The position numbers were made by a program, and so were the translations under genes. 64,000 nucleotides of DNA from Candidatus Cloacimonadales bacterium (GTDB taxonomy: Bacteria; Cloacimonadota; Cloacimonadia; Cloacimonadales; JAFGVF01). The notes beneath the pieces were generated by a model, which saw only the letters and a list, made by a program, of their open reading frames with translations, searched no databases and had not been told where the DNA came from. Location: assembly GCA_963663475.2 (NCBI GenBank), contig CAXXJV010000001.1, positions 2,816,001-2,880,000 of the forward strand, written 5' to 3'. Below, piece after piece: positions 1-64,000 of this stretch. Within the stretch, counting starts at the first letter, position 1; the number at the start of each line of letters is the position of its first letter.

Positions 1-33
1 ACCTAATCCATTTTCATATTGTAAGTTTATCAT
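1..33 (-). CDS. 5' end of a gene running off the window (MINLQYENGLG...)
   Basis: ATG at 33 on the minus strand, AAGGAG SD at 41-46, frame open to position 1. Confidence 0.6.
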   Translation of the reverse strand, partial: MINLQYENGLG

Positions 34-49
34 TTTTCTACTCCTTAAA

Positions 50-211
50 CCGAATGGTGCAGTAGAACTTTGATGAAGAGTGCTAGATTCTTTTAGCAAA
101 AGTAAGTTACAGAATTTGAAGGCATATAATATATATATTCCTGAAAATTATGTAGCTTACTTTTGCAAAAGAAGATAGTGCTATTCGCAAAGGTCTACTG
201 CTTTATATGGG
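50..211 (+). mobile_element. Family A MITE-like hairpin element, full length (162 bp)
   Basis: Ends CCGAATGGTGC...GCTTTATATGGG, TTAAA on both sides (45-49, 212-216), self-complementary over its full length, homologous to the other copies. Confidence 0.85.
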
Positions 212-410
212 TTAAATTACATCTATAACAACAAAGAGTTTTTTTAGAATAGTTGTCAAGGAGATAATTACTTTTTTTAGATAAATTGTTTCTTAGTTGT
301 AAATTAGCCTAAAAAATGGTCTCTCTCTAAAGTAGAGTTGGTATAATTTAGTTCATGTGTTCAGTTTTTGTCTAAAAGAGAGGATGTCCATATCAGCAAA
401 ATCAATAATA

Positions 411-497
411 ATGTCGTCCTTCCAGGGCTAAGATAAATCTTGGATTATGTATACAGGGTCTACCGAACCTGACTATCAAATGACATCCCTTCGGGAT
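411..497. repeat. Degenerate REP-like palindromic cluster
   Basis: GTCCTTCCAGGGC, CAGG..CCTG and ATCCCTTCGGGAT mini-hairpins; layout similar to 32406-32467. Confidence 0.4.
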
Positions 498-522
498 TTA
501 TTGATTCTCCAATAATAAATTC

Positions 523-744
523 GATTCTCTCCAAAGTAGAGAGGTTTTTTGAAAAAAATAAAAAAAAGTTTAAATATAGAAAGTACTAAAGAAAACACTT
601 GCTCAGAGTCAAATAAATGCGTGCCTATTTATGGTCATAGAAAAAATGATTTGTGAAATTAGAACTATTTCTGGTTAATTAGTGTAAAGAATCTTCTTTT
701 CTTTTCACATTTATTGCATTTCCCTCACTACTTTGAAGAGAGCC
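523..744. mobile_element. Putative family C TIR element (about 222 bp)
   Basis: GATTCTCTCCAAAGTAGAGAGG (523-544) is inverted relative to CCTCACTACTTTGAAGAGAGCC (723-744), 18/22 match; a third similar end at 318-341. Confidence 0.45.
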
Positions 745-763
745 TTAAAATCTTATAACATTT

Positions 764-831
764 CTCAAAAATAATACAGTAGATTTTTGATAATAGCTGA
801 ATATTGTCTAAAAACCTACTGCAAGATTGGT
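764..831 (-). mobile_element. Degenerate short-class family A copy
   Basis: Aligns by eye to the reverse complement of 19184-19257 (AATAATACAGTAGATTTTTGATAATAGC...TCTAAAAACCTACTGC). Confidence 0.55.
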
Positions 832-860
832 TTTAAGCTTGATTGAAATATTTATTAAAT

Positions 861-1289
861 TTATTCTTGACTTTCTAAATTTTTAAGCCCCTTAGCTACG
901 AAGATTAAGGCAAGTCCTAAAAGGATAAGAGAAATTTGTTTACCTGAAGAAGTAACGATATTATCCCACATAGTAGATTTAAGTTCTGTTAGACCTTTTT
1001 CGTATTCTGTTTCAAGTTCAACGCTATAAGAAGCAATAGTAGAGTCTGAGAGACTTTCTAAATACATAAGGTCTTCGGCAGATAATTCTTCAGTACCAAT
1101 ACCTTGCTTATAGTTTAGAGTTTGTTGGATCATTTCTTTACTTTGTTCATATTGATTTTTATATGAAGCTTTTTCTAAATTATAGGCATCGACATCACCT
1201 TTAATAGATGTAAAAGTCAGGAATACTCCTAAAAGAAGTGCAATTAACCCGATTGAGTTTACTACATTTGAGTAAGTGTTTCTTTTCAT
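861..1289 (-). CDS. Hypothetical membrane protein with two hydrophobic segments
   Basis: 142 aa ORF, hydrophobic N- and C-terminal segments, GGAG SD. Confidence 0.7.
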   Translation of the reverse strand: MKRNTYSNVVNSIGLIALLLGVFLTFTSIKGDVDAYNLEKASYKNQYEQSKEMIQQTLNYKQGIGTEELSAEDLMYLESLSDSTIASYSVELETEYEKGLTELKSTMWDNIVTSSGKQISLILLGLALIFVAKGLKNLESQE

Positions 1290-1300
1290 TTTTATAGCTC

Positions 1301-2068
1301 CTAGTTATTATTTGCAATTAAGGAAGCACCAAGTGCTCCAGTTATTATTGGGGTTTGGTAAGTATATATTGGTACTTGTAACAAATCTTCCAATATAATT
1401 TTCATGGATTTATTAAAAGAGACACCTCCTGTGAAAGCCACAGGTGTCTGCCAGTTTAAAGAATGGACTTGATTAATAATTCTTTTAGCAATAGACTTAT
1501 GAACAGCTTTTATAATCGTATTGCGAGAATAGCCTTTAGCTATCATGCCAATTATTTCTGATTCAGCAAAGACTACACAGGTTGAATCAATATCAATTTC
1601 AGTTTCTGCATGGAAAGCAAGATCAGACAATTCATCTACAGAAGTTTCAAGTATAGTAGCTACTACTTCCAAGAATCTGCCTGTTCCAGCAGCACATTTA
1701 TCATTCATAACGAAATCAATTACTTTATTATTTTCGTCTAAGGTAATGACTTTAGAATCTTGTCCTCCTATATCGATGACAGTTCTAGTTTCTGGATTCA
1801 GAAAGGATATGCCACGAGCGTGACAGATGATTTCAGAAGATATTTTATCTCTAAAGTCTACTAATTTCCTACCATAACCTGTTGATACGACTCTTTCAAC
1901 TTTATCTAGCTTATGTTTCTTTAAGATATTATCATAGAGTTTTTGGGCAGTAAGCTTTGGAGTTACTCCAGTAGCAGTATATTTCCAATCAATAATTTTA
2001 TTTTTTGAATGATCAAAGAGGACTATTTTACTGGTAGTTGAGCCGACATCAATTCCTATTGTAAGCAT
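1301..2068 (-). CDS. Acyl-CoA dehydratase activase (HgdC/BcrAD/BadFG ASKHA ATPase, 4Fe-4S)
   Basis: Motifs GIDVGSTTSK, STGYGR, IDIGGQDSK, NDKCAAGTGRF, STCVVFAESE. Confidence 0.9.
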   Translation of the reverse strand: MLTIGIDVGSTTSKIVLFDHSKNKIIDWKYTATGVTPKLTAQKLYDNILKKHKLDKVERVVSTGYGRKLVDFRDKISSEIICHARGISFLNPETRTVIDIGGQDSKVITLDENNKVIDFVMNDKCAAGTGRFLEVVATILETSVDELSDLAFHAETEIDIDSTCVVFAESEIIGMIAKGYSRNTIIKAVHKSIAKRIINQVHSLNWQTPVAFTGGVSFNKSMKIILEDLLQVPIYTYQTPIITGALGASLIANNN

Positions 2069-2074
2069 ATCTTA

Positions 2075-4612
2075 TTACCTATAGATTTGAGTATAAAGGT
2101 TATTGCTAGTAAAGTAAGTTTCAGCTATTTGAGCAATATCATCAAATGAGACCTCTTGTAGTCGTTTTTCTCTATTAAGATAAAAGTCATAGCTATAACC
2201 CAAAGAGCTAAGGATACCTAAGGAGCTGGCTTGAGAAGCCACACTTTCATCGTCAAGTAAACGCTGTCCATTGATAAAGTTTTTAGTAAGTTCCATTTCT
2301 TCTTTAGTAACATTATTTTTAATAATATCCTTCATTATCTTTTTCATTGAAGCTATAGCTTGTTCTTCCCTATTCCTATCAACAATGGCATAGTTAGCAA
2401 AGAAACCAACTTCAGAAAGGGCTGTAAAGTCAAAACCTACACTGTAGGCAAGGCCGAGTTTCTCTCTTAGTTCATTAAAGAGACGAGAAGAAATCTCCCC
2501 TCCGATAATTTGGGATAAAACGTGGAAGGCAACATTAAGTCTGTAATCATTGGCATTACAGGCGAAGCCACCTATATGAATAATAGATTGGTCATTATCA
2601 TAATCAAAGATATGTCTCTTTTTAGAAGGTGGAGTATAGATGACTTTTTCCTCTACCTGAGAATGATAAGAAGTAAAATTAAAAGTATTTTCAACAGTTC
2701 TAATAATATTATCAAAGTGAATATCCCCAATCACAACTAAGCTCATTTGAGATAAGTCTAAGAATTCTTTATGCCAAGAATTAATTCTCTTTCTTGTAAT
2801 TTTAGTTACATCAGATAATTCACCAGTTTTATTGATAAGATTAGAATTTCTTCCAAACAAGAATTGGTTAAATTTCTTTACTGCATCTTTTGTAGGGAAG
2901 TCATGAATTCTTCTCAAGTTTGATCTGACAGATTGTTTAATATTATGCAAATGATGAATAGGAAATTGAGGTTCTCTGATTAAGTCTGCAATTAGTTGCA
3001 GACCTTCAGAGATATACTCACCAAAGCACTTGACCTTGAAGCCAGAAGTCTCAATTCCATTATGAACATTTAGGTTAATCCCTCTTTGCTTGCAGTAATC
3101 AACTAACTCTTCATAGGAATATTTTTTTGTACCAAATTGCATTAAAGCTAAGGTAAAGAAGTTAATCCCTCTTAGCTCTACTGGTTCACAGAGCTGAGAA
3201 ATTTTTCTGGTTAGAGATATCCCTACAGTTGGTTTACCTAAAACTTTCTTCATAATAATTTTCATACCATTGCTAGTGGTATATTCCATGTAATTATTAT
3301 TCTCATTAGAGGTTAACACTTCATTTTGACTACTTTTAATATCTTTTTCTAATTTATCAAGAAAGTGATTTTTTGTTCCTAAGTGAATAATTTTCAAGTT
3401 ATCAAGTTTATAGAATTTATTTGCTACATCTAAAAGATGTTGAATATCTAAAGATGCTAATCTAACAGGATAACGAAGAATACCTTCATAGCCACTATCA
3501 AGTTCTTCAACACCTAGAACACTAGCAAAGTTTTCAACATATTCAAAAGCATATTTCCAACTATGCTCCTGTTCAACTTTTATCTTTCTTAACTCTTCAT
3601 AAGTTAATCCTTGAATTCTCATACTATTATACTCTTCAATGAAAATTCTACAGATATCTTCTAGGCAAGTATTAGATTTTGGCACAATTAGAATTATTGA
3701 AAGACCGTCATAGTGGCCTGATATTGACTGTACTTGGATACTGGTAACTAACTGTTCTTTAATATATAGTCTCTTGTATAGTCGCGAGTTTTTACCGATA
3801 GCAAAGCCTTTAGTAATCAAGGATAAAGCTAAGCCATCTTTTGTTTTCTCACTAATTTCAGGAATAACAAATGCTAGAATTTCCTGATTTAGATCTTCAT
3901 TAACCACTGTGTGAGTAGAAAAGCCTGTTTGGTAGATATTAGGACAGCTTTCAAACTCAAGATTATCATTAGGTAACCAAGAAGCAAAATATTTTTCTAC
4001 TATACTTTTTATAGAGTTAAATTTAAAATCACCACTGATAACTAGAAAGCAGTTATTGGCTTTATAATACTTTTGATAAAAAGCTCTTAAATCATCAGGA
4101 GTAGAGCTTTCTAAATTATCTAAATGACCAATTATTGGGTTATGATAAGGGCTTTCTTGGAAATAAAACTGAGGTATTTTCTCTACAAAATCTTCTTCAG
4201 GATCATTAGCATACTGCTTTAATTCTTCTATAACCACCTTCTTTTCTGTTGTGAATTCTTCATCAGAAAAGTTAGCTCTCATGGCAAGTTCAGACAGCAG
4301 TTCAAGTCCATTCTCAAGGTATTTTGATGGAAGAGTTAAATAATGACAGGTAGAATCATACTCGGTATAAGCATTGATATTGGCACCTAAAGAAGATGCC
4401 TTTTCCATTATTTTATTATCTGGATAGTTTTGGGTAGATTTAAATACTAAGTGTTCCATTAGATGAGAGTATCCAGACTCATTACTTTTCTCGTGAACTG
4501 AGCCCACTTTTACATAGAGCTGAAGACTTATAATAGGGTTTGATTTATCCTTAGCAACAATAATTTTTAGGCCATTATCGAGGAAATGGTGCTTGACATG
4601 GGGATTTATCAT
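2075..4612 (-). CDS. M16 (pitrilysin/insulinase) family zinc peptidase
   Basis: Inverted zinc motif HLMEH, NAYT, two M16 halves, SSRLF..LREK.GLAY. Confidence 0.9.
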   Translation of the reverse strand: MINPHVKHHFLDNGLKIIVAKDKSNPIISLQLYVKVGSVHEKSNESGYSHLMEHLVFKSTQNYPDNKIMEKASSLGANINAYTEYDSTCHYLTLPSKYLENGLELLSELAMRANFSDEEFTTEKKVVIEELKQYANDPEEDFVEKIPQFYFQESPYHNPIIGHLDNLESSTPDDLRAFYQKYYKANNCFLVISGDFKFNSIKSIVEKYFASWLPNDNLEFESCPNIYQTGFSTHTVVNEDLNQEILAFVIPEISEKTKDGLALSLITKGFAIGKNSRLYKRLYIKEQLVTSIQVQSISGHYDGLSIILIVPKSNTCLEDICRIFIEEYNSMRIQGLTYEELRKIKVEQEHSWKYAFEYVENFASVLGVEELDSGYEGILRYPVRLASLDIQHLLDVANKFYKLDNLKIIHLGTKNHFLDKLEKDIKSSQNEVLTSNENNNYMEYTTSNGMKIIMKKVLGKPTVGISLTRKISQLCEPVELRGINFFTLALMQFGTKKYSYEELVDYCKQRGINLNVHNGIETSGFKVKCFGEYISEGLQLIADLIREPQFPIHHLHNIKQSVRSNLRRIHDFPTKDAVKKFNQFLFGRNSNLINKTGELSDVTKITRKRINSWHKEFLDLSQMSLVVIGDIHFDNIIRTVENTFNFTSYHSQVEEKVIYTPPSKKRHIFDYDNDQSIIHIGGFACNANDYRLNVAFHVLSQIIGGEISSRLFNELREKLGLAYSVGFDFTALSEVGFFANYAIVDRNREEQAIASMKKIMKDIIKNNVTKEEMELTKNFINGQRLLDDESVASQASSLGILSSLGYSYDFYLNREKRLQEVSFDDIAQIAETYFTSNNLYTQIYR

Positions 4613-5395
4613 CTACTTATTTCTCCCACTTGTTACAGAAGCATAGGCTGAGTGATTATGAATAGATTCAAAATTTTCAGATTCAACACTATAATCAGTA
4701 ATTCTTTTATCCTTTCTAAGCTCAACAACTACATCTCTAACAATATCTTCAACAAATTTAGGATTATCATATCCCTTTTCGGTAACATACTTTTCATCTG
4801 ATCGCTTTAAGAGAGAATATACTTCACAAGAAGCTGCAGCTTCTACAATTTCAATTAACTCTTCAAGCCAAACATATTCTGAGTATTTGATAGTTACTGT
4901 TACAATAGACCGCTGATTATGAGCACCATATTCACTAATTTCCTTGGAACAAGGACATACTGTTGTTATCGGAACCTTAACCCCGATTTGCATTTCAAAT
5001 TCATCTCGATGAGATGCAATAAAGAAACAATCATAAGACATTAGGGATTTAATTGCCGAAACAGGTGCAGTCTTATTTATAAAATAAGGGAATGCTATAT
5101 TCACAAAAGCTGAATCAGCATCAAGTCTTTTTTTTGTTTCCAGAACAAAGTTCTCTATTTCAGAAATCACATTTCTTTGATGATACTCATTTAAAATCTC
5201 AATGAATCGAGACATATGTGTTCCTCTATGATGATGAGGAAGTTCCACAAATATATCAAGATCAGCTATAGTATGCTGAGTTTCATTAGTCCTATCTTCT
5301 ACTATAATGGGGTACTTAACCCCTTTTACACCAACTTTATCAATAGTTACCTTACGGGTATCATTCAAGTTTTGGATATCAATTGTATTTTTCAT
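4613..5395 (-). CDS. folE2: GTP cyclohydrolase IB (FolE2)
   Basis: Motifs GTHMSRF, TTVCPCSKEIS, GAHNQRS, NPKFVED, ESIHNH. Confidence 0.95.
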   Translation of the reverse strand: MKNTIDIQNLNDTRKVTIDKVGVKGVKYPIIVEDRTNETQHTIADLDIFVELPHHHRGTHMSRFIEILNEYHQRNVISEIENFVLETKKRLDADSAFVNIAFPYFINKTAPVSAIKSLMSYDCFFIASHRDEFEMQIGVKVPITTVCPCSKEISEYGAHNQRSIVTVTIKYSEYVWLEELIEIVEAAASCEVYSLLKRSDEKYVTEKGYDNPKFVEDIVRDVVVELRKDKRITDYSVESENFESIHNHSAYASVTSGRNK

Positions 5396-6495
5396 TATTC
5401 ACCATCAATAAATTCATTATATAAGTAATAGTCAATCCCTTTGGAATTATCAGTTTTTTCAGTTTTAAGTGAGGTTGCTTCCCAGGTTTTACCAACTTCA
5501 TCATAGATATCGCTATAAATAATAGCTTCAGTGTCATTAAGAGTTTTTAAGTAATCAATAGCACTATCACTATCAAGCATAAAGAGAGCTGTAGACAAGG
5601 CATCGGCCTCAAAAGCTGTTGGAGCTAAAATAGTTACTGATGCATTTTGGTGGCATGGATAACCTGTGACAGCATTTATCAGGTGATGATAGCGAATATT
5701 CCCTACATCAAAATATTGCTGATAATCACCAGAAGTTGCCACAGACATATTTTTTAGATTAGTTAGTTGGGCTATTATATCCGAAGAGTTACGGGGATGT
5801 TGAATACCTAGAATAATCTTCTGAGATATATCACCAAAATATCTAATAGAAGATATCTGATCAACATAACCAGCCTTGACTCCTTGAGAAAGAATCATTT
5901 CAACAGTTTTATCAACTATGTAACCTTTTGATAGTGCCCCAAAAGTAATCTGCATATTAGCAGGAAGCTGTATATAGTCTTTATCATATTGAACTTTAGA
6001 AAAATCAACTAGCTGTAATTTTTCTTTAATATCGGTTGAATCAGGTATCAAGCTAGCATTAAACTCAGAGTTACCCCTCTCAGCCTTATCAAAATGCCAT
6101 AAATCATAAAGAGGTTTGATTGTTATATCAAACTCTCCATCAGTGAGCTTATACATTTTATCAGCCTCTAATAAGAGTTCATAAATATCTTGGTCAATAG
6201 GAACCTTTTTTCCTTGGGCATGATTAATTTTATAAACAATACTTTCCTCATAATCTTCAGAGAATTTATATATTAAATCTTGCATGTAAGCAAAAGCATG
6301 TCTTGTAATCTCTTCCCCATTTTTTTTATCGCTTAGGACATATATTTCAGTTCTTAAACTATTACCCTGAGTGGTCGGAGTATAGTTCAAATACTTACTA
6401 TCAACAAATTCATATTCAACAGTGGCAAATTTATATATAGCAATAATTATAACTAAAGCTAATAATATCAATGATGTAATTTCTTTTCGTGTCAT
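5395..6495 (-). CDS. apbE: FAD:protein FMN transferase (ApbE family)
   Basis: Motifs FDITIKPL..LW, GALSKGYIVD, ATSGDYQQYF, YHHLI, ADALSTALF; N-terminal membrane anchor. Confidence 0.9.
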   Translation of the reverse strand: MTRKEITSLILLALVIIIAIYKFATVEYEFVDSKYLNYTPTTQGNSLRTEIYVLSDKKNGEEITRHAFAYMQDLIYKFSEDYEESIVYKINHAQGKKVPIDQDIYELLLEADKMYKLTDGEFDITIKPLYDLWHFDKAERGNSEFNASLIPDSTDIKEKLQLVDFSKVQYDKDYIQLPANMQITFGALSKGYIVDKTVEMILSQGVKAGYVDQISSIRYFGDISQKIILGIQHPRNSSDIIAQLTNLKNMSVATSGDYQQYFDVGNIRYHHLINAVTGYPCHQNASVTILAPTAFEADALSTALFMLDSDSAIDYLKTLNDTEAIIYSDIYDEVGKTWEATSLKTEKTDNSKGIDYYLYNEFIDGE

Positions 6496-6548
6496 ATTTC
6501 TCTAATCCTATTTTTAATATTTTACCACTTCAATATTAACACAATATT

Positions 6549-6554
6549 TGTCAA
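6549..6554 (-). promoter_or_regulatory. TTGACA -35 box upstream of the apbE operon
   Basis: TGTCAA on the + strand; the same hexamer recurs upstream of many minus-strand operons (about 254, 15693, 18692, 19325, 26982, 32268, 40128, 54734). Confidence 0.5.
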
Positions 6555-6582
6555 TCTAAACATCATTTTTATGGATATTATA

Positions 6583-6617
6583 GAAGGAAAAGGCAGGTTT
6601 GATGCCCTGCCTTTCTT
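6583..6617 (-). terminator. Intrinsic terminator after the secreted-protein cluster
   Basis: AAAGGCAGG/CCTGCCTTT stem with a U-rich tail on the minus strand. Confidence 0.65.
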
Positions 6618-6686
6618 ATGTTAATAAATCTTTTTATTTGCCTTAGAATTGCCCGTGGAAGTTAGAATGTTAAGGGTCAGATAATA

Positions 6687-9149
6687 CTACTTCAAAACCA
6701 TTATTTTACTACTGGCACTATATCCACCAGCTTTTACTTGGATAAAATATAATCCGCTGGCAACTTGCTTATTATTCTCATTTCGTAAGTTCCAATTGGT
6801 AGAGTATAGCTGACCATCAGCATAATTTGTTTTAAGTCCTGCATGTCTTTGCATATCTTGATAACTGTTCTCTAGTGAAATCCTCTTAACTTTCTGCCCT
6901 TTTAAGTTATATATTGTTAGAACAGGCTTATCTTTAATCCTCTTTGGTAAAACAAATTCAATATTACTCATGCCACTCCCTTTACTCTTGCTTCGAGAAA
7001 CCGGGTTGGGATAGACTAAAATTTGTGGCTCAGATATAGATGATACCTCATTGTCTTCATTATGAACTGGCTCAGAGTTGTATTCAAATGCTCCTATATC
7101 AACAGCATTTCCCCAGACTCGAGCATTACCTGCTAAGTCTGTACTTGCAAGAAAAGAAGTATCTGAAAAACCAGCATCTATGCAAGGAGAATTATCTGAA
7201 AGCCTATAGTAATCTACGTCAGAAACAGTCAAAGAGTCAACATATTCTCCTAAAAAGTGAGGATTTGTACTAAAGAGGTTATCTCCTTGTTCTACTTGAT
7301 CTTCAACCCAGATATATGGAGATTCAACATAAAAAAGATTATTATAAAAACTACTTTCAACAGTCACCCATTCCCAATTAGGTCCTAAGATAAAGTTACT
7401 CAAATCGAAATCACCTGTGCTGTTAGGATTATAAAATATTGAGTTGTATATTTTAGCATTACCAACAGTCCCAGCGAAGTGTCGATTCCCATAATTATTA
7501 GCAATTGTTGAGTTTGATATTAAAATACTAAAATCTTCATTAAAGGACTGATTAATACGAACAGGTCTAATAGTCCCAGGACCGGTAAAAACATTATTAT
7601 CAAAAATAAGAGCATTATGCATCTCAAAGGTACAATCGCTATAAAGTTCTTGATTTATATAGTAGTTTAAGAGAGTTGCATCCTCGCCTTGGCAATCTGT
7701 GATAATTAGATTTCTGATATCTAAGTTGCTATTAACTGCGTATATCCCTAGTTCATAATTATCTCCATGGAACATTTTGTTGTTACGAATGATGATATTG
7801 TTAAGGGTATAAGTTCCGGCACTAAAATCAAGGGCATTAAGATCAGAATAAGTATGTGAGTTATTATTCTGAATAATTATGTTCTCTAAAAGAAAATCTG
7901 CTTCAGGTCCACCCAGGGCAAAACCTGTTGTATTAATATGAGTTGTTCTATCATACTTTAAGTCATGAAAATAGTTAAAACCTATTGCGTGACTCCACAC
8001 TGGGGCATAGCTGTAGCCACTACTATTTTGGAAAGTCATTCCTCCAAATTCAGTATTTTCCATAAATTTTCCACCAATATTAACTAAACCATTCTCGCCT
8101 TCAATAATAGTCTGATCTATTCCTGCTCCTAAGAGCTTTGTGTTAGACTTTAAACTAAAAGGAAATCTTTGGTTATTTTGGCTCCAGGAATAAGTTCCTG
8201 GGGCTACATGAACAGTATTAGGATTATCTGGATTTGATTTTATCATCTGCATAGCTCTAACAAGTGTTTGTAGTGGTTCAGTTGCAGATAGACCACTATT
8301 GCTATTGCTACCCTCAGGTGAGACATAGACATCTTGATCAATCTCAGGAAAATATGCTTCTTGAACTGAGATTGTTACATTGCCAATACCTGCTTCATAA
8401 GGAGGAGATGAATTCCCCCCATCTAAGACATAATAATTATCAATCTCATTTATAAGAGCTGAACCAAGACTTAACTCAATTTGAGTGCCTTGATAATCAT
8501 TGTAGTTGCCGATAAAGATATCCATGCCGTATAAACCAAAGTTATTAAATACACGCAGGTTATTGCATTCAACTTGGACACCTGAACTGAGAATCATTCC
8601 ACCACCTTCTATACCTCTATTGTTAGATATCTCGACATTCTCAAAATAAATACTTGTATTTGAACCACTAGCGGAAATGCCACTTCCTCCTATGGATATG
8701 TTTTTTATAGCTTTTATATTTTTTAATTCCAAATGTCCAGCTTCAAATATTCTAATTCCTCCACCAACTGTTGTATATTGATTAGTATCTACCACATTCA
8801 AATCATCATAATTATTAGAAAAAGTAAAACCATTGACTGTAACATCTTCTCCATTTTCAATGCGTAAACAGACCTGTCTATTTCCATCAACAATGGTAGA
8901 ATCGATATACTCTTGCAAGGGCTCTAGAGCATAGAGACTTTGCAAGGTTAAATCCTTGCCGTTGGTATTTAATCTTTCTATGTAATGCCCTGGATGGACC
9001 AAGATTACATCATTATCATTGGCAGAGTTTATTGCGGATTGAATTGAAGTATAATCTGCAGTGCCATCTAAATTTACTTCTATCAGAGTACAATCTAACT
9101 TACTCATTAATAGTAGAACTATAATTAGCAGTGTTAATCTTAATTTCAT
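6687..9149 (-). CDS. Secreted beta-helix (pectin-lyase-like/DUF1565-like) protein with FlgD-Ig/T9SS-like C-terminal domain
   Basis: Signal peptide; YTSIQSAI and VYVSPEGSNSNSG...TL..A repeats; SPCIDAG...DIGAFEY; C-terminal YPNP...IYNLKGQKV...VASGLYF. Confidence 0.8.
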   Translation of the reverse strand: MKLRLTLLIIVLLLMSKLDCTLIEVNLDGTADYTSIQSAINSANDNDVILVHPGHYIERLNTNGKDLTLQSLYALEPLQEYIDSTIVDGNRQVCLRIENGEDVTVNGFTFSNNYDDLNVVDTNQYTTVGGGIRIFEAGHLELKNIKAIKNISIGGSGISASGSNTSIYFENVEISNNRGIEGGGMILSSGVQVECNNLRVFNNFGLYGMDIFIGNYNDYQGTQIELSLGSALINEIDNYYVLDGGNSSPPYEAGIGNVTISVQEAYFPEIDQDVYVSPEGSNSNSGLSATEPLQTLVRAMQMIKSNPDNPNTVHVAPGTYSWSQNNQRFPFSLKSNTKLLGAGIDQTIIEGENGLVNIGGKFMENTEFGGMTFQNSSGYSYAPVWSHAIGFNYFHDLKYDRTTHINTTGFALGGPEADFLLENIIIQNNNSHTYSDLNALDFSAGTYTLNNIIIRNNKMFHGDNYELGIYAVNSNLDIRNLIITDCQGEDATLLNYYINQELYSDCTFEMHNALIFDNNVFTGPGTIRPVRINQSFNEDFSILISNSTIANNYGNRHFAGTVGNAKIYNSIFYNPNSTGDFDLSNFILGPNWEWVTVESSFYNNLFYVESPYIWVEDQVEQGDNLFSTNPHFLGEYVDSLTVSDVDYYRLSDNSPCIDAGFSDTSFLASTDLAGNARVWGNAVDIGAFEYNSEPVHNEDNEVSSISEPQILVYPNPVSRSKSKGSGMSNIEFVLPKRIKDKPVLTIYNLKGQKVKRISLENSYQDMQRHAGLKTNYADGQLYSTNWNLRNENNKQVASGLYFIQVKAGGYSASSKIMVLK

Positions 9150-9167
9150 AATGTATCCTTTTTTTTG

Positions 9168-9197
9168 ATTGCAGAGCTTCGTGTGAAGCTCTGCAAT
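9168..9197. other. Perfect 13-bp intergenic hairpin
   Basis: ATTGCAGAGCTTC-GTGT-GAAGCTCTGCAAT; no U-tail on the coding strand, so more likely an mRNA stability element than a terminator. Confidence 0.5.
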
Positions 9198-9218
9198 GTA
9201 ATGGTTATTTTATCTATT

Positions 9219-11420
9219 TTATTTCATCAAAATCATTTTTCGAGTTCGAGCTCCTGCAGAATCAACAACTCTATAAAAATAAAATCCGGAAGCTACTCTT
9301 TGATTACTATCATTTCTACCATCCCAGATAAGTTTATGAGTTCCTGAGTCTATAACACCATCTAAGAGAGTTTTAACTTTTTGACCTTTTAGGTTGTATA
9401 TTTCAAGCTTAACATTATCTCTTTTCCTGGTAACAAACTCAATTTGTGTCTCTGGATTAAAAGGATTAGGGTAATTTGTCAAAGTTAGTTCAGGTTTTAC
9501 CACTTCATGTTCATTGTTTTCTGTGGGGAGGAATGGACAAGAGTAAAGGTCAATAGTTTTACAATAGCCTCTTAAACTAGAAGAAAATAACTTGTTATCA
9601 ATTACTTTAAAACTCATTATATCTTCTTCTGCAGTAAAAGAGTAGAGGAGTTCAAGAGATAGATTATCATCATTTTCAGTTATTTGATAAACAGAGTAAT
9701 TGTTTTCATCATCTTCAATTATCAAGTTATCTTCATATATGATAAACATTTGATTATTCGTGACAAAATGCTCTACTACTTCTGGCACTAAGTTGAGAGC
9801 TAATGTAGTCGATTTCAGTACTATCCCATTTTCTGTTTCACAAGTAAATAACATGTAGTTATTCCAATTTGCCGAATGTAAGATGTTAGAATTAAAAGAA
9901 GCATAATAAGCTAACATAAAGTTATTGTCTGTATCATAGTAATTTAGTATATTCTCACCACCATCTTCAGAACTGTATAAAATAGTTACATAATAATCTG
10001 GTGTTTTCATTCTCCCACTATGATTAGCAATAGTTCTAGTCAGTATGGGATTAGTAGCATTTTGAATATTATAAACATCACAACCTTCATTGTTTAAAGT
10101 TATAATAAAGCCATCAACTGCATCACATAATAACATATCACCGGGAATTTGTGATATTGGTTCAGGGTTTGTTGGGGTGTTAGAATAAATATATACGTCA
10201 CGAAAAGTATATGAATAAACGTCATTCAAAATTAAGTTATCATCATCAAATTGTACTCTACTTACGTATGGTACATCTATGGATGACAATAAAGTCTTTT
10301 GTCCATAACTTATGTCATAAATTTCAAAATTATTATATCTTCCCAGATAAAGATAATCATCTTTAACAGTGAATGAGGTGATATAATTGCAATCACCAAC
10401 CATGATTTTTTCTCCAGTATCAATATTGATAATATAATGTTTGTACATTACTGAATTCATTTCATAATATAAGGCATTTAGCATATTACCCGAGCTGTTT
10501 ATCAAATATACAGCCTGATAATCTACTCCATAAAAGTGAGGTCCTAAATATTCCAAACTACCATCCTCATTAATGGAGAACCTTCCATAATTGCAGACAT
10601 CAAGAATACCATTATAATAATGGGATTCACTCAAAGGATGTATACCTGCCCAATATGAAGTCTCTGAAAGTAACTGCATATTCTGATTATCTAAAGAGAC
10701 TATACTTATAATCTCCATAACATGAGAAATTAGCATGTTCTTCTCTTCATCATAGTAAAGAAACCCATTTGGAGAACCATCCCAAGACTCTGCAAAATCT
10801 ATCGTTTCAAGTTCAATAAGATTATATGCTTCAGTTATCTGGTACTTTACAAGAGTATTATAATTATTATCATCACGTCTTTCTACAGTATATAAAGTAT
10901 CAGCCATTATTTTATAAGCATAAGTTTCTAATATTGAATCAAAGACTGTAAAATCATCGCTATTAGCAAAATAGAGTGTTGAAGTATAATTCACACAAGG
11001 ATAATTTGTTCTAATCAGCTCAATGTAAGTCAGATAATTATCATGGGACTGGATAGTTATCATGTTAGAGTTCAAGGGAACATTTCCTATATATTCAGGA
11101 TTAAGAGGATCTTCTAAGGAATAGGATCTATATGAAAGCTCTCCAATATGGCCAGAAGCACTATTAAAAGCCAGAATATCTCCAAAGACTCGTAAATCAT
11201 CACAATTATAGACATTAGATATTTGAGCAATCGCACCATCTGATAAATTATTAATATTATAAATATCTATGCAATCTCCTTTTCCAACATAAACATAATT
11301 GGAGTATTTAGCAACAGATGGATTTACATCAGAATAAGCAAGACGTCTTTCAAACTCTACTTGAGCCATAAGTGAAAGTGCTATAATAGCTAATAATAAT
11401 GTAATCAGAACTTTTTTCAT
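9219..11420 (-). CDS. Secreted LVIVD-like beta-propeller protein with FlgD-Ig/T9SS-like C-terminal domain
   Basis: Signal peptide, repeated Y.Y.G....IYDI..P..P motifs, C-terminal NYPNPFNPETQI...IYNLKGQKVKTL...KMILMK. Confidence 0.75.
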   Translation of the reverse strand: MKKVLITLLLAIIALSLMAQVEFERRLAYSDVNPSVAKYSNYVYVGKGDCIDIYNINNLSDGAIAQISNVYNCDDLRVFGDILAFNSASGHIGELSYRSYSLEDPLNPEYIGNVPLNSNMITIQSHDNYLTYIELIRTNYPCVNYTSTLYFANSDDFTVFDSILETYAYKIMADTLYTVERRDDNNYNTLVKYQITEAYNLIELETIDFAESWDGSPNGFLYYDEEKNMLISHVMEIISIVSLDNQNMQLLSETSYWAGIHPLSESHYYNGILDVCNYGRFSINEDGSLEYLGPHFYGVDYQAVYLINSSGNMLNALYYEMNSVMYKHYIINIDTGEKIMVGDCNYITSFTVKDDYLYLGRYNNFEIYDISYGQKTLLSSIDVPYVSRVQFDDDNLILNDVYSYTFRDVYIYSNTPTNPEPISQIPGDMLLCDAVDGFIITLNNEGCDVYNIQNATNPILTRTIANHSGRMKTPDYYVTILYSSEDGGENILNYYDTDNNFMLAYYASFNSNILHSANWNNYMLFTCETENGIVLKSTTLALNLVPEVVEHFVTNNQMFIIYEDNLIIEDDENNYSVYQITENDDNLSLELLYSFTAEEDIMSFKVIDNKLFSSSLRGYCKTIDLYSCPFLPTENNEHEVVKPELTLTNYPNPFNPETQIEFVTRKRDNVKLEIYNLKGQKVKTLLDGVIDSGTHKLIWDGRNDSNQRVASGFYFYRVVDSAGARTRKMILMK

Positions 11421-11473
11421 TAATACCTCCTTTTAGGATTTTTAATAGTTTTGAGTTTAGATATTTCCATACC

Positions 11474-11502
11474 GACAGATAGCTCAGAATGAGCTATCTG
11501 TC
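11474..11502. terminator. Intergenic hairpin or possible terminator
   Basis: GACAGATAGCTCA-GAA-TGAGCTATCTGTC, perfect 13-bp stem just downstream of the C25 gene. Confidence 0.5.
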
Positions 11503-11511
11503 TTAGACTAT

Positions 11512-14500
11512 TTATTTTATTAGTATCATCTTCTTTGTCAATGATTTGTTTGAAGTTGTCAGTTTATAGAAATAAATTCCTGATGCAACTTGCTTATCTC
11601 TATTATTAGTGCCATTCCACAAAACAGTATGTTTGCCTTGGTTTAAAGTCTCATTTAATAATGTTTTAATTTTCTGACCTTTTAGGTTGAATATTTCAAG
11701 CTTAACAATATCTTTAGCATTAATCATAAAATCTATCTGGGTTTCAGGATTGAAAGGATTCGGGTAGTTCGCAGATAACACCGTTCTTGGTGAAGACTCT
11801 ACAAAAGTGCTATAATTATCATCATAATCATATTCCTGTTTTTTTAATGCATTAATGCATTCTTTTACAACATCATTATATTTTTGATACATTTTTTTCA
11901 TTGCTAAGTTTATCTCAATATTGTTATCATTATTCTTAGGCAAATCTTTTTCTTGTAATAACTGTATATAAGCCAAATCCATAACATACATAAGAGAATC
12001 ACTTGGTAAAACATTACTATTAAGCTGATCTTGTAACCAATTAATGGCTTCATCGTAAGAACCTAATTTTATATCACAATGAGCGCTTAGATACTCAATA
12101 GTTGAAGCTATATCATTAAATTGAAGATTAGGCGTATTATTATAATAATCTTTGAGAGCCTCTTTATCTTGCTCAAGAGCATACAAATGAACAGACGCAG
12201 GCTTAAGATATGGACTGTCTGGGAATTCAGATATTAGGTACTTTAGATTCTCAATTGATTCATCGATAGCCCCTGAACTTGCTAAATCGAGAGCATTATC
12301 GTACGCTATCCTATCATCAGTACTGTACATTACAGGGGTGGTGTTTCCATCCCACACAGGGACTACATTATAACCAAGTATATTTTGGTTATCATCATAC
12401 TCTTGGTGATAGAGATGGGTATCATTAGGAGTAAGTGGTATTCCTTGTTGTGTTAAGCCCCAATAATTACCTCTTACATCTATATTTCTAAAAGTATTGT
12501 ATGTAGCAATTCTTATAGTTGATGATGTCAGAGGGAAATTTACAGAAATTATTTTATTCTTTCCTTCATACATATCAATAATATTACCCATTTGAAGAAC
12601 CTGTTCATAGCCGTTGTATTTAATCAGAGAACTTTCATCATATATATCGGGATTTGTCCCTGCTTTTATCTTTAAGAAAGACAAACCACTGGTATTAATG
12701 CCCCAAAGATCATTCTCAATTATTTTACATGCTTCTAATGTAGCATTTGAGTTTGCAACATATAATCCCCAATATGAATTATTAGAAAAACGACAGTTTT
12801 TAAATAAATTTCTATTGAAATTACAATTGCTAAAATAGGCTCCAAAACCCTGAATACTATCATTTGTTATAAAATCGGTATCTTGAATATTAAATGACCC
12901 CAGAGCTGTGAAAGAGTTGTCTCCACCAGTAAATTCAGATTGTCCAATAAATAATGAATTACATAAATTAAAGCTTGCAGATTGATTAAAGTTTGAATCT
13001 ATAATATTAACATGACCAAGGTCATTATAATTTACTGAATCGTAAAACTCAACTTCATCGATATTTACACTATTGCATAGATTAAGTGTTACTGATTGAT
13101 TAAAAGTTGTAGCAGTAATATTTAGTTCGTCAACCATATTCACAGAAACTATACCAGTACCACTGAATGTTGTATTCTCAATAGTTACTGTCTCGCAATT
13201 ATCAAATTCGACATTGACATCCTCAAACTCAAAATTTCTCATATCTATACTAGTACCTCTAAATATAACTTTTCCTAAATTATCTAAGTCTTTTGATTTA
13301 AATTTTCCATTAGACAGATGTTCAATAAATTCAATATCGCAATCAATAATAAATTCACTATTGCTATCTAATTCTAAAAAATCTTGGCTAGTACAAACAA
13401 GAAAAGCATTTTTTGCTATATGTACTTTACTATTTTTTGGGACTCTATTTATATCTCTCAATTGGTGTTGCGAATTATGGCAACAATATATATCATTAGA
13501 GACTAGGTAAAATTGAGAAAAATCATTGTTCAGCAATACACGAATAAGTCTATCATTAAATATATCACTTTTTATATAAATATATCCAATATTTAATTTA
13601 TAAAGGTCCTGATTATAAATTGGAGTAGTAAAACTATATATTCCATTATCATTCGTCCGGATTTCTTCTATTGGTTCAAATTGTGTATCAAGAAAATAAA
13701 TAACTGTGTTATCGTCATTGGATGTAGGAAATAAGGATATCGTTTTATTCATCTCATCTAAGACATAATTTAGATTAGCGTCATTAGATGGATAATCTAT
13801 AACATAACTTGGATCACTCATTATGTTATTAGAAAAATAGTTATGAACTTGAAATGCTGGGCCTAGATATTCTTCTGATGAACCTGTTACTTGGTGAGAA
13901 TATCTTTGAGCTTCATAAATTTGAAGACCTATGTGATTTAAGTAATTCTCATTTGATTGATTCCAAAGTTCATCAGTTATACCTATATAAAATCTATTGT
14001 TTATTAAAGTATAAGAAGCAATTGAGTGACCAACAAAACCCACTGTTCCTAGTTGCTTTTTAGTCCATTCCCAAGAACTACTTGTTGCCTCGAAATTACC
14101 AGTTGAACAACATATATCAAAGACAAAAGGAGAAGTATCTGTTTCTGTATTTCTCATATTTTCATAAGTGAAATAACTTATAGGAGGATCAACTAACCAT
14201 CCATTTGTAGAAGAACCATGACCTCGATAAAAGATAGTTCCGAAATCTCCTCCGGATATTGTGGATTTTAAAGCTTCAAATGAATAATCTGTGTAATTAA
14301 TTTGTTCTAAATTTTGTGGATAATCCCAGTTATTAATATTTTGCCATGCTTCGGTAGTATTTTGAATATAAACTAAAGGGTTTTCTTCTGAAAAAGGGTC
14401 AATGTTATTATAACCAGCTACAGTAAGAACGTTATTGGTTTTTGTTTGATATTGATTATGCATATAATGAGAAGCTATTTTGGTCAAATAGTTATCAAGA

Positions 14501-15615
14501 GTATATTGAGCTTCATCATCTTCGAAGGGCAATCTACCAACAATAAGATCATATCCAAACAGCAAAATATTAGTTTGTGCTAATTCATCATATGAAATTA
14601 GCTCATCAAAAGTGAAATTACCATTAGACTTTGAATAAACTCTATCTGTTCTTACATTATTATACATTGTATTAAAAGGTATCAAATCAGCATCTCCTAT
14701 GAGCAGTAAATATAGATGATTGTTAGGAACATTAACAGGATATTCATCATAAATTGCATCTCTATAGTTCTCCCAGTTATTTCCTAAATTCTCGGGTAGT
14801 ACAAAGACCTTAGACTTGGTACCGCTTAAATTTCTCATATTAGCATATTTTTCAGCAAATTCTATATGAGAATTAGTAGTAACGATTAACATATCAAATT
14901 GAGTTTCAGCTATATCTATATCAGGAATATCTAAAAAGTCATAATTGACTATGTATTTTTTATAGCTTTCTTCTAACTCAGGTCTTATATACCGAGGTGG
15001 GAAATCAATAATATTATCATTACTTAGACCTGAGAAATTGTAAGTTATAATTATTTCATTATATATTTTTACTTTTTTTTGAACTGGATTGAATTTAAAT
15101 GGCTTTATGGAAGTATTAACAACCCTTATATCTCGCATAATATAAGGGGATGAACTATGAATTGTTGACAAGGGCCAAATTTCATCAGTTGAGTAACGTT
15201 TATTATTCAAAAAGAATACTGTATCTTCAGCTGATTCAATTTTTATATCTTGAGATGGATAAATCAGCATATCTGAAAATAAAACTGAATCTACCACTGT
15301 ATAACTTACATTCACATCAGCAGTATTAGGAATTCCTATTACTGCTGATAAACCAGGCAATGAAGGAGAACCCTTGCTCGCTATGTTAGCCCAACCAGGC
15401 AATAAAAGATTATCGTATTTAATGTTATCATGTATTACTTCTTCTTTAAAGAAGCCATTCAACTTAATTTTTACAGTTGTTACCTGCTCATTTGAATCAA
15501 GAACAATAATTTCTGGTTCAGTTGACTCTGGACTACCATTAAAACTAATCCATTGTTTAGCATAAGCCAACATTACAAACATTAACATCAAAGTCATCAA
15601 CATAGTCTTTTTCAT
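11512..15615 (-). CDS. C25 (gingipain-like) cysteine peptidase with propeptide, beta-helix, TPR-like region and FlgD-Ig/T9SS-like C-terminal domain
   Basis: Propeptide G.P.LP....IGIP and MRDIRVV...PF.FNP; YLLLIGD..IP; VGRLP; catalytic region YRGHG ... ICCSTGNF; CTD NYPNPFNPET. Confidence 0.85.
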   Translation of the reverse strand: MKKTMLMTLMLMFVMLAYAKQWISFNGSPESTEPEIIVLDSNEQVTTVKIKLNGFFKEEVIHDNIKYDNLLLPGWANIASKGSPSLPGLSAVIGIPNTADVNVSYTVVDSVLFSDMLIYPSQDIKIESAEDTVFFLNNKRYSTDEIWPLSTIHSSSPYIMRDIRVVNTSIKPFKFNPVQKKVKIYNEIIITYNFSGLSNDNIIDFPPRYIRPELEESYKKYIVNYDFLDIPDIDIAETQFDMLIVTTNSHIEFAEKYANMRNLSGTKSKVFVLPENLGNNWENYRDAIYDEYPVNVPNNHLYLLLIGDADLIPFNTMYNNVRTDRVYSKSNGNFTFDELISYDELAQTNILLFGYDLIVGRLPFEDDEAQYTLDNYLTKIASHYMHNQYQTKTNNVLTVAGYNNIDPFSEENPLVYIQNTTEAWQNINNWDYPQNLEQINYTDYSFEALKSTISGGDFGTIFYRGHGSSTNGWLVDPPISYFTYENMRNTETDTSPFVFDICCSTGNFEATSSSWEWTKKQLGTVGFVGHSIASYTLINNRFYIGITDELWNQSNENYLNHIGLQIYEAQRYSHQVTGSSEEYLGPAFQVHNYFSNNIMSDPSYVIDYPSNDANLNYVLDEMNKTISLFPTSNDDNTVIYFLDTQFEPIEEIRTNDNGIYSFTTPIYNQDLYKLNIGYIYIKSDIFNDRLIRVLLNNDFSQFYLVSNDIYCCHNSQHQLRDINRVPKNSKVHIAKNAFLVCTSQDFLELDSNSEFIIDCDIEFIEHLSNGKFKSKDLDNLGKVIFRGTSIDMRNFEFEDVNVEFDNCETVTIENTTFSGTGIVSVNMVDELNITATTFNQSVTLNLCNSVNIDEVEFYDSVNYNDLGHVNIIDSNFNQSASFNLCNSLFIGQSEFTGGDNSFTALGSFNIQDTDFITNDSIQGFGAYFSNCNFNRNLFKNCRFSNNSYWGLYVANSNATLEACKIIENDLWGINTSGLSFLKIKAGTNPDIYDESSLIKYNGYEQVLQMGNIIDMYEGKNKIISVNFPLTSSTIRIATYNTFRNIDVRGNYWGLTQQGIPLTPNDTHLYHQEYDDNQNILGYNVVPVWDGNTTPVMYSTDDRIAYDNALDLASSGAIDESIENLKYLISEFPDSPYLKPASVHLYALEQDKEALKDYYNNTPNLQFNDIASTIEYLSAHCDIKLGSYDEAINWLQDQLNSNVLPSDSLMYVMDLAYIQLLQEKDLPKNNDNNIEINLAMKKMYQKYNDVVKECINALKKQEYDYDDNYSTFVESSPRTVLSANYPNPFNPETQIDFMINAKDIVKLEIFNLKGQKIKTLLNETLNQGKHTVLWNGTNNRDKQVASGIYFYKLTTSNKSLTKKMILIK

Positions 15616-15812
15616 AATTTCTCCTTTTTTTTCTAAATTCTCTTCAATTGTTTAGTTAATCTATAATACAAAAATAATATTTGCTTTTAAGTCTGTCAAT
15701 AGTAATTTACTTTTTTCTAAGTTTTCTTGTATAAAGTATCTGCAATAAAAGGTTTATTCCATTCATGATAAGTTTTTAATTCCACAAAAAGAGGCTATTG
15801 TTGCATAAACGT

Positions 15813-15839
15813 AAAAAGGGACTGATTTCTCAGTCCCTT
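15813..15839 (-). terminator. Intrinsic terminator of ppdK
   Basis: AAGGGACTGA/TCAGTCCCTT stem followed by a T-run on the minus strand. Confidence 0.8.
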
Positions 15840-15866
15840 CTATATATTATTTATTTCTTAGAATTA

Positions 15867-18596
15867 TTATCTAGGATTCTTAACAGCAGCTTGAGCAGCA
15901 GCTAATCTAGCGATAGGCACACGGAAAGGTGAACATGAAACATAGTTCATACCAACGCCGTGGCAGAATTCAACAGAAGAAGGTTCTCCACCGTGTTCGC
16001 CACAGATACCAACTTTAAGGTCAGGTCTTGAAGTTCTACCTTTTTCAGTACCCATTTGAACTAATTGACCAACACCAGTTTGATCTAATTTTTGGAATGG
16101 ATCATCTTTTAAGATACCTTTTTCAAGATAGATTGGCAAGAATTTACCAGCATCGTCACGTGAATAACCAAATGTCATTTGAGTTAAATCATTGGTACCA
16201 AATGAGAAGAACTCAGCATGTTTAGCTATAGCATCAGCAGTTAAAGCAGCTCTAGGAATTTCAATCATAGTACCTACCATGAAATCAACCTTAGCGCCTT
16301 TTTCTGCAAAAACAGTTTCAGCAGTTTCTCTGATTATAGTCTCTTGAAGTTGGAATTCTTCAACAGTACCGATAAGAGGAACCATGATTTCAGGATGTAC
16401 ATCAACCCCTTCTTTCTTAACATTAACAGCAGCTTCGATAATAGCTCTAGCTTGCATAGCAGTGATTTCAGGATATGTGTTACCTAAACGACAACCTCTA
16501 TGACCAAGCATTGGGTTAAATTCAGCTAATTCTTCAACTTTAGCTTTAACTTCTTCTACAGAAATGCCCATTTCATCAGCCATAATCTTCTGGTTTTCAT
16601 CCTCATGAGGAACGAACTCATGGAGAGGTGGATCTAACAATCTGATAGTTACACCAAAGCCATCCATAGCTCTGAAAATGCCTTCAAAGTCTTCTCTTTG
16701 ATAAGGAAGAATCTTAGCAAGAGCAACTTCTCTACCAGCTGTATCTTCAGCAAGAATCATTTCACGAACCGCTTTAATTCTTTCGCCTTCGAAGAACATA
16801 TGTTCTGTACGGCAAAGACCAATACCTTGTGCACCAAAGTTACGAGCAACTAGAGCATCATTAGGAGTATCGGCATTAGTTCTCACATACATATTTGAAT
16901 ATTTGTCTGCAATTGTCATTAATTTACCGAATGTACCTGATAATTCAGGATCGATAGTTTTGATTTTGCCACTATAAACTTCACCAGTAGAGCCATTAAG
17001 AGAGATGTAATCATCTTCTTTATATACTTTACCATCAATAGTTAAAGTTCTTTCACGATAGTTGATTTTTAAAGCACCAACACCAGATACACAGCATTTA
17101 CCCATTCCACGAGCCACAACAGCTGCGTGAGATGTCATACCACCGCGAGCAGTTAAGATACCTTCAGCTGAATCCATACCTGATAAATCTTCAGGAGATG
17201 TTTCGATTCTAACTAAGATAATCTTTTCACCAGCAGCATATCTTTTTACAGCTTCGTCTGAGAAGAAACAGATTTTTCCTGTAGCAGCACCAGGAGATGC
17301 AGGTAAACCTTTAGCTAAAGTTTTAGCACTTGCAAGGGCTTCTTTATCAAATACTGGGTGGAGAAGTTCATCTAACTTGTTAGGTTCAACTCTTAATAAA
17401 GCTGTTTTTTCATCAATGAAACCTTCTTCAACCATTTCAACAGCCATTCTTACCATAGCTGCACCAGTTCTTTTACCATTTCTTGTCTGAAGTAACCATA
17501 ATTTACCATCTTGAATGGTAAATTCAAGGTCTTGCATATCTTTATAATGGTTTTCGAGTTTTACTTGAATATCATTTAATTCTTTATAAACGGTAGGCAT
17601 AGTTTCTTCTAAAGAAGGGAATTTAGCTTTTCTATCTTCTTCAGAAACACCAGCTAATTTAGCCCATCTACGTGAACCTTCAAGAGTAATTTCTTGAGGG
17701 GTTCTAACACCAGCAACAACGTCTTCACCTTGAGCATTGATTAAATACTCACCATTGAAGATGTTTTCACCAGTAGCTGCATCACGGGTAAATGCAACAC
17801 CAGTAGCTGAATTTTCACCCATGTTACCATAAACCATAGCCTGTACATTAACAGCTGTTCCCCATTCTCCAGGGATAGAGTTCATTTTTCTATAATAGAT
17901 AGCTCTATCATTATTCCAGCTACCAAAAACAGCAAAAATTGCACCCCATAATTGATCCCAAGGATCGTTAGGGAAGTCTTTACCTGTATTTTCTTTAACA
18001 GCTACTTTGAATTTTGCAACTAGTTCTTTTAAGTCTTCAACTGTTAAATCTAAATCATTATCAATATTTTTTGCTTCTTTAACAGATTCAATGATTTCTT
18101 CAAAAGGATCAATATCTTCTTTTGATTTTGGTTTCATATCCATAACAACGTCGCCATACATTTGGACAAAACGGCGGTAGGAATCCCATGCAAATCTATC
18201 ATTACCTGTTCTTTTAGCAATGCCTTCAACAGCATCATCATTTAATCCTAAGTTTAAAACAGTGTCCATCATACCTGGCATAGAAATTCTTGCACCAGAG
18301 CGAACTGAAAGTAAAAGTGGATTTTCACTTGAGCCAAATTCTGTTCCAAGAATCTTTTCTAAGTTAGCAATAGCTTTTTCAACTTCTGCTTTTAATAACT
18401 CTTTTGATTTTTCTTGGCCAACTTGGTTGTATTCTGTACATACATCAGTTGTGATAGTGAATCCTGGAGGTACTGGAACACCTATCAAGTTCATCTCTGC
18501 TAAGTTAGCACCTTTTCCACCCAATAGGTTTTTCATTGTGCTATTACCTTCTGCTTTTCCATCGCCAAATAAATAAACGCGCTTCATGTCGGACAT
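15867..18596 (-). CDS. ppdK: Pyruvate, phosphate dikinase
   Basis: LLGGKGANLAEM, SVRSGA..SMPGMMDT, GGMTSHAAVVARG phospho-His motif, GICGEHGG; start placed at the ATG after GGAGG. Confidence 0.97.
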   Translation of the reverse strand: MSDMKRVYLFGDGKAEGNSTMKNLLGGKGANLAEMNLIGVPVPPGFTITTDVCTEYNQVGQEKSKELLKAEVEKAIANLEKILGTEFGSSENPLLLSVRSGARISMPGMMDTVLNLGLNDDAVEGIAKRTGNDRFAWDSYRRFVQMYGDVVMDMKPKSKEDIDPFEEIIESVKEAKNIDNDLDLTVEDLKELVAKFKVAVKENTGKDFPNDPWDQLWGAIFAVFGSWNNDRAIYYRKMNSIPGEWGTAVNVQAMVYGNMGENSATGVAFTRDAATGENIFNGEYLINAQGEDVVAGVRTPQEITLEGSRRWAKLAGVSEEDRKAKFPSLEETMPTVYKELNDIQVKLENHYKDMQDLEFTIQDGKLWLLQTRNGKRTGAAMVRMAVEMVEEGFIDEKTALLRVEPNKLDELLHPVFDKEALASAKTLAKGLPASPGAATGKICFFSDEAVKRYAAGEKIILVRIETSPEDLSGMDSAEGILTARGGMTSHAAVVARGMGKCCVSGVGALKINYRERTLTIDGKVYKEDDYISLNGSTGEVYSGKIKTIDPELSGTFGKLMTIADKYSNMYVRTNADTPNDALVARNFGAQGIGLCRTEHMFFEGERIKAVREMILAEDTAGREVALAKILPYQREDFEGIFRAMDGFGVTIRLLDPPLHEFVPHEDENQKIMADEMGISVEEVKAKVEELAEFNPMLGHRGCRLGNTYPEITAMQARAIIEAAVNVKKEGVDVHPEIMVPLIGTVEEFQLQETIIRETAETVFAEKGAKVDFMVGTMIEIPRAALTADAIAKHAEFFSFGTNDLTQMTFGYSRDDAGKFLPIYLEKGILKDDPFQKLDQTGVGQLVQMGTEKGRTSRPDLKVGICGEHGGEPSSVEFCHGVGMNYVSCSPFRVPIARLAAAQAAVKNPR

Positions 18597-18701
18597 TATT
18601 CCTCCCAATTATTTTAGGTTTATTTTCTTATCTATTAATACTTTATATTCGTATTTTTTCATCTAAACATATCTATTAAAACATGCAAATCTGTCAATAA
18701 T

Positions 18702-19130
18702 TTATTTTATGCCCTTACCCAAATTAAACTTGGCTTTAAAATAGTTTTCCTTAATTTTTTGAGACTGATCTAAGAAATAATCAATACCCTGACTCTTTAT
18801 CAGGCTTAAGTTATATACTTTTAAGTTGTGAGGGTACTTGTCTGCTCCATCTACCAAAGGATGTAGTTTTAAACAAGGGAAATCATTACATTCAAAACAG
18901 TAACGAATATCCTTATCTAAAGCACATTTATAAGTTTCACATTGGCCCTGCATTACTGGACATTTACCCAGATTTGCATTGCATCCGGAGCAAGGTAACT
19001 TATCTTTAGGAATCCCTTGAGCAAGTAAATAATCAAATAGTTGAGGGTTATCTTTACATAGATATAATTCACATACAGAACAGTCTAATCCGCATTTAGC
19101 AACCATTCCTTCTCTTTTGTTCGAATACAT
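18702..19130 (-). CDS. DUF3795-family Cys-rich protein
   Basis: CGLDCSVC...CSGC...C...C....C......CFEC.DFPC pattern; start placed after the AAGGGAG SD. Confidence 0.8.
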   Translation of the reverse strand: MYSNKREGMVAKCGLDCSVCELYLCKDNPQLFDYLLAQGIPKDKLPCSGCNANLGKCPVMQGQCETYKCALDKDIRYCFECNDFPCLKLHPLVDGADKYPHNLKVYNLSLIKSQGIDYFLDQSQKIKENYFKAKFNLGKGIK

Positions 19131-19183
19131 TTTTCTCTCCCTTAATAACAAAATGATTCACTTGTTTTCTTTTAAATTTTTAA

Positions 19184-19257
19184 CTCGAATGGTGCAGTAG
19201 AGTTTTAGAGAAGAGTGCATCTTCTGCTATTCTCAAAGATCTACAGCATTATTTGAG
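19184..19257 (+). mobile_element. Family A element, internally deleted 74-bp class
   Basis: CTCGAATGGTGC...GCATTATTTGAG with a perfect TTTAA duplication (19179-83, 19258-62). Confidence 0.85.
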
Positions 19258-19414
19258 TTTAACAGTATAGTCTTTTGTAATTGAGTATATTATAGGAAGT
19301 TATTTAATCGAAACAGATATTTGTGTCAAGTTAAATATCTGTTAATATTTTTTTTTCATGCTAAGCTACTTGTAGGATATTCATCCATGAATTAGAGCAG
19401 TTAGGGCAATTTAA

Positions 19415-19456
19415 CCTCAATAGTGCAATTCGCTAAAGCCTACTGCATTACTAGGG
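19415..19456 (+). mobile_element. Family A 42-bp mini element
   Basis: CCTCAATAGTGC...GCATTACTAGGG flanked by TTTAA/TTTAA; same length and layout as 56275-56316. Confidence 0.75.
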
Positions 19457-19551
19457 TTTAATCATCTTACTACTTAGTGTTTTTAAAAGCAACTCATCTA
19501 GAGATTTCGTGCTTAAAATACACTAATAATTTAAAGAGATTATTTTTTTCC

Positions 19552-19579
19552 TTGACATATAACTCTTCATTACTATTAT
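19552..19579 (+). promoter_or_regulatory. Sigma70-type promoter for the small ORF
   Basis: TTGACA-N16-TATTAT. Confidence 0.55.
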
Positions 19580-19624
19580 TATACCATAAGTATAGTTGAT
19601 GATATTTAAAGTAAAGGAGATAGT

Positions 19625-19765
19625 ATGTTTTTAGCTTTTATGAGATGGAAACAAAGACTCTTTTTTGCAGTAACAGAATTGTTTATCTCAAAAAAGAAGA
19701 ACTGTGAAATTTACTACGACGAAGATTTACAGCGATATCGGGAAGAACAGCATATCTGGTATTAA
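19625..19765 (+). CDS. Small protein, 46 aa (MFLAFMRWKQRLFFAVTELFISKKKNCEIYYDEDLQRYREEQHIWY), absent from the ORF track
   Basis: AAAGGAG SD 5 nt before the ATG, upstream promoter, intact frame to TAA. Confidence 0.6.
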   Translation: MFLAFMRWKQRLFFAVTELFISKKKNCEIYYDEDLQRYREEQHIWY

Positions 19766-19788
19766 ACTTAATACTAATGTAGCTATAA

Positions 19789-19950
19789 GCCCAATAGTGC
19801 AATAATGCTTTGCGAATAGCTGATTGACTTTTGTAAAGGTAAGTTCCATAATTTTCAGAAATATATATTTTTATATGACTTAATTTTATGTAACATGTTT
19901 TACTAAAAGAAGATTAGGCTATATATCAAAGTACTACTACATCATTTAGT
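19789..19950 (-). mobile_element. Family A element, full length (162 bp), diverged, reverse orientation
   Basis: Aligns to the reverse complement of 50-211; TATAA duplicated at 19784-88 and 19951-55. Confidence 0.8.
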
Positions 19951-19990
19951 TATAACATAGTCAACTATTTATTAAAGGTAAGGAGAAAAA

Positions 19991-20698
19991 ATGAAGATTG
20001 CAGATTTAAAGATTAACAGAATATTAGATTTAGCAACCGGAGTGGGTCAGTTTATACCCTACTTATTAAATGAAAACAAGAGTATTACCCAAGTGATTGG
20101 TCTTGATATTTGTGAAAGATCAATAGCTCAAGCAGAAAAGAACTTTCAAGATGAGAGCAAGGTTTCGTTTATGAAAGTGGATGCAGAATCTTTACCTTTT
20201 GCTAATGATTCTTTTGATGCAATCTCTATTAATAATTCATTGCATCATTTCGAAAAGATTGGGCAAGTATTAGCCGAAGCAAGAAGAGTCTTATCTCCTG
20301 CTGGCTATCTTATTGTTAATGAAATGACTAGTGATTCTGAACAAAGCCAAGCTCAACAAAGTCATATATTAATCCACCATTGGTTTGCCGAGATTGATAG
20401 ACAAATGGGGCGTTTTCATGATGAGACTTACACAAGTAAAAAACTTAGGGAATTAGTTAAATCTAATGGTTTTGAGATTATTGAAGAGGAAATCTATAAT
20501 CAGGAAATAGCTAATCCTAAAGATGAGAAATTTATTGAAAATTATACTAGGATTATTAGTCAGACTAAAGAAAGGCTGGTTACTAAACTTCCTGACATTC
20601 TGGTAAGTAAAGCAGAAGACATAATTAAACACTTGCAAAACTATGGTTATTCACCAGCCAAAGCCATAATGATGATTGCAAAAAAAAATGAGGAATAA
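19991..20698 (+). CDS. Class I SAM-dependent methyltransferase
   Basis: ILDLATGVG, DAESLPF...SFD, L.EARRVL.P.G. Confidence 0.9.
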   Translation: MKIADLKINRILDLATGVGQFIPYLLNENKSITQVIGLDICERSIAQAEKNFQDESKVSFMKVDAESLPFANDSFDAISINNSLHHFEKIGQVLAEARRVLSPAGYLIVNEMTSDSEQSQAQQSHILIHHWFAEIDRQMGRFHDETYTSKKLRELVKSNGFEIIEEEIYNQEIANPKDEKFIENYTRIISQTKERLVTKLPDILVSKAEDIIKHLQNYGYSPAKAIMMIAKKNEE

Positions 20699-21942
20699 TG
20701 AATTTACATATAAAAAATATCAAGCAGGATAATTACCAAGACACCTATAGAATACTGGGAAACTCATATCCTGATATGAAAATATCCCAAGATAAAGCTT
20801 TTGAATGGTTTGATAAGATTAATGATGATGGTGGAAGCAGAAACTTTTGGGGAGGATTTTATAAAGATAAGCAAGTAAGTGTCTTTGTAACTAATAATTT
20901 TACCATGAATTTTAGAGGACACATGATTCCTGCTGGTGGAATAGGAATGGTTGCAGTTGATTTGCTTTATAAAAAAGAAAGAGTCTGTAAGCAAATGATT
21001 GAATTTTACCAAAACTATTATGAAGATAAAAATACCAATATGTTGGTTTTATATCCCTTCCGACCCGACTTTTATAATAAAATGGGCTTTGGTATGGGTT
21101 CGAGCCTACATACCTATTCTATTGAGCCAAAGTATTTTCCTAAATTTGAAAAATCTAAGAAACTTGAATATGGCAATATTGATGATTTAACTGAGATAAC
21201 AAACTTTTTCAACCAGCAGGTTACCAGAGAACACGGAGCTATGTTAAGAGAAGAACGAGAGTTTGAAGCCTGGTTAAAATCACCTCAAATAAGATGTTTA
21301 CTTTACAAGGATGAGGGGGTTATTCAAGGCTATATGTTCTTTGGATTTGTAGAAAGACCAGCTCAGGATAAAGGGTCTTTTGACCTTAAAATAAAGGAGA
21401 TGCAGTTTGAAAGTGTTGATGTTTGGAGACAGTTTTCTACTTTTCTAAACTCGCAAATGGACCAAGTTAAACGTATTCAATATATGACATATGACCCTGA
21501 TTTTTATCACTACTTTGCTAATTCAGTAAATGAGTCTAAAGAATACTATCATCTTATTCACCAGAACTTTAGCTTTGAAAAAACTGGGCTCATGTATAAA
21601 ATTGCTAATCCAGTAGATTTTATGGAAAATCTAAATCCAAAAACTTTTGAAACACAAAATTTAAAGGTGAGATTTATTATTGAAAATGAGTTATCTCAAA
21701 AAAATAAAAAATTTATATTGACGTATAACTTCGCAATAGGCAAAATTGTCAATAATGATAGTAATGTTGATTTAACACTTACAATGAACTTGGCTAGATT
21801 TTCATCTATTCTTATGGGTTCATTGTCGTTTTCTTCAGCAGCCAAGCATGGATTAGTTGAAATTGATAATAAAAATTACATTGACTGCGTTGATAAGTTG
21901 TTTAGGACAAAGAATATGCCAACTGGCTATAATGAATTTTAG
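20698..21942 (+). CDS. Eis-like GNAT acetyltransferase with C-terminal SCP2-like domain
   Basis: GGIGMVAV, LYPFRPDFY.KMGF, 414 aa, ends in ...NEF. Confidence 0.85.
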   Translation: MNLHIKNIKQDNYQDTYRILGNSYPDMKISQDKAFEWFDKINDDGGSRNFWGGFYKDKQVSVFVTNNFTMNFRGHMIPAGGIGMVAVDLLYKKERVCKQMIEFYQNYYEDKNTNMLVLYPFRPDFYNKMGFGMGSSLHTYSIEPKYFPKFEKSKKLEYGNIDDLTEITNFFNQQVTREHGAMLREEREFEAWLKSPQIRCLLYKDEGVIQGYMFFGFVERPAQDKGSFDLKIKEMQFESVDVWRQFSTFLNSQMDQVKRIQYMTYDPDFYHYFANSVNESKEYYHLIHQNFSFEKTGLMYKIANPVDFMENLNPKTFETQNLKVRFIIENELSQKNKKFILTYNFAIGKIVNNDSNVDLTLTMNLARFSSILMGSLSFSSAAKHGLVEIDNKNYIDCVDKLFRTKNMPTGYNEF

Positions 21943-21980
21943 AGAACTTATCCTCCTCTCATATATCTAAATCACATCCA

Positions 21981-22010
21981 AGAAAGCCGGAGAAATTCGG
22001 CTTTTCTTTT
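21981..22010 (+). terminator. Intrinsic terminator
   Basis: AAAGCCGG/TCGGCTTT stem followed by TCTTTT. Confidence 0.7.
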
Positions 22011-22029
22011 ATTCTTAAGGGAATATCTA

Positions 22030-22938
22030 ATGAAAATTCAGAATATTATTGAAGAGTACTTGCAATATCTAAAAGCTTTAGGAAAAAGTGAAAATACGCT
22101 TGCTGCCTATCGAAGAGATTTAAATCAGTTTAGGGACTTTCTCTTTAGCAAATACGATAAAGATTTATTAATTAGTCATATTGATAGATATATTATTAGA
22201 GATTTTATGGGTTATCTCTATGAAGAAATGTCTAACACTAACAGATCTATTTCCCGAAAATTAACTGCTCTCAAAGGAATCTTTAAGTACTGTCTTACCC
22301 ATAACTATATTGATAAAAATCCTACTCTCACCATGAAAAATCCTAAGTATGAGAAGAAAATACCCCAATACTTTTCTGAAGAGGATATGGATTTTCTCTT
22401 ATCACTACCTAACCTCTCTTCTAAGTTCGGAGTAAGAAATCTGGCCTTACTGGAGCTGTTTTATTCTTCAGGACTAAGAATATCTGAAATGATTATTCTA
22501 ACTTTAAGGAGTATTGATTTTAATAAACAAATTGTAAAGGTCCTAGGTAAGGGTAATAAAAGTCGCTTAGTCCCCATAGGGAGTAAAGCTCTTCAAGCTA
22601 TTAATAACTATCTAGCTATCCGCCATTCATTTGTTTCAGAGTTCAGTGGTGATATTCTCTTTTTATCCAAATCTGGAAGACCATTATCCCGCAAAGAGCT
22701 AGCAACTATCTTAAATCAATACCTCAAACTTGTTGGTCAGAAAAAAGGTTATTCTCCTCATACCTTAAGACATACATTTGCTACCCATATGCTTAGTCAT
22801 GGAGCTGATTTAAGAGCTATCCAAGAGATGTTAGGACATGCCAATCTCTCCACAACAGAAATTTATACTCATGTGTCACTAAGAGATTTGACTAAGGCTG
22901 TTAATGATTTGCATCCTAGAAGTAAGAAGAAAGATTGA
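22030..22938 (+). CDS. xerC: Tyrosine recombinase XerC/XerD
   Basis: SGLRISE, GKGNKSR, PHTLRHTFATH, DLRAIQEMLGHANLSTTEIYTHV. Confidence 0.85.
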   Translation: MKIQNIIEEYLQYLKALGKSENTLAAYRRDLNQFRDFLFSKYDKDLLISHIDRYIIRDFMGYLYEEMSNTNRSISRKLTALKGIFKYCLTHNYIDKNPTLTMKNPKYEKKIPQYFSEEDMDFLLSLPNLSSKFGVRNLALLELFYSSGLRISEMIILTLRSIDFNKQIVKVLGKGNKSRLVPIGSKALQAINNYLAIRHSFVSEFSGDILFLSKSGRPLSRKELATILNQYLKLVGQKKGYSPHTLRHTFATHMLSHGADLRAIQEMLGHANLSTTEIYTHVSLRDLTKAVNDLHPRSKKKD

Positions 22939-23281
22939 TTAAGCTCTCGTACATCATCCACGATACACTATTTGGACGAACAGCATCCATAATTAATAAG
23001 GAATATCCTGGCATTTTGTTCTTGAGAATTTGTTGTGCTTTTGAAAGTTTTAAAGCCACTTCTTCGTGTAAATATGCTTTATTTAGTCCATCATAAAAGT
23101 TCATTCTAAAAAAGTTTTTCGAGCTATTAGAATTCACTAAATCTACCAGGATTGAAGGATCAATGGTATTAACATCAACAAGTCCAGCATCAATAAATTT
23201 CTGTTCAGAAACAATTTCACTTACTGACTGATTAGATCCTGACTCTATAATTTTAACTAGTGTATTAACAACTCTTTTCAT
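22916..23281 (-). pseudogene. Truncated D-Ala-D-Ala dipeptidase (VanX/DdpX, M15D), N-terminal half only
   Basis: GLVDV...I.VDL....NFF...Y.....YL....A.KL..AQ..L...GY.L.I.DA.RP; stops before the SxHxxGxAxD and EWWH motifs. Confidence 0.75.
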
Positions 23282-23300
23282 ATTGACTCGACTTTCTTTA

Positions 23301-23609
23301 TTAATTCTTCAATTTATCTTCTACAGACTTAACCTTACCCTTTATTCTATCTTGTTTAGAAGCTCTGAAATCTATTTTAATAGTAATTCCCAATCTCTCA
23401 TAATCAGGAGCAAATTTATAGAAAATATCTCTTACTAAGTCCATGACATCATCGTACTTTCCTTCCAGAACAGAGCCCATGGGAGTTAGAAGATGATCTA
23501 CTTTAGTATTTTGATTAATGAAATCGATAACTTGAGCTACGAAGGGAGAAAGACTAGGTCCTATATCGTAAGTTACAACAACTAGTTCGCAGATAATATT
23601 TGTATTCAT
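23301..23609 (-). CDS. MTH1187/YkoF-like thiamine-binding family protein
   Basis: SLS.FVA.VI, LTPMGSVLEG..D.V, R....IKID.R, K..SV. Confidence 0.85.
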   Translation of the reverse strand: MNTNIICELVVVTYDIGPSLSPFVAQVIDFINQNTKVDHLLTPMGSVLEGKYDDVMDLVRDIFYKFAPDYERLGITIKIDFRASKQDRIKGKVKSVEDKLKN

Positions 23610-23638
23610 ATTAACCTCTTCTTGATAAGTAAATTAGA

Positions 23639-23670
23639 CCTATATCCAACTCTATCGAGAAGGATATAGG
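23639..23670. terminator. Intergenic hairpin downstream of the oxidoreductase pair
   Basis: CCTATATCC/GGATATAGG 9-bp stem. Confidence 0.45.
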
Positions 23671-23694
23671 CTTATGTTTATTTCTTAAAATGCT

Positions 23695-24849
23695 TTATTT
23701 AAAGGCTTCCATACCAGAGAATTCCCGGTAGAGATCAAAAGACTTTAATTGCTTTTCATCATCAGCAGTAATTTCATTCAATACTATTTTAGTAAGAAGT
23801 TCACCTAAACCAGGACCTAACATAAAGCCTTGACCACACATACCAACTGCGTTGATAAAGTTTGGATATTCTTTAGTTCTTCCTACAATAGGGAAACCAT
23901 CAGGAGTCATTGGGTATTGACCTCTCCAAGTTCTTCTTAGCTTAAGATATTTCAAACGTGGGTAAATATCTAACATTCTTTTAGTAACTAGAGGGAGAAA
24001 TTCTGAAGTTGAAAGATTATCAACACCTACAATTGGTGGGTCTGGAGTTATACAAAAGACAACTTGACCTTCATGATTTTGGTAGAAATAATAGTTTGCA
24101 GAACCTGGAGCTTTTCTCATATCAATAACCATTGGCTCAAAGAATCTTTTGACAGGTTCGGTAATACCTGCTTCGTGATTGTCAGGAAATACAGGTAAAT
24201 CAAGTCCTAGTTTCTTACCTATTGCCCTTGCATTATTTCCTGAGGCATTTATTACATCCTGGCAAGAATATTTCCCTTTATTAGTAAGGACTGCTATTAT
24301 TCTTCCATTTTCAACTTGGAAGTCTTCCACCTCTTCATTAAAATGAAATTCAGCACCTAGCTCACTAGCTCTTTTGTGGAAGGCAGACATAGCCATCAAA
24401 GGGGAGCATGAGCCATCTTCAGGAGAGAAAGTTGAACCTCTGAGACCTTCCATTTTAATTCCAGGAACTAACTTGTTATATTGATCAGGCGGAACCCACA
24501 TGATATTGAGTCCCATTGACTGTAGAGACCTAACCATGGTTTGTAAGGTTTCGGAATCCTTATCATTCCAAGCTGGATATGAGTAACCATTTGATCTCCA
24601 ACCGATATCGTAGTTATGTTTTTCTTTCCAGCTTGAGAAGATTTCAATAGACCTTTTACATACTGATAACTTACCATAATCAGAATGAGTAGCTCTAACT
24701 CCACCTATAGCCTTTTTATTGTTTGATTGTCCTGGTCCAGATAACTCATCTAAGACAAGAACTTTTTTACCTTTTTCACAGAGAGAAACAGCAGTTGGAA
24801 CACCAACAGAACCAGCTCCAATAATTATTACATCATAATTTTTATCCAT
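23695..24849 (-). CDS. FAD-dependent amine oxidoreductase (sarcosine oxidase beta / dye-linked proline dehydrogenase beta-like)
   Basis: GAGSVG FAD motif, TPDGFPIVG, G.CGQGFMLGPG.G. Confidence 0.85.
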   Translation of the reverse strand: MDKNYDVIIIGAGSVGVPTAVSLCEKGKKVLVLDELSGPGQSNNKKAIGGVRATHSDYGKLSVCKRSIEIFSSWKEKHNYDIGWRSNGYSYPAWNDKDSETLQTMVRSLQSMGLNIMWVPPDQYNKLVPGIKMEGLRGSTFSPEDGSCSPLMAMSAFHKRASELGAEFHFNEEVEDFQVENGRIIAVLTNKGKYSCQDVINASGNNARAIGKKLGLDLPVFPDNHEAGITEPVKRFFEPMVIDMRKAPGSANYYFYQNHEGQVVFCITPDPPIVGVDNLSTSEFLPLVTKRMLDIYPRLKYLKLRRTWRGQYPMTPDGFPIVGRTKEYPNFINAVGMCGQGFMLGPGLGELLTKIVLNEITADDEKQLKSFDLYREFSGMEAFK

Positions 24850-24850
24850 C

Positions 24851-26926
24851 TTATTCCTCCCTCTTCCCACCGGCAAAGACACTTAACTGAGCTTCAATGA
24901 AGACAGGTCTTTTAGTATTTGGAACCACATGATCAGCTGGTACACCTTCCTGTCTCATAACTTGTTTAATAAGGACATCACAAGTTTTAGCTCCACAAGG
25001 TCCCATACCAGCTCTAGTAATAGCCTTTATTTGATTTATATCATAGATACCTTGTTTAATTAATTCTCTTACATCTTTAACCTTAACCCTTTCACACAAA
25101 CATACCATTCCATCATCTTCCATATTAGGAACAATGGCCTTATCTAAAGGAGCAGAGATTGCTTCTTCTTGAATTCTAAAAGATGCTACTTGCTTAGCTA
25201 CTTGTCTATCTACTTCAATTTTTACAGTTTGTGTTTTTTGTTTAGGGAACATTTGCACACTAATCACAGGGTAATGACCTAGGGTTAGTCCGTCAATATT
25301 ATTAACTTCTACAATATCGCCCTCTTTAATCATAAAGTTACCAACTTCATAAGGAAGAGTAATTAGAGGATGGTCTTTATCTTTTCGATAATCAACTAAA
25401 GTTATTGCTAAACCAGGGCAGATAGTAACACATTTGCCACAACCAATACAATTTTCTGTATAGTAAGGAGTTCCCATTAAACCACCATCATCTATTTTTA
25501 TGGCATTTACAGGACAAACAGTAGTACAAGGATTACAAGGAATTTCTTGTAAGCAGTGAATAATAGGCATGACACCTTCCTCACTATCACTATAATTATA
25601 GCCTTTAATTTCACCTGGATGAGATTTAAGTAGTTCGGCCTTATCATACCATTCTTGAGGAACATCAGCTACATCAGCCCCCATCTCTTTGCAAATCTTT
25701 AGACCAACAATCTTACCATTGAACATAGCAGAAGAAGCTTCAGCTATTTCAAAAGCATCACCAGCTGCCATAACAGGAAGTCCTGCTTGTACTGCTTCTT
25801 GAGTAAATTCATCAAGAGAATCTAAGCCCACTGCCATTAAAATTGTATCACAGGCAAATGATTTTTCAGTTCCAGGAATCTGTTGAAATTTTTCATCAAC
25901 TTCTACAATAGTAATACCTTCAACAGTTTCACTACCATTAGCACTTAAGATACTATGTGAAGTATAGATAGGAACACCTAATCTAGTTAATTTATCTGCA
26001 TGAACCTTATAGCCTCCACAACGTGCTGCAGCCTCTACCAGACCTACAACATTAATACCAGCCTGTAGGGCATGATAGCCAGCTATTAAACCAACATTTC
26101 CACCACCAACAATAAATAATCGTTCAGTTGGTTTAACTAAATCTCTATTTACTAGGGTTTGGAAGGCTCCAGCACCATAGATACCAGCTAGAGTATTTCC
26201 GTTGAATCTTAAGAACTTTTCTCTAGCTCCTGCTGCATTTAAAATGAGTTTAGGAGTTACGATTTTGTATTCATCTTTTTTAAGTACACCAACTTTTTTA
26301 TCACTGAAAACAAACAAGACTGTACTTTCTGTCCATATTTCGATAGACTCATATTGAGAAACTTCTTGAGCAAGAATCTTTCCAATATCATTACCTCTAG
26401 TTCCAGCTCTTGAATCAGCTTGCGAACCAAAGAACTTATGTGTTTGAAGTACTAGTTTACCTCCTAGTTCTTCTTTATCGTCAATCAAAAGTGCTTTAAT
26501 ATTTCTTTTCCCCATTTCGATAGCAGCTGATAGACCTGCTGGTCCACCACCAATTATTAAAACTTCTGCTGGGATTTCTTCAATGTCAGACATTTGGATA
26601 GGCTTAGTATCATTAGGTAAATCTGGTAAGCCTTCTGCACTTTCAACAATCATATTCTCCTTAACAGGTGTCATACATGATTTAACAGGAATACCATTAG
26701 CAATGACAGTACATTTAGCACATTGTCCATTAGCACAAAATATTCCTTGGGCAGTATTATCTGCATGGTGATGTCCAAAGACGCGGATGCCGTTTGCCAT
26801 GAGAGCTGAAGCAATCATTTCTCCCCTACGAGCACTAAGTGGTTGTTTATTCCAATAAAAAGTAACAAAATCGTTAATTTCCGGCATATCAAGGACCGGA
26901 TGGTTTCTGATGCGTTGTTCAACCAT
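24851..26926 (-). CDS. Multidomain flavo-Fe-S subunit (2Fe-2S, FAD/NAD oxidoreductase, 2x4Fe-4S, BFD-like), sarcosine oxidase / proline dehydrogenase alpha-like
   Basis: GIFCANGQCAKC..C; GGGPAGL; CNPCTTVCP and CIGCGKCVTICP; CLCE...GMGPCGAKTC. Confidence 0.85.
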   Translation of the reverse strand: MVEQRIRNHPVLDMPEINDFVTFYWNKQPLSARRGEMIASALMANGIRVFGHHHADNTAQGIFCANGQCAKCTVIANGIPVKSCMTPVKENMIVESAEGLPDLPNDTKPIQMSDIEEIPAEVLIIGGGPAGLSAAIEMGKRNIKALLIDDKEELGGKLVLQTHKFFGSQADSRAGTRGNDIGKILAQEVSQYESIEIWTESTVLFVFSDKKVGVLKKDEYKIVTPKLILNAAGAREKFLRFNGNTLAGIYGAGAFQTLVNRDLVKPTERLFIVGGGNVGLIAGYHALQAGINVVGLVEAAARCGGYKVHADKLTRLGVPIYTSHSILSANGSETVEGITIVEVDEKFQQIPGTEKSFACDTILMAVGLDSLDEFTQEAVQAGLPVMAAGDAFEIAEASSAMFNGKIVGLKICKEMGADVADVPQEWYDKAELLKSHPGEIKGYNYSDSEEGVMPIIHCLQEIPCNPCTTVCPVNAIKIDDGGLMGTPYYTENCIGCGKCVTICPGLAITLVDYRKDKDHPLITLPYEVGNFMIKEGDIVEVNNIDGLTLGHYPVISVQMFPKQKTQTVKIEVDRQVAKQVASFRIQEEAISAPLDKAIVPNMEDDGMVCLCERVKVKDVRELIKQGIYDINQIKAITRAGMGPCGAKTCDVLIKQVMRQEGVPADHVVPNTKRPVFIEAQLSVFAGGKREE

Positions 26927-27019
26927 AAATTTCTCCTAAAATTGGATTCTATAAAGCAAAAATTACTTCTTCTTATTAAAGTGTCAAGCGGAAAACATAA
27001 TTTACTGTCAGATATTTAA

Positions 27020-27180
27020 CTCAGGTAGTCTAGTAGAGCTTTAGTGAAGCGTGCAGATTATTCTAGCAAAATAGCTTACAGAATTTTTAAGCATATATTT
27101 TATATATTCGGAGAAATTATGGATCTTACTTTTGCTGAAGAATATAGTGTTATTCACAAAGGTCTACTGCATTAATGGGC
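27020..27180 (+). mobile_element. Family A element, full length (161 bp)
   Basis: Homologous throughout to 29935-30096; flanks TTTAA/TTTAG. Confidence 0.85.
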
Positions 27181-27298
27181 TTTAGTTTCAATAAAAAAAT
27201 TAGCTGACTTTCTATTTATTACTTGACCAAATTTTGCTAATATCATAACTTTATATTAAGAATATATAATGGAGCCAAAAAGAAATTAAGGAGGTACA

Positions 27299-29005
27299 GT
27301 GGTACAAAAATTTGAAGATAACTTAGTTCTTGTTCTTGCAGGACAAGCTGGCCAAGGTATTCAATCGATTGAGAGTATTTTAGCAAAACTCTTGAAAAGA
27401 AGTGGCTATAACTATTTTTCAACTTCAGAACTTATGTCAAGAGTCAGAGGTGGAATTAATTCTACTGAGATAAGAATCTCTTCTAGACCTGTTGCTGCTT
27501 TTCTTGACCGTATAGACATATTATTTCCTCTTCACAATGATGGAATAAACCACCTGCAAGCGAGAATAAGTCCAAATACTATTGTAATTGGAGAAAAAGA
27601 TAAAATAGATTATGAAGATATCATAGATGTAGAGTTTACTCAGATAGCCAAAGAAATTGGAAATGCTATTTATTCCAATAGTGTTGCTGCTGGTTTTATA
27701 TGTGGACTTTTAAAAGTAGATTTAGCTGCCTGTCAGGAGTTTATTCTAGATTACTTTTCAGATAAAAGTGGAGATATTCAGCAGAAAAATAAAGAAGCCA
27801 TTACTAGGGGTTATGAACTAGTTAAGAACTTTTCAAACATTGATATTGATATTGCGAAATCATCGCAGGTTAGCCAGCATCTACTTATGAATGGAGCTGA
27901 TGCAATATCTTATGGAGCCCTTGCGGGAGGATGTAATTTCATCTGTGGTTACCCTATGTCTCCAGCTACTGGTATATTGCAAAACATGGCATGTCATTCT
28001 CAGAAATTTGATATAATAGTTGAACAGGTCGAGGATGAGGTTGGTGTTATCAATATGGCTCTGGGTGCTTGGTATGCAGGAGCTAGGGCAATGACAACTA
28101 CTTCAGGTGGCGGAATGGCTCTAATGAGTGAAGGAATTTCATTATCTGGTATGGCAGAATCTCCTATGGTAATCCACTTAGCTCAAAGACCTGGACCTGC
28201 TACAGGCCTAGCAACACGTACTGAACAAGGCGATTTAAACCTAGCCTTATATTCTGGCCATGGAGATTTTCCTAGAATCATATTAGCTCCAGCATCTTTA
28301 GAAGATGCTTTTTATCTCACCCAAAATGCTTTTAATTTAGCCGACAAATATCAAGTCCCTGTCTTCATCTTAACAGATCAGTACTTCATGAATAGTAAAT
28401 ACAATACACCTGCTTTTGACTATGCTAGTCTTAAAATTGAAAAGCAGATAATTGAGACAAGCGAAGATTATCAAAGATATGCTTTTACTGAAAATGGTAT
28501 TTCGCCTAGAGGAATTCCTGGGTATGGACAAGGAAAAGTATGCTCAGCTTCGAATGAGCATGCCCAAAGTGGACATATTACAGAAGATGCTGAACTCAGA
28601 GTTAAGATGACTCAGAAAAGATTAAATAAACTAGAACTTATCAAGGAAGATATTGTAAAGCCTACATTAATCGGTCCTGATAAATACAAGTTTCTTATTG
28701 TAGCTTGGGGTTCAACCTTTAACATAATTAAAGAAGCTATTAATAATTTAGATAGAGATGATATTAGCCTCTTACACTTTTCTTGGATTTATCCACTAGC
28801 CGATAATCTAATTGATTATCTACAAACTGCTGATCAAATTATTGTTGTTGAAAACAATGCTACAGGTCATTTTGCACAGTTGATTCAACTTTCTACTGAT
28901 TTCAAAGTTAAGGACAAAATCTTGAAATATAATGGCAGATGCTTCTCTGTAGAAGAAGTTAGCAAAGAGATTAAGGCAATAATTAATGGAGGAAAACATG
29001 CCTAA
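27299..29005 (+). CDS. korA: 2-oxoacid:ferredoxin oxidoreductase alpha subunit (gamma-alpha fusion)
   Basis: AGQAGQGI, GYPMSPAT, QVEDE, TTSGGG..LM.E, QRPGPATG..TRTEQGD. Confidence 0.9.
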   Translation: MVQKFEDNLVLVLAGQAGQGIQSIESILAKLLKRSGYNYFSTSELMSRVRGGINSTEIRISSRPVAAFLDRIDILFPLHNDGINHLQARISPNTIVIGEKDKIDYEDIIDVEFTQIAKEIGNAIYSNSVAAGFICGLLKVDLAACQEFILDYFSDKSGDIQQKNKEAITRGYELVKNFSNIDIDIAKSSQVSQHLLMNGADAISYGALAGGCNFICGYPMSPATGILQNMACHSQKFDIIVEQVEDEVGVINMALGAWYAGARAMTTTSGGGMALMSEGISLSGMAESPMVIHLAQRPGPATGLATRTEQGDLNLALYSGHGDFPRIILAPASLEDAFYLTQNAFNLADKYQVPVFILTDQYFMNSKYNTPAFDYASLKIEKQIIETSEDYQRYAFTENGISPRGIPGYGQGKVCSASNEHAQSGHITEDAELRVKMTQKRLNKLELIKEDIVKPTLIGPDKYKFLIVAWGSTFNIIKEAINNLDRDDISLLHFSWIYPLADNLIDYLQTADQIIVVENNATGHFAQLIQLSTDFKVKDKILKYNGRCFSVEEVSKEIKAIINGGKHA

Positions 29006-29858
29006 TAAATTTGATTTTGATAAGAAGATTGATTTTTCTTGGTGTCCAGGTTGTGGTAATTTTTCCATCCGAAAAGAATTGCTAACTGTTCTTGAAGAAA
29101 TGAATATTGATAAAGATAAACTTGTCTTAGTCTCAGGAATTGGGCAAGCTGCTAAGATGCCTGAATTTGTGAATGCAAGTTTCTTTCATGGTTTACACGG
29201 ACGTGGCTTACCTCCTGCAACAGCAATTAAGGCTAGTAATCCAGACCTCACGGTTTTAGCCTTTGGAGGAGATGGTGATATGTATGGAGAAGGGGGAAAT
29301 CACCTACTTCATACAAGCAGAAAGAATCCAGATATCACCTTGTTTGTACATGATAACATGATATATGGGTTAACTAAGGGACAAGCCTCCCCTACTTCCA
29401 GCCTAGGTATGAAAACGCCTTTACAGGTCTTTGGGGTTGCAGACCAACCGCTTAACCCACTAGCCCTAGCAATTTCTCTTGATGTTTCTTTTGTGGCTAG
29501 AGCCTTTTCAGGACATTTCAAACAAACTCAAGAAATCATGAAACAAGCAATAGAGCATAGGGGTTTTGCTTTAGTTGATATTTTCCAACCATGTGTTTCT
29601 TTCAATAAGATAAACACTTACAAGTGGTTTGATGAAAACACCTATTATCTACCTGAGGATTTTGATAATTCTAATAGGGTTAAATCATTCGAAAAAGCTC
29701 TCGAAAGTGATCCTTATCCCTTAGGAGTTATTTATAAAAGTAAACATAGAAAAACTTTTGAAGAAAATCTTCAAGTATATAAATACAACAAATTACCCCT
29801 TTATAAAAATGAAATCAATATGAAAAAAGTAGAAGAAGAGATACTTACCAAAAGATAA
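28998..29858 (+). CDS. korB: 2-oxoacid:ferredoxin oxidoreductase beta subunit (TPP-binding)
   Basis: WCPGCGN, GLHGR, GGDGD..GEGGNH, YGLTKGQASPT, QPCVSFN. Confidence 0.9.
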   Translation: MPNKFDFDKKIDFSWCPGCGNFSIRKELLTVLEEMNIDKDKLVLVSGIGQAAKMPEFVNASFFHGLHGRGLPPATAIKASNPDLTVLAFGGDGDMYGEGGNHLLHTSRKNPDITLFVHDNMIYGLTKGQASPTSSLGMKTPLQVFGVADQPLNPLALAISLDVSFVARAFSGHFKQTQEIMKQAIEHRGFALVDIFQPCVSFNKINTYKWFDENTYYLPEDFDNSNRVKSFEKALESDPYPLGVIYKSKHRKTFEENLQVYKYNKLPLYKNEINMKKVEEEILTKR

Positions 29859-29921
29859 ATAATCAATAGATTAGGCTCAAGTTTAAGCCTAGTGGGATAA
29901 ATTTAGTATAATGAGAATTTT

Positions 29922-30190
29922 GGCTCAAGTTCAACCCAAATGGTGCAATAGAGCTTTAGAGAAGAGTGCTAGATTCTTTTAGCAAAATAGCTTACAGAAT
30001 TTTGACGCATATTTTTTATATATTCGGAGAAATAATGGAAGTTACTTTTGCAAGAGAATATAGTGCTATTCTCAAAGAACTATTGCATTATTTGGGTTCA
30101 AGTCTGGTGAGAAGAATATAGGAAATTGAGAATATTTCATTAAATTTCTGATTTACTTGAGTTTTTTTCCACCAAACTTGAACTTGAGCC
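29922..30190. mobile_element. Family B TIR element (about 102 bp empty), interrupted by a family A copy
   Basis: With the A copy removed: GGCTCAAGTTCAAGTCTGGTG ... CACCAAACTTGAACTTGAGCC, a 21-bp TIR with 1 mismatch; related ends at about 29874, 40423, 54964 and 56334-56346. Confidence 0.7.
29935..30096 (+). mobile_element. Family A element, full length (162 bp), nested in family B
   Basis: CCCAAATGGTGC...GCATTATTTGGG with a perfect TTCAA duplication (29930-34, 30097-101). Confidence 0.9.
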
Positions 30191-30214
30191 ATAAATATTA
30201 CATTAACTACTAAA

Positions 30215-30883
30215 TTATAGACCTAAGTCCCTAATAATTTTCCACACTTCAGAGAAGCATAACCTGCAATCAGATTCTTCAACTATACCCTTCTTTATCT
30301 GCTTAGATCGAGATAAACAGCTTTTCTCAGCATTAATACAAGCTTGTTGCAAATTATTCTTAGTAATAGAATAAATTTTCCCCTTTCCTTTTTGATAACT
30401 AGAAATATATTTATTTAAATCTCTTTCGTGATTCCTACACTTGTCACTTGTGTTGGGACTTGATTCATAATGATACAATAACCATGTTTCAAAACAGATA
30501 TAAGACTCAACAGGGACAACAGCTCGAGCCATCAGCTTATTTCTCTCATCAATGTAATTAATCATTTGTTTTTGATTGATTATACAGTCTAAGTCAAGCA
30601 CGAAATACACTTTTGTATTGTCATCAATATTATATTCATTAGATTTTCTTAAAATACTTTTCCAATTAGATTTATTAGAGAGTTCAGGTTTAATTCTTAT
30701 TCCTTTCTCTGCTTCCCTATTAGCTAATTCAGTGAAATAGTTTTGTTCGGTCTCTCCCTCACAAACTATTATGACAACAGATTGTTCCGCTCTTGTTCCT
30801 TTAGCTTCAAAAGTTGATTTATCTTTCTTAATTTGGGGAAGTTTTCTCTTTTTTTCCGCTCTTGTATTTCTTTTTCTTGCCAT
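30215..30883 (-). CDS. rloB: RloB family protein (AbiLii-like)
   Basis: IIVCEGETEQNYF, YFVLDLD, S..CFETWLLYHY. Confidence 0.85.
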   Translation of the reverse strand: MARKRNTRAEKKRKLPQIKKDKSTFEAKGTRAEQSVVIIVCEGETEQNYFTELANREAEKGIRIKPELSNKSNWKSILRKSNEYNIDDNTKVYFVLDLDCIINQKQMINYIDERNKLMARAVVPVESYICFETWLLYHYESSPNTSDKCRNHERDLNKYISSYQKGKGKIYSITKNNLQQACINAEKSCLSRSKQIKKGIVEESDCRLCFSEVWKIIRDLGL

Positions 30884-30888
30884 AAAAA

Positions 30889-32208
30889 TTAGTCTATAGT
30901 CTCTACTTGTTGTTTAATATTAGGAACAGCTCCATAGTTTCCTATCAAGTACTTCTTCATCACATTTTCTCTCTTTAAGTTATTAAAATCAATTAAACTG
31001 AAAAGCTCTGTTTGCCCAGTTTCTCGTTTTTCAGCAAACCAGATAACATCATAACGCATAATATCCCAGGCTAAAAATAGTGGGTTATGAGTAGTAACTA
31101 TAAGCTGAGAATCTGAACTATTCTTTAAGAACATTAATAAAAGAAGTTTCTGTAAATCATAATGAAGAGAGTTTTCTATTTCATCGAATAACATTAGCAT
31201 CGACTCTTTATTAGATATATAAAATGGCGCTAATAAACTAAAATAACGAAGAGTACCATCAGATTCTTGATTTGAACTAAACTGTTGAAGTATTTCAGTA
31301 TCACCTTTTTTTACAGTATGTTGAAAATTTAAATCATATTTATTTATAGTCTTTATTTTGTCTAATGCTTCAATCAGTTCAGTATCATTATCTTTTTTTG
31401 CGAAAAGATTATATACCTGTTTAGTGAAGACATCAATTTCCTTCTGCTCTTTTTCTATCTGAATATTAGAGATATTGAAATCAGCATTTATCATAAGTTC
31501 TTTAAATTTCCCTAGTAATGTCTGGTTCTTTTCTAGAAAATCAACTGTAAATTTGAGGGTAGATGTTCTATTATCAATAATCATTGAGCTTCTACTCTTA
31601 TACCATTCCCAAACATTTTTAGCATGTTCAAAGAGTGGATTAACTCTATTAAAAACAGATAAGATTGTATTATGTTTAATAGTATTTGCTAAAATTACTT
31701 CTCTGTCAGCTTTGGATAGGGATATAGTTGAGCCAACTTTCAATATCATTCCTCTCTCATTATCATCATCTTTTGTCCTTTCAAACACTAATGCTGGTTG
31801 TATTGAAGGATAGTATTCTAACTTCTCTTTATAAATTTCTTCAGATGTAAAGTTTATTTCATATTTATAGCGAATATAATTATCTACTTTTTTTACTAAA
31901 AAATTAGCTTTTAGAGTAGATGGTTGATTCGTGAATACTGGGTCTAAAAGAAAAGGCTTGCTATTAATTTCTTTGTCAATATCTCGCTTATCCAGAATCA
32001 ATTCATTCAAAAGAGAAAAACATTTTAGTATATTTGTTTTACCAGAAGCATTTGCTCCATAGATCATTAGCATTTTAAGTAATTTATACTTACCAATTTC
32101 TACTACAAAATCTTTCTCATAGTCCATTATTTTATGGTAAGCTTCAAAACTAAAGGTTTGTTCTTTACCAAATGAAAACAAATTTTTTACTGATAGATCT
32201 ATGTACAT
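30889..32208 (-). CDS. AAA_21 (RloA/AbiLi-like) ATPase
   Basis: V.NL.SF, IYGANASGKTN, ESDGTLR, FDEIENSLH, QLIVTTH, D.IWF.EK, YL.G.YGAVP. Confidence 0.85.
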   Translation of the reverse strand: MYIDLSVKNLFSFGKEQTFSFEAYHKIMDYEKDFVVEIGKYKLLKMLMIYGANASGKTNILKCFSLLNELILDKRDIDKEINSKPFLLDPVFTNQPSTLKANFLVKKVDNYIRYKYEINFTSEEIYKEKLEYYPSIQPALVFERTKDDDNERGMILKVGSTISLSKADREVILANTIKHNTILSVFNRVNPLFEHAKNVWEWYKSRSSMIIDNRTSTLKFTVDFLEKNQTLLGKFKELMINADFNISNIQIEKEQKEIDVFTKQVYNLFAKKDNDTELIEALDKIKTINKYDLNFQHTVKKGDTEILQQFSSNQESDGTLRYFSLLAPFYISNKESMLMLFDEIENSLHYDLQKLLLLMFLKNSSDSQLIVTTHNPLFLAWDIMRYDVIWFAEKRETGQTELFSLIDFNNLKRENVMKKYLIGNYGAVPNIKQQVETID

Positions 32209-32295
32209 TTTTACCTCTATTTCATATATTTGCAATTTTATGCATAATTTAGCAATTATAATGTGTATGTCAAGCATTATCTTCATTTAATTTAA

Positions 32296-32384
32296 CCGAA
32301 TGGTCCAGTAGAACTTTGATAATACTTCGCTAAAGCTAGGTATCACAGGTGAAGAGTGCTAGATTCTTTTAGCAAAATAAGTTA
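32296..32384 (+). mobile_element. Family A left half carrying the 30-bp internal module, 3' truncated
   Basis: TTTAA-CCGAATGGTCCAGTAGAACTTTG-[ATAATACTTCGCTAAAGCTAGGTATCACAGG]-TGAAGAGTGCTAGATTCTTTTAGCAAAATAAGTTA. Confidence 0.75.
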
Positions 32385-32405
32385 AATTTTTCATATACAT
32401 AATAA

Positions 32406-32467
32406 CCCAGGGTTGCAATCACTTCAGGATTTTACCCTGGGCTAATCTATTAATCCCCGATGGGGAT
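32406..32467. repeat. REP-like palindromes
   Basis: CCCAGGGT...ACCCTGGG stem followed by an ATCCCCGATGGGGAT hairpin. Confidence 0.5.
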
Positions 32468-32556
32468 ATTATTATGGATAATCAGACTAATGAAAAAAAT
32501 TATTAATGTAATAATATTCTTCCACTAGACTTTAGCCACAAAGAACTTATTATTTC

Positions 32557-35500
32557 TTAATCACAATAAGCTTGTATCTTAAAGAATATTTTAGGTAATA
32601 CAGATCCTATATTCTCAAATATATACTGATTATCATAGGTTGAGTCATAATAGTTTGACCCATCAAGTTCAAAATCAGGATTTTCAGAGACAAAAATATC
32701 ATAAATTACATCATCAATACTATTGCCATTAGTATCTTCTATCACAGGATCCCAGGTTAAAATCAAGCTATCTTCCTGCCAAGTAAGGGTAAGATTCTCA
32801 GGTTTCCTAGGTTTAGCATCACTGCTTGTAGTGAAGGTAATCTCATCAGAAAAGGTCATATTACCAGCTATATCCACAGCTGCCACTCTTAGATAATACT
32901 GGGTATTAGCTTGTAGATTAACAAGATCAAAGATATTCAAATTAGAACCCACTTGTCCTAATTGTGGATATTGATCCCAAGAAACATAATTAGATTCTGA
33001 ATTTACTCCAGGCTGAAAGCTGAAGTAAATCCTGTAACCGAGAAAGTTATCATCACCACTAGGAGTCCAACCTATTTGAACCGTACTTGTAGTAGTAAGT
33101 CCTAAGAGAAGGTCAGATATAGCTTGTGGGTAAGAAGAATCAATGTTAAGTATCCAATCATCTTCAATCCCTTCAATCTGATTACTTCCTGTATAAACAT
33201 AGCCAAAACCATCAATATCTTTAGCACGAAATTCAAAGCTAAGATTTGTTCCATCAATTAAATAATTTGCTATAACAGATACATTTAGAAGATAGTCACC
33301 TTGGGGAGTCATATTTCCAGACCTATTTCTAAGTAGACTTGATTCTCTGGCAAAAGCATCCAGCCATAGTTCATCTTGATCATACAAGCCATTTCCATTA
33401 GCATCAATCCTATATTGAACACTACTAGGGTCAATCCCATAAGCATCAATTATCTTGCAAGAGAGGTTAACCTCTTGACTATTTAGATAAGGCAGAGGTT
33501 GGATTTGAGCAGGCTGAATATCAGAGAAAACTGGTAATTGACTAGGAAGCACATTTGTAGCAATGTTAGATAATTCACTTGCATTTCCTGCTTTATCAAT
33601 AACCAGAATAGCAAACCAGTATCTTTGATTTTCTTGTAAGCCAGCAATTGTAGTTGAAGTGGTAGAGTTGATACTTAGATTTGGATCAGAATCTGAAGAA
33701 AATAGATAATCCTCACTTGTGATTAGTGGACTTGCAGAATAATAAATCTCATAACTTAAAAAATCATCTGCTAAGTAAGGAGTCCACTCCAAGCTAAGAG
33801 AAGTAGAATTAACTTCAGTAGTAGTTAAATCTTCAATACTAGCAGGAGCTTGACTATCAATATTGAAAGTAAAATCATCTTCTATACCAGCTTCATTAGC
33901 AGAACCACTATAAGCAAAGAGAGAATTTTGACTATCATAACATTTTACTTCTATTTTGTAGTTAAGTCCATCATTATCAACAGACAATGGTAGCTGGATA
34001 TCAAGTTGAGAACTATTGAAGTAACCACTTATAGCTTGCCAGTCTTCCTCAAGATCATAAATACCATTATTATCAGCATCAAATCTATAAAATAAACTTG
34101 TTGCATCAACCATCACATCATCAGTAACTATAAGAGAAATAACTGGATTAAGAGTCGAGAAGTAATAGTCTTCTTGGGTAACGAAAGTAATATTTGGCTT
34201 ACTTGTAGGAGTGGCTGCAATAATTTCAGACCATTCAGAGACATTACCACTCACATCGCTAGACCTAATAGCAAAATAGTAAGTTTCATTATAGTTGAGG
34301 TTACTTATGCTAGTTGAACTTGTTTCCTGAATATAGAGATCACCATCATTTAAACCATTCCAGATAAAGACTTGGTCAGTTAGGTCAGGTCCATCCATTA
34401 CCGCTATTTCATATTGATTAAAGAAGTTATTTTCAATAGGAGTCCACTGAAAACTAAGATTATCACTAGTAGCATTAATAAGGTTAAGATTAGTTACAGG
34501 AGCAGGAGGAAGATAATTGCCCACTATTCCGGTAAGCTGAAAATTATCAATTTTCCAGTAGTTAGAAGCTAGGGTTGAAGAAGTATATTGCCATCTAAAT
34601 CTAACATCAGCATTGTTAGCAACTTGTGGTAATTGGACACTATAGCTTGCTGTAGAACTACCTGTGAAGCTTTCTATATTATAGTAAGTAAAGCCATTAA
34701 GTGAATATTGTAAGATTGCAGACACACCAAAAGGTAAATCATATTCTTGGTCAAAAGCTAATTGAAGCTCATAAATACCTGAGAGATCATATGATTTACT
34801 AGTTAGTCTTTGTGTTCTTGATATACGTGGATTTAAAACTCGCATAGCATAGTCATCAGTAAAAAAGTTTACAGCTTGCCAAGATCCACCACTAGCATTC
34901 CAGCCAAGAGGTAAAGAACCTGCATGGTCAAAATCTTCAAGTGCTTGATAGCCTGCTTGCACCCTAATAAGCATTACTTGGGATACTGATTGATTATATT
35001 CATCACTGGCTGTAACAGTAACTCTTTGGACACCAACCCAAGCAGGATTAGGTGTAATCTCAAATGAATCATCATTATAGCTAATACTAATATTATGGTT
35101 ACCAGTAAAGGAATAAGTTAACTCTGAATCAACATCTGCAAAATAGGAGCTGATTGATTCCAAAATAAAACTAGAATTCATTAATACTTGAATTTCTGAG
35201 AAAGAATTGAGAATTACAGGCCCATCATTAAGAGGATTGACCATAATGTTTAGGTCAAGAGTAAGACTTTCATTCATACTAACTTGATCATTTACTATCT
35301 GGCCATCAAGATTAATAACTTGGTCTTCCTCAACTCTTAATACTATATTTTCTTGTCCAAACCAATCTTCTTGAGGAGTAAGTGATAAGATATTATCAAC
35401 TATTTGACAGGAAATATGTTCATTGCCTGAAATAGAATATGTTAGCAGGTTATCAACATCAAAAAAATAGTCATTGAGATTAAGAGAATATTCTTGGTAA

Positions 35501-36624
35501 TCTTCATCTATTTCAATCTCAGGTAAACTTTGTTCTTGCTGAATCTCATCATTTACATTAGTAACTTGCACCAGAATATTCTGATTAGTTTCATATCCAT
35601 AGCTATCAGAAATTATTAAATTTATCTCTTTACTTCCAAACCAATTTGCAAGTGCAGAAAAGCTTATTTGACCATTCTCATAAGTCAAACTAATATCTTC
35701 TTCAGCAAGCAGACTTACATAGAGGCTATCCCCTTGATTTAAATCACCATCAGAAACATAGTCCAAAAGACTGTAAGCAAGTAAGCTTTGATCTTCAGCC
35801 CAAACTAGATCTTCAAAAGGATAATCAATTTGGGGGGCTTGAGGATTATTGGCTATAAATAAATTTAGATCTAATTCTGAAGATAAATTATCTTCATTTT
35901 CAGCAATAAGAGTCATAGAATAACTTCCTGCTGAATAATAATCTGTTTGCCAGTTAAAATTAGCAGAACCATCTCCGTTATCAAGAAAGCTAGCTTGCTC
36001 AGGAAGATTAGCCAAAGATAATGTCAAATCCCTATCAAGAGGATCTTGCACCTGCATAGTAAGGTTTAGATTATCTCCTTCAATAAAGAGGCTATCTTGC
36101 ACAGGACTTATCTGAGGATAAGGTATACCTAAATAGACTCTTCCATCATGAAACTCAGCCTGAGGTTGCCCTTCATTTAGAGCAGCTAAGGCAAAGGTCA
36201 ATTCTGAAATAGAATCTTCTTGTCCTTGACTTGTTATCAGAAGATTTAACATAAGACCATTATCTGTGAAAGGAGTAAGACCATAATGAGAAATTCTAAC
36301 TTCATTATTTATTATATTCCAAACTGGTTGATTCCACTGGTCTGTTACTTGTCCTTGAACAACATCAATAATGTTTATGACACTAGGGTCAAAAGCAATT
36401 CTGAAATAAGTTGAATAGATTTCTTGTCCAGACAGTCCGCTAATTTCCAAGGCTAAGCTAAGAGTATCATTGAGACTCATAGCTTCTTTAGCTAAAGAAA
36501 CATGGACAGAAGGGTCCAGGATTCCAGAGTCAATCTTATTAGTACTTTGAATTGCCTGTCCTAAACTAGCCCATACTAGGATTAACAGAATCAGTGGGAC
36601 TACTGATCTTTTATATTTCATCAT
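32557..36624 (-). CDS. Large secreted scaffold-like protein: cohesin-like domain, cadherin/tandem-95-like repeats, three or more FN3-like domains
   Basis: Signal peptide; cohesin-like region (F.IAFDP.VI.I.DV..G); repeats ending V.NVND/V.PLND with W.G motifs; FN3-like W.P...Y.I..S...L.....YYFAI...D..GN.S. Confidence 0.75.
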   Translation of the reverse strand: MMKYKRSVVPLILLILVWASLGQAIQSTNKIDSGILDPSVHVSLAKEAMSLNDTLSLALEISGLSGQEIYSTYFRIAFDPSVINIIDVVQGQVTDQWNQPVWNIINNEVRISHYGLTPFTDNGLMLNLLITSQGQEDSISELTFALAALNEGQPQAEFHDGRVYLGIPYPQISPVQDSLFIEGDNLNLTMQVQDPLDRDLTLSLANLPEQASFLDNGDGSANFNWQTDYYSAGSYSMTLIAENEDNLSSELDLNLFIANNPQAPQIDYPFEDLVWAEDQSLLAYSLLDYVSDGDLNQGDSLYVSLLAEEDISLTYENGQISFSALANWFGSKEINLIISDSYGYETNQNILVQVTNVNDEIQQEQSLPEIEIDEDYQEYSLNLNDYFFDVDNLLTYSISGNEHISCQIVDNILSLTPQEDWFGQENIVLRVEEDQVINLDGQIVNDQVSMNESLTLDLNIMVNPLNDGPVILNSFSEIQVLMNSSFILESISSYFADVDSELTYSFTGNHNISISYNDDSFEITPNPAWVGVQRVTVTASDEYNQSVSQVMLIRVQAGYQALEDFDHAGSLPLGWNASGGSWQAVNFFTDDYAMRVLNPRISRTQRLTSKSYDLSGIYELQLAFDQEYDLPFGVSAILQYSLNGFTYYNIESFTGSSTASYSVQLPQVANNADVRFRWQYTSSTLASNYWKIDNFQLTGIVGNYLPPAPVTNLNLINATSDNLSFQWTPIENNFFNQYEIAVMDGPDLTDQVFIWNGLNDGDLYIQETSSTSISNLNYNETYYFAIRSSDVSGNVSEWSEIIAATPTSKPNITFVTQEDYYFSTLNPVISLIVTDDVMVDATSLFYRFDADNNGIYDLEEDWQAISGYFNSSQLDIQLPLSVDNDGLNYKIEVKCYDSQNSLFAYSGSANEAGIEDDFTFNIDSQAPASIEDLTTTEVNSTSLSLEWTPYLADDFLSYEIYYSASPLITSEDYLFSSDSDPNLSINSTTSTTIAGLQENQRYWFAILVIDKAGNASELSNIATNVLPSQLPVFSDIQPAQIQPLPYLNSQEVNLSCKIIDAYGIDPSSVQYRIDANGNGLYDQDELWLDAFARESSLLRNRSGNMTPQGDYLLNVSVIANYLIDGTNLSFEFRAKDIDGFGYVYTGSNQIEGIEDDWILNIDSSYPQAISDLLLGLTTTSTVQIGWTPSGDDNFLGYRIYFSFQPGVNSESNYVSWDQYPQLGQVGSNLNIFDLVNLQANTQYYLRVAAVDIAGNMTFSDEITFTTSSDAKPRKPENLTLTWQEDSLILTWDPVIEDTNGNSIDDVIYDIFVSENPDFELDGSNYYDSTYDNQYIFENIGSVLPKIFFKIQAYCD

Positions 36625-36629
36625 TACCC

Positions 36630-39600
36630 CTATTTCATCAAGATCATTTTAATTGTCTTTTGATAACCATCCGCCATTTTAATCTTTGTGAAGTAAATAC
36701 CACTAGACAATTCTTCTGCATTCCAAGAAATATTATGACGTCCACTAGCTAATTCATTATCGAGTAAAGAAGTTACTTTCTGACCTTTTAAGTTATAGAT
36801 ATCAATTTTTACTCTCTGTTCTTTAGCGTTATAGAAACTAATGGTAGTTCTAGGATTGAAAGGATTTGGATAGTTTTGATAGACTTGACCACTAGCTTGT
36901 GTAACTTCATTATTATTACTTGTTATTGTTGAGTTATTTTCATCTACGACTAAGCTAAGAACTTGAAGATGGGATAAGTCAGCCCCATTTAGTTTTCTAA
37001 ATTTAGCAATTATTGATTCAGTTGGATCTTGTAAATTAACAGAGTAGGAAGCTGTTTTTAAAAGACCTGCTTGACCATTAGCAAATGAAGTTAATCCATT
37101 TTGGGAATCAGGTGTTATAAACTCAACAAACTCAAGAGTTTCAGGATTATATGCAACTTTTGAAGCTAGAGCATAGAAGCTTTCAGAAATTGCAATATCT
37201 AAGAAGATAAAATCTTCATCTTCATAAGTTTGATAAGTTACACATTCTGAGATAGTGTTATCTCTAGTATTTTCCCAGTTTCCTGAAACATCACCAATTG
37301 CTATTCCCATAAAAGTTCTAGGTGTGAAGGCTGGTGATAGTAAAAATTCATGGTTTTCAGGAGTAAAGACCATCTGACCAGCAGGAAATTCAGTAACCAT
37401 ACCAACACTATAACGAGCAATTTGACCAGCATCATAAATATCAACATCGCCATCCCCATCAACATTACCAGCTACAATTTGATTCCCATCTAAGTTTATA
37501 AGACCTAGAGCATAACGTGCTACCATAGAAGCATCTAATGGGCTTATCAACATTTCGGATAATGTTCCTGTAAATTCAGCAGTTAGATTATAGTCTCCAT
37601 AATAATAGTCATTAAAAAGAAACTCACCTGAGTCATTACTAGTTGTTTGCCCTTGAGAGAAACCAAGAGCAGTAACATTTACATCAGGAATTGGACCATT
37701 ATTGCTATAGTAATTTGTCCATCCTGAAACATCATAAACATTTCTTAAGGTAAAGAGTCCAGATTCTATTGTTGGTTCTGGTGAGCCGTTATTATACTGG
37801 AAGTTGTTAATTGTTATATCTGTGTTCTGTAAGTCTTGTCCAGACTCATTAACTAAGAACTTCAGCTGGAAGAGGTCTCCTGAACCATTCAAATTATCAA
37901 CACTGAAACCATTAACAGCTACTTCGCCCATAATTTGACCATTAGTATTAACTGTCCAATCTTGAGTTAAGCAAGCTTCAGTAGAAGTTTCTAGATAAGT
38001 TAATAAGGAAGGAGTAAATCCTATAGTTATCTGGAAGGAGTTTAGATCAAAGTTTTCATAAGCATTTAGGGCTTGCAGGGAAACAGAGATAGTATCACCT
38101 GCTGAAGCATAGTAGTCATCAATTACTACTTTCAGTTCACCTACCATAACTTGTCCAGGAGCAAAAGAAGTGACTGGGCTATTAACACCATCATCTATAA
38201 TAGCATAGATGTAGTACTTTCCATAAGGAGTATCAGTAAAATCCCATTCATAAGAAAAATCATTGTCTTCTTGTAAATTATTTGTAATCAAAGTTCCATT
38301 TTCATCATTTACACTATTGTAGAAAAGGCTTATTTGAGCATTATCATCATAATCTGAAGCAATCCAGGAAATAGTAGTAGATGTAGGATTGATTTCTAAT
38401 GACATTGGGCTTGTAAGACTTATGCTTGCAGGGGTATTTATTAAATCACAACCAGCCTCTGTTATTCTACTTACCATTGCTCCCTCATAATTTGCTGTAC
38501 CAGCAAGATCTTGAGCTACTAATGAATCTATACCTGTAACTTGTCCCCACCAGTTATTCTGTAAAATAGCGCTTGTATTGGCTAAATTAACAACTGAAAC
38601 AAAATAGTTAAGATTGTATTTAATATTCGATATCCAAGCTCTTGGATTAGGAACATTTTGTGTGTTATACATGTTCAAGACTAAATCTGTTCGATTGGAT
38701 ATAAGCTCATTTATATCACCTGAAACTGTCTGTGTTGACATATCATAATAGGTATAATAACTAGAGAAGTAATAAGTAAATTCATCAACAAGATAGTTAC
38801 TATCATTAGCCTCAAACCTTGTATAGTTTCGATAGTACCTGTAAGAGGATGAGGAAGTACTACAATAATAGTTATCTCCATCTTTCTTGTAGGTAATTCT
38901 CTCAATGTACATTGGTGCATAAGCAGGATTTAACTTTTCATATAAATCTAATGGCATTGTAGTAGAACCTGATGTAGTTCTCCATTCATACTCGTCTTCA
39001 GTATCATAGTCATATGAAGCTATTTCATAACCATTATTAGTGATATTTGAGTAAGTAATTGAAGGTTCAGCCCTAAAAATTGATATACCACCAAATCTAT
39101 TATCTTCTATATTACAGTAAGTAAATTCAGCAGGAACACTAGAGATACTTACACCAAATAAATTACTGGAAATTGTGGTATTGTTAAATGAAGGTACACC
39201 ATTAGTTGAGCTTATTCTAACACCAGCACCATTGTTATTATTGACCTGACAATTGTTAAAACTAGGACTCATGTTTTCAATAAGAATTCCGTTTCCACTA
39301 TTACTATTGAACCTAGAATCTGTAAAAGATACTGTTTGAGTGTTATCAAGCCATAATCCATGAGATCCACTTCTGGCTACATTGACACGTGTCCCTGCAA
39401 TTGTTACTGGTGAATCAGCTTTTAATCCTAAGTTACCTGAATTACCAATGGAAAGGTCTGTCATATTTACACTTCCTGATTCGATAAACATACCATTTTG
39501 GCTAGTATTCTCAATAATAGTATCAATAAACCTAGTCATATTTATTGTGTTATCAATCTTAACACCATATTCTTCAGAATTAATTATTTTCAAATTGTTT

Positions 39601-40070
39601 GCTTGTATGCCTATTCCATCTATATAAATAGCCCTATTAGCATTATAAATTTCTACATGAGTTAAATTTGATTGTGATTGACTACTAGAAGAAGTGAAAT
39701 TTATTCCAGCCCAGTCTTTATGACTTGGACTTGATTCAAGAGATTGGAAAACTACCTTTTGACTAGCAGAACCTAAGGCTATCATTCTTCCTGAAACATT
39801 AATATCTATATCACCTACCCCATCTGCATCTTGATCAATTTTAGGAATAGTTATAGTAACTCCAGCTGCAATAGTAAGTGTTACATTCTCATCAATCCAT
39901 AAATCTCCAGTTACTGTTAAATCCTCATTCCAAGTAGTGTTGCTTGTAATGTGTCCATTAATAGCAAAAATCGCAAGTAGTGTGTTTAAAATAATGATTA
40001 TTAGCAAAGTCTTTTTTTGCAATAAATTAGCAAAGGACTTATTAATAATAGAATTTTGATCAAATCTCAT
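36630..40070 (-). CDS. Secreted right-handed beta-helix protein with cohesin-like, dockerin-like and FlgD-Ig/T9SS-like C-terminal domains
   Basis: Parallel beta-helix repeats; cohesin-like GDTISVSL...SFQITIGF...G.LF.LKF.V; dockerin-like SPLDASMVARY.LG...AGNVDGDGDVDIYDAGQIARY; CTD QNYPNPFNP. Confidence 0.75.
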   Translation of the reverse strand: MRFDQNSIINKSFANLLQKKTLLIIIILNTLLAIFAINGHITSNTTWNEDLTVTGDLWIDENVTLTIAAGVTITIPKIDQDADGVGDIDINVSGRMIALGSASQKVVFQSLESSPSHKDWAGINFTSSSSQSQSNLTHVEIYNANRAIYIDGIGIQANNLKIINSEEYGVKIDNTINMTRFIDTIIENTSQNGMFIESGSVNMTDLSIGNSGNLGLKADSPVTIAGTRVNVARSGSHGLWLDNTQTVSFTDSRFNSNSGNGILIENMSPSFNNCQVNNNNGAGVRISSTNGVPSFNNTTISSNLFGVSISSVPAEFTYCNIEDNRFGGISIFRAEPSITYSNITNNGYEIASYDYDTEDEYEWRTTSGSTTMPLDLYEKLNPAYAPMYIERITYKKDGDNYYCSTSSSSYRYYRNYTRFEANDSNYLVDEFTYYFSSYYTYYDMSTQTVSGDINELISNRTDLVLNMYNTQNVPNPRAWISNIKYNLNYFVSVVNLANTSAILQNNWWGQVTGIDSLVAQDLAGTANYEGAMVSRITEAGCDLINTPASISLTSPMSLEINPTSTTISWIASDYDDNAQISLFYNSVNDENGTLITNNLQEDNDFSYEWDFTDTPYGKYYIYAIIDDGVNSPVTSFAPGQVMVGELKVVIDDYYASAGDTISVSLQALNAYENFDLNSFQITIGFTPSLLTYLETSTEACLTQDWTVNTNGQIMGEVAVNGFSVDNLNGSGDLFQLKFLVNESGQDLQNTDITINNFQYNNGSPEPTIESGLFTLRNVYDVSGWTNYYSNNGPIPDVNVTALGFSQGQTTSNDSGEFLFNDYYYGDYNLTAEFTGTLSEMLISPLDASMVARYALGLINLDGNQIVAGNVDGDGDVDIYDAGQIARYSVGMVTEFPAGQMVFTPENHEFLLSPAFTPRTFMGIAIGDVSGNWENTRDNTISECVTYQTYEDEDFIFLDIAISESFYALASKVAYNPETLEFVEFITPDSQNGLTSFANGQAGLLKTASYSVNLQDPTESIIAKFRKLNGADLSHLQVLSLVVDENNSTITSNNNEVTQASGQVYQNYPNPFNPRTTISFYNAKEQRVKIDIYNLKGQKVTSLLDNELASGRHNISWNAEELSSGIYFTKIKMADGYQKTIKMILMK

Positions 40071-40196
40071 AATTATCTCCCAAATATAAATTATTTTTGT
40101 AGCTAATTATTGTTTATATTTGATAGATGTCAAGTATTATTATTATATAAATGTTCCTCTTGGCAACATTAACTTAACTTAAAGAATTAACATAAG

Positions 40197-40323
40197 GCGG
40201 GGAAAGTAAGATGCTTGCTTCGCAAGAATGAATAATTAAAAATGAAAAATGAAAAATAAAGCGGGGAAAGTAAGATGCTTGCTTCGCAAGAATGAATAAT
40301 TAAAAATGAAAAATGAAAAATAA
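40197..40323. repeat. Direct tandem repeat, two copies with 64-bp period
   Basis: GCGGGGAAAGTAAGATGCTTGCTTCGCAAGAATGAATAATTAAAAATGAAAAATGAAAAATAA at 40197 and 40261. Confidence 0.9.
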
Positions 40324-40324
40324 T

Positions 40325-40855
40325 GAAGTGACGGGAGTTGCTCACGGAGTAGCGACTTCCGACACTCTTCACCCGAAGTCCCTTGCCTACGGCTGAGGAA
40401 GTTTGGTCTCCAACAAATAGCAGGCTCAAGTTCAAGTCAGGGATAAGTCTTTATGAAAGTAATTCCTAAATTGAAAACCTGACACCGCTAGTGGCAGAAA
40501 ATGCTTGGGAGTAAAGCTTGTGTGAAGTGGTTGCATCTTGCGTACACAAAAACTAGAAAGGTAGTGAGTGGATGCATCTTGCATACACAAGAGGCTCTGA
40601 AAGGATCTTTATTCTGGTGGCAAGATGCCACCAGTCCATAGCTAACTGTTTCCACAGTGCTGATAGCGGGTAGGGATACCCGTCTTCCCAGTTATGGACT
40701 GACTGCATTCCTGCTGTCAGAACTGTGTGGAAGCAGGGATGCTTCCACTCCATAATAATTTCTGCTGTCAGAACTGTGTGGAAGCAAGGATGCTTCCACT
40801 CCATAATAATTCCTGTTTGTCAGATTTTTGTGGAAGCAGGGATGCTTCCACTCCA
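40325..40855. repeat. Cluster of REP-like palindromes including three tandem GTGGAAGCARGGATGCTTCCACTCC units
   Basis: Units at 40727, 40778 and 40830 (51-52 bp period); other hairpins with GGAG/GGAC feet and GCATCYTGC-type loops at about 40525-40720. Confidence 0.8.
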
Positions 40856-40867
40856 CAAGTTAAATTA

Positions 40868-40904
40868 GTGGAATAGACTATTCTTGTTAAACAGTCTATT
40901 CCAC
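40868..40904 (-). terminator. Hairpin or terminator after the PMM/PGM gene
   Basis: GTGGAATAGACT/AGTCTATTCCAC 12-bp perfect stem. Confidence 0.6.
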
Positions 40905-40916
40905 CTTTCCACTTAG

Positions 40917-42275
40917 TTATTGTTGAGCAAACTTAGCAAGTTTTTCTTCAAACAGTTCTTTAATTTCATTCATTCTTGCTTGAGTCTCAGCCTCATAGCG
41001 AAGGACTAAAACAGGGGTTGTATTAGAGGCACGACACAAGCCCCAGCCATCTTTAAAGGTAACTCTTACGCCGTCTATAGCAATAGCTTCATAACCTTCT
41101 GAGATAAAAGCATCTTTAATTTGATCAACAATAGCAAATTTTTTCTCTTCTGGAACCTGATAATGAATTTCAGGAGTATTAAACATTTTAGGTTGGTCTT
41201 CTAAGAATCTACTTACAGGAATATCTTTTTTAGCTGCAATTTCAGCGAAACGACAGCAGACATAGATTGCATCATCGAAGCCTAGATAACGGTCACCTAA
41301 GAAGACATGCCCAGACATTTCTCCACCGACTTTAATATCTCTTTTTTTCATTTCATTTTTAATATTGGCATGACCTGTTTTATACATAACAGGATTTCCG
41401 CCATATTTAGCTATATCATCATAGAGATTTTTAGAACATTTCACATCAGCTAGAACAGTTGCACCAGGATTCTTTTCAAGGTAATCACGGGCAATAATAT
41501 TGAGAATTTGATCACCATATAGCATATTTCCTGTTTCGTCAATAACCCCGATTCTATCAGCATCTCCATCTAAACCAAAACCTAAGTCAGCACCAATTTC
41601 TTTAACTTTAGCTATTAGGTCTGTATTATTTTTAAGGACAGTAGGGTCTGGATGGTGGTTAGGGAAGGTTCCATCTGGTTCACAGTAAAGTTCAGTTACT
41701 TGGCAACCTAAATCTCTTAAGATACCAGGTAAGAAAGGACCACCAGCGCCATTACCGCCATCAACAACTACTTTCAATGGTCTTTGCATATCAATGTTAT
41801 TAACAATGTATTTATGGTATTCAGGAATAACTTGTCTATCTTCCTTAAGTGAGCCATTACCAGTGGCAAAATCGCCTTTATCAATTATGTCGTAAATATC
41901 TTGGATTTCTTGGCCATAGACAGAAGCTAGGCCGAGGTTAAGTTTAATTCCATTGTATTCAGAAGGGTTATGACTAGCAGTGATCATAGTACCAGCATCT
42001 ACTTTATAGTACCAAATAGAGAAGTATAAAATTGGTGTAGCAGCAAAACCCACATCAATAACATCAATACCTGTCTCTCTAGCACCTTTAATAAAAGAAG
42101 CTTTATAGTCAGGAGTAGTAAGTCTTGCATCACCAGCAATTACTAGAGTTTTTTTATCTAAATTTCTTAAATAAGTACCAAAACCTTTACCAATTAAGTA
42201 TAAATTTTCTACACTTAAATCTTTATCTACAAGTCCACGAATATCATATTGTCTAAAAATACTTCTGTTGAGCAT
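40917..42275 (-). CDS. Phosphomannomutase/phosphoglucomutase (AlgC-like)
   Basis: FRQYDIRG, ITASHNP, FPNHHPDP, DGDADR, GEMSGH, RASNT. Confidence 0.95.
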   Translation of the reverse strand: MLNRSIFRQYDIRGLVDKDLSVENLYLIGKGFGTYLRNLDKKTLVIAGDARLTTPDYKASFIKGARETGIDVIDVGFAATPILYFSIWYYKVDAGTMITASHNPSEYNGIKLNLGLASVYGQEIQDIYDIIDKGDFATGNGSLKEDRQVIPEYHKYIVNNIDMQRPLKVVVDGGNGAGGPFLPGILRDLGCQVTELYCEPDGTFPNHHPDPTVLKNNTDLIAKVKEIGADLGFGLDGDADRIGVIDETGNMLYGDQILNIIARDYLEKNPGATVLADVKCSKNLYDDIAKYGGNPVMYKTGHANIKNEMKKRDIKVGGEMSGHVFLGDRYLGFDDAIYVCCRFAEIAAKKDIPVSRFLEDQPKMFNTPEIHYQVPEEKKFAIVDQIKDAFISEGYEAIAIDGVRVTFKDGWGLCRASNTTPVLVLRYEAETQARMNEIKELFEEKLAKFAQQ

Positions 42276-42289
42276 ACTTATCTCTCCTT

Positions 42290-42874
42290 TTATCTTTGAT
42301 AGTACTTTTTAATGTCTTCTTTTATTAAGAAGAAAGCCTTAGCTCTGTGGCTAAGCATATTTTTTTCTTTATCGCTCATTTGCGCATATGTTTTATTTGC
42401 TTCATTTACATGGAAAATTGGATCATAACCAAATCCAGAATCACCAATTTCTTCTTGGGTAATTTGGCCAGGGACAATTCCTTGAGCAGTAGCAATCAGT
42501 CCATTTTTATCAGCTAGGGCAACAACTGTCCTGAATTCAGCATAGCGGTCATTTTGATCTTTCATTTCAGCTAACATTTTTTTCCTATTATCTTCATAAG
42601 AACAAGATTCGCCAGCATAACGGGCAGAATAAACACCTGGTCTATCATTTAAAGCACGGACAAATAATCCTGTATCATCTGCCACAGTTAATAAGCCTGT
42701 ATATTGAGCATTCTCAATAGCTTTTTTAACAGCATTTTCCGTGATGGTGTCTTTATCTTCTATAACTTCAGGAGCCTGAGGATACTCGGTTAAGGAAACA
42801 ATTTCATAGTCCTTAAGAATATCTCTAATTTCTTTAATTTTGTCTTTATTTTTGGAACCAATAAATACTTTCAT
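42290..42874 (-). CDS. rdgB: Non-canonical purine NTP pyrophosphatase (RdgB/HAM1)
   Basis: N..K..E, ADDTGL, PGVYSARYAG, GFGYDPIF, KN..SHRA. Confidence 0.93.
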   Translation of the reverse strand: MKVFIGSKNKDKIKEIRDILKDYEIVSLTEYPQAPEVIEDKDTITENAVKKAIENAQYTGLLTVADDTGLFVRALNDRPGVYSARYAGESCSYEDNRKKMLAEMKDQNDRYAEFRTVVALADKNGLIATAQGIVPGQITQEEIGDSGFGYDPIFHVNEANKTYAQMSDKEKNMLSHRAKAFFLIKEDIKKYYQR

Positions 42875-43434
42875 TAAGCCTTCTTCCATATCCATTTTCT
42901 TATTTTCTTTAGCACATTTTTATCAAGAAATTGGTCAGATTTATCTAGAAGTGTTCTAATTAAATCTATAATGTTTTCTTTACCAGACCAATTTTCAATA
43001 ATCACATGATCTTTAACATTATTAAGTAGGTTGTCTAGGGCGAAAATTACTAAGAATAAGTCATCAGTATATCCGATAAAGGGGATAAAATCTGGGATAA
43101 TATCAATAGGAGATATTAAATAAGTAACAACTGCAGCTAAAAAAACTTTTTTGCCAGCTGGTACTCTTTTATCAACAATGAGCCTAGAAACTAAAATAAA
43201 CAAGTCTGGCAAGAGCATAAGATACTGGGCAATTTCGTTACCTGCTTTACCTGTTCTCTTACTAGTCCATTTATCAATCTTGCTTCTCATTTTTTCATAA
43301 AATTTGAACTTTCTATCTCCTAGAAGTTTCACTTCTTCAAAGTCTTTTTGATTAAACTCACTTTCTGAGCATTCAATCACTTCATCTATCTCTGGGTCTT
43401 TTCCTTGAGTTTCATCTACTTTTTCATCTTGCAT
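42874..43434 (-). CDS. YkvA/DUF1232 family membrane protein
   Basis: YLISPIDIIPDFIPFIGYTDD. Confidence 0.9.
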   Translation of the reverse strand: MQDEKVDETQGKDPEIDEVIECSESEFNQKDFEEVKLLGDRKFKFYEKMRSKIDKWTSKRTGKAGNEIAQYLMLLPDLFILVSRLIVDKRVPAGKKVFLAAVVTYLISPIDIIPDFIPFIGYTDDLFLVIFALDNLLNNVKDHVIIENWSGKENIIDLIRTLLDKSDQFLDKNVLKKIRKWIWKKA

Positions 43435-43450
43435 AAGATCTCCTTCAAAA

Positions 43451-45259
43451 TTATTTGATGTTATCTAGGTCATCTTTTAGTTTTGAAATTAGTTGATCAT
43501 CTTCAATATCTGCATGCCATTCTTCATAATCATCGATAATCTTTCTACCTCTTCTATGGTCTTTAAGTTTTGAATTAATGACCATAATTATAACTTCTTT
43601 ACTTACTTTCAGATAAGAATATGTGAGATTCTTATCATTTATGTCAAGTTTTAAAGTTGCAATAATCTCTTGGGTAAGTTGAGATTTTCCAGTCTCATAT
43701 ACTTCTTTTAAACAATAATATCTCAAAAATAGCTCATAGGTTTTCAGAGCTTTTCGACGATTAGTTTCTGTCATGAAGTTTTTACCTAATTGAGGAATAT
43801 CTTTATCAGTGTAAATATCTTTAACTTTAACATTTTCAAGTAGTAAGTAAGCTTGCAGAATCATCTGTATTATCTGAGGTCTAAAGATTCTAAAGTCTGC
43901 CTTTAATCTTTTGGCCCTGTTACGCTTCAAATACTTATCTTGATTTCTAAAAACTGCATAAGAGTTATCACTCAAGACCCAAGCAGGAATTATTTCATTA
44001 TAAGCAGGAGAAATTCCCTTAGGCTGGCTAAAGGGCTGACTTATTAGCGAGAAGGGAAATTCAACTTTTTGGGGAAGGGTAGTTACCCCAGTAGCAATTA
44101 TGGAATAGGCAGCCTTCCTATAATCAGCAGGGAACTTGATATTGCAGCCAAGTCCATAAAAGAGTCCTTCACCAGCAAAGAGTTCTTGGTCAGGAAGCTT
44201 GGAAGTGTGATTTGAACCAACATTAGCCCCATAGCCAACATTTCCTCTACCTTCAAACCAGAGACTAGCAATCAGCATGGATTGATGATGGAAGCCAATA
44301 AATGGTCCTAAGATAGAAGCAGTTACTTCACCTTCTCCAATAATTGTGTTTGGTCCGATAATACTATTTTGCACCTTACCATGTCTTTCAACGCCTGAGT
44401 ATTCACAAAGAAGAGCATTTTGAATCAAAGCCATTGATTGGATTTCAACCCCCCATTGACAGAGAGCATTTTCTAAAATAGCACCGTCTTTGATGTGAGT
44501 TACTTCATCACTTTCAGAAAGGATTGTTGATTCGCTGATTTTGCTAGTATTATCTATATGAGCACTGTAGCCTATGTAGCTATTAATAATTTTCCGATTA
44601 TTGATTAACTTTGCTTTTGCTGAGATAATGCCGAAAGAAGAAGTAACTGATTTAGCATAATCAGAGACCAATTCTAAGTACTTAGTATAAATACCATCCT
44701 CACGATTACCTGTAATCAGTTCACTAATATAATTAATATCTTGTTCAGCATAGAGAGGAATATCTCTCCCTCCAATTTCAGAACCTAGGGAAATAATTTT
44801 CCCATTACCAAAGTTTGAGTTTTTTTCAGAGTAAATGTAGTCATTACCCACTGCAATCACATCTTCACTTATGTAGTACCTATGAATTAGTTTATTATCT
44901 TTGATTAAGCAATTAGAATCAACAAAGACATCATCTAAGTTTGAATTGTAGATACCATTAGGATGAAAATAATTATCAAAGATCCTTACCTTTTTACCTG
45001 AATAATTACCTAGGAAGATTCTACCTGAGAAGTTATTATTCTTAATGAAGTCTGGAGTAAAGACTGGTTCTACAAAGACGTTTGACCAGTCTTGACAAGA
45101 GTTTCCTTGACTTTCTAATTTGGCAATCTCACTTTTTGAGATAGGTCTAACTATCTTAGCTAACTCATTTGTAGATAAGTTATTCTCTGCTAATTCTTCT
45201 ACAATATTTGGTAGGTAAAATTTATCTCTGAAATTTGCTATTAATTTGTTTAAATCCAT
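43451..45259 (-). CDS. DUF4954-like left-handed beta-helix protein
   Basis: R....EI..LE.QGN...DW..V.V N-terminus, hexapeptide-like repeats, GSNHTS. Confidence 0.7.
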   Translation of the reverse strand: MDLNKLIANFRDKFYLPNIVEELAENNLSTNELAKIVRPISKSEIAKLESQGNSCQDWSNVFVEPVFTPDFIKNNNFSGRIFLGNYSGKKVRIFDNYFHPNGIYNSNLDDVFVDSNCLIKDNKLIHRYYISEDVIAVGNDYIYSEKNSNFGNGKIISLGSEIGGRDIPLYAEQDINYISELITGNREDGIYTKYLELVSDYAKSVTSSFGIISAKAKLINNRKIINSYIGYSAHIDNTSKISESTILSESDEVTHIKDGAILENALCQWGVEIQSMALIQNALLCEYSGVERHGKVQNSIIGPNTIIGEGEVTASILGPFIGFHHQSMLIASLWFEGRGNVGYGANVGSNHTSKLPDQELFAGEGLFYGLGCNIKFPADYRKAAYSIIATGVTTLPQKVEFPFSLISQPFSQPKGISPAYNEIIPAWVLSDNSYAVFRNQDKYLKRNRAKRLKADFRIFRPQIIQMILQAYLLLENVKVKDIYTDKDIPQLGKNFMTETNRRKALKTYELFLRYYCLKEVYETGKSQLTQEIIATLKLDINDKNLTYSYLKVSKEVIIMVINSKLKDHRRGRKIIDDYEEWHADIEDDQLISKLKDDLDNIK

Positions 45260-45271
45260 TCTTTTTCCTGT

Positions 45272-46609
45272 TTAACCTAATATTTTATCTATCTCTTGTC
45301 TTTGTTTATCATAACCTTTTTTACCCATCAAAGCATAAGTAGCTATCTTCCCTTCTTCAACACCTGGCTGGTCTAAAGGATTAATCTCTAGGAGGGCTCC
45401 AGTAAATACTGTCATAATTTCATAAAGCATAATAAACTCACCTAAATTCTTCTCATTAATTTTAGGGAAGATGATATTACAGTTTGGTCTATCAGACTTT
45501 GCAAGAGCTATTTCAGTGGCTAATCTTTCAGTATTAAGGAGTTTGGAAAGAGTTTGACCTCCTAAATAGTTGACCTCATCTCTTTCAGGATAGATTTTAG
45601 GGATATTATAATCATGCTTGAAAGAATCAACTGTTAGGAAAGTGGTAACTTTATCATTAGGTCCTTCACGATATAACTGGACTTGAGAATGTTGATCTGT
45701 TGTGCCTAAAGCTTTGACTGGAGTTTGGCCTACATAGACCTCTTCTTGATTTAGGTTATACTTCTTTCCAAGAGATTCAGCCCAAAGCTGACGATACCAG
45801 TCTGCCATGTCATACAGAGCATTTGCATAAGGCATCATGACAGAAATATTCTTACCCTCTGTCATGTATAGGTAATGAGCTAAGCCCATTAAATAAGCTG
45901 GATTCTTGTTAATATCAGGACTAGCACACAGATCTCTCATGAGACCTGCCCCTTTCAAGAGTTCATCAATGTCAATTCCAAGGAAAGCAGAACTTACAAG
46001 TCCCACATCTGTTAACACTGAGAATCTACCACCTACATTATCTGGAACCTCAAAATCAAAGTAACCTTCTTGGCGGATAACCTGTCTTAAAAATCCCTTT
46101 TCTTTATCAGTTGTGATAACAATATGTTTTTTATAATCATTAGGGAAAGCTTCTTTGAGGATTTGCAGAATAATTAGAAAAACAGACATTGTTTCGGCAG
46201 TTGTACCTGATTTAGTAACAACATTGAATAAGGTTCTTTTGAGTTCAATTTGGGATAAAATATCATAAACTAAAGTAGGATCGACATTGTCAGCAACATA
46301 GAGTTTTTTGTTAAGGCTTTTCTCCACTTTGAGGGCAGAATAAAGAGCTTTATTGCCTAGAGCTGAACCACCTATTCCGAGTACAACTATATTATCAAAA
46401 TCATTACTTACCTGTTTTATATAATTATTTATTCTTTCTGTATCTTTTTCAGGCAATTCATAAAAACCAAGAATATTATCTTTTCTTTGATTTAAGATCA
46501 TTTGATGAGCTTTATCAATTTTATCTTGATAAATAGTTAAATCACTGTTTAAACCTGTTTTGATTAAATCATTCTTAAATAAATTAGTAAAATTAAAGCT
46601 TAAACTCAT
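45272..46609 (-). CDS. pgi: Glucose-6-phosphate isomerase
   Basis: GIGGSALG, KSGTTAET, VGGRFSVLT, QLWAESLGK, DQPGVEEGK. Confidence 0.95.
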   Translation of the reverse strand: MSLSFNFTNLFKNDLIKTGLNSDLTIYQDKIDKAHQMILNQRKDNILGFYELPEKDTERINNYIKQVSNDFDNIVVLGIGGSALGNKALYSALKVEKSLNKKLYVADNVDPTLVYDILSQIELKRTLFNVVTKSGTTAETMSVFLIILQILKEAFPNDYKKHIVITTDKEKGFLRQVIRQEGYFDFEVPDNVGGRFSVLTDVGLVSSAFLGIDIDELLKGAGLMRDLCASPDINKNPAYLMGLAHYLYMTEGKNISVMMPYANALYDMADWYRQLWAESLGKKYNLNQEEVYVGQTPVKALGTTDQHSQVQLYREGPNDKVTTFLTVDSFKHDYNIPKIYPERDEVNYLGGQTLSKLLNTERLATEIALAKSDRPNCNIIFPKINEKNLGEFIMLYEIMTVFTGALLEINPLDQPGVEEGKIATYALMGKKGYDKQRQEIDKILG

Positions 46610-48315
46610 GGTGTTACCTTCCTTATCATTTTTTCAATTGTTTCAATGTTTGTAGATAATTCAAAGTTTTTCAACTCCAAAATATCTTCTTCTTTTAAAT
46701 CCAAAATCCTCTTCTTAACATCTAGAAAAGCTGAAGGAGCAATACTGAAAGTAGTTATTCCTAAAGCAATCAAAAGTGGGATATATTTGGGTACTGATGC
46801 CATTGCCCCACAGACTGATATAGGTATGTTGTACTTATGGGCAGACTGGGCTGTCTGTCTGATAAGCTGTAAGACAGCTGGGTGATGAGGAACATAATAA
46901 TCTGATAAAAGCTCATTAGTTCTATCAACTGAAAGAGTGTATTGAATGAGATCATTAGTGCCTATACTGAAGAAATCAACTTCTTTAGCTAAATCTTCAC
47001 TACATATTGCAGCAGAAGGAATTTCAATCATGACTCCAATTTCAATGTTTTCATCGATTTCATAACCCTTATTGATAAGATTACTCATGATCTTTTTCAC
47101 AAATGTTTTAGCTTTGAGAAAATCTGTTACACCCATTACCATAGGGAACATAATTTTTATCTTACCATATATACTTGCTCGCAGAATTGCATTAATTTGA
47201 GTCCGGAAAATATTAGGATGACTTAAGGAAAATCTCAGTCCTCTATTGCCTAAAAATGGATTCTCTTCCTTAGCAGAAGTAACAATATTGGAAAATTTAT
47301 CACCGCCTAAGTCAAAAGTTCTTATTATTAAAGGCTTATTACCCATCTTTTCAGCCATTTCTTTATAGATGTGATACTGTTCTTCTTCAGAAGGGAGAGT
47401 ATCTTTATCCATGAAGAGAAATTCTGTTCTAAATAGACCTATTCCATCTGGTGCTAGGGTAGTAGTATGATTAATTTCTTCTGGAACTTCAATATTGATC
47501 TGGAGATTTATTCTATTTCCCAAGATTTTATTGGGCGTAACTTCGATTAAGGAAAGCAATTCCTCTTTGTGCTTATTTAAATTCTGTAATTTATCTCTAT
47601 ATTGATTAAGAATATCTGGTTTAGGATTAATAATAATTTTCCCTTGGTTACCATCGATAATAATTAAATCGTTATTTTCAATTTGAGAAAAAAGATTAGG
47701 TATCCCAACTACGCATGTTAAGTCGAATGATCTAGCAATAATAGCATTATGAGAAGTTTCTGAACCTTTTTCTAAATAGAATCCTTTGACTCCTTCACGG
47801 GCTAGATGAATGATTTGACTGGGAGTTGTTGTATAGAATAAGGGAATATCATCACGATTGAACCTGTTCTGCTTAAAACCTTTCCTACCTATCAGAATAT
47901 TGAGAATTCTATGGCTAACATCAGTATAATCAATAGCTTTTTGGGCAAAGAAATCATTATCTAAGCTTTCAAAATAAGCTGATACTTTATTAAAGTGTTG
48001 ATGAATTGCCTGCTCAAGTCCGATTAAATTGTCTTTCATCAGATTAACAACCTCATCTTTCATCTCAGGATCCTGTAAAATCATCTTATGCGAATCAAAT
48101 ATCTCCTGGTTCTCCTGATTTACCGAATATTCATCAATCAAATTATCAGTATCTTTAATTACTTCTTGTAAGACTTTTTCAAATTTATTAATTTCTTGCT
48201 TTAAATCTTCTTCTTTAATATCTCTTTTTTTAATTTCTAGTCTTTTTTGTTTAATTATTTTAGCTTTACCTATAGCAATTCCAGGAGCAACTCCAATCCC
48301 ATTTAATGTTATCAT
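46606..48315 (-). CDS. ptsI: PTS enzyme I (phosphoenolpyruvate-protein phosphotransferase)
   Basis: TSHNAIIAR phospho-His, GIGLFRTEFLF, ENPFLGNRGLR, SIGTNDLIQY. Confidence 0.93.
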   Translation of the reverse strand: MITLNGIGVAPGIAIGKAKIIKQKRLEIKKRDIKEEDLKQEINKFEKVLQEVIKDTDNLIDEYSVNQENQEIFDSHKMILQDPEMKDEVVNLMKDNLIGLEQAIHQHFNKVSAYFESLDNDFFAQKAIDYTDVSHRILNILIGRKGFKQNRFNRDDIPLFYTTTPSQIIHLAREGVKGFYLEKGSETSHNAIIARSFDLTCVVGIPNLFSQIENNDLIIIDGNQGKIIINPKPDILNQYRDKLQNLNKHKEELLSLIEVTPNKILGNRINLQINIEVPEEINHTTTLAPDGIGLFRTEFLFMDKDTLPSEEEQYHIYKEMAEKMGNKPLIIRTFDLGGDKFSNIVTSAKEENPFLGNRGLRFSLSHPNIFRTQINAILRASIYGKIKIMFPMVMGVTDFLKAKTFVKKIMSNLINKGYEIDENIEIGVMIEIPSAAICSEDLAKEVDFFSIGTNDLIQYTLSVDRTNELLSDYYVPHHPAVLQLIRQTAQSAHKYNIPISVCGAMASVPKYIPLLIALGITTFSIAPSAFLDVKKRILDLKEEDILELKNFELSTNIETIEKMIRKVTP

Positions 48316-48581
48316 TCCGCCTCACCAAACCGTTCATTAAATAGTTGTTCAATTTCTCTTAATAAGTATTCCTCATCTGGACCATCGATCTTTAGGTTCA
48401 GCTCTGCCCCACATTCAGCAGCTAACATCATTACCCCCATGATACTTTTACCATTAACCTTCATACCTTCCTTTTCAATATGGAAGTCTGAACGGTATTT
48501 AGTAGCTACCTTAACCAACATTGCTGATGGACGAGCATGTAAGCCCAACCTGTTCTCTACTTGTATTGTTTTTTCTATCAT
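48312..48581 (-). CDS. ptsH: HPr phosphocarrier protein
   Basis: GLHARP (His15) and NGKSIMGVM (Ser46). Confidence 0.95.
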   Translation of the reverse strand: MIEKTIQVENRLGLHARPSAMLVKVATKYRSDFHIEKEGMKVNGKSIMGVMMLAAECGAELNLKIDGPDEEYLLREIEQLFNERFGEAE

Positions 48582-48606
48582 CTTGAAATCCTTTTCTCAG
48601 CTGAAA

Positions 48607-49569
48607 TTATTTTTGGCTTATATTGATTTTACGTAATAATGATTTTCTTTTAATTTCTTCTTGAATTTTACTAGTATAGTCTTCTGCTGCATCATAACCA
48701 TAATTTTTAAGTATGAAGTTCATAGCTGCAACTTCAACTATTACAGATACATTTTTACCTGGAGAAACAGGAAGATAAATTATTGGAATATTAACACCTA
48801 AATGTTCTACAAAATTATTTATTAAACCTATTCTTTCATAATCCATATTTTCTCGCCATGGCATTAGCTCTATCTGCATATCAATCTTAAGGTTCTGTCT
48901 AACTCTCTGTATCCCAAACATTCTTTCAACATTTACCAGTCCAACTCCCCTTATCTCCATGAAATGACCAAAATCTTTTGCTGGATAACCCCAAAGATCA
49001 TCATCTATTACAGTAATTTTTACAGTATCATCGGAAACTAAACTGTGACCTCTGTGGACTAAATCTAAGGCACACTCACTCTTACCAATACCGCTCTTAC
49101 CTGTTAGCATTATACCTATTCCATAAACTTCAATTAAAGTTGCATGAATAGTCATCTCAGGAGCGAATAATTTATCCAGATACTTGGATAAAGCATGATA
49201 AAAATTGATTGTTGACAGACGAGTTGAGAAGACTGTTATATTCATTTCATTAGCTAAATATTCCACAATGTAAGGTAGGGTTAAGCCTTTAGTAACAATT
49301 AAGCAAGGGATTCTATATGTAAACATATTCTTTACCCTGTCATATATTTCATCTTCTGAGAGAGATTGTAGGTATCTAATCTCAGTTTCTCCAAGCACTT
49401 GAATCCTATCTGCAGAGAACCTGTTGAGAAATCCAGCTAAAGCAAGACCAGGTCTGTTTATGTGAGGTGAAGTTATACTATTATTTAGGGATTTTTCATC
49501 AGTAATCAGACTTAAAGCAAATCTGTTTTTATTGAGTTCAAAAAAATCTTTTAATGTTATCTCTTTCAT
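48607..49569 (-). CDS. hprK: HPr kinase/phosphorylase
   Basis: RPGLALAG, GKSGIGKSECALDL..RGH.LV.DD, EIRG.G. Confidence 0.95.
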   Translation of the reverse strand: MKEITLKDFFELNKNRFALSLITDEKSLNNSITSPHINRPGLALAGFLNRFSADRIQVLGETEIRYLQSLSEDEIYDRVKNMFTYRIPCLIVTKGLTLPYIVEYLANEMNITVFSTRLSTINFYHALSKYLDKLFAPEMTIHATLIEVYGIGIMLTGKSGIGKSECALDLVHRGHSLVSDDTVKITVIDDDLWGYPAKDFGHFMEIRGVGLVNVERMFGIQRVRQNLKIDMQIELMPWRENMDYERIGLINNFVEHLGVNIPIIYLPVSPGKNVSVIVEVAAMNFILKNYGYDAAEDYTSKIQEEIKRKSLLRKINISQK

Positions 49570-49590
49570 TAGCCTAGTTCCGTTGTTAAT

Positions 49591-49626
49591 GAGGGTGTAC
49601 TAATTTAAAAAGAAAAGTACACCCTC
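49591..49626. terminator. Hairpin between hpf and hprK
   Basis: GAGGGTGTACT/AGTACACCCTC 11-bp stem. Confidence 0.55.
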
Positions 49627-49638
49627 TTAAGTTAAAGA

Positions 49639-50178
49639 TTATGGTTGTAAAAGTTTAAAATGAGTATCATCTTTTTTAACTAAAACATTGATTCTATCAG
49701 TCTCAACATTTTTAAAGATATAATACTCTTTCTTTTGGGCTTCAAATTCTTGTAACGCTTCATCAACTGTAAGAGTATCAGGAACAACTCTCTTAGTTTT
49801 CACTAATTTATGATTCTCTTCAGCCTCGCCTTTTTTATAAAGAGCTGCGCGAGAGAAGTATGGATCAAAGTTATCTTTCAATCCTTTTTTGTGATGATCA
49901 GTTACTTTATCTTTAAGTTTCTTGATTTGGGCTTCCATCTTTTCAATTGTGTCATCAATAGCAATATACATGTCCATAGCTTCGCTATTACTTTGCAATG
50001 TAAACTTAGAAGCATGCAAAACAATTTCGCATTGGTTCCTACTAGACTCTACCGCAAGGGTAACATGAATGGTGATAATATGATCAAAATATCTTTTAAG
50101 TTTGATCAAACTTTCTTCAACATAGTCTCTGATTGCATTAGTTAATTCGAAATGGCGAGCAGTTATTGTAATATGCAT
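49639..50178 (-). CDS. hpf: Ribosome hibernation promoting factor (long HPF/RaiA)
   Basis: ITARHFELT.AIRDY, DMY.AID, C-terminal sigma54-modulation domain. Confidence 0.93.
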   Translation of the reverse strand: MHITITARHFELTNAIRDYVEESLIKLKRYFDHIITIHVTLAVESSRNQCEIVLHASKFTLQSNSEAMDMYIAIDDTIEKMEAQIKKLKDKVTDHHKKGLKDNFDPYFSRAALYKKGEAEENHKLVKTKRVVPDTLTVDEALQEFEAQKKEYYIFKNVETDRINVLVKKDDTHFKLLQP

Positions 50179-50186
50179 AAAGCCTC

Positions 50187-51062
50187 CTACTTTGTTATAT
50201 ATTGTTGTATTCTTTCAGCATGGTAAGAGCTTCTTACTAAAGGACCAGATTCAACAAAAATGAATCCCAGCTCTTCTCCATATTTTCTATAATTTTCAAA
50301 AATATCTGGGTGAACATATTCTTTAACAGGTATATGGTCTCGACTTGGTTGGAGATACTGTCCGATAGTTACAACTTGGACATTATGGTCATATAGGTCA
50401 TGGAGAAGTTGTTTTACCTCTTCTTGTGTCTCACCTAAGCCTACCATAAAACCACTTTTAGTAATTATCTCAGGATTAATTTCTTTAACCTTTTTGAGTA
50501 GTTCCAGAGACCTATGATAGTTAGCCATGGGTCTAACCTCTGGATATAACCTTTGAATTGTTTCAACATTATGGTTCAAGACAGTTGGTTTAGCTTCAAT
50601 AATAGTTTGAAGAGCTGGCCAATTGCCTTCTAAATCAGATATAAGTGTTTCAGTTGTCACTTGAGGAGAGCATATATCATGGATAGCATTAAGAACTTTA
50701 ACAAATTGTGATGCTCCTCCATCAGGTAAATCGTCTCTAGTCACTGTAGTAACAACTATATGTTTTAGTTTCATTTCTTTAGATAACTCTGCAATGTGGA
50801 TTGGTTCTAAAGGATCAGGAGCAAGCAATGAGCTTGTTTTATCAACTGCACAGAATCGGCAGTTTCTAGTACATACTTCACCTAAAATCATAAAAGTAGC
50901 AGTACCTCTATTAAAGCATTCACCTTGATTTGGGCATCTAGCAGAATTGCATACTGTATGTAGATTGAATTTTGACAAGTATTGTCTTACTATGTTTGCT
51001 TGTTCATTGCCTAATCTATTAGCTTTCAACCACTCAGGCTTTCTAAGTTTATTCATCGACAT
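50187..51062 (-). CDS. lipA: Lipoyl synthase
   Basis: TVC..A.CPN..EC, CTRNCRFC, HNVET, GQYLQP, RSSYHA. Confidence 0.96.
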   Translation of the reverse strand: MSMNKLRKPEWLKANRLGNEQANIVRQYLSKFNLHTVCNSARCPNQGECFNRGTATFMILGEVCTRNCRFCAVDKTSSLLAPDPLEPIHIAELSKEMKLKHIVVTTVTRDDLPDGGASQFVKVLNAIHDICSPQVTTETLISDLEGNWPALQTIIEAKPTVLNHNVETIQRLYPEVRPMANYHRSLELLKKVKEINPEIITKSGFMVGLGETQEEVKQLLHDLYDHNVQVVTIGQYLQPSRDHIPVKEYVHPDIFENYRKYGEELGFIFVESGPLVRSSYHAERIQQYITK

Positions 51063-51093
51063 TACCAACCTCTAATTTATATTTATATTATAA

Positions 51094-52491
51094 TCAAATT
51101 TTATGAACTGACAAAGAAATTGTGTCTTCAATTGATTCCATAACAATTTCTGATAAAGTAGGATGGGCAAAGACTATTTTCTCAAGATCATGAACGCTAG
51201 CATCTTTACCTATCAAAATGCCAGCTTGAGCAATCAATTCTGATGCCTGTAAGCCAACAATATGCATACCAAGAATTTTTTTAGTTTTGGCATCAGCAAT
51301 AGTTTTAGCAAAGCCAAAGGTATTACCCATTCCCATTGCTTTTCCACTAGCAGTATAAGGGAACTTACCTACAAGAATATCACCATAGCTTTCTTTAGCT
51401 TCTTCCTCAGTAAGGCCAACAGAAGCTACCTCTGGGTTTGTGAAAGTACAACGAGGTACATTTACGTAATTTATAGCCTGGATATCATGGGGATTATCTT
51501 CTAATTCACTCTTGATTAGTTCTGCAACCAAAAGTCCTTGTTTTGATGCAGTATGAGCAAGAAGTTGTTTACCATTAAGGTCACCAATAGCATAGAGGTT
51601 ATCTACCCCAGTTCTCATATATTCATCCACGACAATAGATCCCTTATTTCTTTCAAGCTGGATATTAGTAAAATCGATATCACAGGCAGGTGATCTACCA
51701 ATACTAACTAATACTTTTTCAGCTTCCAGTGTTTTATCATCAGAAAGAATCAATTTAATACCATTATCAGTTTCTTCATAATCCTTAACGCCCTTCTTAA
51801 GAATAAGTTTCATTTTATTTCTTTTGAAAGCCATAGCCACTCTTTTTGATATTTCTTCATCTTCCCCAGCTAATAATCTAGGAAGAAATTCAACGATAGT
51901 AACTTGTGTACCAAGTTGCTGGAAGATAGAGGCGAATTCGCATCCAATTACTCCACCTCCGACAACAGCAAGAGATTTAGGTAATTCTTCTAGTTGTAGG
52001 ATATCTTTTGAGCTAAGAATTTTTTTATGGTCAAACTTCATGAAAGGGAGTTCAGTAGGTTTAGAACCAGTTGCTAAGATAACAAAGTCAGCACTCACCT
52101 CTTCTTCTTGGCTAGTAATGTAGAATTTATCATCTGATTTAGAAATTTTAGTTACTAGAGAATTAATAAGAGGTAGTTTTTGTTTCTTGAACATAAATTC
52201 AATTCCGCTCACTAGTTTTTCTACTACTTCATCTTTTCTTTTGTATATTTGAGAAAAGTCAATTTCTGGATTCTCTAAGTTAATACCAAATTCTTTTGCT
52301 TCCTTTATTTCGCTAAAGAGTTCAGCAGTTTTAACTAGTGTTTTAGTAGGAATACAGCCCCAGTTAAGACACACACCCCCAAGTCTTTCTTTTTCAAAAA
52401 CAATGGTTTCTATATTATATTGATTTAATCTTAAGGCAGTTACATAGCCTCCTGGGCCACCACCAATAATAGCTACTTTAAAGTGTTTCAT
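51094..52491 (-). CDS. lpdA: Dihydrolipoyl dehydrogenase
   Basis: GGGPGGY, GGVCLNWGCIPTK, GGGVIGCEFA, AHPTLSE. Confidence 0.95.
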   Translation of the reverse strand: MKHFKVAIIGGGPGGYVTALRLNQYNIETIVFEKERLGGVCLNWGCIPTKTLVKTAELFSEIKEAKEFGINLENPEIDFSQIYKRKDEVVEKLVSGIEFMFKKQKLPLINSLVTKISKSDDKFYITSQEEEVSADFVILATGSKPTELPFMKFDHKKILSSKDILQLEELPKSLAVVGGGVIGCEFASIFQQLGTQVTIVEFLPRLLAGEDEEISKRVAMAFKRNKMKLILKKGVKDYEETDNGIKLILSDDKTLEAEKVLVSIGRSPACDIDFTNIQLERNKGSIVVDEYMRTGVDNLYAIGDLNGKQLLAHTASKQGLLVAELIKSELEDNPHDIQAINYVNVPRCTFTNPEVASVGLTEEEAKESYGDILVGKFPYTASGKAMGMGNTFGFAKTIADAKTKKILGMHIVGLQASELIAQAGILIGKDASVHDLEKIVFAHPTLSEIVMESIEDTISLSVHKI

Positions 52492-53951
52492 TAGTTTCTC
52501 CTCAATCTACTATTTAAAATATTTAATTCATCACGATATTTAGCAACAATTCTTCTTGAGACATTTAATCCATCATTTTTAAGCATTTTTACAATATCTT
52601 GGTCAGTTAATGGTTTCTTTTTATCTTCAGCATCAACGTATTTTTGAATGAATGTTTTAACTTTCTGTCTGGAAATAGATTCAAAATTATTGTCAAGTCC
52701 AGCTGTTGAAGTGAAGAATTTTTTAAGAGGGTAAATACCGAAAGGAGTATCTGCGTATTTGTCCTTTACGACTCTAGAAATTGTTGATTCACTAACTCCG
52801 ATATCTTCAGCTATCGAAGAATAGTTAAGCGGCAATAGAACTCCTGATTGGTTATAGAAGAAGTCATATTGATGTTTGATAATGGATGTCATAACTCTTT
52901 CTAAAGTTCTAACCCTCATATACATTGATTTAATTAAAAACTTAGCTGAATTTATCTTATCTCTCACATAGTGGACAGTTTCTTTATCTACACTTGCCGA
53001 GTTGATTAGTTTCCTGTACCTGGAATTTATTACTAGGTTAGGTGAATAAGAGTCATTAACTATAACTTGAAATTCATCGCCAATTTCTCTGACAATTACA
53101 TCAGGTGTTATATATTTATCATTACTTACAACTAATCTAAGGCCTGGTTTAGGGTCAAGTTTAGAGATTTGATCTCTTAAGAAAGTAATATATTCTAGGG
53201 ATACTTGATATTTAGCAGCTAGTTTTTGATAGCGTCTATGAATTAGGTCTTCGAAATCTTCTTGTAAGATAGCAATTAATATTTTATTACTTTTCTGATC
53301 TTCATCTAGTTGGGAAATGAGGCATTGAGCCATGTTACAGGCAGTTAATCCTTTAGGGTCTAATGACATTATAATTTGATGAATTTCTTCAGCTCTAGTG
53401 AGTGGGATATCATATATCTCAGCTACTTCTTTGATAAAATCACTATCTCTAATAAAGCCATATTGGTCAACAGAATCTATCAAATATGTTGCAAAATCAT
53501 ATTCATCTTCAGTCATAGGGAAAGAATAAAGTTGCAAGAGATAGTCAGCCATTTTATCTTCTGGAGCCTTAAGATATTTTTCATATAAAGGTCCTTCATC
53601 ATCATCTTTATTGTATGAATAGTCCTTATTATGATTAGTCATTTGATGAAATTCATTCCAAGAATCAAGAATCTCTGTCAATTCCTGAGCTTCTTCTAAG
53701 GTTTTAGAAACCTCATCATTTTCTTCACCAATTTCCTTTTCTTCACTAACTTCTTCATCTCTGATAATATCATCATCACTGTTTGAGTCATCGATATCTC
53801 TCATTTCAAGTAAGGGATTTTTCATTATTTCTTGTTTGAGATGAAGCTCTAGTTCCATCAATGGCAATGTTAGCATCTGCAAAGATTGTAGCATCTTTGG
53901 TTTAAGCGCTAACTCTTGTTTCTGTTTTATCGTTAAAATTTGGTCTAACAT
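52491..53951 (-). CDS. rpoN: RNA polymerase sigma-54 factor
   Basis: Gln/Leu-rich region I, ESTISR HTH, RpoN box SRRIVAKYR. Confidence 0.95.
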   Translation of the reverse strand: MLDQILTIKQKQELALKPKMLQSLQMLTLPLMELELHLKQEIMKNPLLEMRDIDDSNSDDDIIRDEEVSEEKEIGEENDEVSKTLEEAQELTEILDSWNEFHQMTNHNKDYSYNKDDDEGPLYEKYLKAPEDKMADYLLQLYSFPMTEDEYDFATYLIDSVDQYGFIRDSDFIKEVAEIYDIPLTRAEEIHQIIMSLDPKGLTACNMAQCLISQLDEDQKSNKILIAILQEDFEDLIHRRYQKLAAKYQVSLEYITFLRDQISKLDPKPGLRLVVSNDKYITPDVIVREIGDEFQVIVNDSYSPNLVINSRYRKLINSASVDKETVHYVRDKINSAKFLIKSMYMRVRTLERVMTSIIKHQYDFFYNQSGVLLPLNYSSIAEDIGVSESTISRVVKDKYADTPFGIYPLKKFFTSTAGLDNNFESISRQKVKTFIQKYVDAEDKKKPLTDQDIVKMLKNDGLNVSRRIVAKYRDELNILNSRLRRN

Positions 53952-53954
53952 TAT

Positions 53955-54704
53955 TTATTTTACCACTGTATTGCTTTGAAATCTATCACCTAAATAGAGT
54001 TCTCTAGCTTTAGGATTATTAATTAATTCTTCAGATGTACCAGTAACCATTATTTGTCCTTCAAAAGTGATATAAGCTCTATCAACAATTTTAAGTGTTT
54101 CGGTAACATTATGGTCTGTTATCATTATCCCAATATTTTTAGCTTTCAGCTTAAGGATAATGTCTTGAATATCATTGATTGAGATTGGATCAACTCCTGC
54201 AAAGGGTTCATCCATAAAGAGGAAGGAGGGATTGGTTACCAGGGAACGAGTTATCTCTAATTTTCTGCGTTCTCCACCAGATAAGGTATAAGCTTTTTGC
54301 TTAGCTACTTTCGTTAGGTTTAACTCAGCTAGGTAATCATCTAGCATTTTCTTTCTATCTTTCTTAGCCACATCAACAGTTTCCAAAATTGCTAAAATAT
54401 TCTGTTCAACAGTTAATTTATGAAAGATTGAAGGAGCTTGAGCTAGATAACCGATGCCTAATTGGGCTCTTTTATACATGGGTTTGTGAGTAATATCAGT
54501 ATCATTGAAAAGGACTTTGCCTTTATTTGGTTTTGTTAAGCCCAAGATCATGTAAAAGGTCGTAGTTTTTCCCGCACCATTAGGGCCTAGAATACCAACG
54601 ACTTCTCCTTGAGAGATATTCAAACTCAAGTCATTGACTACTCTTCGCTTACCGTATATTTTAACTAAGTTTTTAGCTTCTATGTGATTTTTTGTTTTGT
54701 CCAT
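53955..54704 (-). CDS. lptB: LPS export ABC transporter ATP-binding protein
   Basis: GPNGAGKTTTFYMI.G, LSGGERRKLEI, DEPFAGVDP, ITDHNV.ETL; position upstream of rpoN. Confidence 0.95.
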   Translation of the reverse strand: MDKTKNHIEAKNLVKIYGKRRVVNDLSLNISQGEVVGILGPNGAGKTTTFYMILGLTKPNKGKVLFNDTDITHKPMYKRAQLGIGYLAQAPSIFHKLTVEQNILAILETVDVAKKDRKKMLDDYLAELNLTKVAKQKAYTLSGGERRKLEITRSLVTNPSFLFMDEPFAGVDPISINDIQDIILKLKAKNIGIMITDHNVTETLKIVDRAYITFEGQIMVTGTSEELINNPKARELYLGDRFQSNTVVK

Positions 54705-54710
54705 ATACAT

Positions 54711-54739
54711 AAAATAATGACTTTAAGCTTACTTGTCAA
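54711..54739 (-). promoter_or_regulatory. Sigma70-type promoter of the lptB-rpoN operon
   Basis: TTGACA-N17-TATTTT on the minus strand. Confidence 0.55.
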
Positions 54740-54963
54740 GTAATTTAAGCAATTTTTTTTCCAAAAATAGAAAAAAGTTTTTTTAATTTTTTATAAGTGC
54801 TAAAATAGCATGAAAATAAAGCTCAATTTTAGGTCTATTAGAAAGCCTGTTATCCCTTTTAAAGGTCTAATTAGCCTCTATTAGCAATCATATGGCACTG
54901 GTTCTTCTAGTCTCAAGAAAAGCAATAATATAAAATTAATCAGGTTAGCAACTAGATAAATAA

Positions 54964-54992
54964 GGTTCAAGTTCAAGTCTGGTAGAAGAAAA
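54964..54992 (+). repeat. Family B left end
   Basis: GGTTCAAGTTCAAGTCTGGTAGAAGAAAA matches the B TIR. Confidence 0.65.
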
Positions 54993-55000
54993 TTGTTAAA

Positions 55001-55190
55001 CCGAATGGTGCGGTAGAACTTTTGTAATACTTCGCTAAAGCTACTCATCACAGGTGAAGAGTGCAGATTATTCTTGCAAAATAGCTTACAGAATTTTGAC
55101 GCATATAATATATATATTCGGAGAAATTATGGATCTTACTGTTGCAGAATAATATAGTGCTATTCCCAAAAGCCTAGTCCATTATTTGGG
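55001..55190 (+). mobile_element. Family A element with the 30-bp internal module (190 bp)
   Basis: CCGAATGGTGC...CCATTATTTGGG; module at about 55024-55054; flanks do not match (TTAAA/ATTAT). Confidence 0.85.
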
Positions 55191-55280
55191 ATTATTGTAG
55201 TAGCCACTCTACTCAAAAGATATCCAAAAAGAATATTCCTCTCATTTTGTCATATTTTAAGTAAACATCCTTATTCCTTC

Positions 55281-55329
55281 CTTTACACTCTTTCGATGAA
55301 AATCCCACTTTCATCGAAAGAGTGTAAAG
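55281..55329. repeat. Perfect 21-bp inverted repeat with a 7-nt loop
   Basis: CTTTACACTCTTTCGATGAAA-ATCCCAC-TTTCATCGAAAGAGTGTAAAG. Confidence 0.9.
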
Positions 55330-55531
55330 AATGAAATAAGTATCCTCTAATCTATTTAGACAATTTTAATATTTTTTTCAAAAAATGGACCACTTTTGAA
55401 AAAATGGACTCTTAAATATTATGAGGGATTGTTAAATCCAATAATGCAGGAGAGCTTTGTGGTTAGCTCAATTTCTTGGGCAATATCTGGATTGTAATTT
55501 CAGCAAAATTTAAGAAAATGAGGATAAAGCA

Positions 55532-56041
55532 ATGGTTGTTATAGAATTCAAATTACCTCACGGGTTAAAAGCTAAAGTTAGAAGAGATGGCTATTCTATC
55601 GTAAAATATTCCAATCAACCAGCCTATCGCCTCCGTAAAAAAAATTCTCCTAAGATAGGTAAAAATCATCATAAGTTCGGGAATATAATGCAAGAGCTAA
55701 AAATAGCTTATAGAAATCTTAGTAATCGTGATAAACAAGCTCTAAGAGAAAGAAAAAAAAGTGAGAGAAATACTAAATCTGACTGGATTCAATTTATCAG
55801 AGAATATTATAGAAAGGCTAACCAGCTTGTTCTTAAAGAAAAAAGAAAAGTAGAAAATGAAGACAATCACTTAAGATTAAACCAAGCTAAAGCAAAAGTA
55901 GAAAATGAAGACAATCACTTAAGAACAAACCAAGCTAAAAGAAAGAATCAAGAGAAAAATAGTAAGAATATAGGTTTATTGAAAAACTTGATTAAAGTTT
56001 TTCAGAATACTAGCCAGATTTTGTATAAAAAAAAGGAATAA
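55532..56041 (+). CDS. Hypothetical very basic protein with an internal 16-aa (48-bp) tandem duplication
   Basis: AGGA SD, 169 aa, K/R-rich; KVENEDNHLRxNQAK twice (55846, 55894). Confidence 0.65.
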   Translation: MVVIEFKLPHGLKAKVRRDGYSIVKYSNQPAYRLRKKNSPKIGKNHHKFGNIMQELKIAYRNLSNRDKQALRERKKSERNTKSDWIQFIREYYRKANQLVLKEKRKVENEDNHLRLNQAKAKVENEDNHLRTNQAKRKNQEKNSKNIGLLKNLIKVFQNTSQILYKKKE

Positions 56042-56095
56042 TAATAAATATTATTAATTCGAGTGTTGATAAAGTCACTCAATATAGTATTTTAA

Positions 56096-56333
56096 CCCGA
56101 ATGGTGCATTAGAGCTTTGGTAATACTTCGCTAAAGCTACGTATCATAGGTGAAGAGTGCAAAATCTTTTAGCAAAATAGTTTACATAATTTTGACGCAT
56201 ATATTTTACATATTCGGAGAAATTATGGATCTTACTTATGCAGAAGAATATTCTGCTATTCACAAAGGTATAATCCCAGATAGTGTAGTAGAGCTTTGTG
56301 AATAGCACTATTTGGGATAATGCATCATTGGGG
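56096..56333 (+). mobile_element. Family A element with the 30-bp module and a nested mini copy
   Basis: CCCGAATGGTGC...GCATCATTGGGG, flanks TTTAA/TTGAA, followed by a family B right end (TTGAACTTGAGCC). Confidence 0.85.
56275..56316 (-). mobile_element. Family A 42-bp mini element nested in the right arm of another A copy
   Basis: CCCAGATAGTG...CACTATTTGGG with a perfect ATAAT duplication (56270-74, 56317-21). Confidence 0.8.
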
Positions 56334-56349
56334 TTGAACTTGAGCCTAG

Positions 56350-56388
56350 AAAAAAGCCCTGCTAGCATTATCCAAGCTAGCAGGGCTA
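56350..56388 (-). terminator. Intrinsic terminator after thyX
   Basis: AGCCCTGCTAGC/GCTAGCAGGGCT stem with a T-run on the minus strand. Confidence 0.75.
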
Positions 56389-56406
56389 AAGTCCTATTTT
56401 AGGAAA

Positions 56407-57786
56407 TTAATCAATATTTTTATTGAATTTATCCTTTCCCATCATTAAAGAAGCTGAAAGAGGAGCAATTTCTTGAATCTTGAGAATTAGGAAATCAGAT
56501 AAGTCTTGAATTTCCCATTGGGCGTGTTTATCACTTCTTAGTCTACTAAAATGATATAATTCTCTCAAATTAGCTTTCATTACAACTCTAACCTTATGGG
56601 CATTTGTTAAGATATAAGGAGCTAGGGATTCATCTAAATTAGCATAGAGTTTAGCAATTTTATCATAGGCTGTTTGGAAGACTTCTGTTTGCTGTAATAG
56701 CTTCAATTGAGGAGGGATAACATAGCCATCACTCAACTTATATTGAGATTTTATTATGGTTGCCATTCTATGTCTTTTCAGCTGAGCATAACAAGATGCG
56801 GATATATCGAATTGGAATTCAAATTCAGCTGATTCAAAAGCCTTGATTGGAAGATGATATGCCTTCATATTGGCGAAAATAGATTTAAACATAGCTTTTA
56901 ATTGGGAGTAAGAAAGTGATTCTAAGTAGCTCTCAATTTTATCAATAGATTCTCCACAGTTTTCAAAAATATAGTAGGCTAAAATCTTGATATCAGGGTT
57001 AGGTGAATAGTAGTTAAGTTTCCAGTGATAATCATTATCAATTGCAGAAAGATCTGGGATTTGACCTTGAAATCTCTCATACTCTTCTGCCTCAGTATAT
57101 TTTATCACAGAAGGAGCAATTGATTTCACTTGCTTAACAATAGCATCTTTTAGTAACTTACCTTCTCTTACTCCACATCCATCAAGTCTTCTTAATAATC
57201 TTTCCAGACTACGGGCATTGATAGTAGTCCCCATCTGAGTGAGAGTTGCAAGAGGTAGAATATAACGAGCATCCTCTTTAGCCTTACCTTCTAAATCACG
57301 TTGACTAGCTTCAAAGTTACTAGCGATTAAATTTTCTTTAGCAACTTCATACATTTTTTCATAACTAGCAAAGAGAAAATCCATTAATTCAATATAATCT
57401 TCTTTAAGTTTTCCCTCTAATTCTTCAGGAATATAATAAGCAGAAGTAAAAGTAACATAGCGTTGCGATTTTTCTGTAAAAGAAGCTAAACGTGATTTTT
57501 GGATAAATTCAGTTAGATAGCGAGATACATCTAAGATATCAAGGTTAAAGACAACATGTTCAGCAATAGAGGAATGGCCCATTTCAAAGATGATTGAGTT
57601 ATTTGATTTTCTAGCTTTTTCTACTTGGCCAAGGGCTTGTTTCCTCAGAGTAGAAACATCTTTTTTACTCCTACTGATACGAGCATAAGCTGCTGAGATT
57701 ACTTCTGGTGTAGCCTGTGTTTTATCTAATTTATCTATTAAACTTTTATCTATGTTATAGCCAGCAACATTAATCTTCATATTCAT
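56407..57786 (-). CDS. thyX: Flavin-dependent thymidylate synthase, tandem-domain form
   Basis: GH.SIAEH, S.TEKSQRY, EDARYILP, NARSL; second repeat QLKRHR, AN.REL.HF..LR...HAQWEI. Confidence 0.88.
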   Translation of the reverse strand: MNMKINVAGYNIDKSLIDKLDKTQATPEVISAAYARISRSKKDVSTLRKQALGQVEKARKSNNSIIFEMGHSSIAEHVVFNLDILDVSRYLTEFIQKSRLASFTEKSQRYVTFTSAYYIPEELEGKLKEDYIELMDFLFASYEKMYEVAKENLIASNFEASQRDLEGKAKEDARYILPLATLTQMGTTINARSLERLLRRLDGCGVREGKLLKDAIVKQVKSIAPSVIKYTEAEEYERFQGQIPDLSAIDNDYHWKLNYYSPNPDIKILAYYIFENCGESIDKIESYLESLSYSQLKAMFKSIFANMKAYHLPIKAFESAEFEFQFDISASCYAQLKRHRMATIIKSQYKLSDGYVIPPQLKLLQQTEVFQTAYDKIAKLYANLDESLAPYILTNAHKVRVVMKANLRELYHFSRLRSDKHAQWEIQDLSDFLILKIQEIAPLSASLMMGKDKFNKNID

Positions 57787-58564
57787 CCTTTAAAATTTCT
57801 TTAGTAGCACTTGCCCCAATTCTATTAGCACCAGCTTTTAACATCTGAATAGCTGTTTCTCGATTTCTGATTCCACCAGCTGCTTTAACTCCAATTTTAG
57901 GTCCAACTACATCTCTCATTAGTTTAACATCTTCAACAACTGCACCACTTTTATTAAAACCTGTTGATGTTTTAATAAATTCTGCTCCAGCTTTTTTAGA
58001 AAGAAGACTTGCAATTATAATTTCTTCCTTAGTTAAGAGACAGTTTTCAAAGATAACTTTTAATAGAGCTCCCTTATCAGCACAAGTTTCAGAGATAGCT
58101 CTTATTTCTGCAAGTACTTGAGAATATTTTTTATCTTTTAGCCAATTAACTTTAATTACCATATCAATTTCGTTTGCACCATCTTGAATGGCCTGACTAG
58201 TCTCAGCAACAATTGTTTGAGTTAGTGAATTTGATAAAGGAAAACCCACTACGGAGCAAGTTAAAACTTTTTCTAAGCTCTCAGATACAAGATTAACATA
58301 TAAAGGATTGACACAAACAGATTTAGTAAGATAATAATCAGCTTCTTTACAAATAGTTTTTACAGCCTCTTCACTAGCTTCAGCTTTTAAGATTGTGTGA
58401 TCAATATATTGGGCTAAATGTAGAAAATCACTAGCTACTTGATCTTTATCATTAGCTCTACATACTCTACAATCTAAGCATACTTGATGTTGTCCCCCAC
58501 ATTTACATGGTTTAGGGTCACTAATACCTAAAACATCTATAGCGATTTTTCTTATATCTTCCAT
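57770..58564 (-). CDS. deoC: Deoxyribose-phosphate aldolase with N-terminal extension
   Basis: IDHTILK, VVGFPL, EIDMVI, LKVIFE, FIKTSTGF, VKAAGGIR, RIGAS. Confidence 0.95.
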   Translation of the reverse strand: MEDIRKIAIDVLGISDPKPCKCGGQHQVCLDCRVCRANDKDQVASDFLHLAQYIDHTILKAEASEEAVKTICKEADYYLTKSVCVNPLYVNLVSESLEKVLTCSVVGFPLSNSLTQTIVAETSQAIQDGANEIDMVIKVNWLKDKKYSQVLAEIRAISETCADKGALLKVIFENCLLTKEEIIIASLLSKKAGAEFIKTSTGFNKSGAVVEDVKLMRDVVGPKIGVKAAGGIRNRETAIQMLKAGANRIGASATKEILKDEYED

Positions 58565-58576
58565 TTCTCCTTCCTT

Positions 58577-59632
58577 TTAGTTTTTACTTGAACCTGCTAA
58601 TTGTCCACAGGCCCCTTTTATATCATTACCCCTACTATCTCTCTGGATAATAGGACATTGAAGTTGTGATAATTTTGCTTTAAATTCTTCGATTGCCTTT
58701 TCATTGGGTGCTTCATAATCAAGTCCTTCTATAGGATTCCAGGCAATTAGATTTAGCTTACATGATTGATCTCCCAAGAATTTTAAAAGAGCTCGCACAT
58801 CATCATTACCCATATTGAAATTCTTAATCATTACATATTCAAAGGTTACCTTATAAGAAGTCTTATGTCTGAAATCTAGTAAAGTCTTTTTTAAATCAGA
58901 TAAAGGGAAGATTTTGTTAATAGGCATGATCTCATCTCTTTTACTATCAATAACAGCATTAAGAGATACAGCTAATTTCACCTTGATATCTTCATTAGCA
59001 AGAAGTTTAATTTTGGGAATAACTCCGCAAGTAGATATTGTTATTTTGCGAGAAGAAAGGTTAAGTGCTTTTTCATCTGTGAATATTCTCACAGTTTGCA
59101 CAACATTATCATAATTATCAAGAGGTTCTCCCATTCCCATAAAGACTACATTAGTTAGTTTTCTATCTTTTATGTACTTCTTTGCTAACAGGACTTGTCC
59201 AACAATTTCACCAGTTTGCAGATTACGTTTAAGACCTAATCTACCTGTAGCACAGAACTTGCATTTTCTAGCACAACCAACTTGCGAGGAGATACATAAA
59301 GTAGCAGTCTTTTCACTGGGCATCAAAATCATTTCAATCTCTGAATGATCCCATAATTCTAATAAGAATTTTACTGAGCCATCCTTTGATTTATAAGATT
59401 CTTTCACTTGGGGCAGATTCAAACGGAATCTTGCTTTTAGTTGAGCTCTCAAATCTTTTGAAAGGTTTAACATGTCAGAAAAGTCATAAACTTGTTTATC
59501 ATAAACCCAGTCTAAAACTTGACTTGCTCTAAATTTACTCTGTCCTAAATCCTGAATAGCTTTGTAAAACTCAGCAGGAGTTAGGTCCAGAAAGTTAATA
59601 AGTTCCGGGGATTGAGCTGATATCTTCATCAT
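58577..59632 (-). CDS. rlmN: 23S rRNA m2A2503 / tRNA methyltransferase RlmN (start uncertain)
   Basis: CISSQVGC...C.FCATG, FMGMGEPLDN, RG.DI.GACGQL. Confidence 0.95.
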   Translation of the reverse strand: MMKISAQSPELINFLDLTPAEFYKAIQDLGQSKFRASQVLDWVYDKQVYDFSDMLNLSKDLRAQLKARFRLNLPQVKESYKSKDGSVKFLLELWDHSEIEMILMPSEKTATLCISSQVGCARKCKFCATGRLGLKRNLQTGEIVGQVLLAKKYIKDRKLTNVVFMGMGEPLDNYDNVVQTVRIFTDEKALNLSSRKITISTCGVIPKIKLLANEDIKVKLAVSLNAVIDSKRDEIMPINKIFPLSDLKKTLLDFRHKTSYKVTFEYVMIKNFNMGNDDVRALLKFLGDQSCKLNLIAWNPIEGLDYEAPNEKAIEEFKAKLSQLQCPIIQRDSRGNDIKGACGQLAGSSKN

Positions 59633-60458
59633 CTGGCACATACTTTATTCTTGCTTTCTTTTTAAATTCTTCTAAATCTATAACTTCCATTGACTGATCT
59701 TCAGATGAAAGATATACTTTTTTATTATAATAATCGTTTTTGAAGACATACCACATTTGTTTATGAAGCAGGGCTTTGGTTCCAATAATTGGGAAATCTT
59801 TAGCTATTTCTTCATAATATTCTTCTTCAAATTGCAAACAACACAAGAGCCTACCGCAAGGTCCAGATATCTTTGAAAGATTACCTGCCAGATTTTGATC
59901 TTTAGCCATTTTGATAGTTACTTGGTTAAACTTGCGCATGAAAGAAGCACAGCAGTAAACTTTACCACACATACCAAAACCACCCAAGAGCTTTGCTTCG
60001 TCTCTACCAGTAGTTTGGTGTAGCTCAATTCTGGTCTTGAAGATATTAGCTAATTCTCTTACAAAGAGACGGAAGTCAATCCTACCATCTGCTGTAAAGT
60101 TGAAAGTAAGCTTATTCCCGTCATATTGATAAACAGTACTAATAAGTTTCATTTCAAAATCATACTTAGCTAAAATTTCTAAGAAAGTAGAAGAAGCTTT
60201 TTCTTCCTTATTCTGAATTATACTCAAGGCTTTCAAGTCATTCTCTTCAACCATTCTCACATATTTATATTCTTTATATTCACTTCTTAATTTATCAATT
60301 TGCTCTTGAGGTATATTAGTAGAAAGAATACTACAGAAGTCTATCCCTCTTTCTACCTCAATAATTATTGAATCATCAGGTCTTAATTCTAAATCCTTAT
60401 CAACAGTGATATAGGCAATTTTCCCTGAGCGAAATTCAATCTCTATATGTTTTGTCAT
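59595..60458 (-). CDS. ricT: PSP1-domain protein (RicT/YaaT family)
   Basis: F.FTADGRIDFR..VRELA..FKTRIEL, G.CG...CC, KISGPCGRLLCCL. Confidence 0.88.
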   Translation of the reverse strand: MTKHIEIEFRSGKIAYITVDKDLELRPDDSIIIEVERGIDFCSILSTNIPQEQIDKLRSEYKEYKYVRMVEENDLKALSIIQNKEEKASSTFLEILAKYDFEMKLISTVYQYDGNKLTFNFTADGRIDFRLFVRELANIFKTRIELHQTTGRDEAKLLGGFGMCGKVYCCASFMRKFNQVTIKMAKDQNLAGNLSKISGPCGRLLCCLQFEEEYYEEIAKDFPIIGTKALLHKQMWYVFKNDYYNKKVYLSSEDQSMEVIDLEEFKKKARIKYVPDDEDISSIPGTY

Positions 60459-61531
60459 TAAGCTTCCTCATTTAAATATTGTTTTAAAAGTTCATGTTCT
60501 ATTTTGCTAAAGCCAACTTTTTTGTCAAACTTCAAAATTTCTAATTTACTACCCCGCATTTCTTGGTATTGGCAAAGGTTATCCTCACTAGATTTACTAA
60601 AAGAGAAAGAGAGAGAGTAATCTCTAATGATTGTAATACCCTTGCTGATAAAGAAATCTGATTCTATAGAGAGGCCAGCTTCGAACTTTGTCCATTCTCC
60701 TACATAACATCTGTTAAGACTTCCCTTATAAGGTTTTGAAGCATATGCTTGAAAAATACAGGCAGATATTTCTCCTCCTATATTCGATTTTTTACCGATT
60801 GAAACAGCATTTTTGATATTACTTCCAGCTTGAATGTAAGTTTCTTTACCAATATATGCAGGGCCTTCAATAGTTGAATTTAGGCCAATTACAGCTCCCT
60901 CATCGATGATTATTGGACCTTGAGAAGCATCTAGCACACTACCATGTTTAAGAATAGCATCTTGACCAATCCATACATCATAAGGGTTTATTACAGTAAC
61001 TCCTAACTCAGTTTCGGAATAATTATCTTTGTCATAAAAGAAATCTTGGAAATCTTGTCTGATACATTCATGGAGAGAATCAAGAATCTCATCTATAGAA
61101 GACCATAGTGGACCATTAATCTTTATCTTTTTGATGTCCTTAGATAGCTTATTTAGGAAATCCTGACTAGAGCAAGATTCTTCTTCTTTACTAGTAATTT
61201 TTAAGGAGATAAATTCATCATCTTGGCTTAATAAGAGAGAGTTATTATCTTGTTGATCTATCAAGCTAGCAAGTTCTTCATTGATTTTTAATCTTCCGTT
61301 AACGAAACACAAGTCTCCTTGGGGGATTTTGTTGATAACTTTATTATCAAATCTTTCTTTATATAATTCTTCTAAATGTTTATCTATGATTAAATATACT
61401 TCTTCAATACCTAAGTATCCTTCGATTTTCTGGCGAAGTTTCAAGACACCTGCTCTGATATCTAATTGAGATCTAAGAGGAGCTATCTTTGCATATTTTA
61501 ATTCTAAATCATCTACTATCAAGTACTTCAT
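60458..61531 (-). CDS. GlmU-like putative sugar nucleotidyltransferase with hexapeptide repeats
   Basis: PL....DIRAG..LR.K, DA..GPIII..GA.I.....IEGPAYIG, IGGEI. Confidence 0.75.
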   Translation of the reverse strand: MKYLIVDDLELKYAKIAPLRSQLDIRAGVLKLRQKIEGYLGIEEVYLIIDKHLEELYKERFDNKVINKIPQGDLCFVNGRLKINEELASLIDQQDNNSLLLSQDDEFISLKITSKEEESCSSQDFLNKLSKDIKKIKINGPLWSSIDEILDSLHECIRQDFQDFFYDKDNYSETELGVTVINPYDVWIGQDAILKHGSVLDASQGPIIIDEGAVIGLNSTIEGPAYIGKETYIQAGSNIKNAVSIGKKSNIGGEISACIFQAYASKPYKGSLNRCYVGEWTKFEAGLSIESDFFISKGITIIRDYSLSFSFSKSSEDNLCQYQEMRGSKLEILKFDKKVGFSKIEHELLKQYLNEEA

Positions 61532-62672
61532 TACTATTCCTTTTGGCGATTTTTTGTTTTTTCCCATGCCATACGAACCAATTAAATTGGCCAATAAAGA
61601 TTGTTAATATATTAAAGATTGTTTGAATAACCATCCAGACTGGATAGAAGAAAATCAATCTTCTATTAGATTTAAAGATGGGGTAAGCAAAATAAAACAT
61701 TTGCAATTCACCCACAAATTTTAAAGAGAGTGCTATTGTAAAAACCCTCCAATCAATAAAGAGATGTAAAACTATTCCTACATAAAAAATGAATAAACCA
61801 GCAAGAATTAAGAAAAATTCAGTATTCATTTTCAGCATTAGTTTTAAGTTAGAAAACCACCTACTATGTTGATTAAAAAGTTTTTTCCAACTTGTAATAG
61901 CTTTTGTTTTTACAAAAGAATCCTCAGCAAAGTTGAATCTTATCTTCATACCCTCTTTTCTCAGCAATTGCAAGAAATTGCAATCATCACCAGAGATAAG
62001 ATGATTTATTTTGGAAAAGCCTCCTACCCTATCATAAGCTTGCCTAGTATAGGCTAAATTCTGTCCTATAGCAGTAAATTGCTTACCTAAGGCGAAACCA
62101 CCTGCTAAACCAATATATAGACATAAAAGATCTATATGTTCAAATTTTTGGACAAATGAAGCTTTTTTCCAGTCAATTTCAGTAGCTGAATAGCCAGCAA
62201 CCATCGAAACATCGTCAGTAAAGGCCTGAACCATAGACTCAATCCAAGTTGATTTGGGGAAGCAATCAGCATCTGTTAATAGCAAAATCTCACCATGCGA
62301 ACGTGCAATGGCTTGACTTAGTGCATTTTTCTTAGGACTAATTGCTAATTCTCGATTTTCCACATTAAAATACTTAATAAAGGTGTATCTTTGGGCAAAG
62401 CTTTGGAGAATCTCTTCTGATCTATCATCTGAACCATCATTTGCAATAATAACTTCATATAAATCATTTGGGTAAGTTTGATTAACTAATAGTGTTAGTA
62501 ATCTTGGTAAAGTATTCTCTTCATTTCTACTAGCAATAATCACAGAAACAAGTCTTTTCTTAAAGTTTCTCTTACTTTTTAGGTGGGAAAAAGACCAAGA
62601 ATACATTACTGCTAAAAGGAAATAGAGGAATCCTGCTATTAAAGTTATATATGTAAGAATTGTTGCAAACAT
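61509..62672 (-). CDS. Glycosyltransferase family 2, membrane-bound
   Basis: SVIIASRNEE, NDGSDD, KKNAL, TDADC, SGDD, Q..RW; TM segments at both ends. Confidence 0.9.
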   Translation of the reverse strand: MFATILTYITLIAGFLYFLLAVMYSWSFSHLKSKRNFKKRLVSVIIASRNEENTLPRLLTLLVNQTYPNDLYEVIIANDGSDDRSEEILQSFAQRYTFIKYFNVENRELAISPKKNALSQAIARSHGEILLLTDADCFPKSTWIESMVQAFTDDVSMVAGYSATEIDWKKASFVQKFEHIDLLCLYIGLAGGFALGKQFTAIGQNLAYTRQAYDRVGGFSKINHLISGDDCNFLQLLRKEGMKIRFNFAEDSFVKTKAITSWKKLFNQHSRWFSNLKLMLKMNTEFFLILAGLFIFYVGIVLHLFIDWRVFTIALSLKFVGELQMFYFAYPIFKSNRRLIFFYPVWMVIQTIFNILTIFIGQFNWFVWHGKKQKIAKRNSNEVLDSR

Positions 62673-62680
62673 TCAATCTC

Positions 62681-64000
62681 CTAATTATTTAATTCATCAA
62701 CAATCAGAGGATTAGGATCATCATAGCGATAAAGGGGAGGGAAATTATATTTAAGTCCTGGTCTTTTTAGCTGGGGAAGTCTTAATCTGGAAGAGAAAAC
62801 TTCCTTGATACCCTCTTTTTTATTTAAGGTTCTAAAGCCAGTAACTGGATCTATATATTCTTCCACTATTGAGTTAGGACGCTTAAAATCATATCTGGCA
62901 TCATTTGCTGGAGGCATATTGCCATCATTATCATTAACGATTAATCTTGATAAGATACGAGCTGCAATAGGGGCACAAGCATAGCCACCACCAACTCCAT
63001 CACCAATACCATCTATTTTATGGCCAAGACTATCAAACTGAACAGTTAGAGAATCTCCACTTAGAACAGAATAATTATCAAAACCAGTCCAAACTCCCAG
63101 TACATACTTACCATTCATACCAATAAACCACGCATCTCTATAATCATCAGTAGTACCAGTTTTACCAGCTGACACCCAAGGATAGACAGCTCTATTTTCA
63201 GGACTATGGAATGAGGATCCAGCTGTTCCACCAGGCTTTGTAACTGATTTCATAAGGTCAGCCATAATATAAGCTACATCAGGTTCACAGACATGGATAG
63301 TTTCGGTAGTAGATGATTGGAGTAGATTTCCGTATTTATCATAAACACGGTCAATAAAGATAGGTTTCACCCTTCTACCTTGATTTGGGAAGGCAGTATA
63401 GGCAGTTATCATATCAATAGGTTTAAGTTCTGGGGTTCCTAAAGCAGAAGAATAATAAGGAGGTACTTTTATTCCGAATTTATCAGCTTTTTTAGCAACA
63501 GTATTTTTACCAATATCATACATTGTTTTAACTGCATAAATATTAAAGGAGTTTTTTAAAGCCTTTCTGAGTGTAATATAACCACCTTGAGTTTTGGTAT
63601 AGTTCAAAGGACGATATAAATATTTTCTTTCTAGTTTTTTTAAGGAATCAACATAAGTAGAATCAGCTAATAAAGAGTCTGGTGCATCTTCAAGGTGAGG
63701 TATTTTATCCCAACCAAACATTCTGATTCTAAAATCATCATCCCTAATAACAGTGGAGGCAGTATAGCCATTCTCAATAGCTGCAGTATAAATTATTGGT
63801 TTAATTGCAGACCCAACCTGTCTTCTTGATTGCATGATTCTATTTAGTTTAGAATGTTTGAAGTTTCTTCCACCTAGCATAGTTTTAACATGGCCTGTAT
63901 GGGCATCTAAGAGGAAGATACCTCCTTGCAGATAAGGCGTTTTTATATCTGTTGTATCAGGGTCAAAATCTGAATACTTGATTTCGTAGCCAAGTTCATT
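62681..64000 (-). CDS. Class A penicillin-binding protein (PBP1A-like), C-terminal transpeptidase part; 5' end outside the window
   Basis: Frame open to 64000; SAIK (SxxK), SFN (SxN), KTGTT motifs. Confidence 0.9.
   Translation of the reverse strand, partial: NELGYEIKYSDFDPDTTDIKTPYLQGGIFLLDAHTGHVKTMLGGRNFKHSKLNRIMQSRRQVGSAIKPIIYTAAIENGYTASTVIRDDDFRIRMFGWDKIPHLEDAPDSLLADSTYVDSLKKLERKYLYRPLNYTKTQGGYITLRKALKNSFNIYAVKTMYDIGKNTVAKKADKFGIKVPPYYSSALGTPELKPIDMITAYTAFPNQGRRVKPIFIDRVYDKYGNLLQSSTTETIHVCEPDVAYIMADLMKSVTKPGGTAGSSFHSPENRAVYPWVSAGKTGTTDDYRDAWFIGMNGKYVLGVWTGFDNYSVLSGDSLTVQFDSLGHKIDGIGDGVGGGYACAPIAARILSRLIVNDNDGNMPPANDARYDFKRPNSIVEEYIDPVTGFRTLNKKEGIKEVFSSRLRLPQLKRPGLKYNFPPLYRYDDPNPLIVDELNN

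Follow-up and report, generated by a model that had tools for sequence, protein, structure and literature searches.

Family A, a short intergenic repeat of a Cloacimonadales genome, is very probably a MITE of an IS1380-family insertion sequence (IS) that circulates in Cloacimonadota. As a MITE whose parent IS can be recognised, the repeat is ordinary in identity. What is new is that a MITE of a DDE family forms a hairpin over its whole length, the pairing of which is kept on a single strand by compensatory changes, and that 85–93% of its copies share one orientation relative to the direction of replication, a pattern seen in two or more species with largely independent insertions.

The stretch of DNA analysed (the window) is 64 kb long and covers positions 2,816,001–2,880,000 of the forward strand of contig CAXXJV010000001.1 (GCA_963663475.2), a 3.3-Mb, two-contig, 99%-complete Cloacimonadales assembly, hereafter the home genome. 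This genome was searched with an HMM based on 124 full copies of family A taken from it (match threshold E<1e-3). A preliminary description had listed 11 copies in the window, and the HMM recovered nine of these intervals (Table 1); the other two, at 764–831 and 19415–19456, are recognised by eye only. The same description had placed all copies between genes, and this holds in the window for ORFs of 70 aa or more, with a single overlap, that with a 74-aa ORF (56144–56368) that is mostly repeat sequence.

Table 1. Family A copies and fragments in the 64-kb window
Positions	Strand	Form and flanking sequence	HMM or other support
50..211	+	Full copy, ~161 bp; TTAAA on both flanks	147.5 bits (50-210)
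764..831	.	Degenerate 68-bp mini form, weak	Both ends alike by eye only; no HMM match
19184..19257	+	74-bp form, inner part deleted, outer arms only; TTTAA on both flanks	19185-19256, as two abutting end pieces (model positions 2-42 and 123-160)
19415..19456	+	42-bp mini form; TTTAA on both flanks	By eye and repeat family D5; below HMM threshold
19789..19950	-	Full diverged copy between a conserved 46-aa ORF and the next gene; TATAA on both flanks	73.4 bits (19790-19948)
27020..27180	+	Full copy; flanks TTTAA/TTTAG	149.4 bits (27022-27179)
29935..30096	+	Full copy, 162 bp, whole-length hairpin; TTCAA on both flanks	153 bits
32296..32397	+	Left part of long variant, truncated	41.6 bits (32296-32393, model positions 2-68); repeat family D8
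55001..55190	+	Long variant, 190 bp, ~30 extra nt in left arm; no perfect duplication (GTTAA/ATTAT)	147.4 bits
55438..55483	-	Fragment or mini form, absent from the earlier list	19.3 bits, E 8.6e-4
56096..56333	+	Long-variant copy, right arm split by nested mini copy	129.6 bits (56096-56274, model positions 1-149)
56275..56316	-	42-bp mini copy nested in 56096..56333; ATAAT on both flanks	20.3 bits (56275-56312); inverted repeats I4, I7 and I9

Genome-wide, the HMM search found 347 loci, 144 of them full length, amounting to 36.8 kb or 1.1% of the genome, which bears out the earlier projection of hundreds of copies. The typical length is 161 bp, with variants of ~190, 65–123 and 42 bp; 100 of the 144 full copies measure 158–165 bp and another 33 measure 178–200 bp. 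The element is non-coding (146 of 162 confident loci are free of overlap with ORFs of at least 80 aa), it begins with CCC at the 5' end and finishes with GGG at the 3' end, and it has terminal inverted repeats whose consensus ends, read inward, are CCCAGATAGTGTAGTAG and CCCAAATAATGCAGTAG. The copies are distributed among spacer types in proportion to spacer length, with 85 in tandem, 41 in convergent and 36 in divergent spacers, as compared with 55%, 21% and 24% of the intergenic bases. Nearly identical siblings are common, 44 of 139 copies being 99–100% identical to another. The window gave no Rfam match at the gathering score, in keeping with the initial impression that this was no family already described.

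The target-site duplication that had been proposed for family A is upheld by the shuffled controls, by empty paralogous sites and by a conspecific metagenome. In the window, the six identical flank pairs first noticed (TTAAA, TTTAA, TTTAA, TATAA, TTCAA and ATAAT) were confirmed by direct reading; two copies, at 27020 and 55001, have flanks without a perfect duplication. Tabulated over the genome with the boundary fixed, the flanking 5-mers are identical in 62 of the 124 full copies, and in 91 of 124 when a slip of at most 2 nt is allowed, as compared with 29.1±4.2 (maximum 41) in 200 shuffled pairings; the remaining 33 full copies have no perfect duplication. The targets are W-T-W-A-W pentamers, mostly TTTAA or TTAAA. 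For three filled copies, paralogous empty sites carry the 5-mer once, in 3, 4 and 1 sites respectively among the matches listed. A contig from the conspecific metagenome run X7 skips from 29928 to 30096, i.e. 167 nt, or the 162 nt of the element plus 5; in runs X5, X6 and X9 the contigs break off within the repeats, where many short joints derive from other copies, and these runs were left out of account. Among orthologous sites, the one occupied at 19789 is empty in all four sister species (G002, G003, G004 and G006), and the spacers of G004 and G006 that correspond to the one holding the copy at 27020 are shorter by ~170 nt, being too diverged for exact alignment, so that the length difference alone is usable. 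Most insertions are species-specific: a family copy is present at the matching G000 interval for only one of six mappable G004 insertions and one of eight mappable G002 insertions.

The probable parent was found in a congener. In the genome of G002, a transposase of 469 aa (P0001) is encoded in seven identical copies; it matches PF13701 almost throughout (E 7.1e-26, profile positions 3–434 of 435), and there are partial PF13701 matches in G001 and G005. The gene lies within an IS of 1,694 bp that has ends starting with CCCAAATAATGCA and is flanked by TTTAA or TTAAA in five of the six copies examined. Five related Cloacimonadota ISs of 1,606–1,694 bp have ends of the family A type; the 5-bp duplication is perfect in three of them and off by one base in a fourth, while the fifth begins at the edge of its locus, so that its duplication is unreadable. 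The MITE and IS ends are identical at 13–17 of their first 20 nt and near chance farther in, the common sequence being limited to the terminal ~17 nt. IS1380-family elements are ~1.6–1.7 kb long, with ends that start with CC and a 4–5-bp duplication, and by its DDE transposase, length, CC ends and duplication the partner IS belongs to this family. The IS1380-like character first assigned to the ends of family A is thus supported by an IS that encodes a PF13701 transposase and has both the ~17-nt ends and the 5-bp duplications in common with family A. An IS1380-type transposase would move the MITE in trans by binding these common ends.

This driver is absent from the home genome. Searches for an autonomous copy there were negative: a PF13701 profile search returned no candidates, the G002 transposase gave a best tblastn E value of 0.15, the G002 IS had no blastn match at E 1e-3, and end motifs paired at 600–4,000 bp showed no recurrent length. 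A PF01609 search did find two DDE ISs of two copies each, but their ends (CAGG...CCTG and CTAATC...GATTAG) differ from those of family A and they were rejected as the parent. The genome also has four Y1-transposase matches, an IS3-like element with ends TG...CA, and two IS21-like families of 7–8 copies each, with ends TGT...ACA plus internal repeats and 5-bp flanking repeats in the copies inspected. A transposase gene bounded by the same ends therefore exists in G002 and other Cloacimonadota and not in the home genome. The suggestion of a non-autonomous element moved in trans accordingly holds with respect to the ~17 nt in common with the IS and the missing coding capacity, but not with respect to a driver in this host. 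Since no matching transposase is present, the family A copies of the home genome are probably now stranded, and mobilisation there is either past or dependent on an incoming IS; the IS may have been lost, or may never have been present, leaving ~350 loci behind.

That the whole element pairs as a single long stem had been claimed from inspection, and the 29935 copy does fold end to end. Its RNA fold has an energy of −69.3 kcal/mol (z −10.4, none of 200 shuffles as good) and its DNA fold one of −35.3 kcal/mol (z −9.7), while the 190-bp variant folds worse (z −2.5). There is no T-run 3' of the stem in the family A copies. Pairing was analysed in 33 copies from seven genomes, the well-folding strand being designated the top strand. 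In this alignment, 95.3% of the hairpin cells are paired, as against 86.9±0.5 in shuffled controls (0/500) and 38–49% when the arms are slid, and the covariation score is 0.298 as against 0.151 (0/500 shuffles). On the top strand there are 165 G·T cells and only 8 A·C cells, and columns with at least three such cells number 13 for G·T and none for A·C; because the copies are related, these cell counts overstate the number of independent events. Pairs changed on both sides were not in excess (15 vs 13.6 shuffled, matched in 107 of 500 shuffles). Family A is thus a near-perfect palindrome, the pairing of which has been kept by compensatory change across species and across two genera, on the top strand only.

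Using GC skew and the strand bias of genes as the sole guides to which strand is leading and which lagging, we found the top strand to be the lagging one in 121 of the 142 full copies (85%, binomial p 3e-18), a bias that the preliminary description had not noted; the points at which orientation switches are those at which GC skew and gene strand switch. The orientation is independent of the direction of neighbouring genes, for the bias is 46/52 where these are co-directional with replication and 29/33 where they are opposed. Sampled windows of two sister species show it as well (13/14 in G004 and 21/28 in G002). It varies with age, from 41/44 in the youngest copies to 38/49 in the oldest, and it persists in the 190-bp variant (26/33), in which there is little folding asymmetry. 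The strand lying on the lagging-strand template has a mean DNA folding energy of −22.5 kcal/mol, as compared with −28.7 for the other strand. The dnaA gene was rejected as an origin marker; its position, mid-replichore at 1.43 Mb, matches no skew switch. KOPS- or Chi-like skewed words were rejected as the cause of the orientation by word counts: the 50 most leading-strand-skewed 8-mers occur in the 40 best copies only twice on the bottom strand and once on the top, and skewed 7-mers are mostly on the top strand (41 vs 4). An asymmetric target context was likewise rejected, since flank composition is symmetric, with 26 TTTAA and 21 TTAAA. The seven IS copies of G002 are oriented 4:3 under either end mapping, a ratio that is uninformative because the left and right ends of the MITE cannot be assigned to IRL and IRR.

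HUH-type single-strand elements are hairpin-rich and replication-oriented, and family A resembles them in having a hairpin conserved on a single strand and an orientation tied to the replichore. Nevertheless, and despite the four Y1-transposase matches, it is extremely improbable that family A belongs with them, whether as an IS200/IS605-like PATE or as a REP/REPIN dependent on a Y1 transposase. It is flanked by duplicated 5-mers that vary between copies and are single at empty sites, its ends are those of a DDE IS whose insertion also leaves this duplication, and its folding strand is the lagging strand and not the lagging-strand template. A table in PMC3119063 describes PATEs as having neither target duplications nor terminal inverted repeats, and family A has both; the bias of IS200 is linked in PMC3971601 to single-stranded DNA on the lagging side. 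It is also very improbable that the copies are genes for structured RNAs such as small RNAs, or transcription signals such as terminators, that spread by duplication, with the hairpin acting as RNA. Covariation that tolerates G·U and not A·C is the pattern classically expected of an RNA helix, and the z-score of the RNA fold fits this too, but the orientation follows replication rather than the neighbouring genes, the copies occupy all three spacer types in proportion to length, an Rfam match and a T-run after the stem are both missing, and target duplications together with insertion polymorphism are evidence of transposition. Finally, the near-identity of 44 of the 139 copies to a sibling suggests recent movement, and the IS21-like families have 5-bp flanking repeats in the copies inspected; yet we find it hardly credible that a resident transposase such as theirs moves the MITE, since the ends of the IS21-like, IS3-like and two-copy DDE elements are all unlike CCCAAATAATGCAGTAG.

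As to the cause of the orientation bias, we infer, tentatively and with nearly an even chance of being right, that it results from the loss of copies whose well-folding strand lies on the lagging-strand template. In that position this strand would extrude a hairpin during replication, and such copies would be lost through slippage between the 5-bp duplications or through hairpin cleavage, leaving the tolerated orientation. Three observations run against this loss model: the bias peaks in the youngest copies, it is still present in the 190-bp variant, which has poor asymmetry, and top-strand pairing is conserved right up to the centre of the element, which loss alone leaves unexplained. A real, if somewhat doubtful, possibility is that the IS1380-type transposase is recruited to the fork by a beta-clamp-binding motif, so that the MITE is inserted in one orientation from the outset. 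The stretch KATGKQL[S/R]LF occurs in all six aligned Cloacimonadota transposases (QLSLF in four, QLRLF in two); according to PMC3971601, QLSLF is the clamp-binding consensus, a peptide from the IS1380 family, which may not be the homologous stretch, binds the E. coli clamp, and IS orientation biases arise at insertion rather than by selection. The peak of the bias in the youngest copies and its persistence in the 190-bp variant also favour such recruitment. On the other hand, the same source found IS1380 ISs to be unbiased in orientation in three phyla (P 0.20, 0.34 and 0.67), the IS copies of G002 split 4:3 (n small), the MITE bias is weaker alongside a live IS (G002) than in the IS-less genomes (the home genome and G004), and the one-strand conservation of the hairpin is not explained. 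We consider it rather unlikely that the working form of the element is one strand folded as a 160-nt hairpin at the fork, with spread or survival coupled to replication polarity.

Were this folded-strand reading true, the coupling to replication polarity that has so far been tied to HUH transposons and Tn7-TnsE would extend to a DDE MITE, replication forks would be the site of action of IS1380/piggyBac-like transposases, whose QLSLF clamp motif is conserved, and G·T asymmetry would be an evolved feature that lets palindromic MITEs fold on one strand only. To our knowledge, the transposition mechanism of the IS1380 family is poorly characterised, and family A provides a natural system in which to ask whether its transposases work at the fork, as well as how long palindromes survive in bacterial chromosomes. 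On the practical side, it breaks the contigs of short-read Cloacimonadales MAGs at each copy, such that contigs end at MITE borders, and its insertion polymorphisms are possible strain markers for digesters and wastewater.

The IS1380 family includes ISEcp1 and IS1247. Its Cloacimonadota members (loci L013 and L035-L047) resemble family A in their terminal ~17 nt, which begin with CC, and in their AT-rich 5-bp duplication, but they are 1.6–1.7 kb long and encode their own single PF13701 DDE transposase, whereas family A has none, is a palindrome over its whole length and has only its ends in common with them. Family A is also replichore-biased, whereas IS1380 ISs are unbiased in a published survey (PMC3971601). 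In the open-access literature we found neither an IS1380-derived MITE nor a replichore-oriented one.

Bacterial MITEs include the Correia elements of Neisseria, RUP of pneumococcus and Nezha of cyanobacteria. The MaeMITEs of Microcystis are a further example (PMC2779907). Family A shares with these its small size, lack of coding sequence, high copy number and intergenic location, as well as terminal inverted repeats and target duplications, and like them it would depend on an IS transposase acting in trans. The piggyBac elements of eukaryotes have CCC...GGG ends and a TTAA target. Their phylogenetic trees use IS1380 transposases as the outgroup (PMC10813416). Family A can be likened to piggyBac by its ends and targets (CCC...GGG; TTTAA or TTAAA), while its duplication is of 5 rather than 4 bp and its host is prokaryotic. 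Finally, IS200/IS605 with the PATEs, and the REP/REPIN-RAYT systems, share with family A a one-strand hairpin and an orientation tied to the fork (for IS200, PMC3971601). According to a table in PMC3119063, however, they employ HUH Y1 enzymes and have no terminal inverted repeats and no duplication, whereas family A has terminal inverted repeats, a target duplication and ends of the DDE type.

A profile built from six copies in the window gave 425 matches in the source genome (3.30 Mb in two contigs, 33% G+C), reducing to 271 non-overlapping loci, and a second one, built from 124 full copies, gave 347 loci that together occupy 36.8 kb, or 1.1% of the genome. The 144 full copies are mostly 158-165 bp (100 copies) or 178-200 bp (33), with a few of 151-157 bp (8) and 166-177 bp (3); the 178-200-bp class has about 30 additional nucleotides in its left arm. 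A further 28 forms, of 65-123 bp, have internal deletions (a 5-bp direct repeat persists in 19), and 147 pieces make up the rest. Nine of the eleven window intervals in the preliminary description were found by the HMM, those at 764-831 and 19415-19456 having been seen by eye only, and the profile search added one fragment to its list (see table). Every window copy does sit between ORFs, as had been claimed, and genome-wide 146 of the 162 confident loci leave untouched the ORFs of at least 80 amino acids in our own crude ORF set, the numbers in tandem, convergent and divergent spacers being roughly proportional to spacer length. Copies frequently adjoin or nest in one another with one 5-mer in common, and several independent copies are inserted at one shared position in a different short repeat (flanking sequences TTCCTATATTAT and ATTATTCCCACC), which suggests that the MITE has preferred targets within repeats.

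Its 5-bp target duplication is real. With the element borders set by an alignment of 124 full copies, the left and right 5-mers at the fixed border are identical in 62 of them, and other offsets or lengths give 0-10 identities, save for sub-words of the same repeat. If a slip of at most 2 nt is allowed, the duplication appears in 91 of the 124 copies versus 29.1±4.2 (maximum 41) over 200 shuffled pairings, a high background that is due to the target preference of the MITE; the other 33 have no perfect 5-mer duplication. The duplicated words are TTTAA (26), TTAAA (21), ATTAT (8), ATAAT (8) and TTTAT (6), then others. Three copies interrupt other repeats that have empty paralogues, and the 5-mer is single in all those displayed (3, 4 and 1 paralogues); in each of the four sister species examined, the spacer that holds the copy at 19789 lacks the element. 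In a conspecific metagenome run (X7), a short contig (170 nt, 47 nt on its shorter side) with a depth equal to that of the flanks links 29928 to 30096 and so lacks 167 nt, equal to the 162 nt of the element and the 5 nt of a single 5-mer. The excess over shuffles, the single 5-mer at empty sites and this 167-nt skip all bear out the duplication originally claimed, and nothing that the preliminary description had named as speaking against the element was encountered.

A search at the DNA level finds the family in five of the six congeners and, at about 75% identity, in one other genus of the same family; in 29 genomes of other families such a search did not find it, except for one marginal 27-nt match. 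The matching interval of the source genome holds a family copy for only one of six mappable insertions from the congener G004 and one of eight from the congener G002, and the insertions are therefore largely separate events.

With respect to a parent insertion sequence, a search of the source genome with PF13701, the profile of IS1380-type DDE transposases, gave no candidates, and a tblastn search of it with the G002 transposase had a best E value of only 0.15. Among the congeners, PF13701 finds seven identical copies in G002 and partial copies in G001 and G005. An alignment of six G002 loci defines an IS of 1,694 bp that starts with CCCAAATAATGCATTAG, ends with CTGCATTATTTGGG, is flanked by TTTAA or TTAAA at five of the six loci and encodes a 469-aa protein matching PF13701 (E 7e-26); this partner has the features expected of an IS1380 element. 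Relatives of its transposase (62-77% identity) are found in records titled Cloacimonadales or Cloacimonadota MAGs, plus one Bacteroidales MAG. The five complete ISs among these relatives (1,606-1,694 bp) have the same ends as the G002 IS, and their 5-bp duplication is perfect in three, differs by one base in one and is unreadable in the last, which starts at the locus edge. Between MITE and IS, 13-17 of the first 20 nucleotides are identical and further inward the similarity falls to about chance, which fits an element that would have only the transposase-binding ends in common with the IS. The suggested link with the IS1380 family is thus upheld by an IS with a PF13701 transposase, matching ends and TTTAA/TTAAA flanks. 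The resident ISs of the source genome were rejected as parents, all of them having other ends. They are an IS3-like element (1,453 bp) in about 8 copies, two IS21-like elements (2,366 and 2,369 bp) in 7-8 copies each, flanked by 5-bp repeats, and a pair of DDE elements of about 1.65-1.70 kb with two copies each, one of the pair sitting in a REP-like palindrome.

Pairing in the copy at 29935 runs from end to end, so the whole-length stem initially described is present. The consensus top strand, the one whose pairing stays conserved, has a predicted RNA folding energy of -61.2 kcal/mol and a DNA one of -32.0, versus -39.4 and -17.3 for its complement. In 137 of 142 copies of the source genome and 19 of 20 from three comparison genomes (G003, G006 and G008), the top strand folds more stably than the bottom one; these counts are partly circular, as the profile that assigned the strand labels was trained on the source genome. 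From an alignment of 33 copies from seven genomes, RNAalifold predicted 49 pairs. Paired cells make up 95.3% versus 86.9±0.5 when shuffled (none of 500 shuffles reaches this) and 38-49% with the partners slid; the covariation score is 0.298 versus 0.151 (again 0/500), and 124 cells are changed on both sides versus 41 in shuffles. The number of pairs with such two-sided change (15 versus 13.6 in shuffles) is not significant in these 33 copies. Among the cells without a Watson-Crick pair, G·T accounts for 165, A·C for 8 and other combinations for 64. At least three G·T cells occur in 13 columns and at least three A·C cells in none, and the wobble positions are not the same between genera. In most copies the G·T-rich top strand is the lagging strand, though G and T are expected to build up on the leading strand. 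Since this asymmetry is opposite to the genome skew, we infer that it is a property of the element lineages rather than of local mutation.

Of 142 full copies, 121 have the top strand as the lagging strand (p 3e-18), and so do 146 of 198 pieces. Leading and lagging were assigned from the GC skew, which switches at about 605 and 2,215 kb, points separated by roughly half of the genome; gene strand supports the assignment, with 61% of the ORFs of our set on the G-rich strand, and the gene-strand and MITE orientation switches share their 100-kb bins. The bias is independent of transcription: in tandem-gene spacers the top strand is lagging in 46 of 52 cases when genes and fork run the same way and in 29 of 33 when the two are opposed. 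Skewed genomic words and an asymmetric target were also considered as causes, and neither accounts for it. Twenty 20-kb samples of G004 show the same bias (13 of 14 copies), and forty samples of G002 show a weaker one (21 of 28), comparisons that set 14% and 26% of these genomes, with the skew judged by eye from noisy samples, against the whole source genome. By GC skew dnaA lies mid-replichore, with similar positions in four congeners, and the replication origin may not be beside dnaA in this genus. A GC-rich repeat (k-mers such as TGGGTCGCGGGATTC and CCAGCCCGCG; roughly 110-130 copies genome-wide, 85-89% on the leading strand) is probably a REP-like family, and four Y1-transposase matches in the source genome could be its RAYT-type partners.

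The orientation bias may arise from the loss of ill-oriented copies, a reading to which we give slightly less than an even chance. Slippage and hairpin cleavage readily act on a hairpin between short direct repeats when it lies on a single-stranded lagging-strand template. The MITE would offer such a substrate, a 160-nt hairpin between 5-bp direct repeats, wherever its folding strand became that template. The strand actually found on the lagging-strand template folds worse (-22.5 versus -28.7 kcal/mol), the bias goes up with folding asymmetry (37/40, 32/33, 24/33 and 28/36 by quartile) and the least biased genome is the one with a live IS, all of which argue for loss. Somewhat less probable, to our minds, is oriented insertion through a putative clamp-binding motif of the transposase: QL[S/R]LF, the clamp-binding consensus given in PMC3971601, is present in six of six transposases, the bias is greatest in the youngest copies (41/44 versus 38/49) and the 190-bp variant is biased as well (26/33). 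The same paper (PMC3971601) reports that an IS1380 peptide binds the clamp, but found IS1380 ISs to have no orientation bias. Other causes take the smaller remaining share of probability. Neither loss nor oriented insertion alone accounts for the fact that top-strand pairing is kept to the centre of the element.

Among the further features listed in the table, the small-ORF region is retained in all four sister species, and the large repeated blocks occur at both contig ends, which probably explains why assembly ended at those points.

Features of the window (C1:2816001-2880000) and of the source genome (contigs C1 and C2)
Feature	Location	Remarks
MITE fragment	window 55438-55483	found by profile search
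Adjoining or nested MITE copies	C1:1540815-1541169	also at other sites
Small ORF, ~46 aa	window 19626-19765	immediately upstream of the 19789 MITE; promoter-like and leader region conserved
Tandem repeat, 64 nt x2	window 40176-40303	GC-rich palindrome; spacer upstream of large minus-strand genes
Tandem repeat, 51 nt x3	window 40707-40860	GC-rich palindrome; spacer upstream of large minus-strand genes
Tandem duplication, 48 nt	window 55836-55931	within lysine/glutamate-rich 169-aa ORF 55532-56041
Repeated blocks, 10-23 kb	C1:1-23265, C1:1367842-1391188, C2:1-11050, C2:307173-330979	three to four copies, 94-100% identity
dnaA	C1:1434495-1434977	
IS3-like element (example)	C1:56381-57833	
IS21-like elements (examples)	C1:175290-177655, C1:2636206-2638574	
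Two-copy DDE elements (examples)	C1:1550587-1552281, C1:1122177-1123830	

In open-access text we found neither an IS1380-derived MITE nor a replichore-oriented one. The initial observation is confirmed and its interpretation supported. Family A behaves as a MITE by every criterion that could be tested and lacks the features that define PATE and REP elements; what sets it apart, and makes it worth experiment, is an oriented hairpin conserved on one strand.
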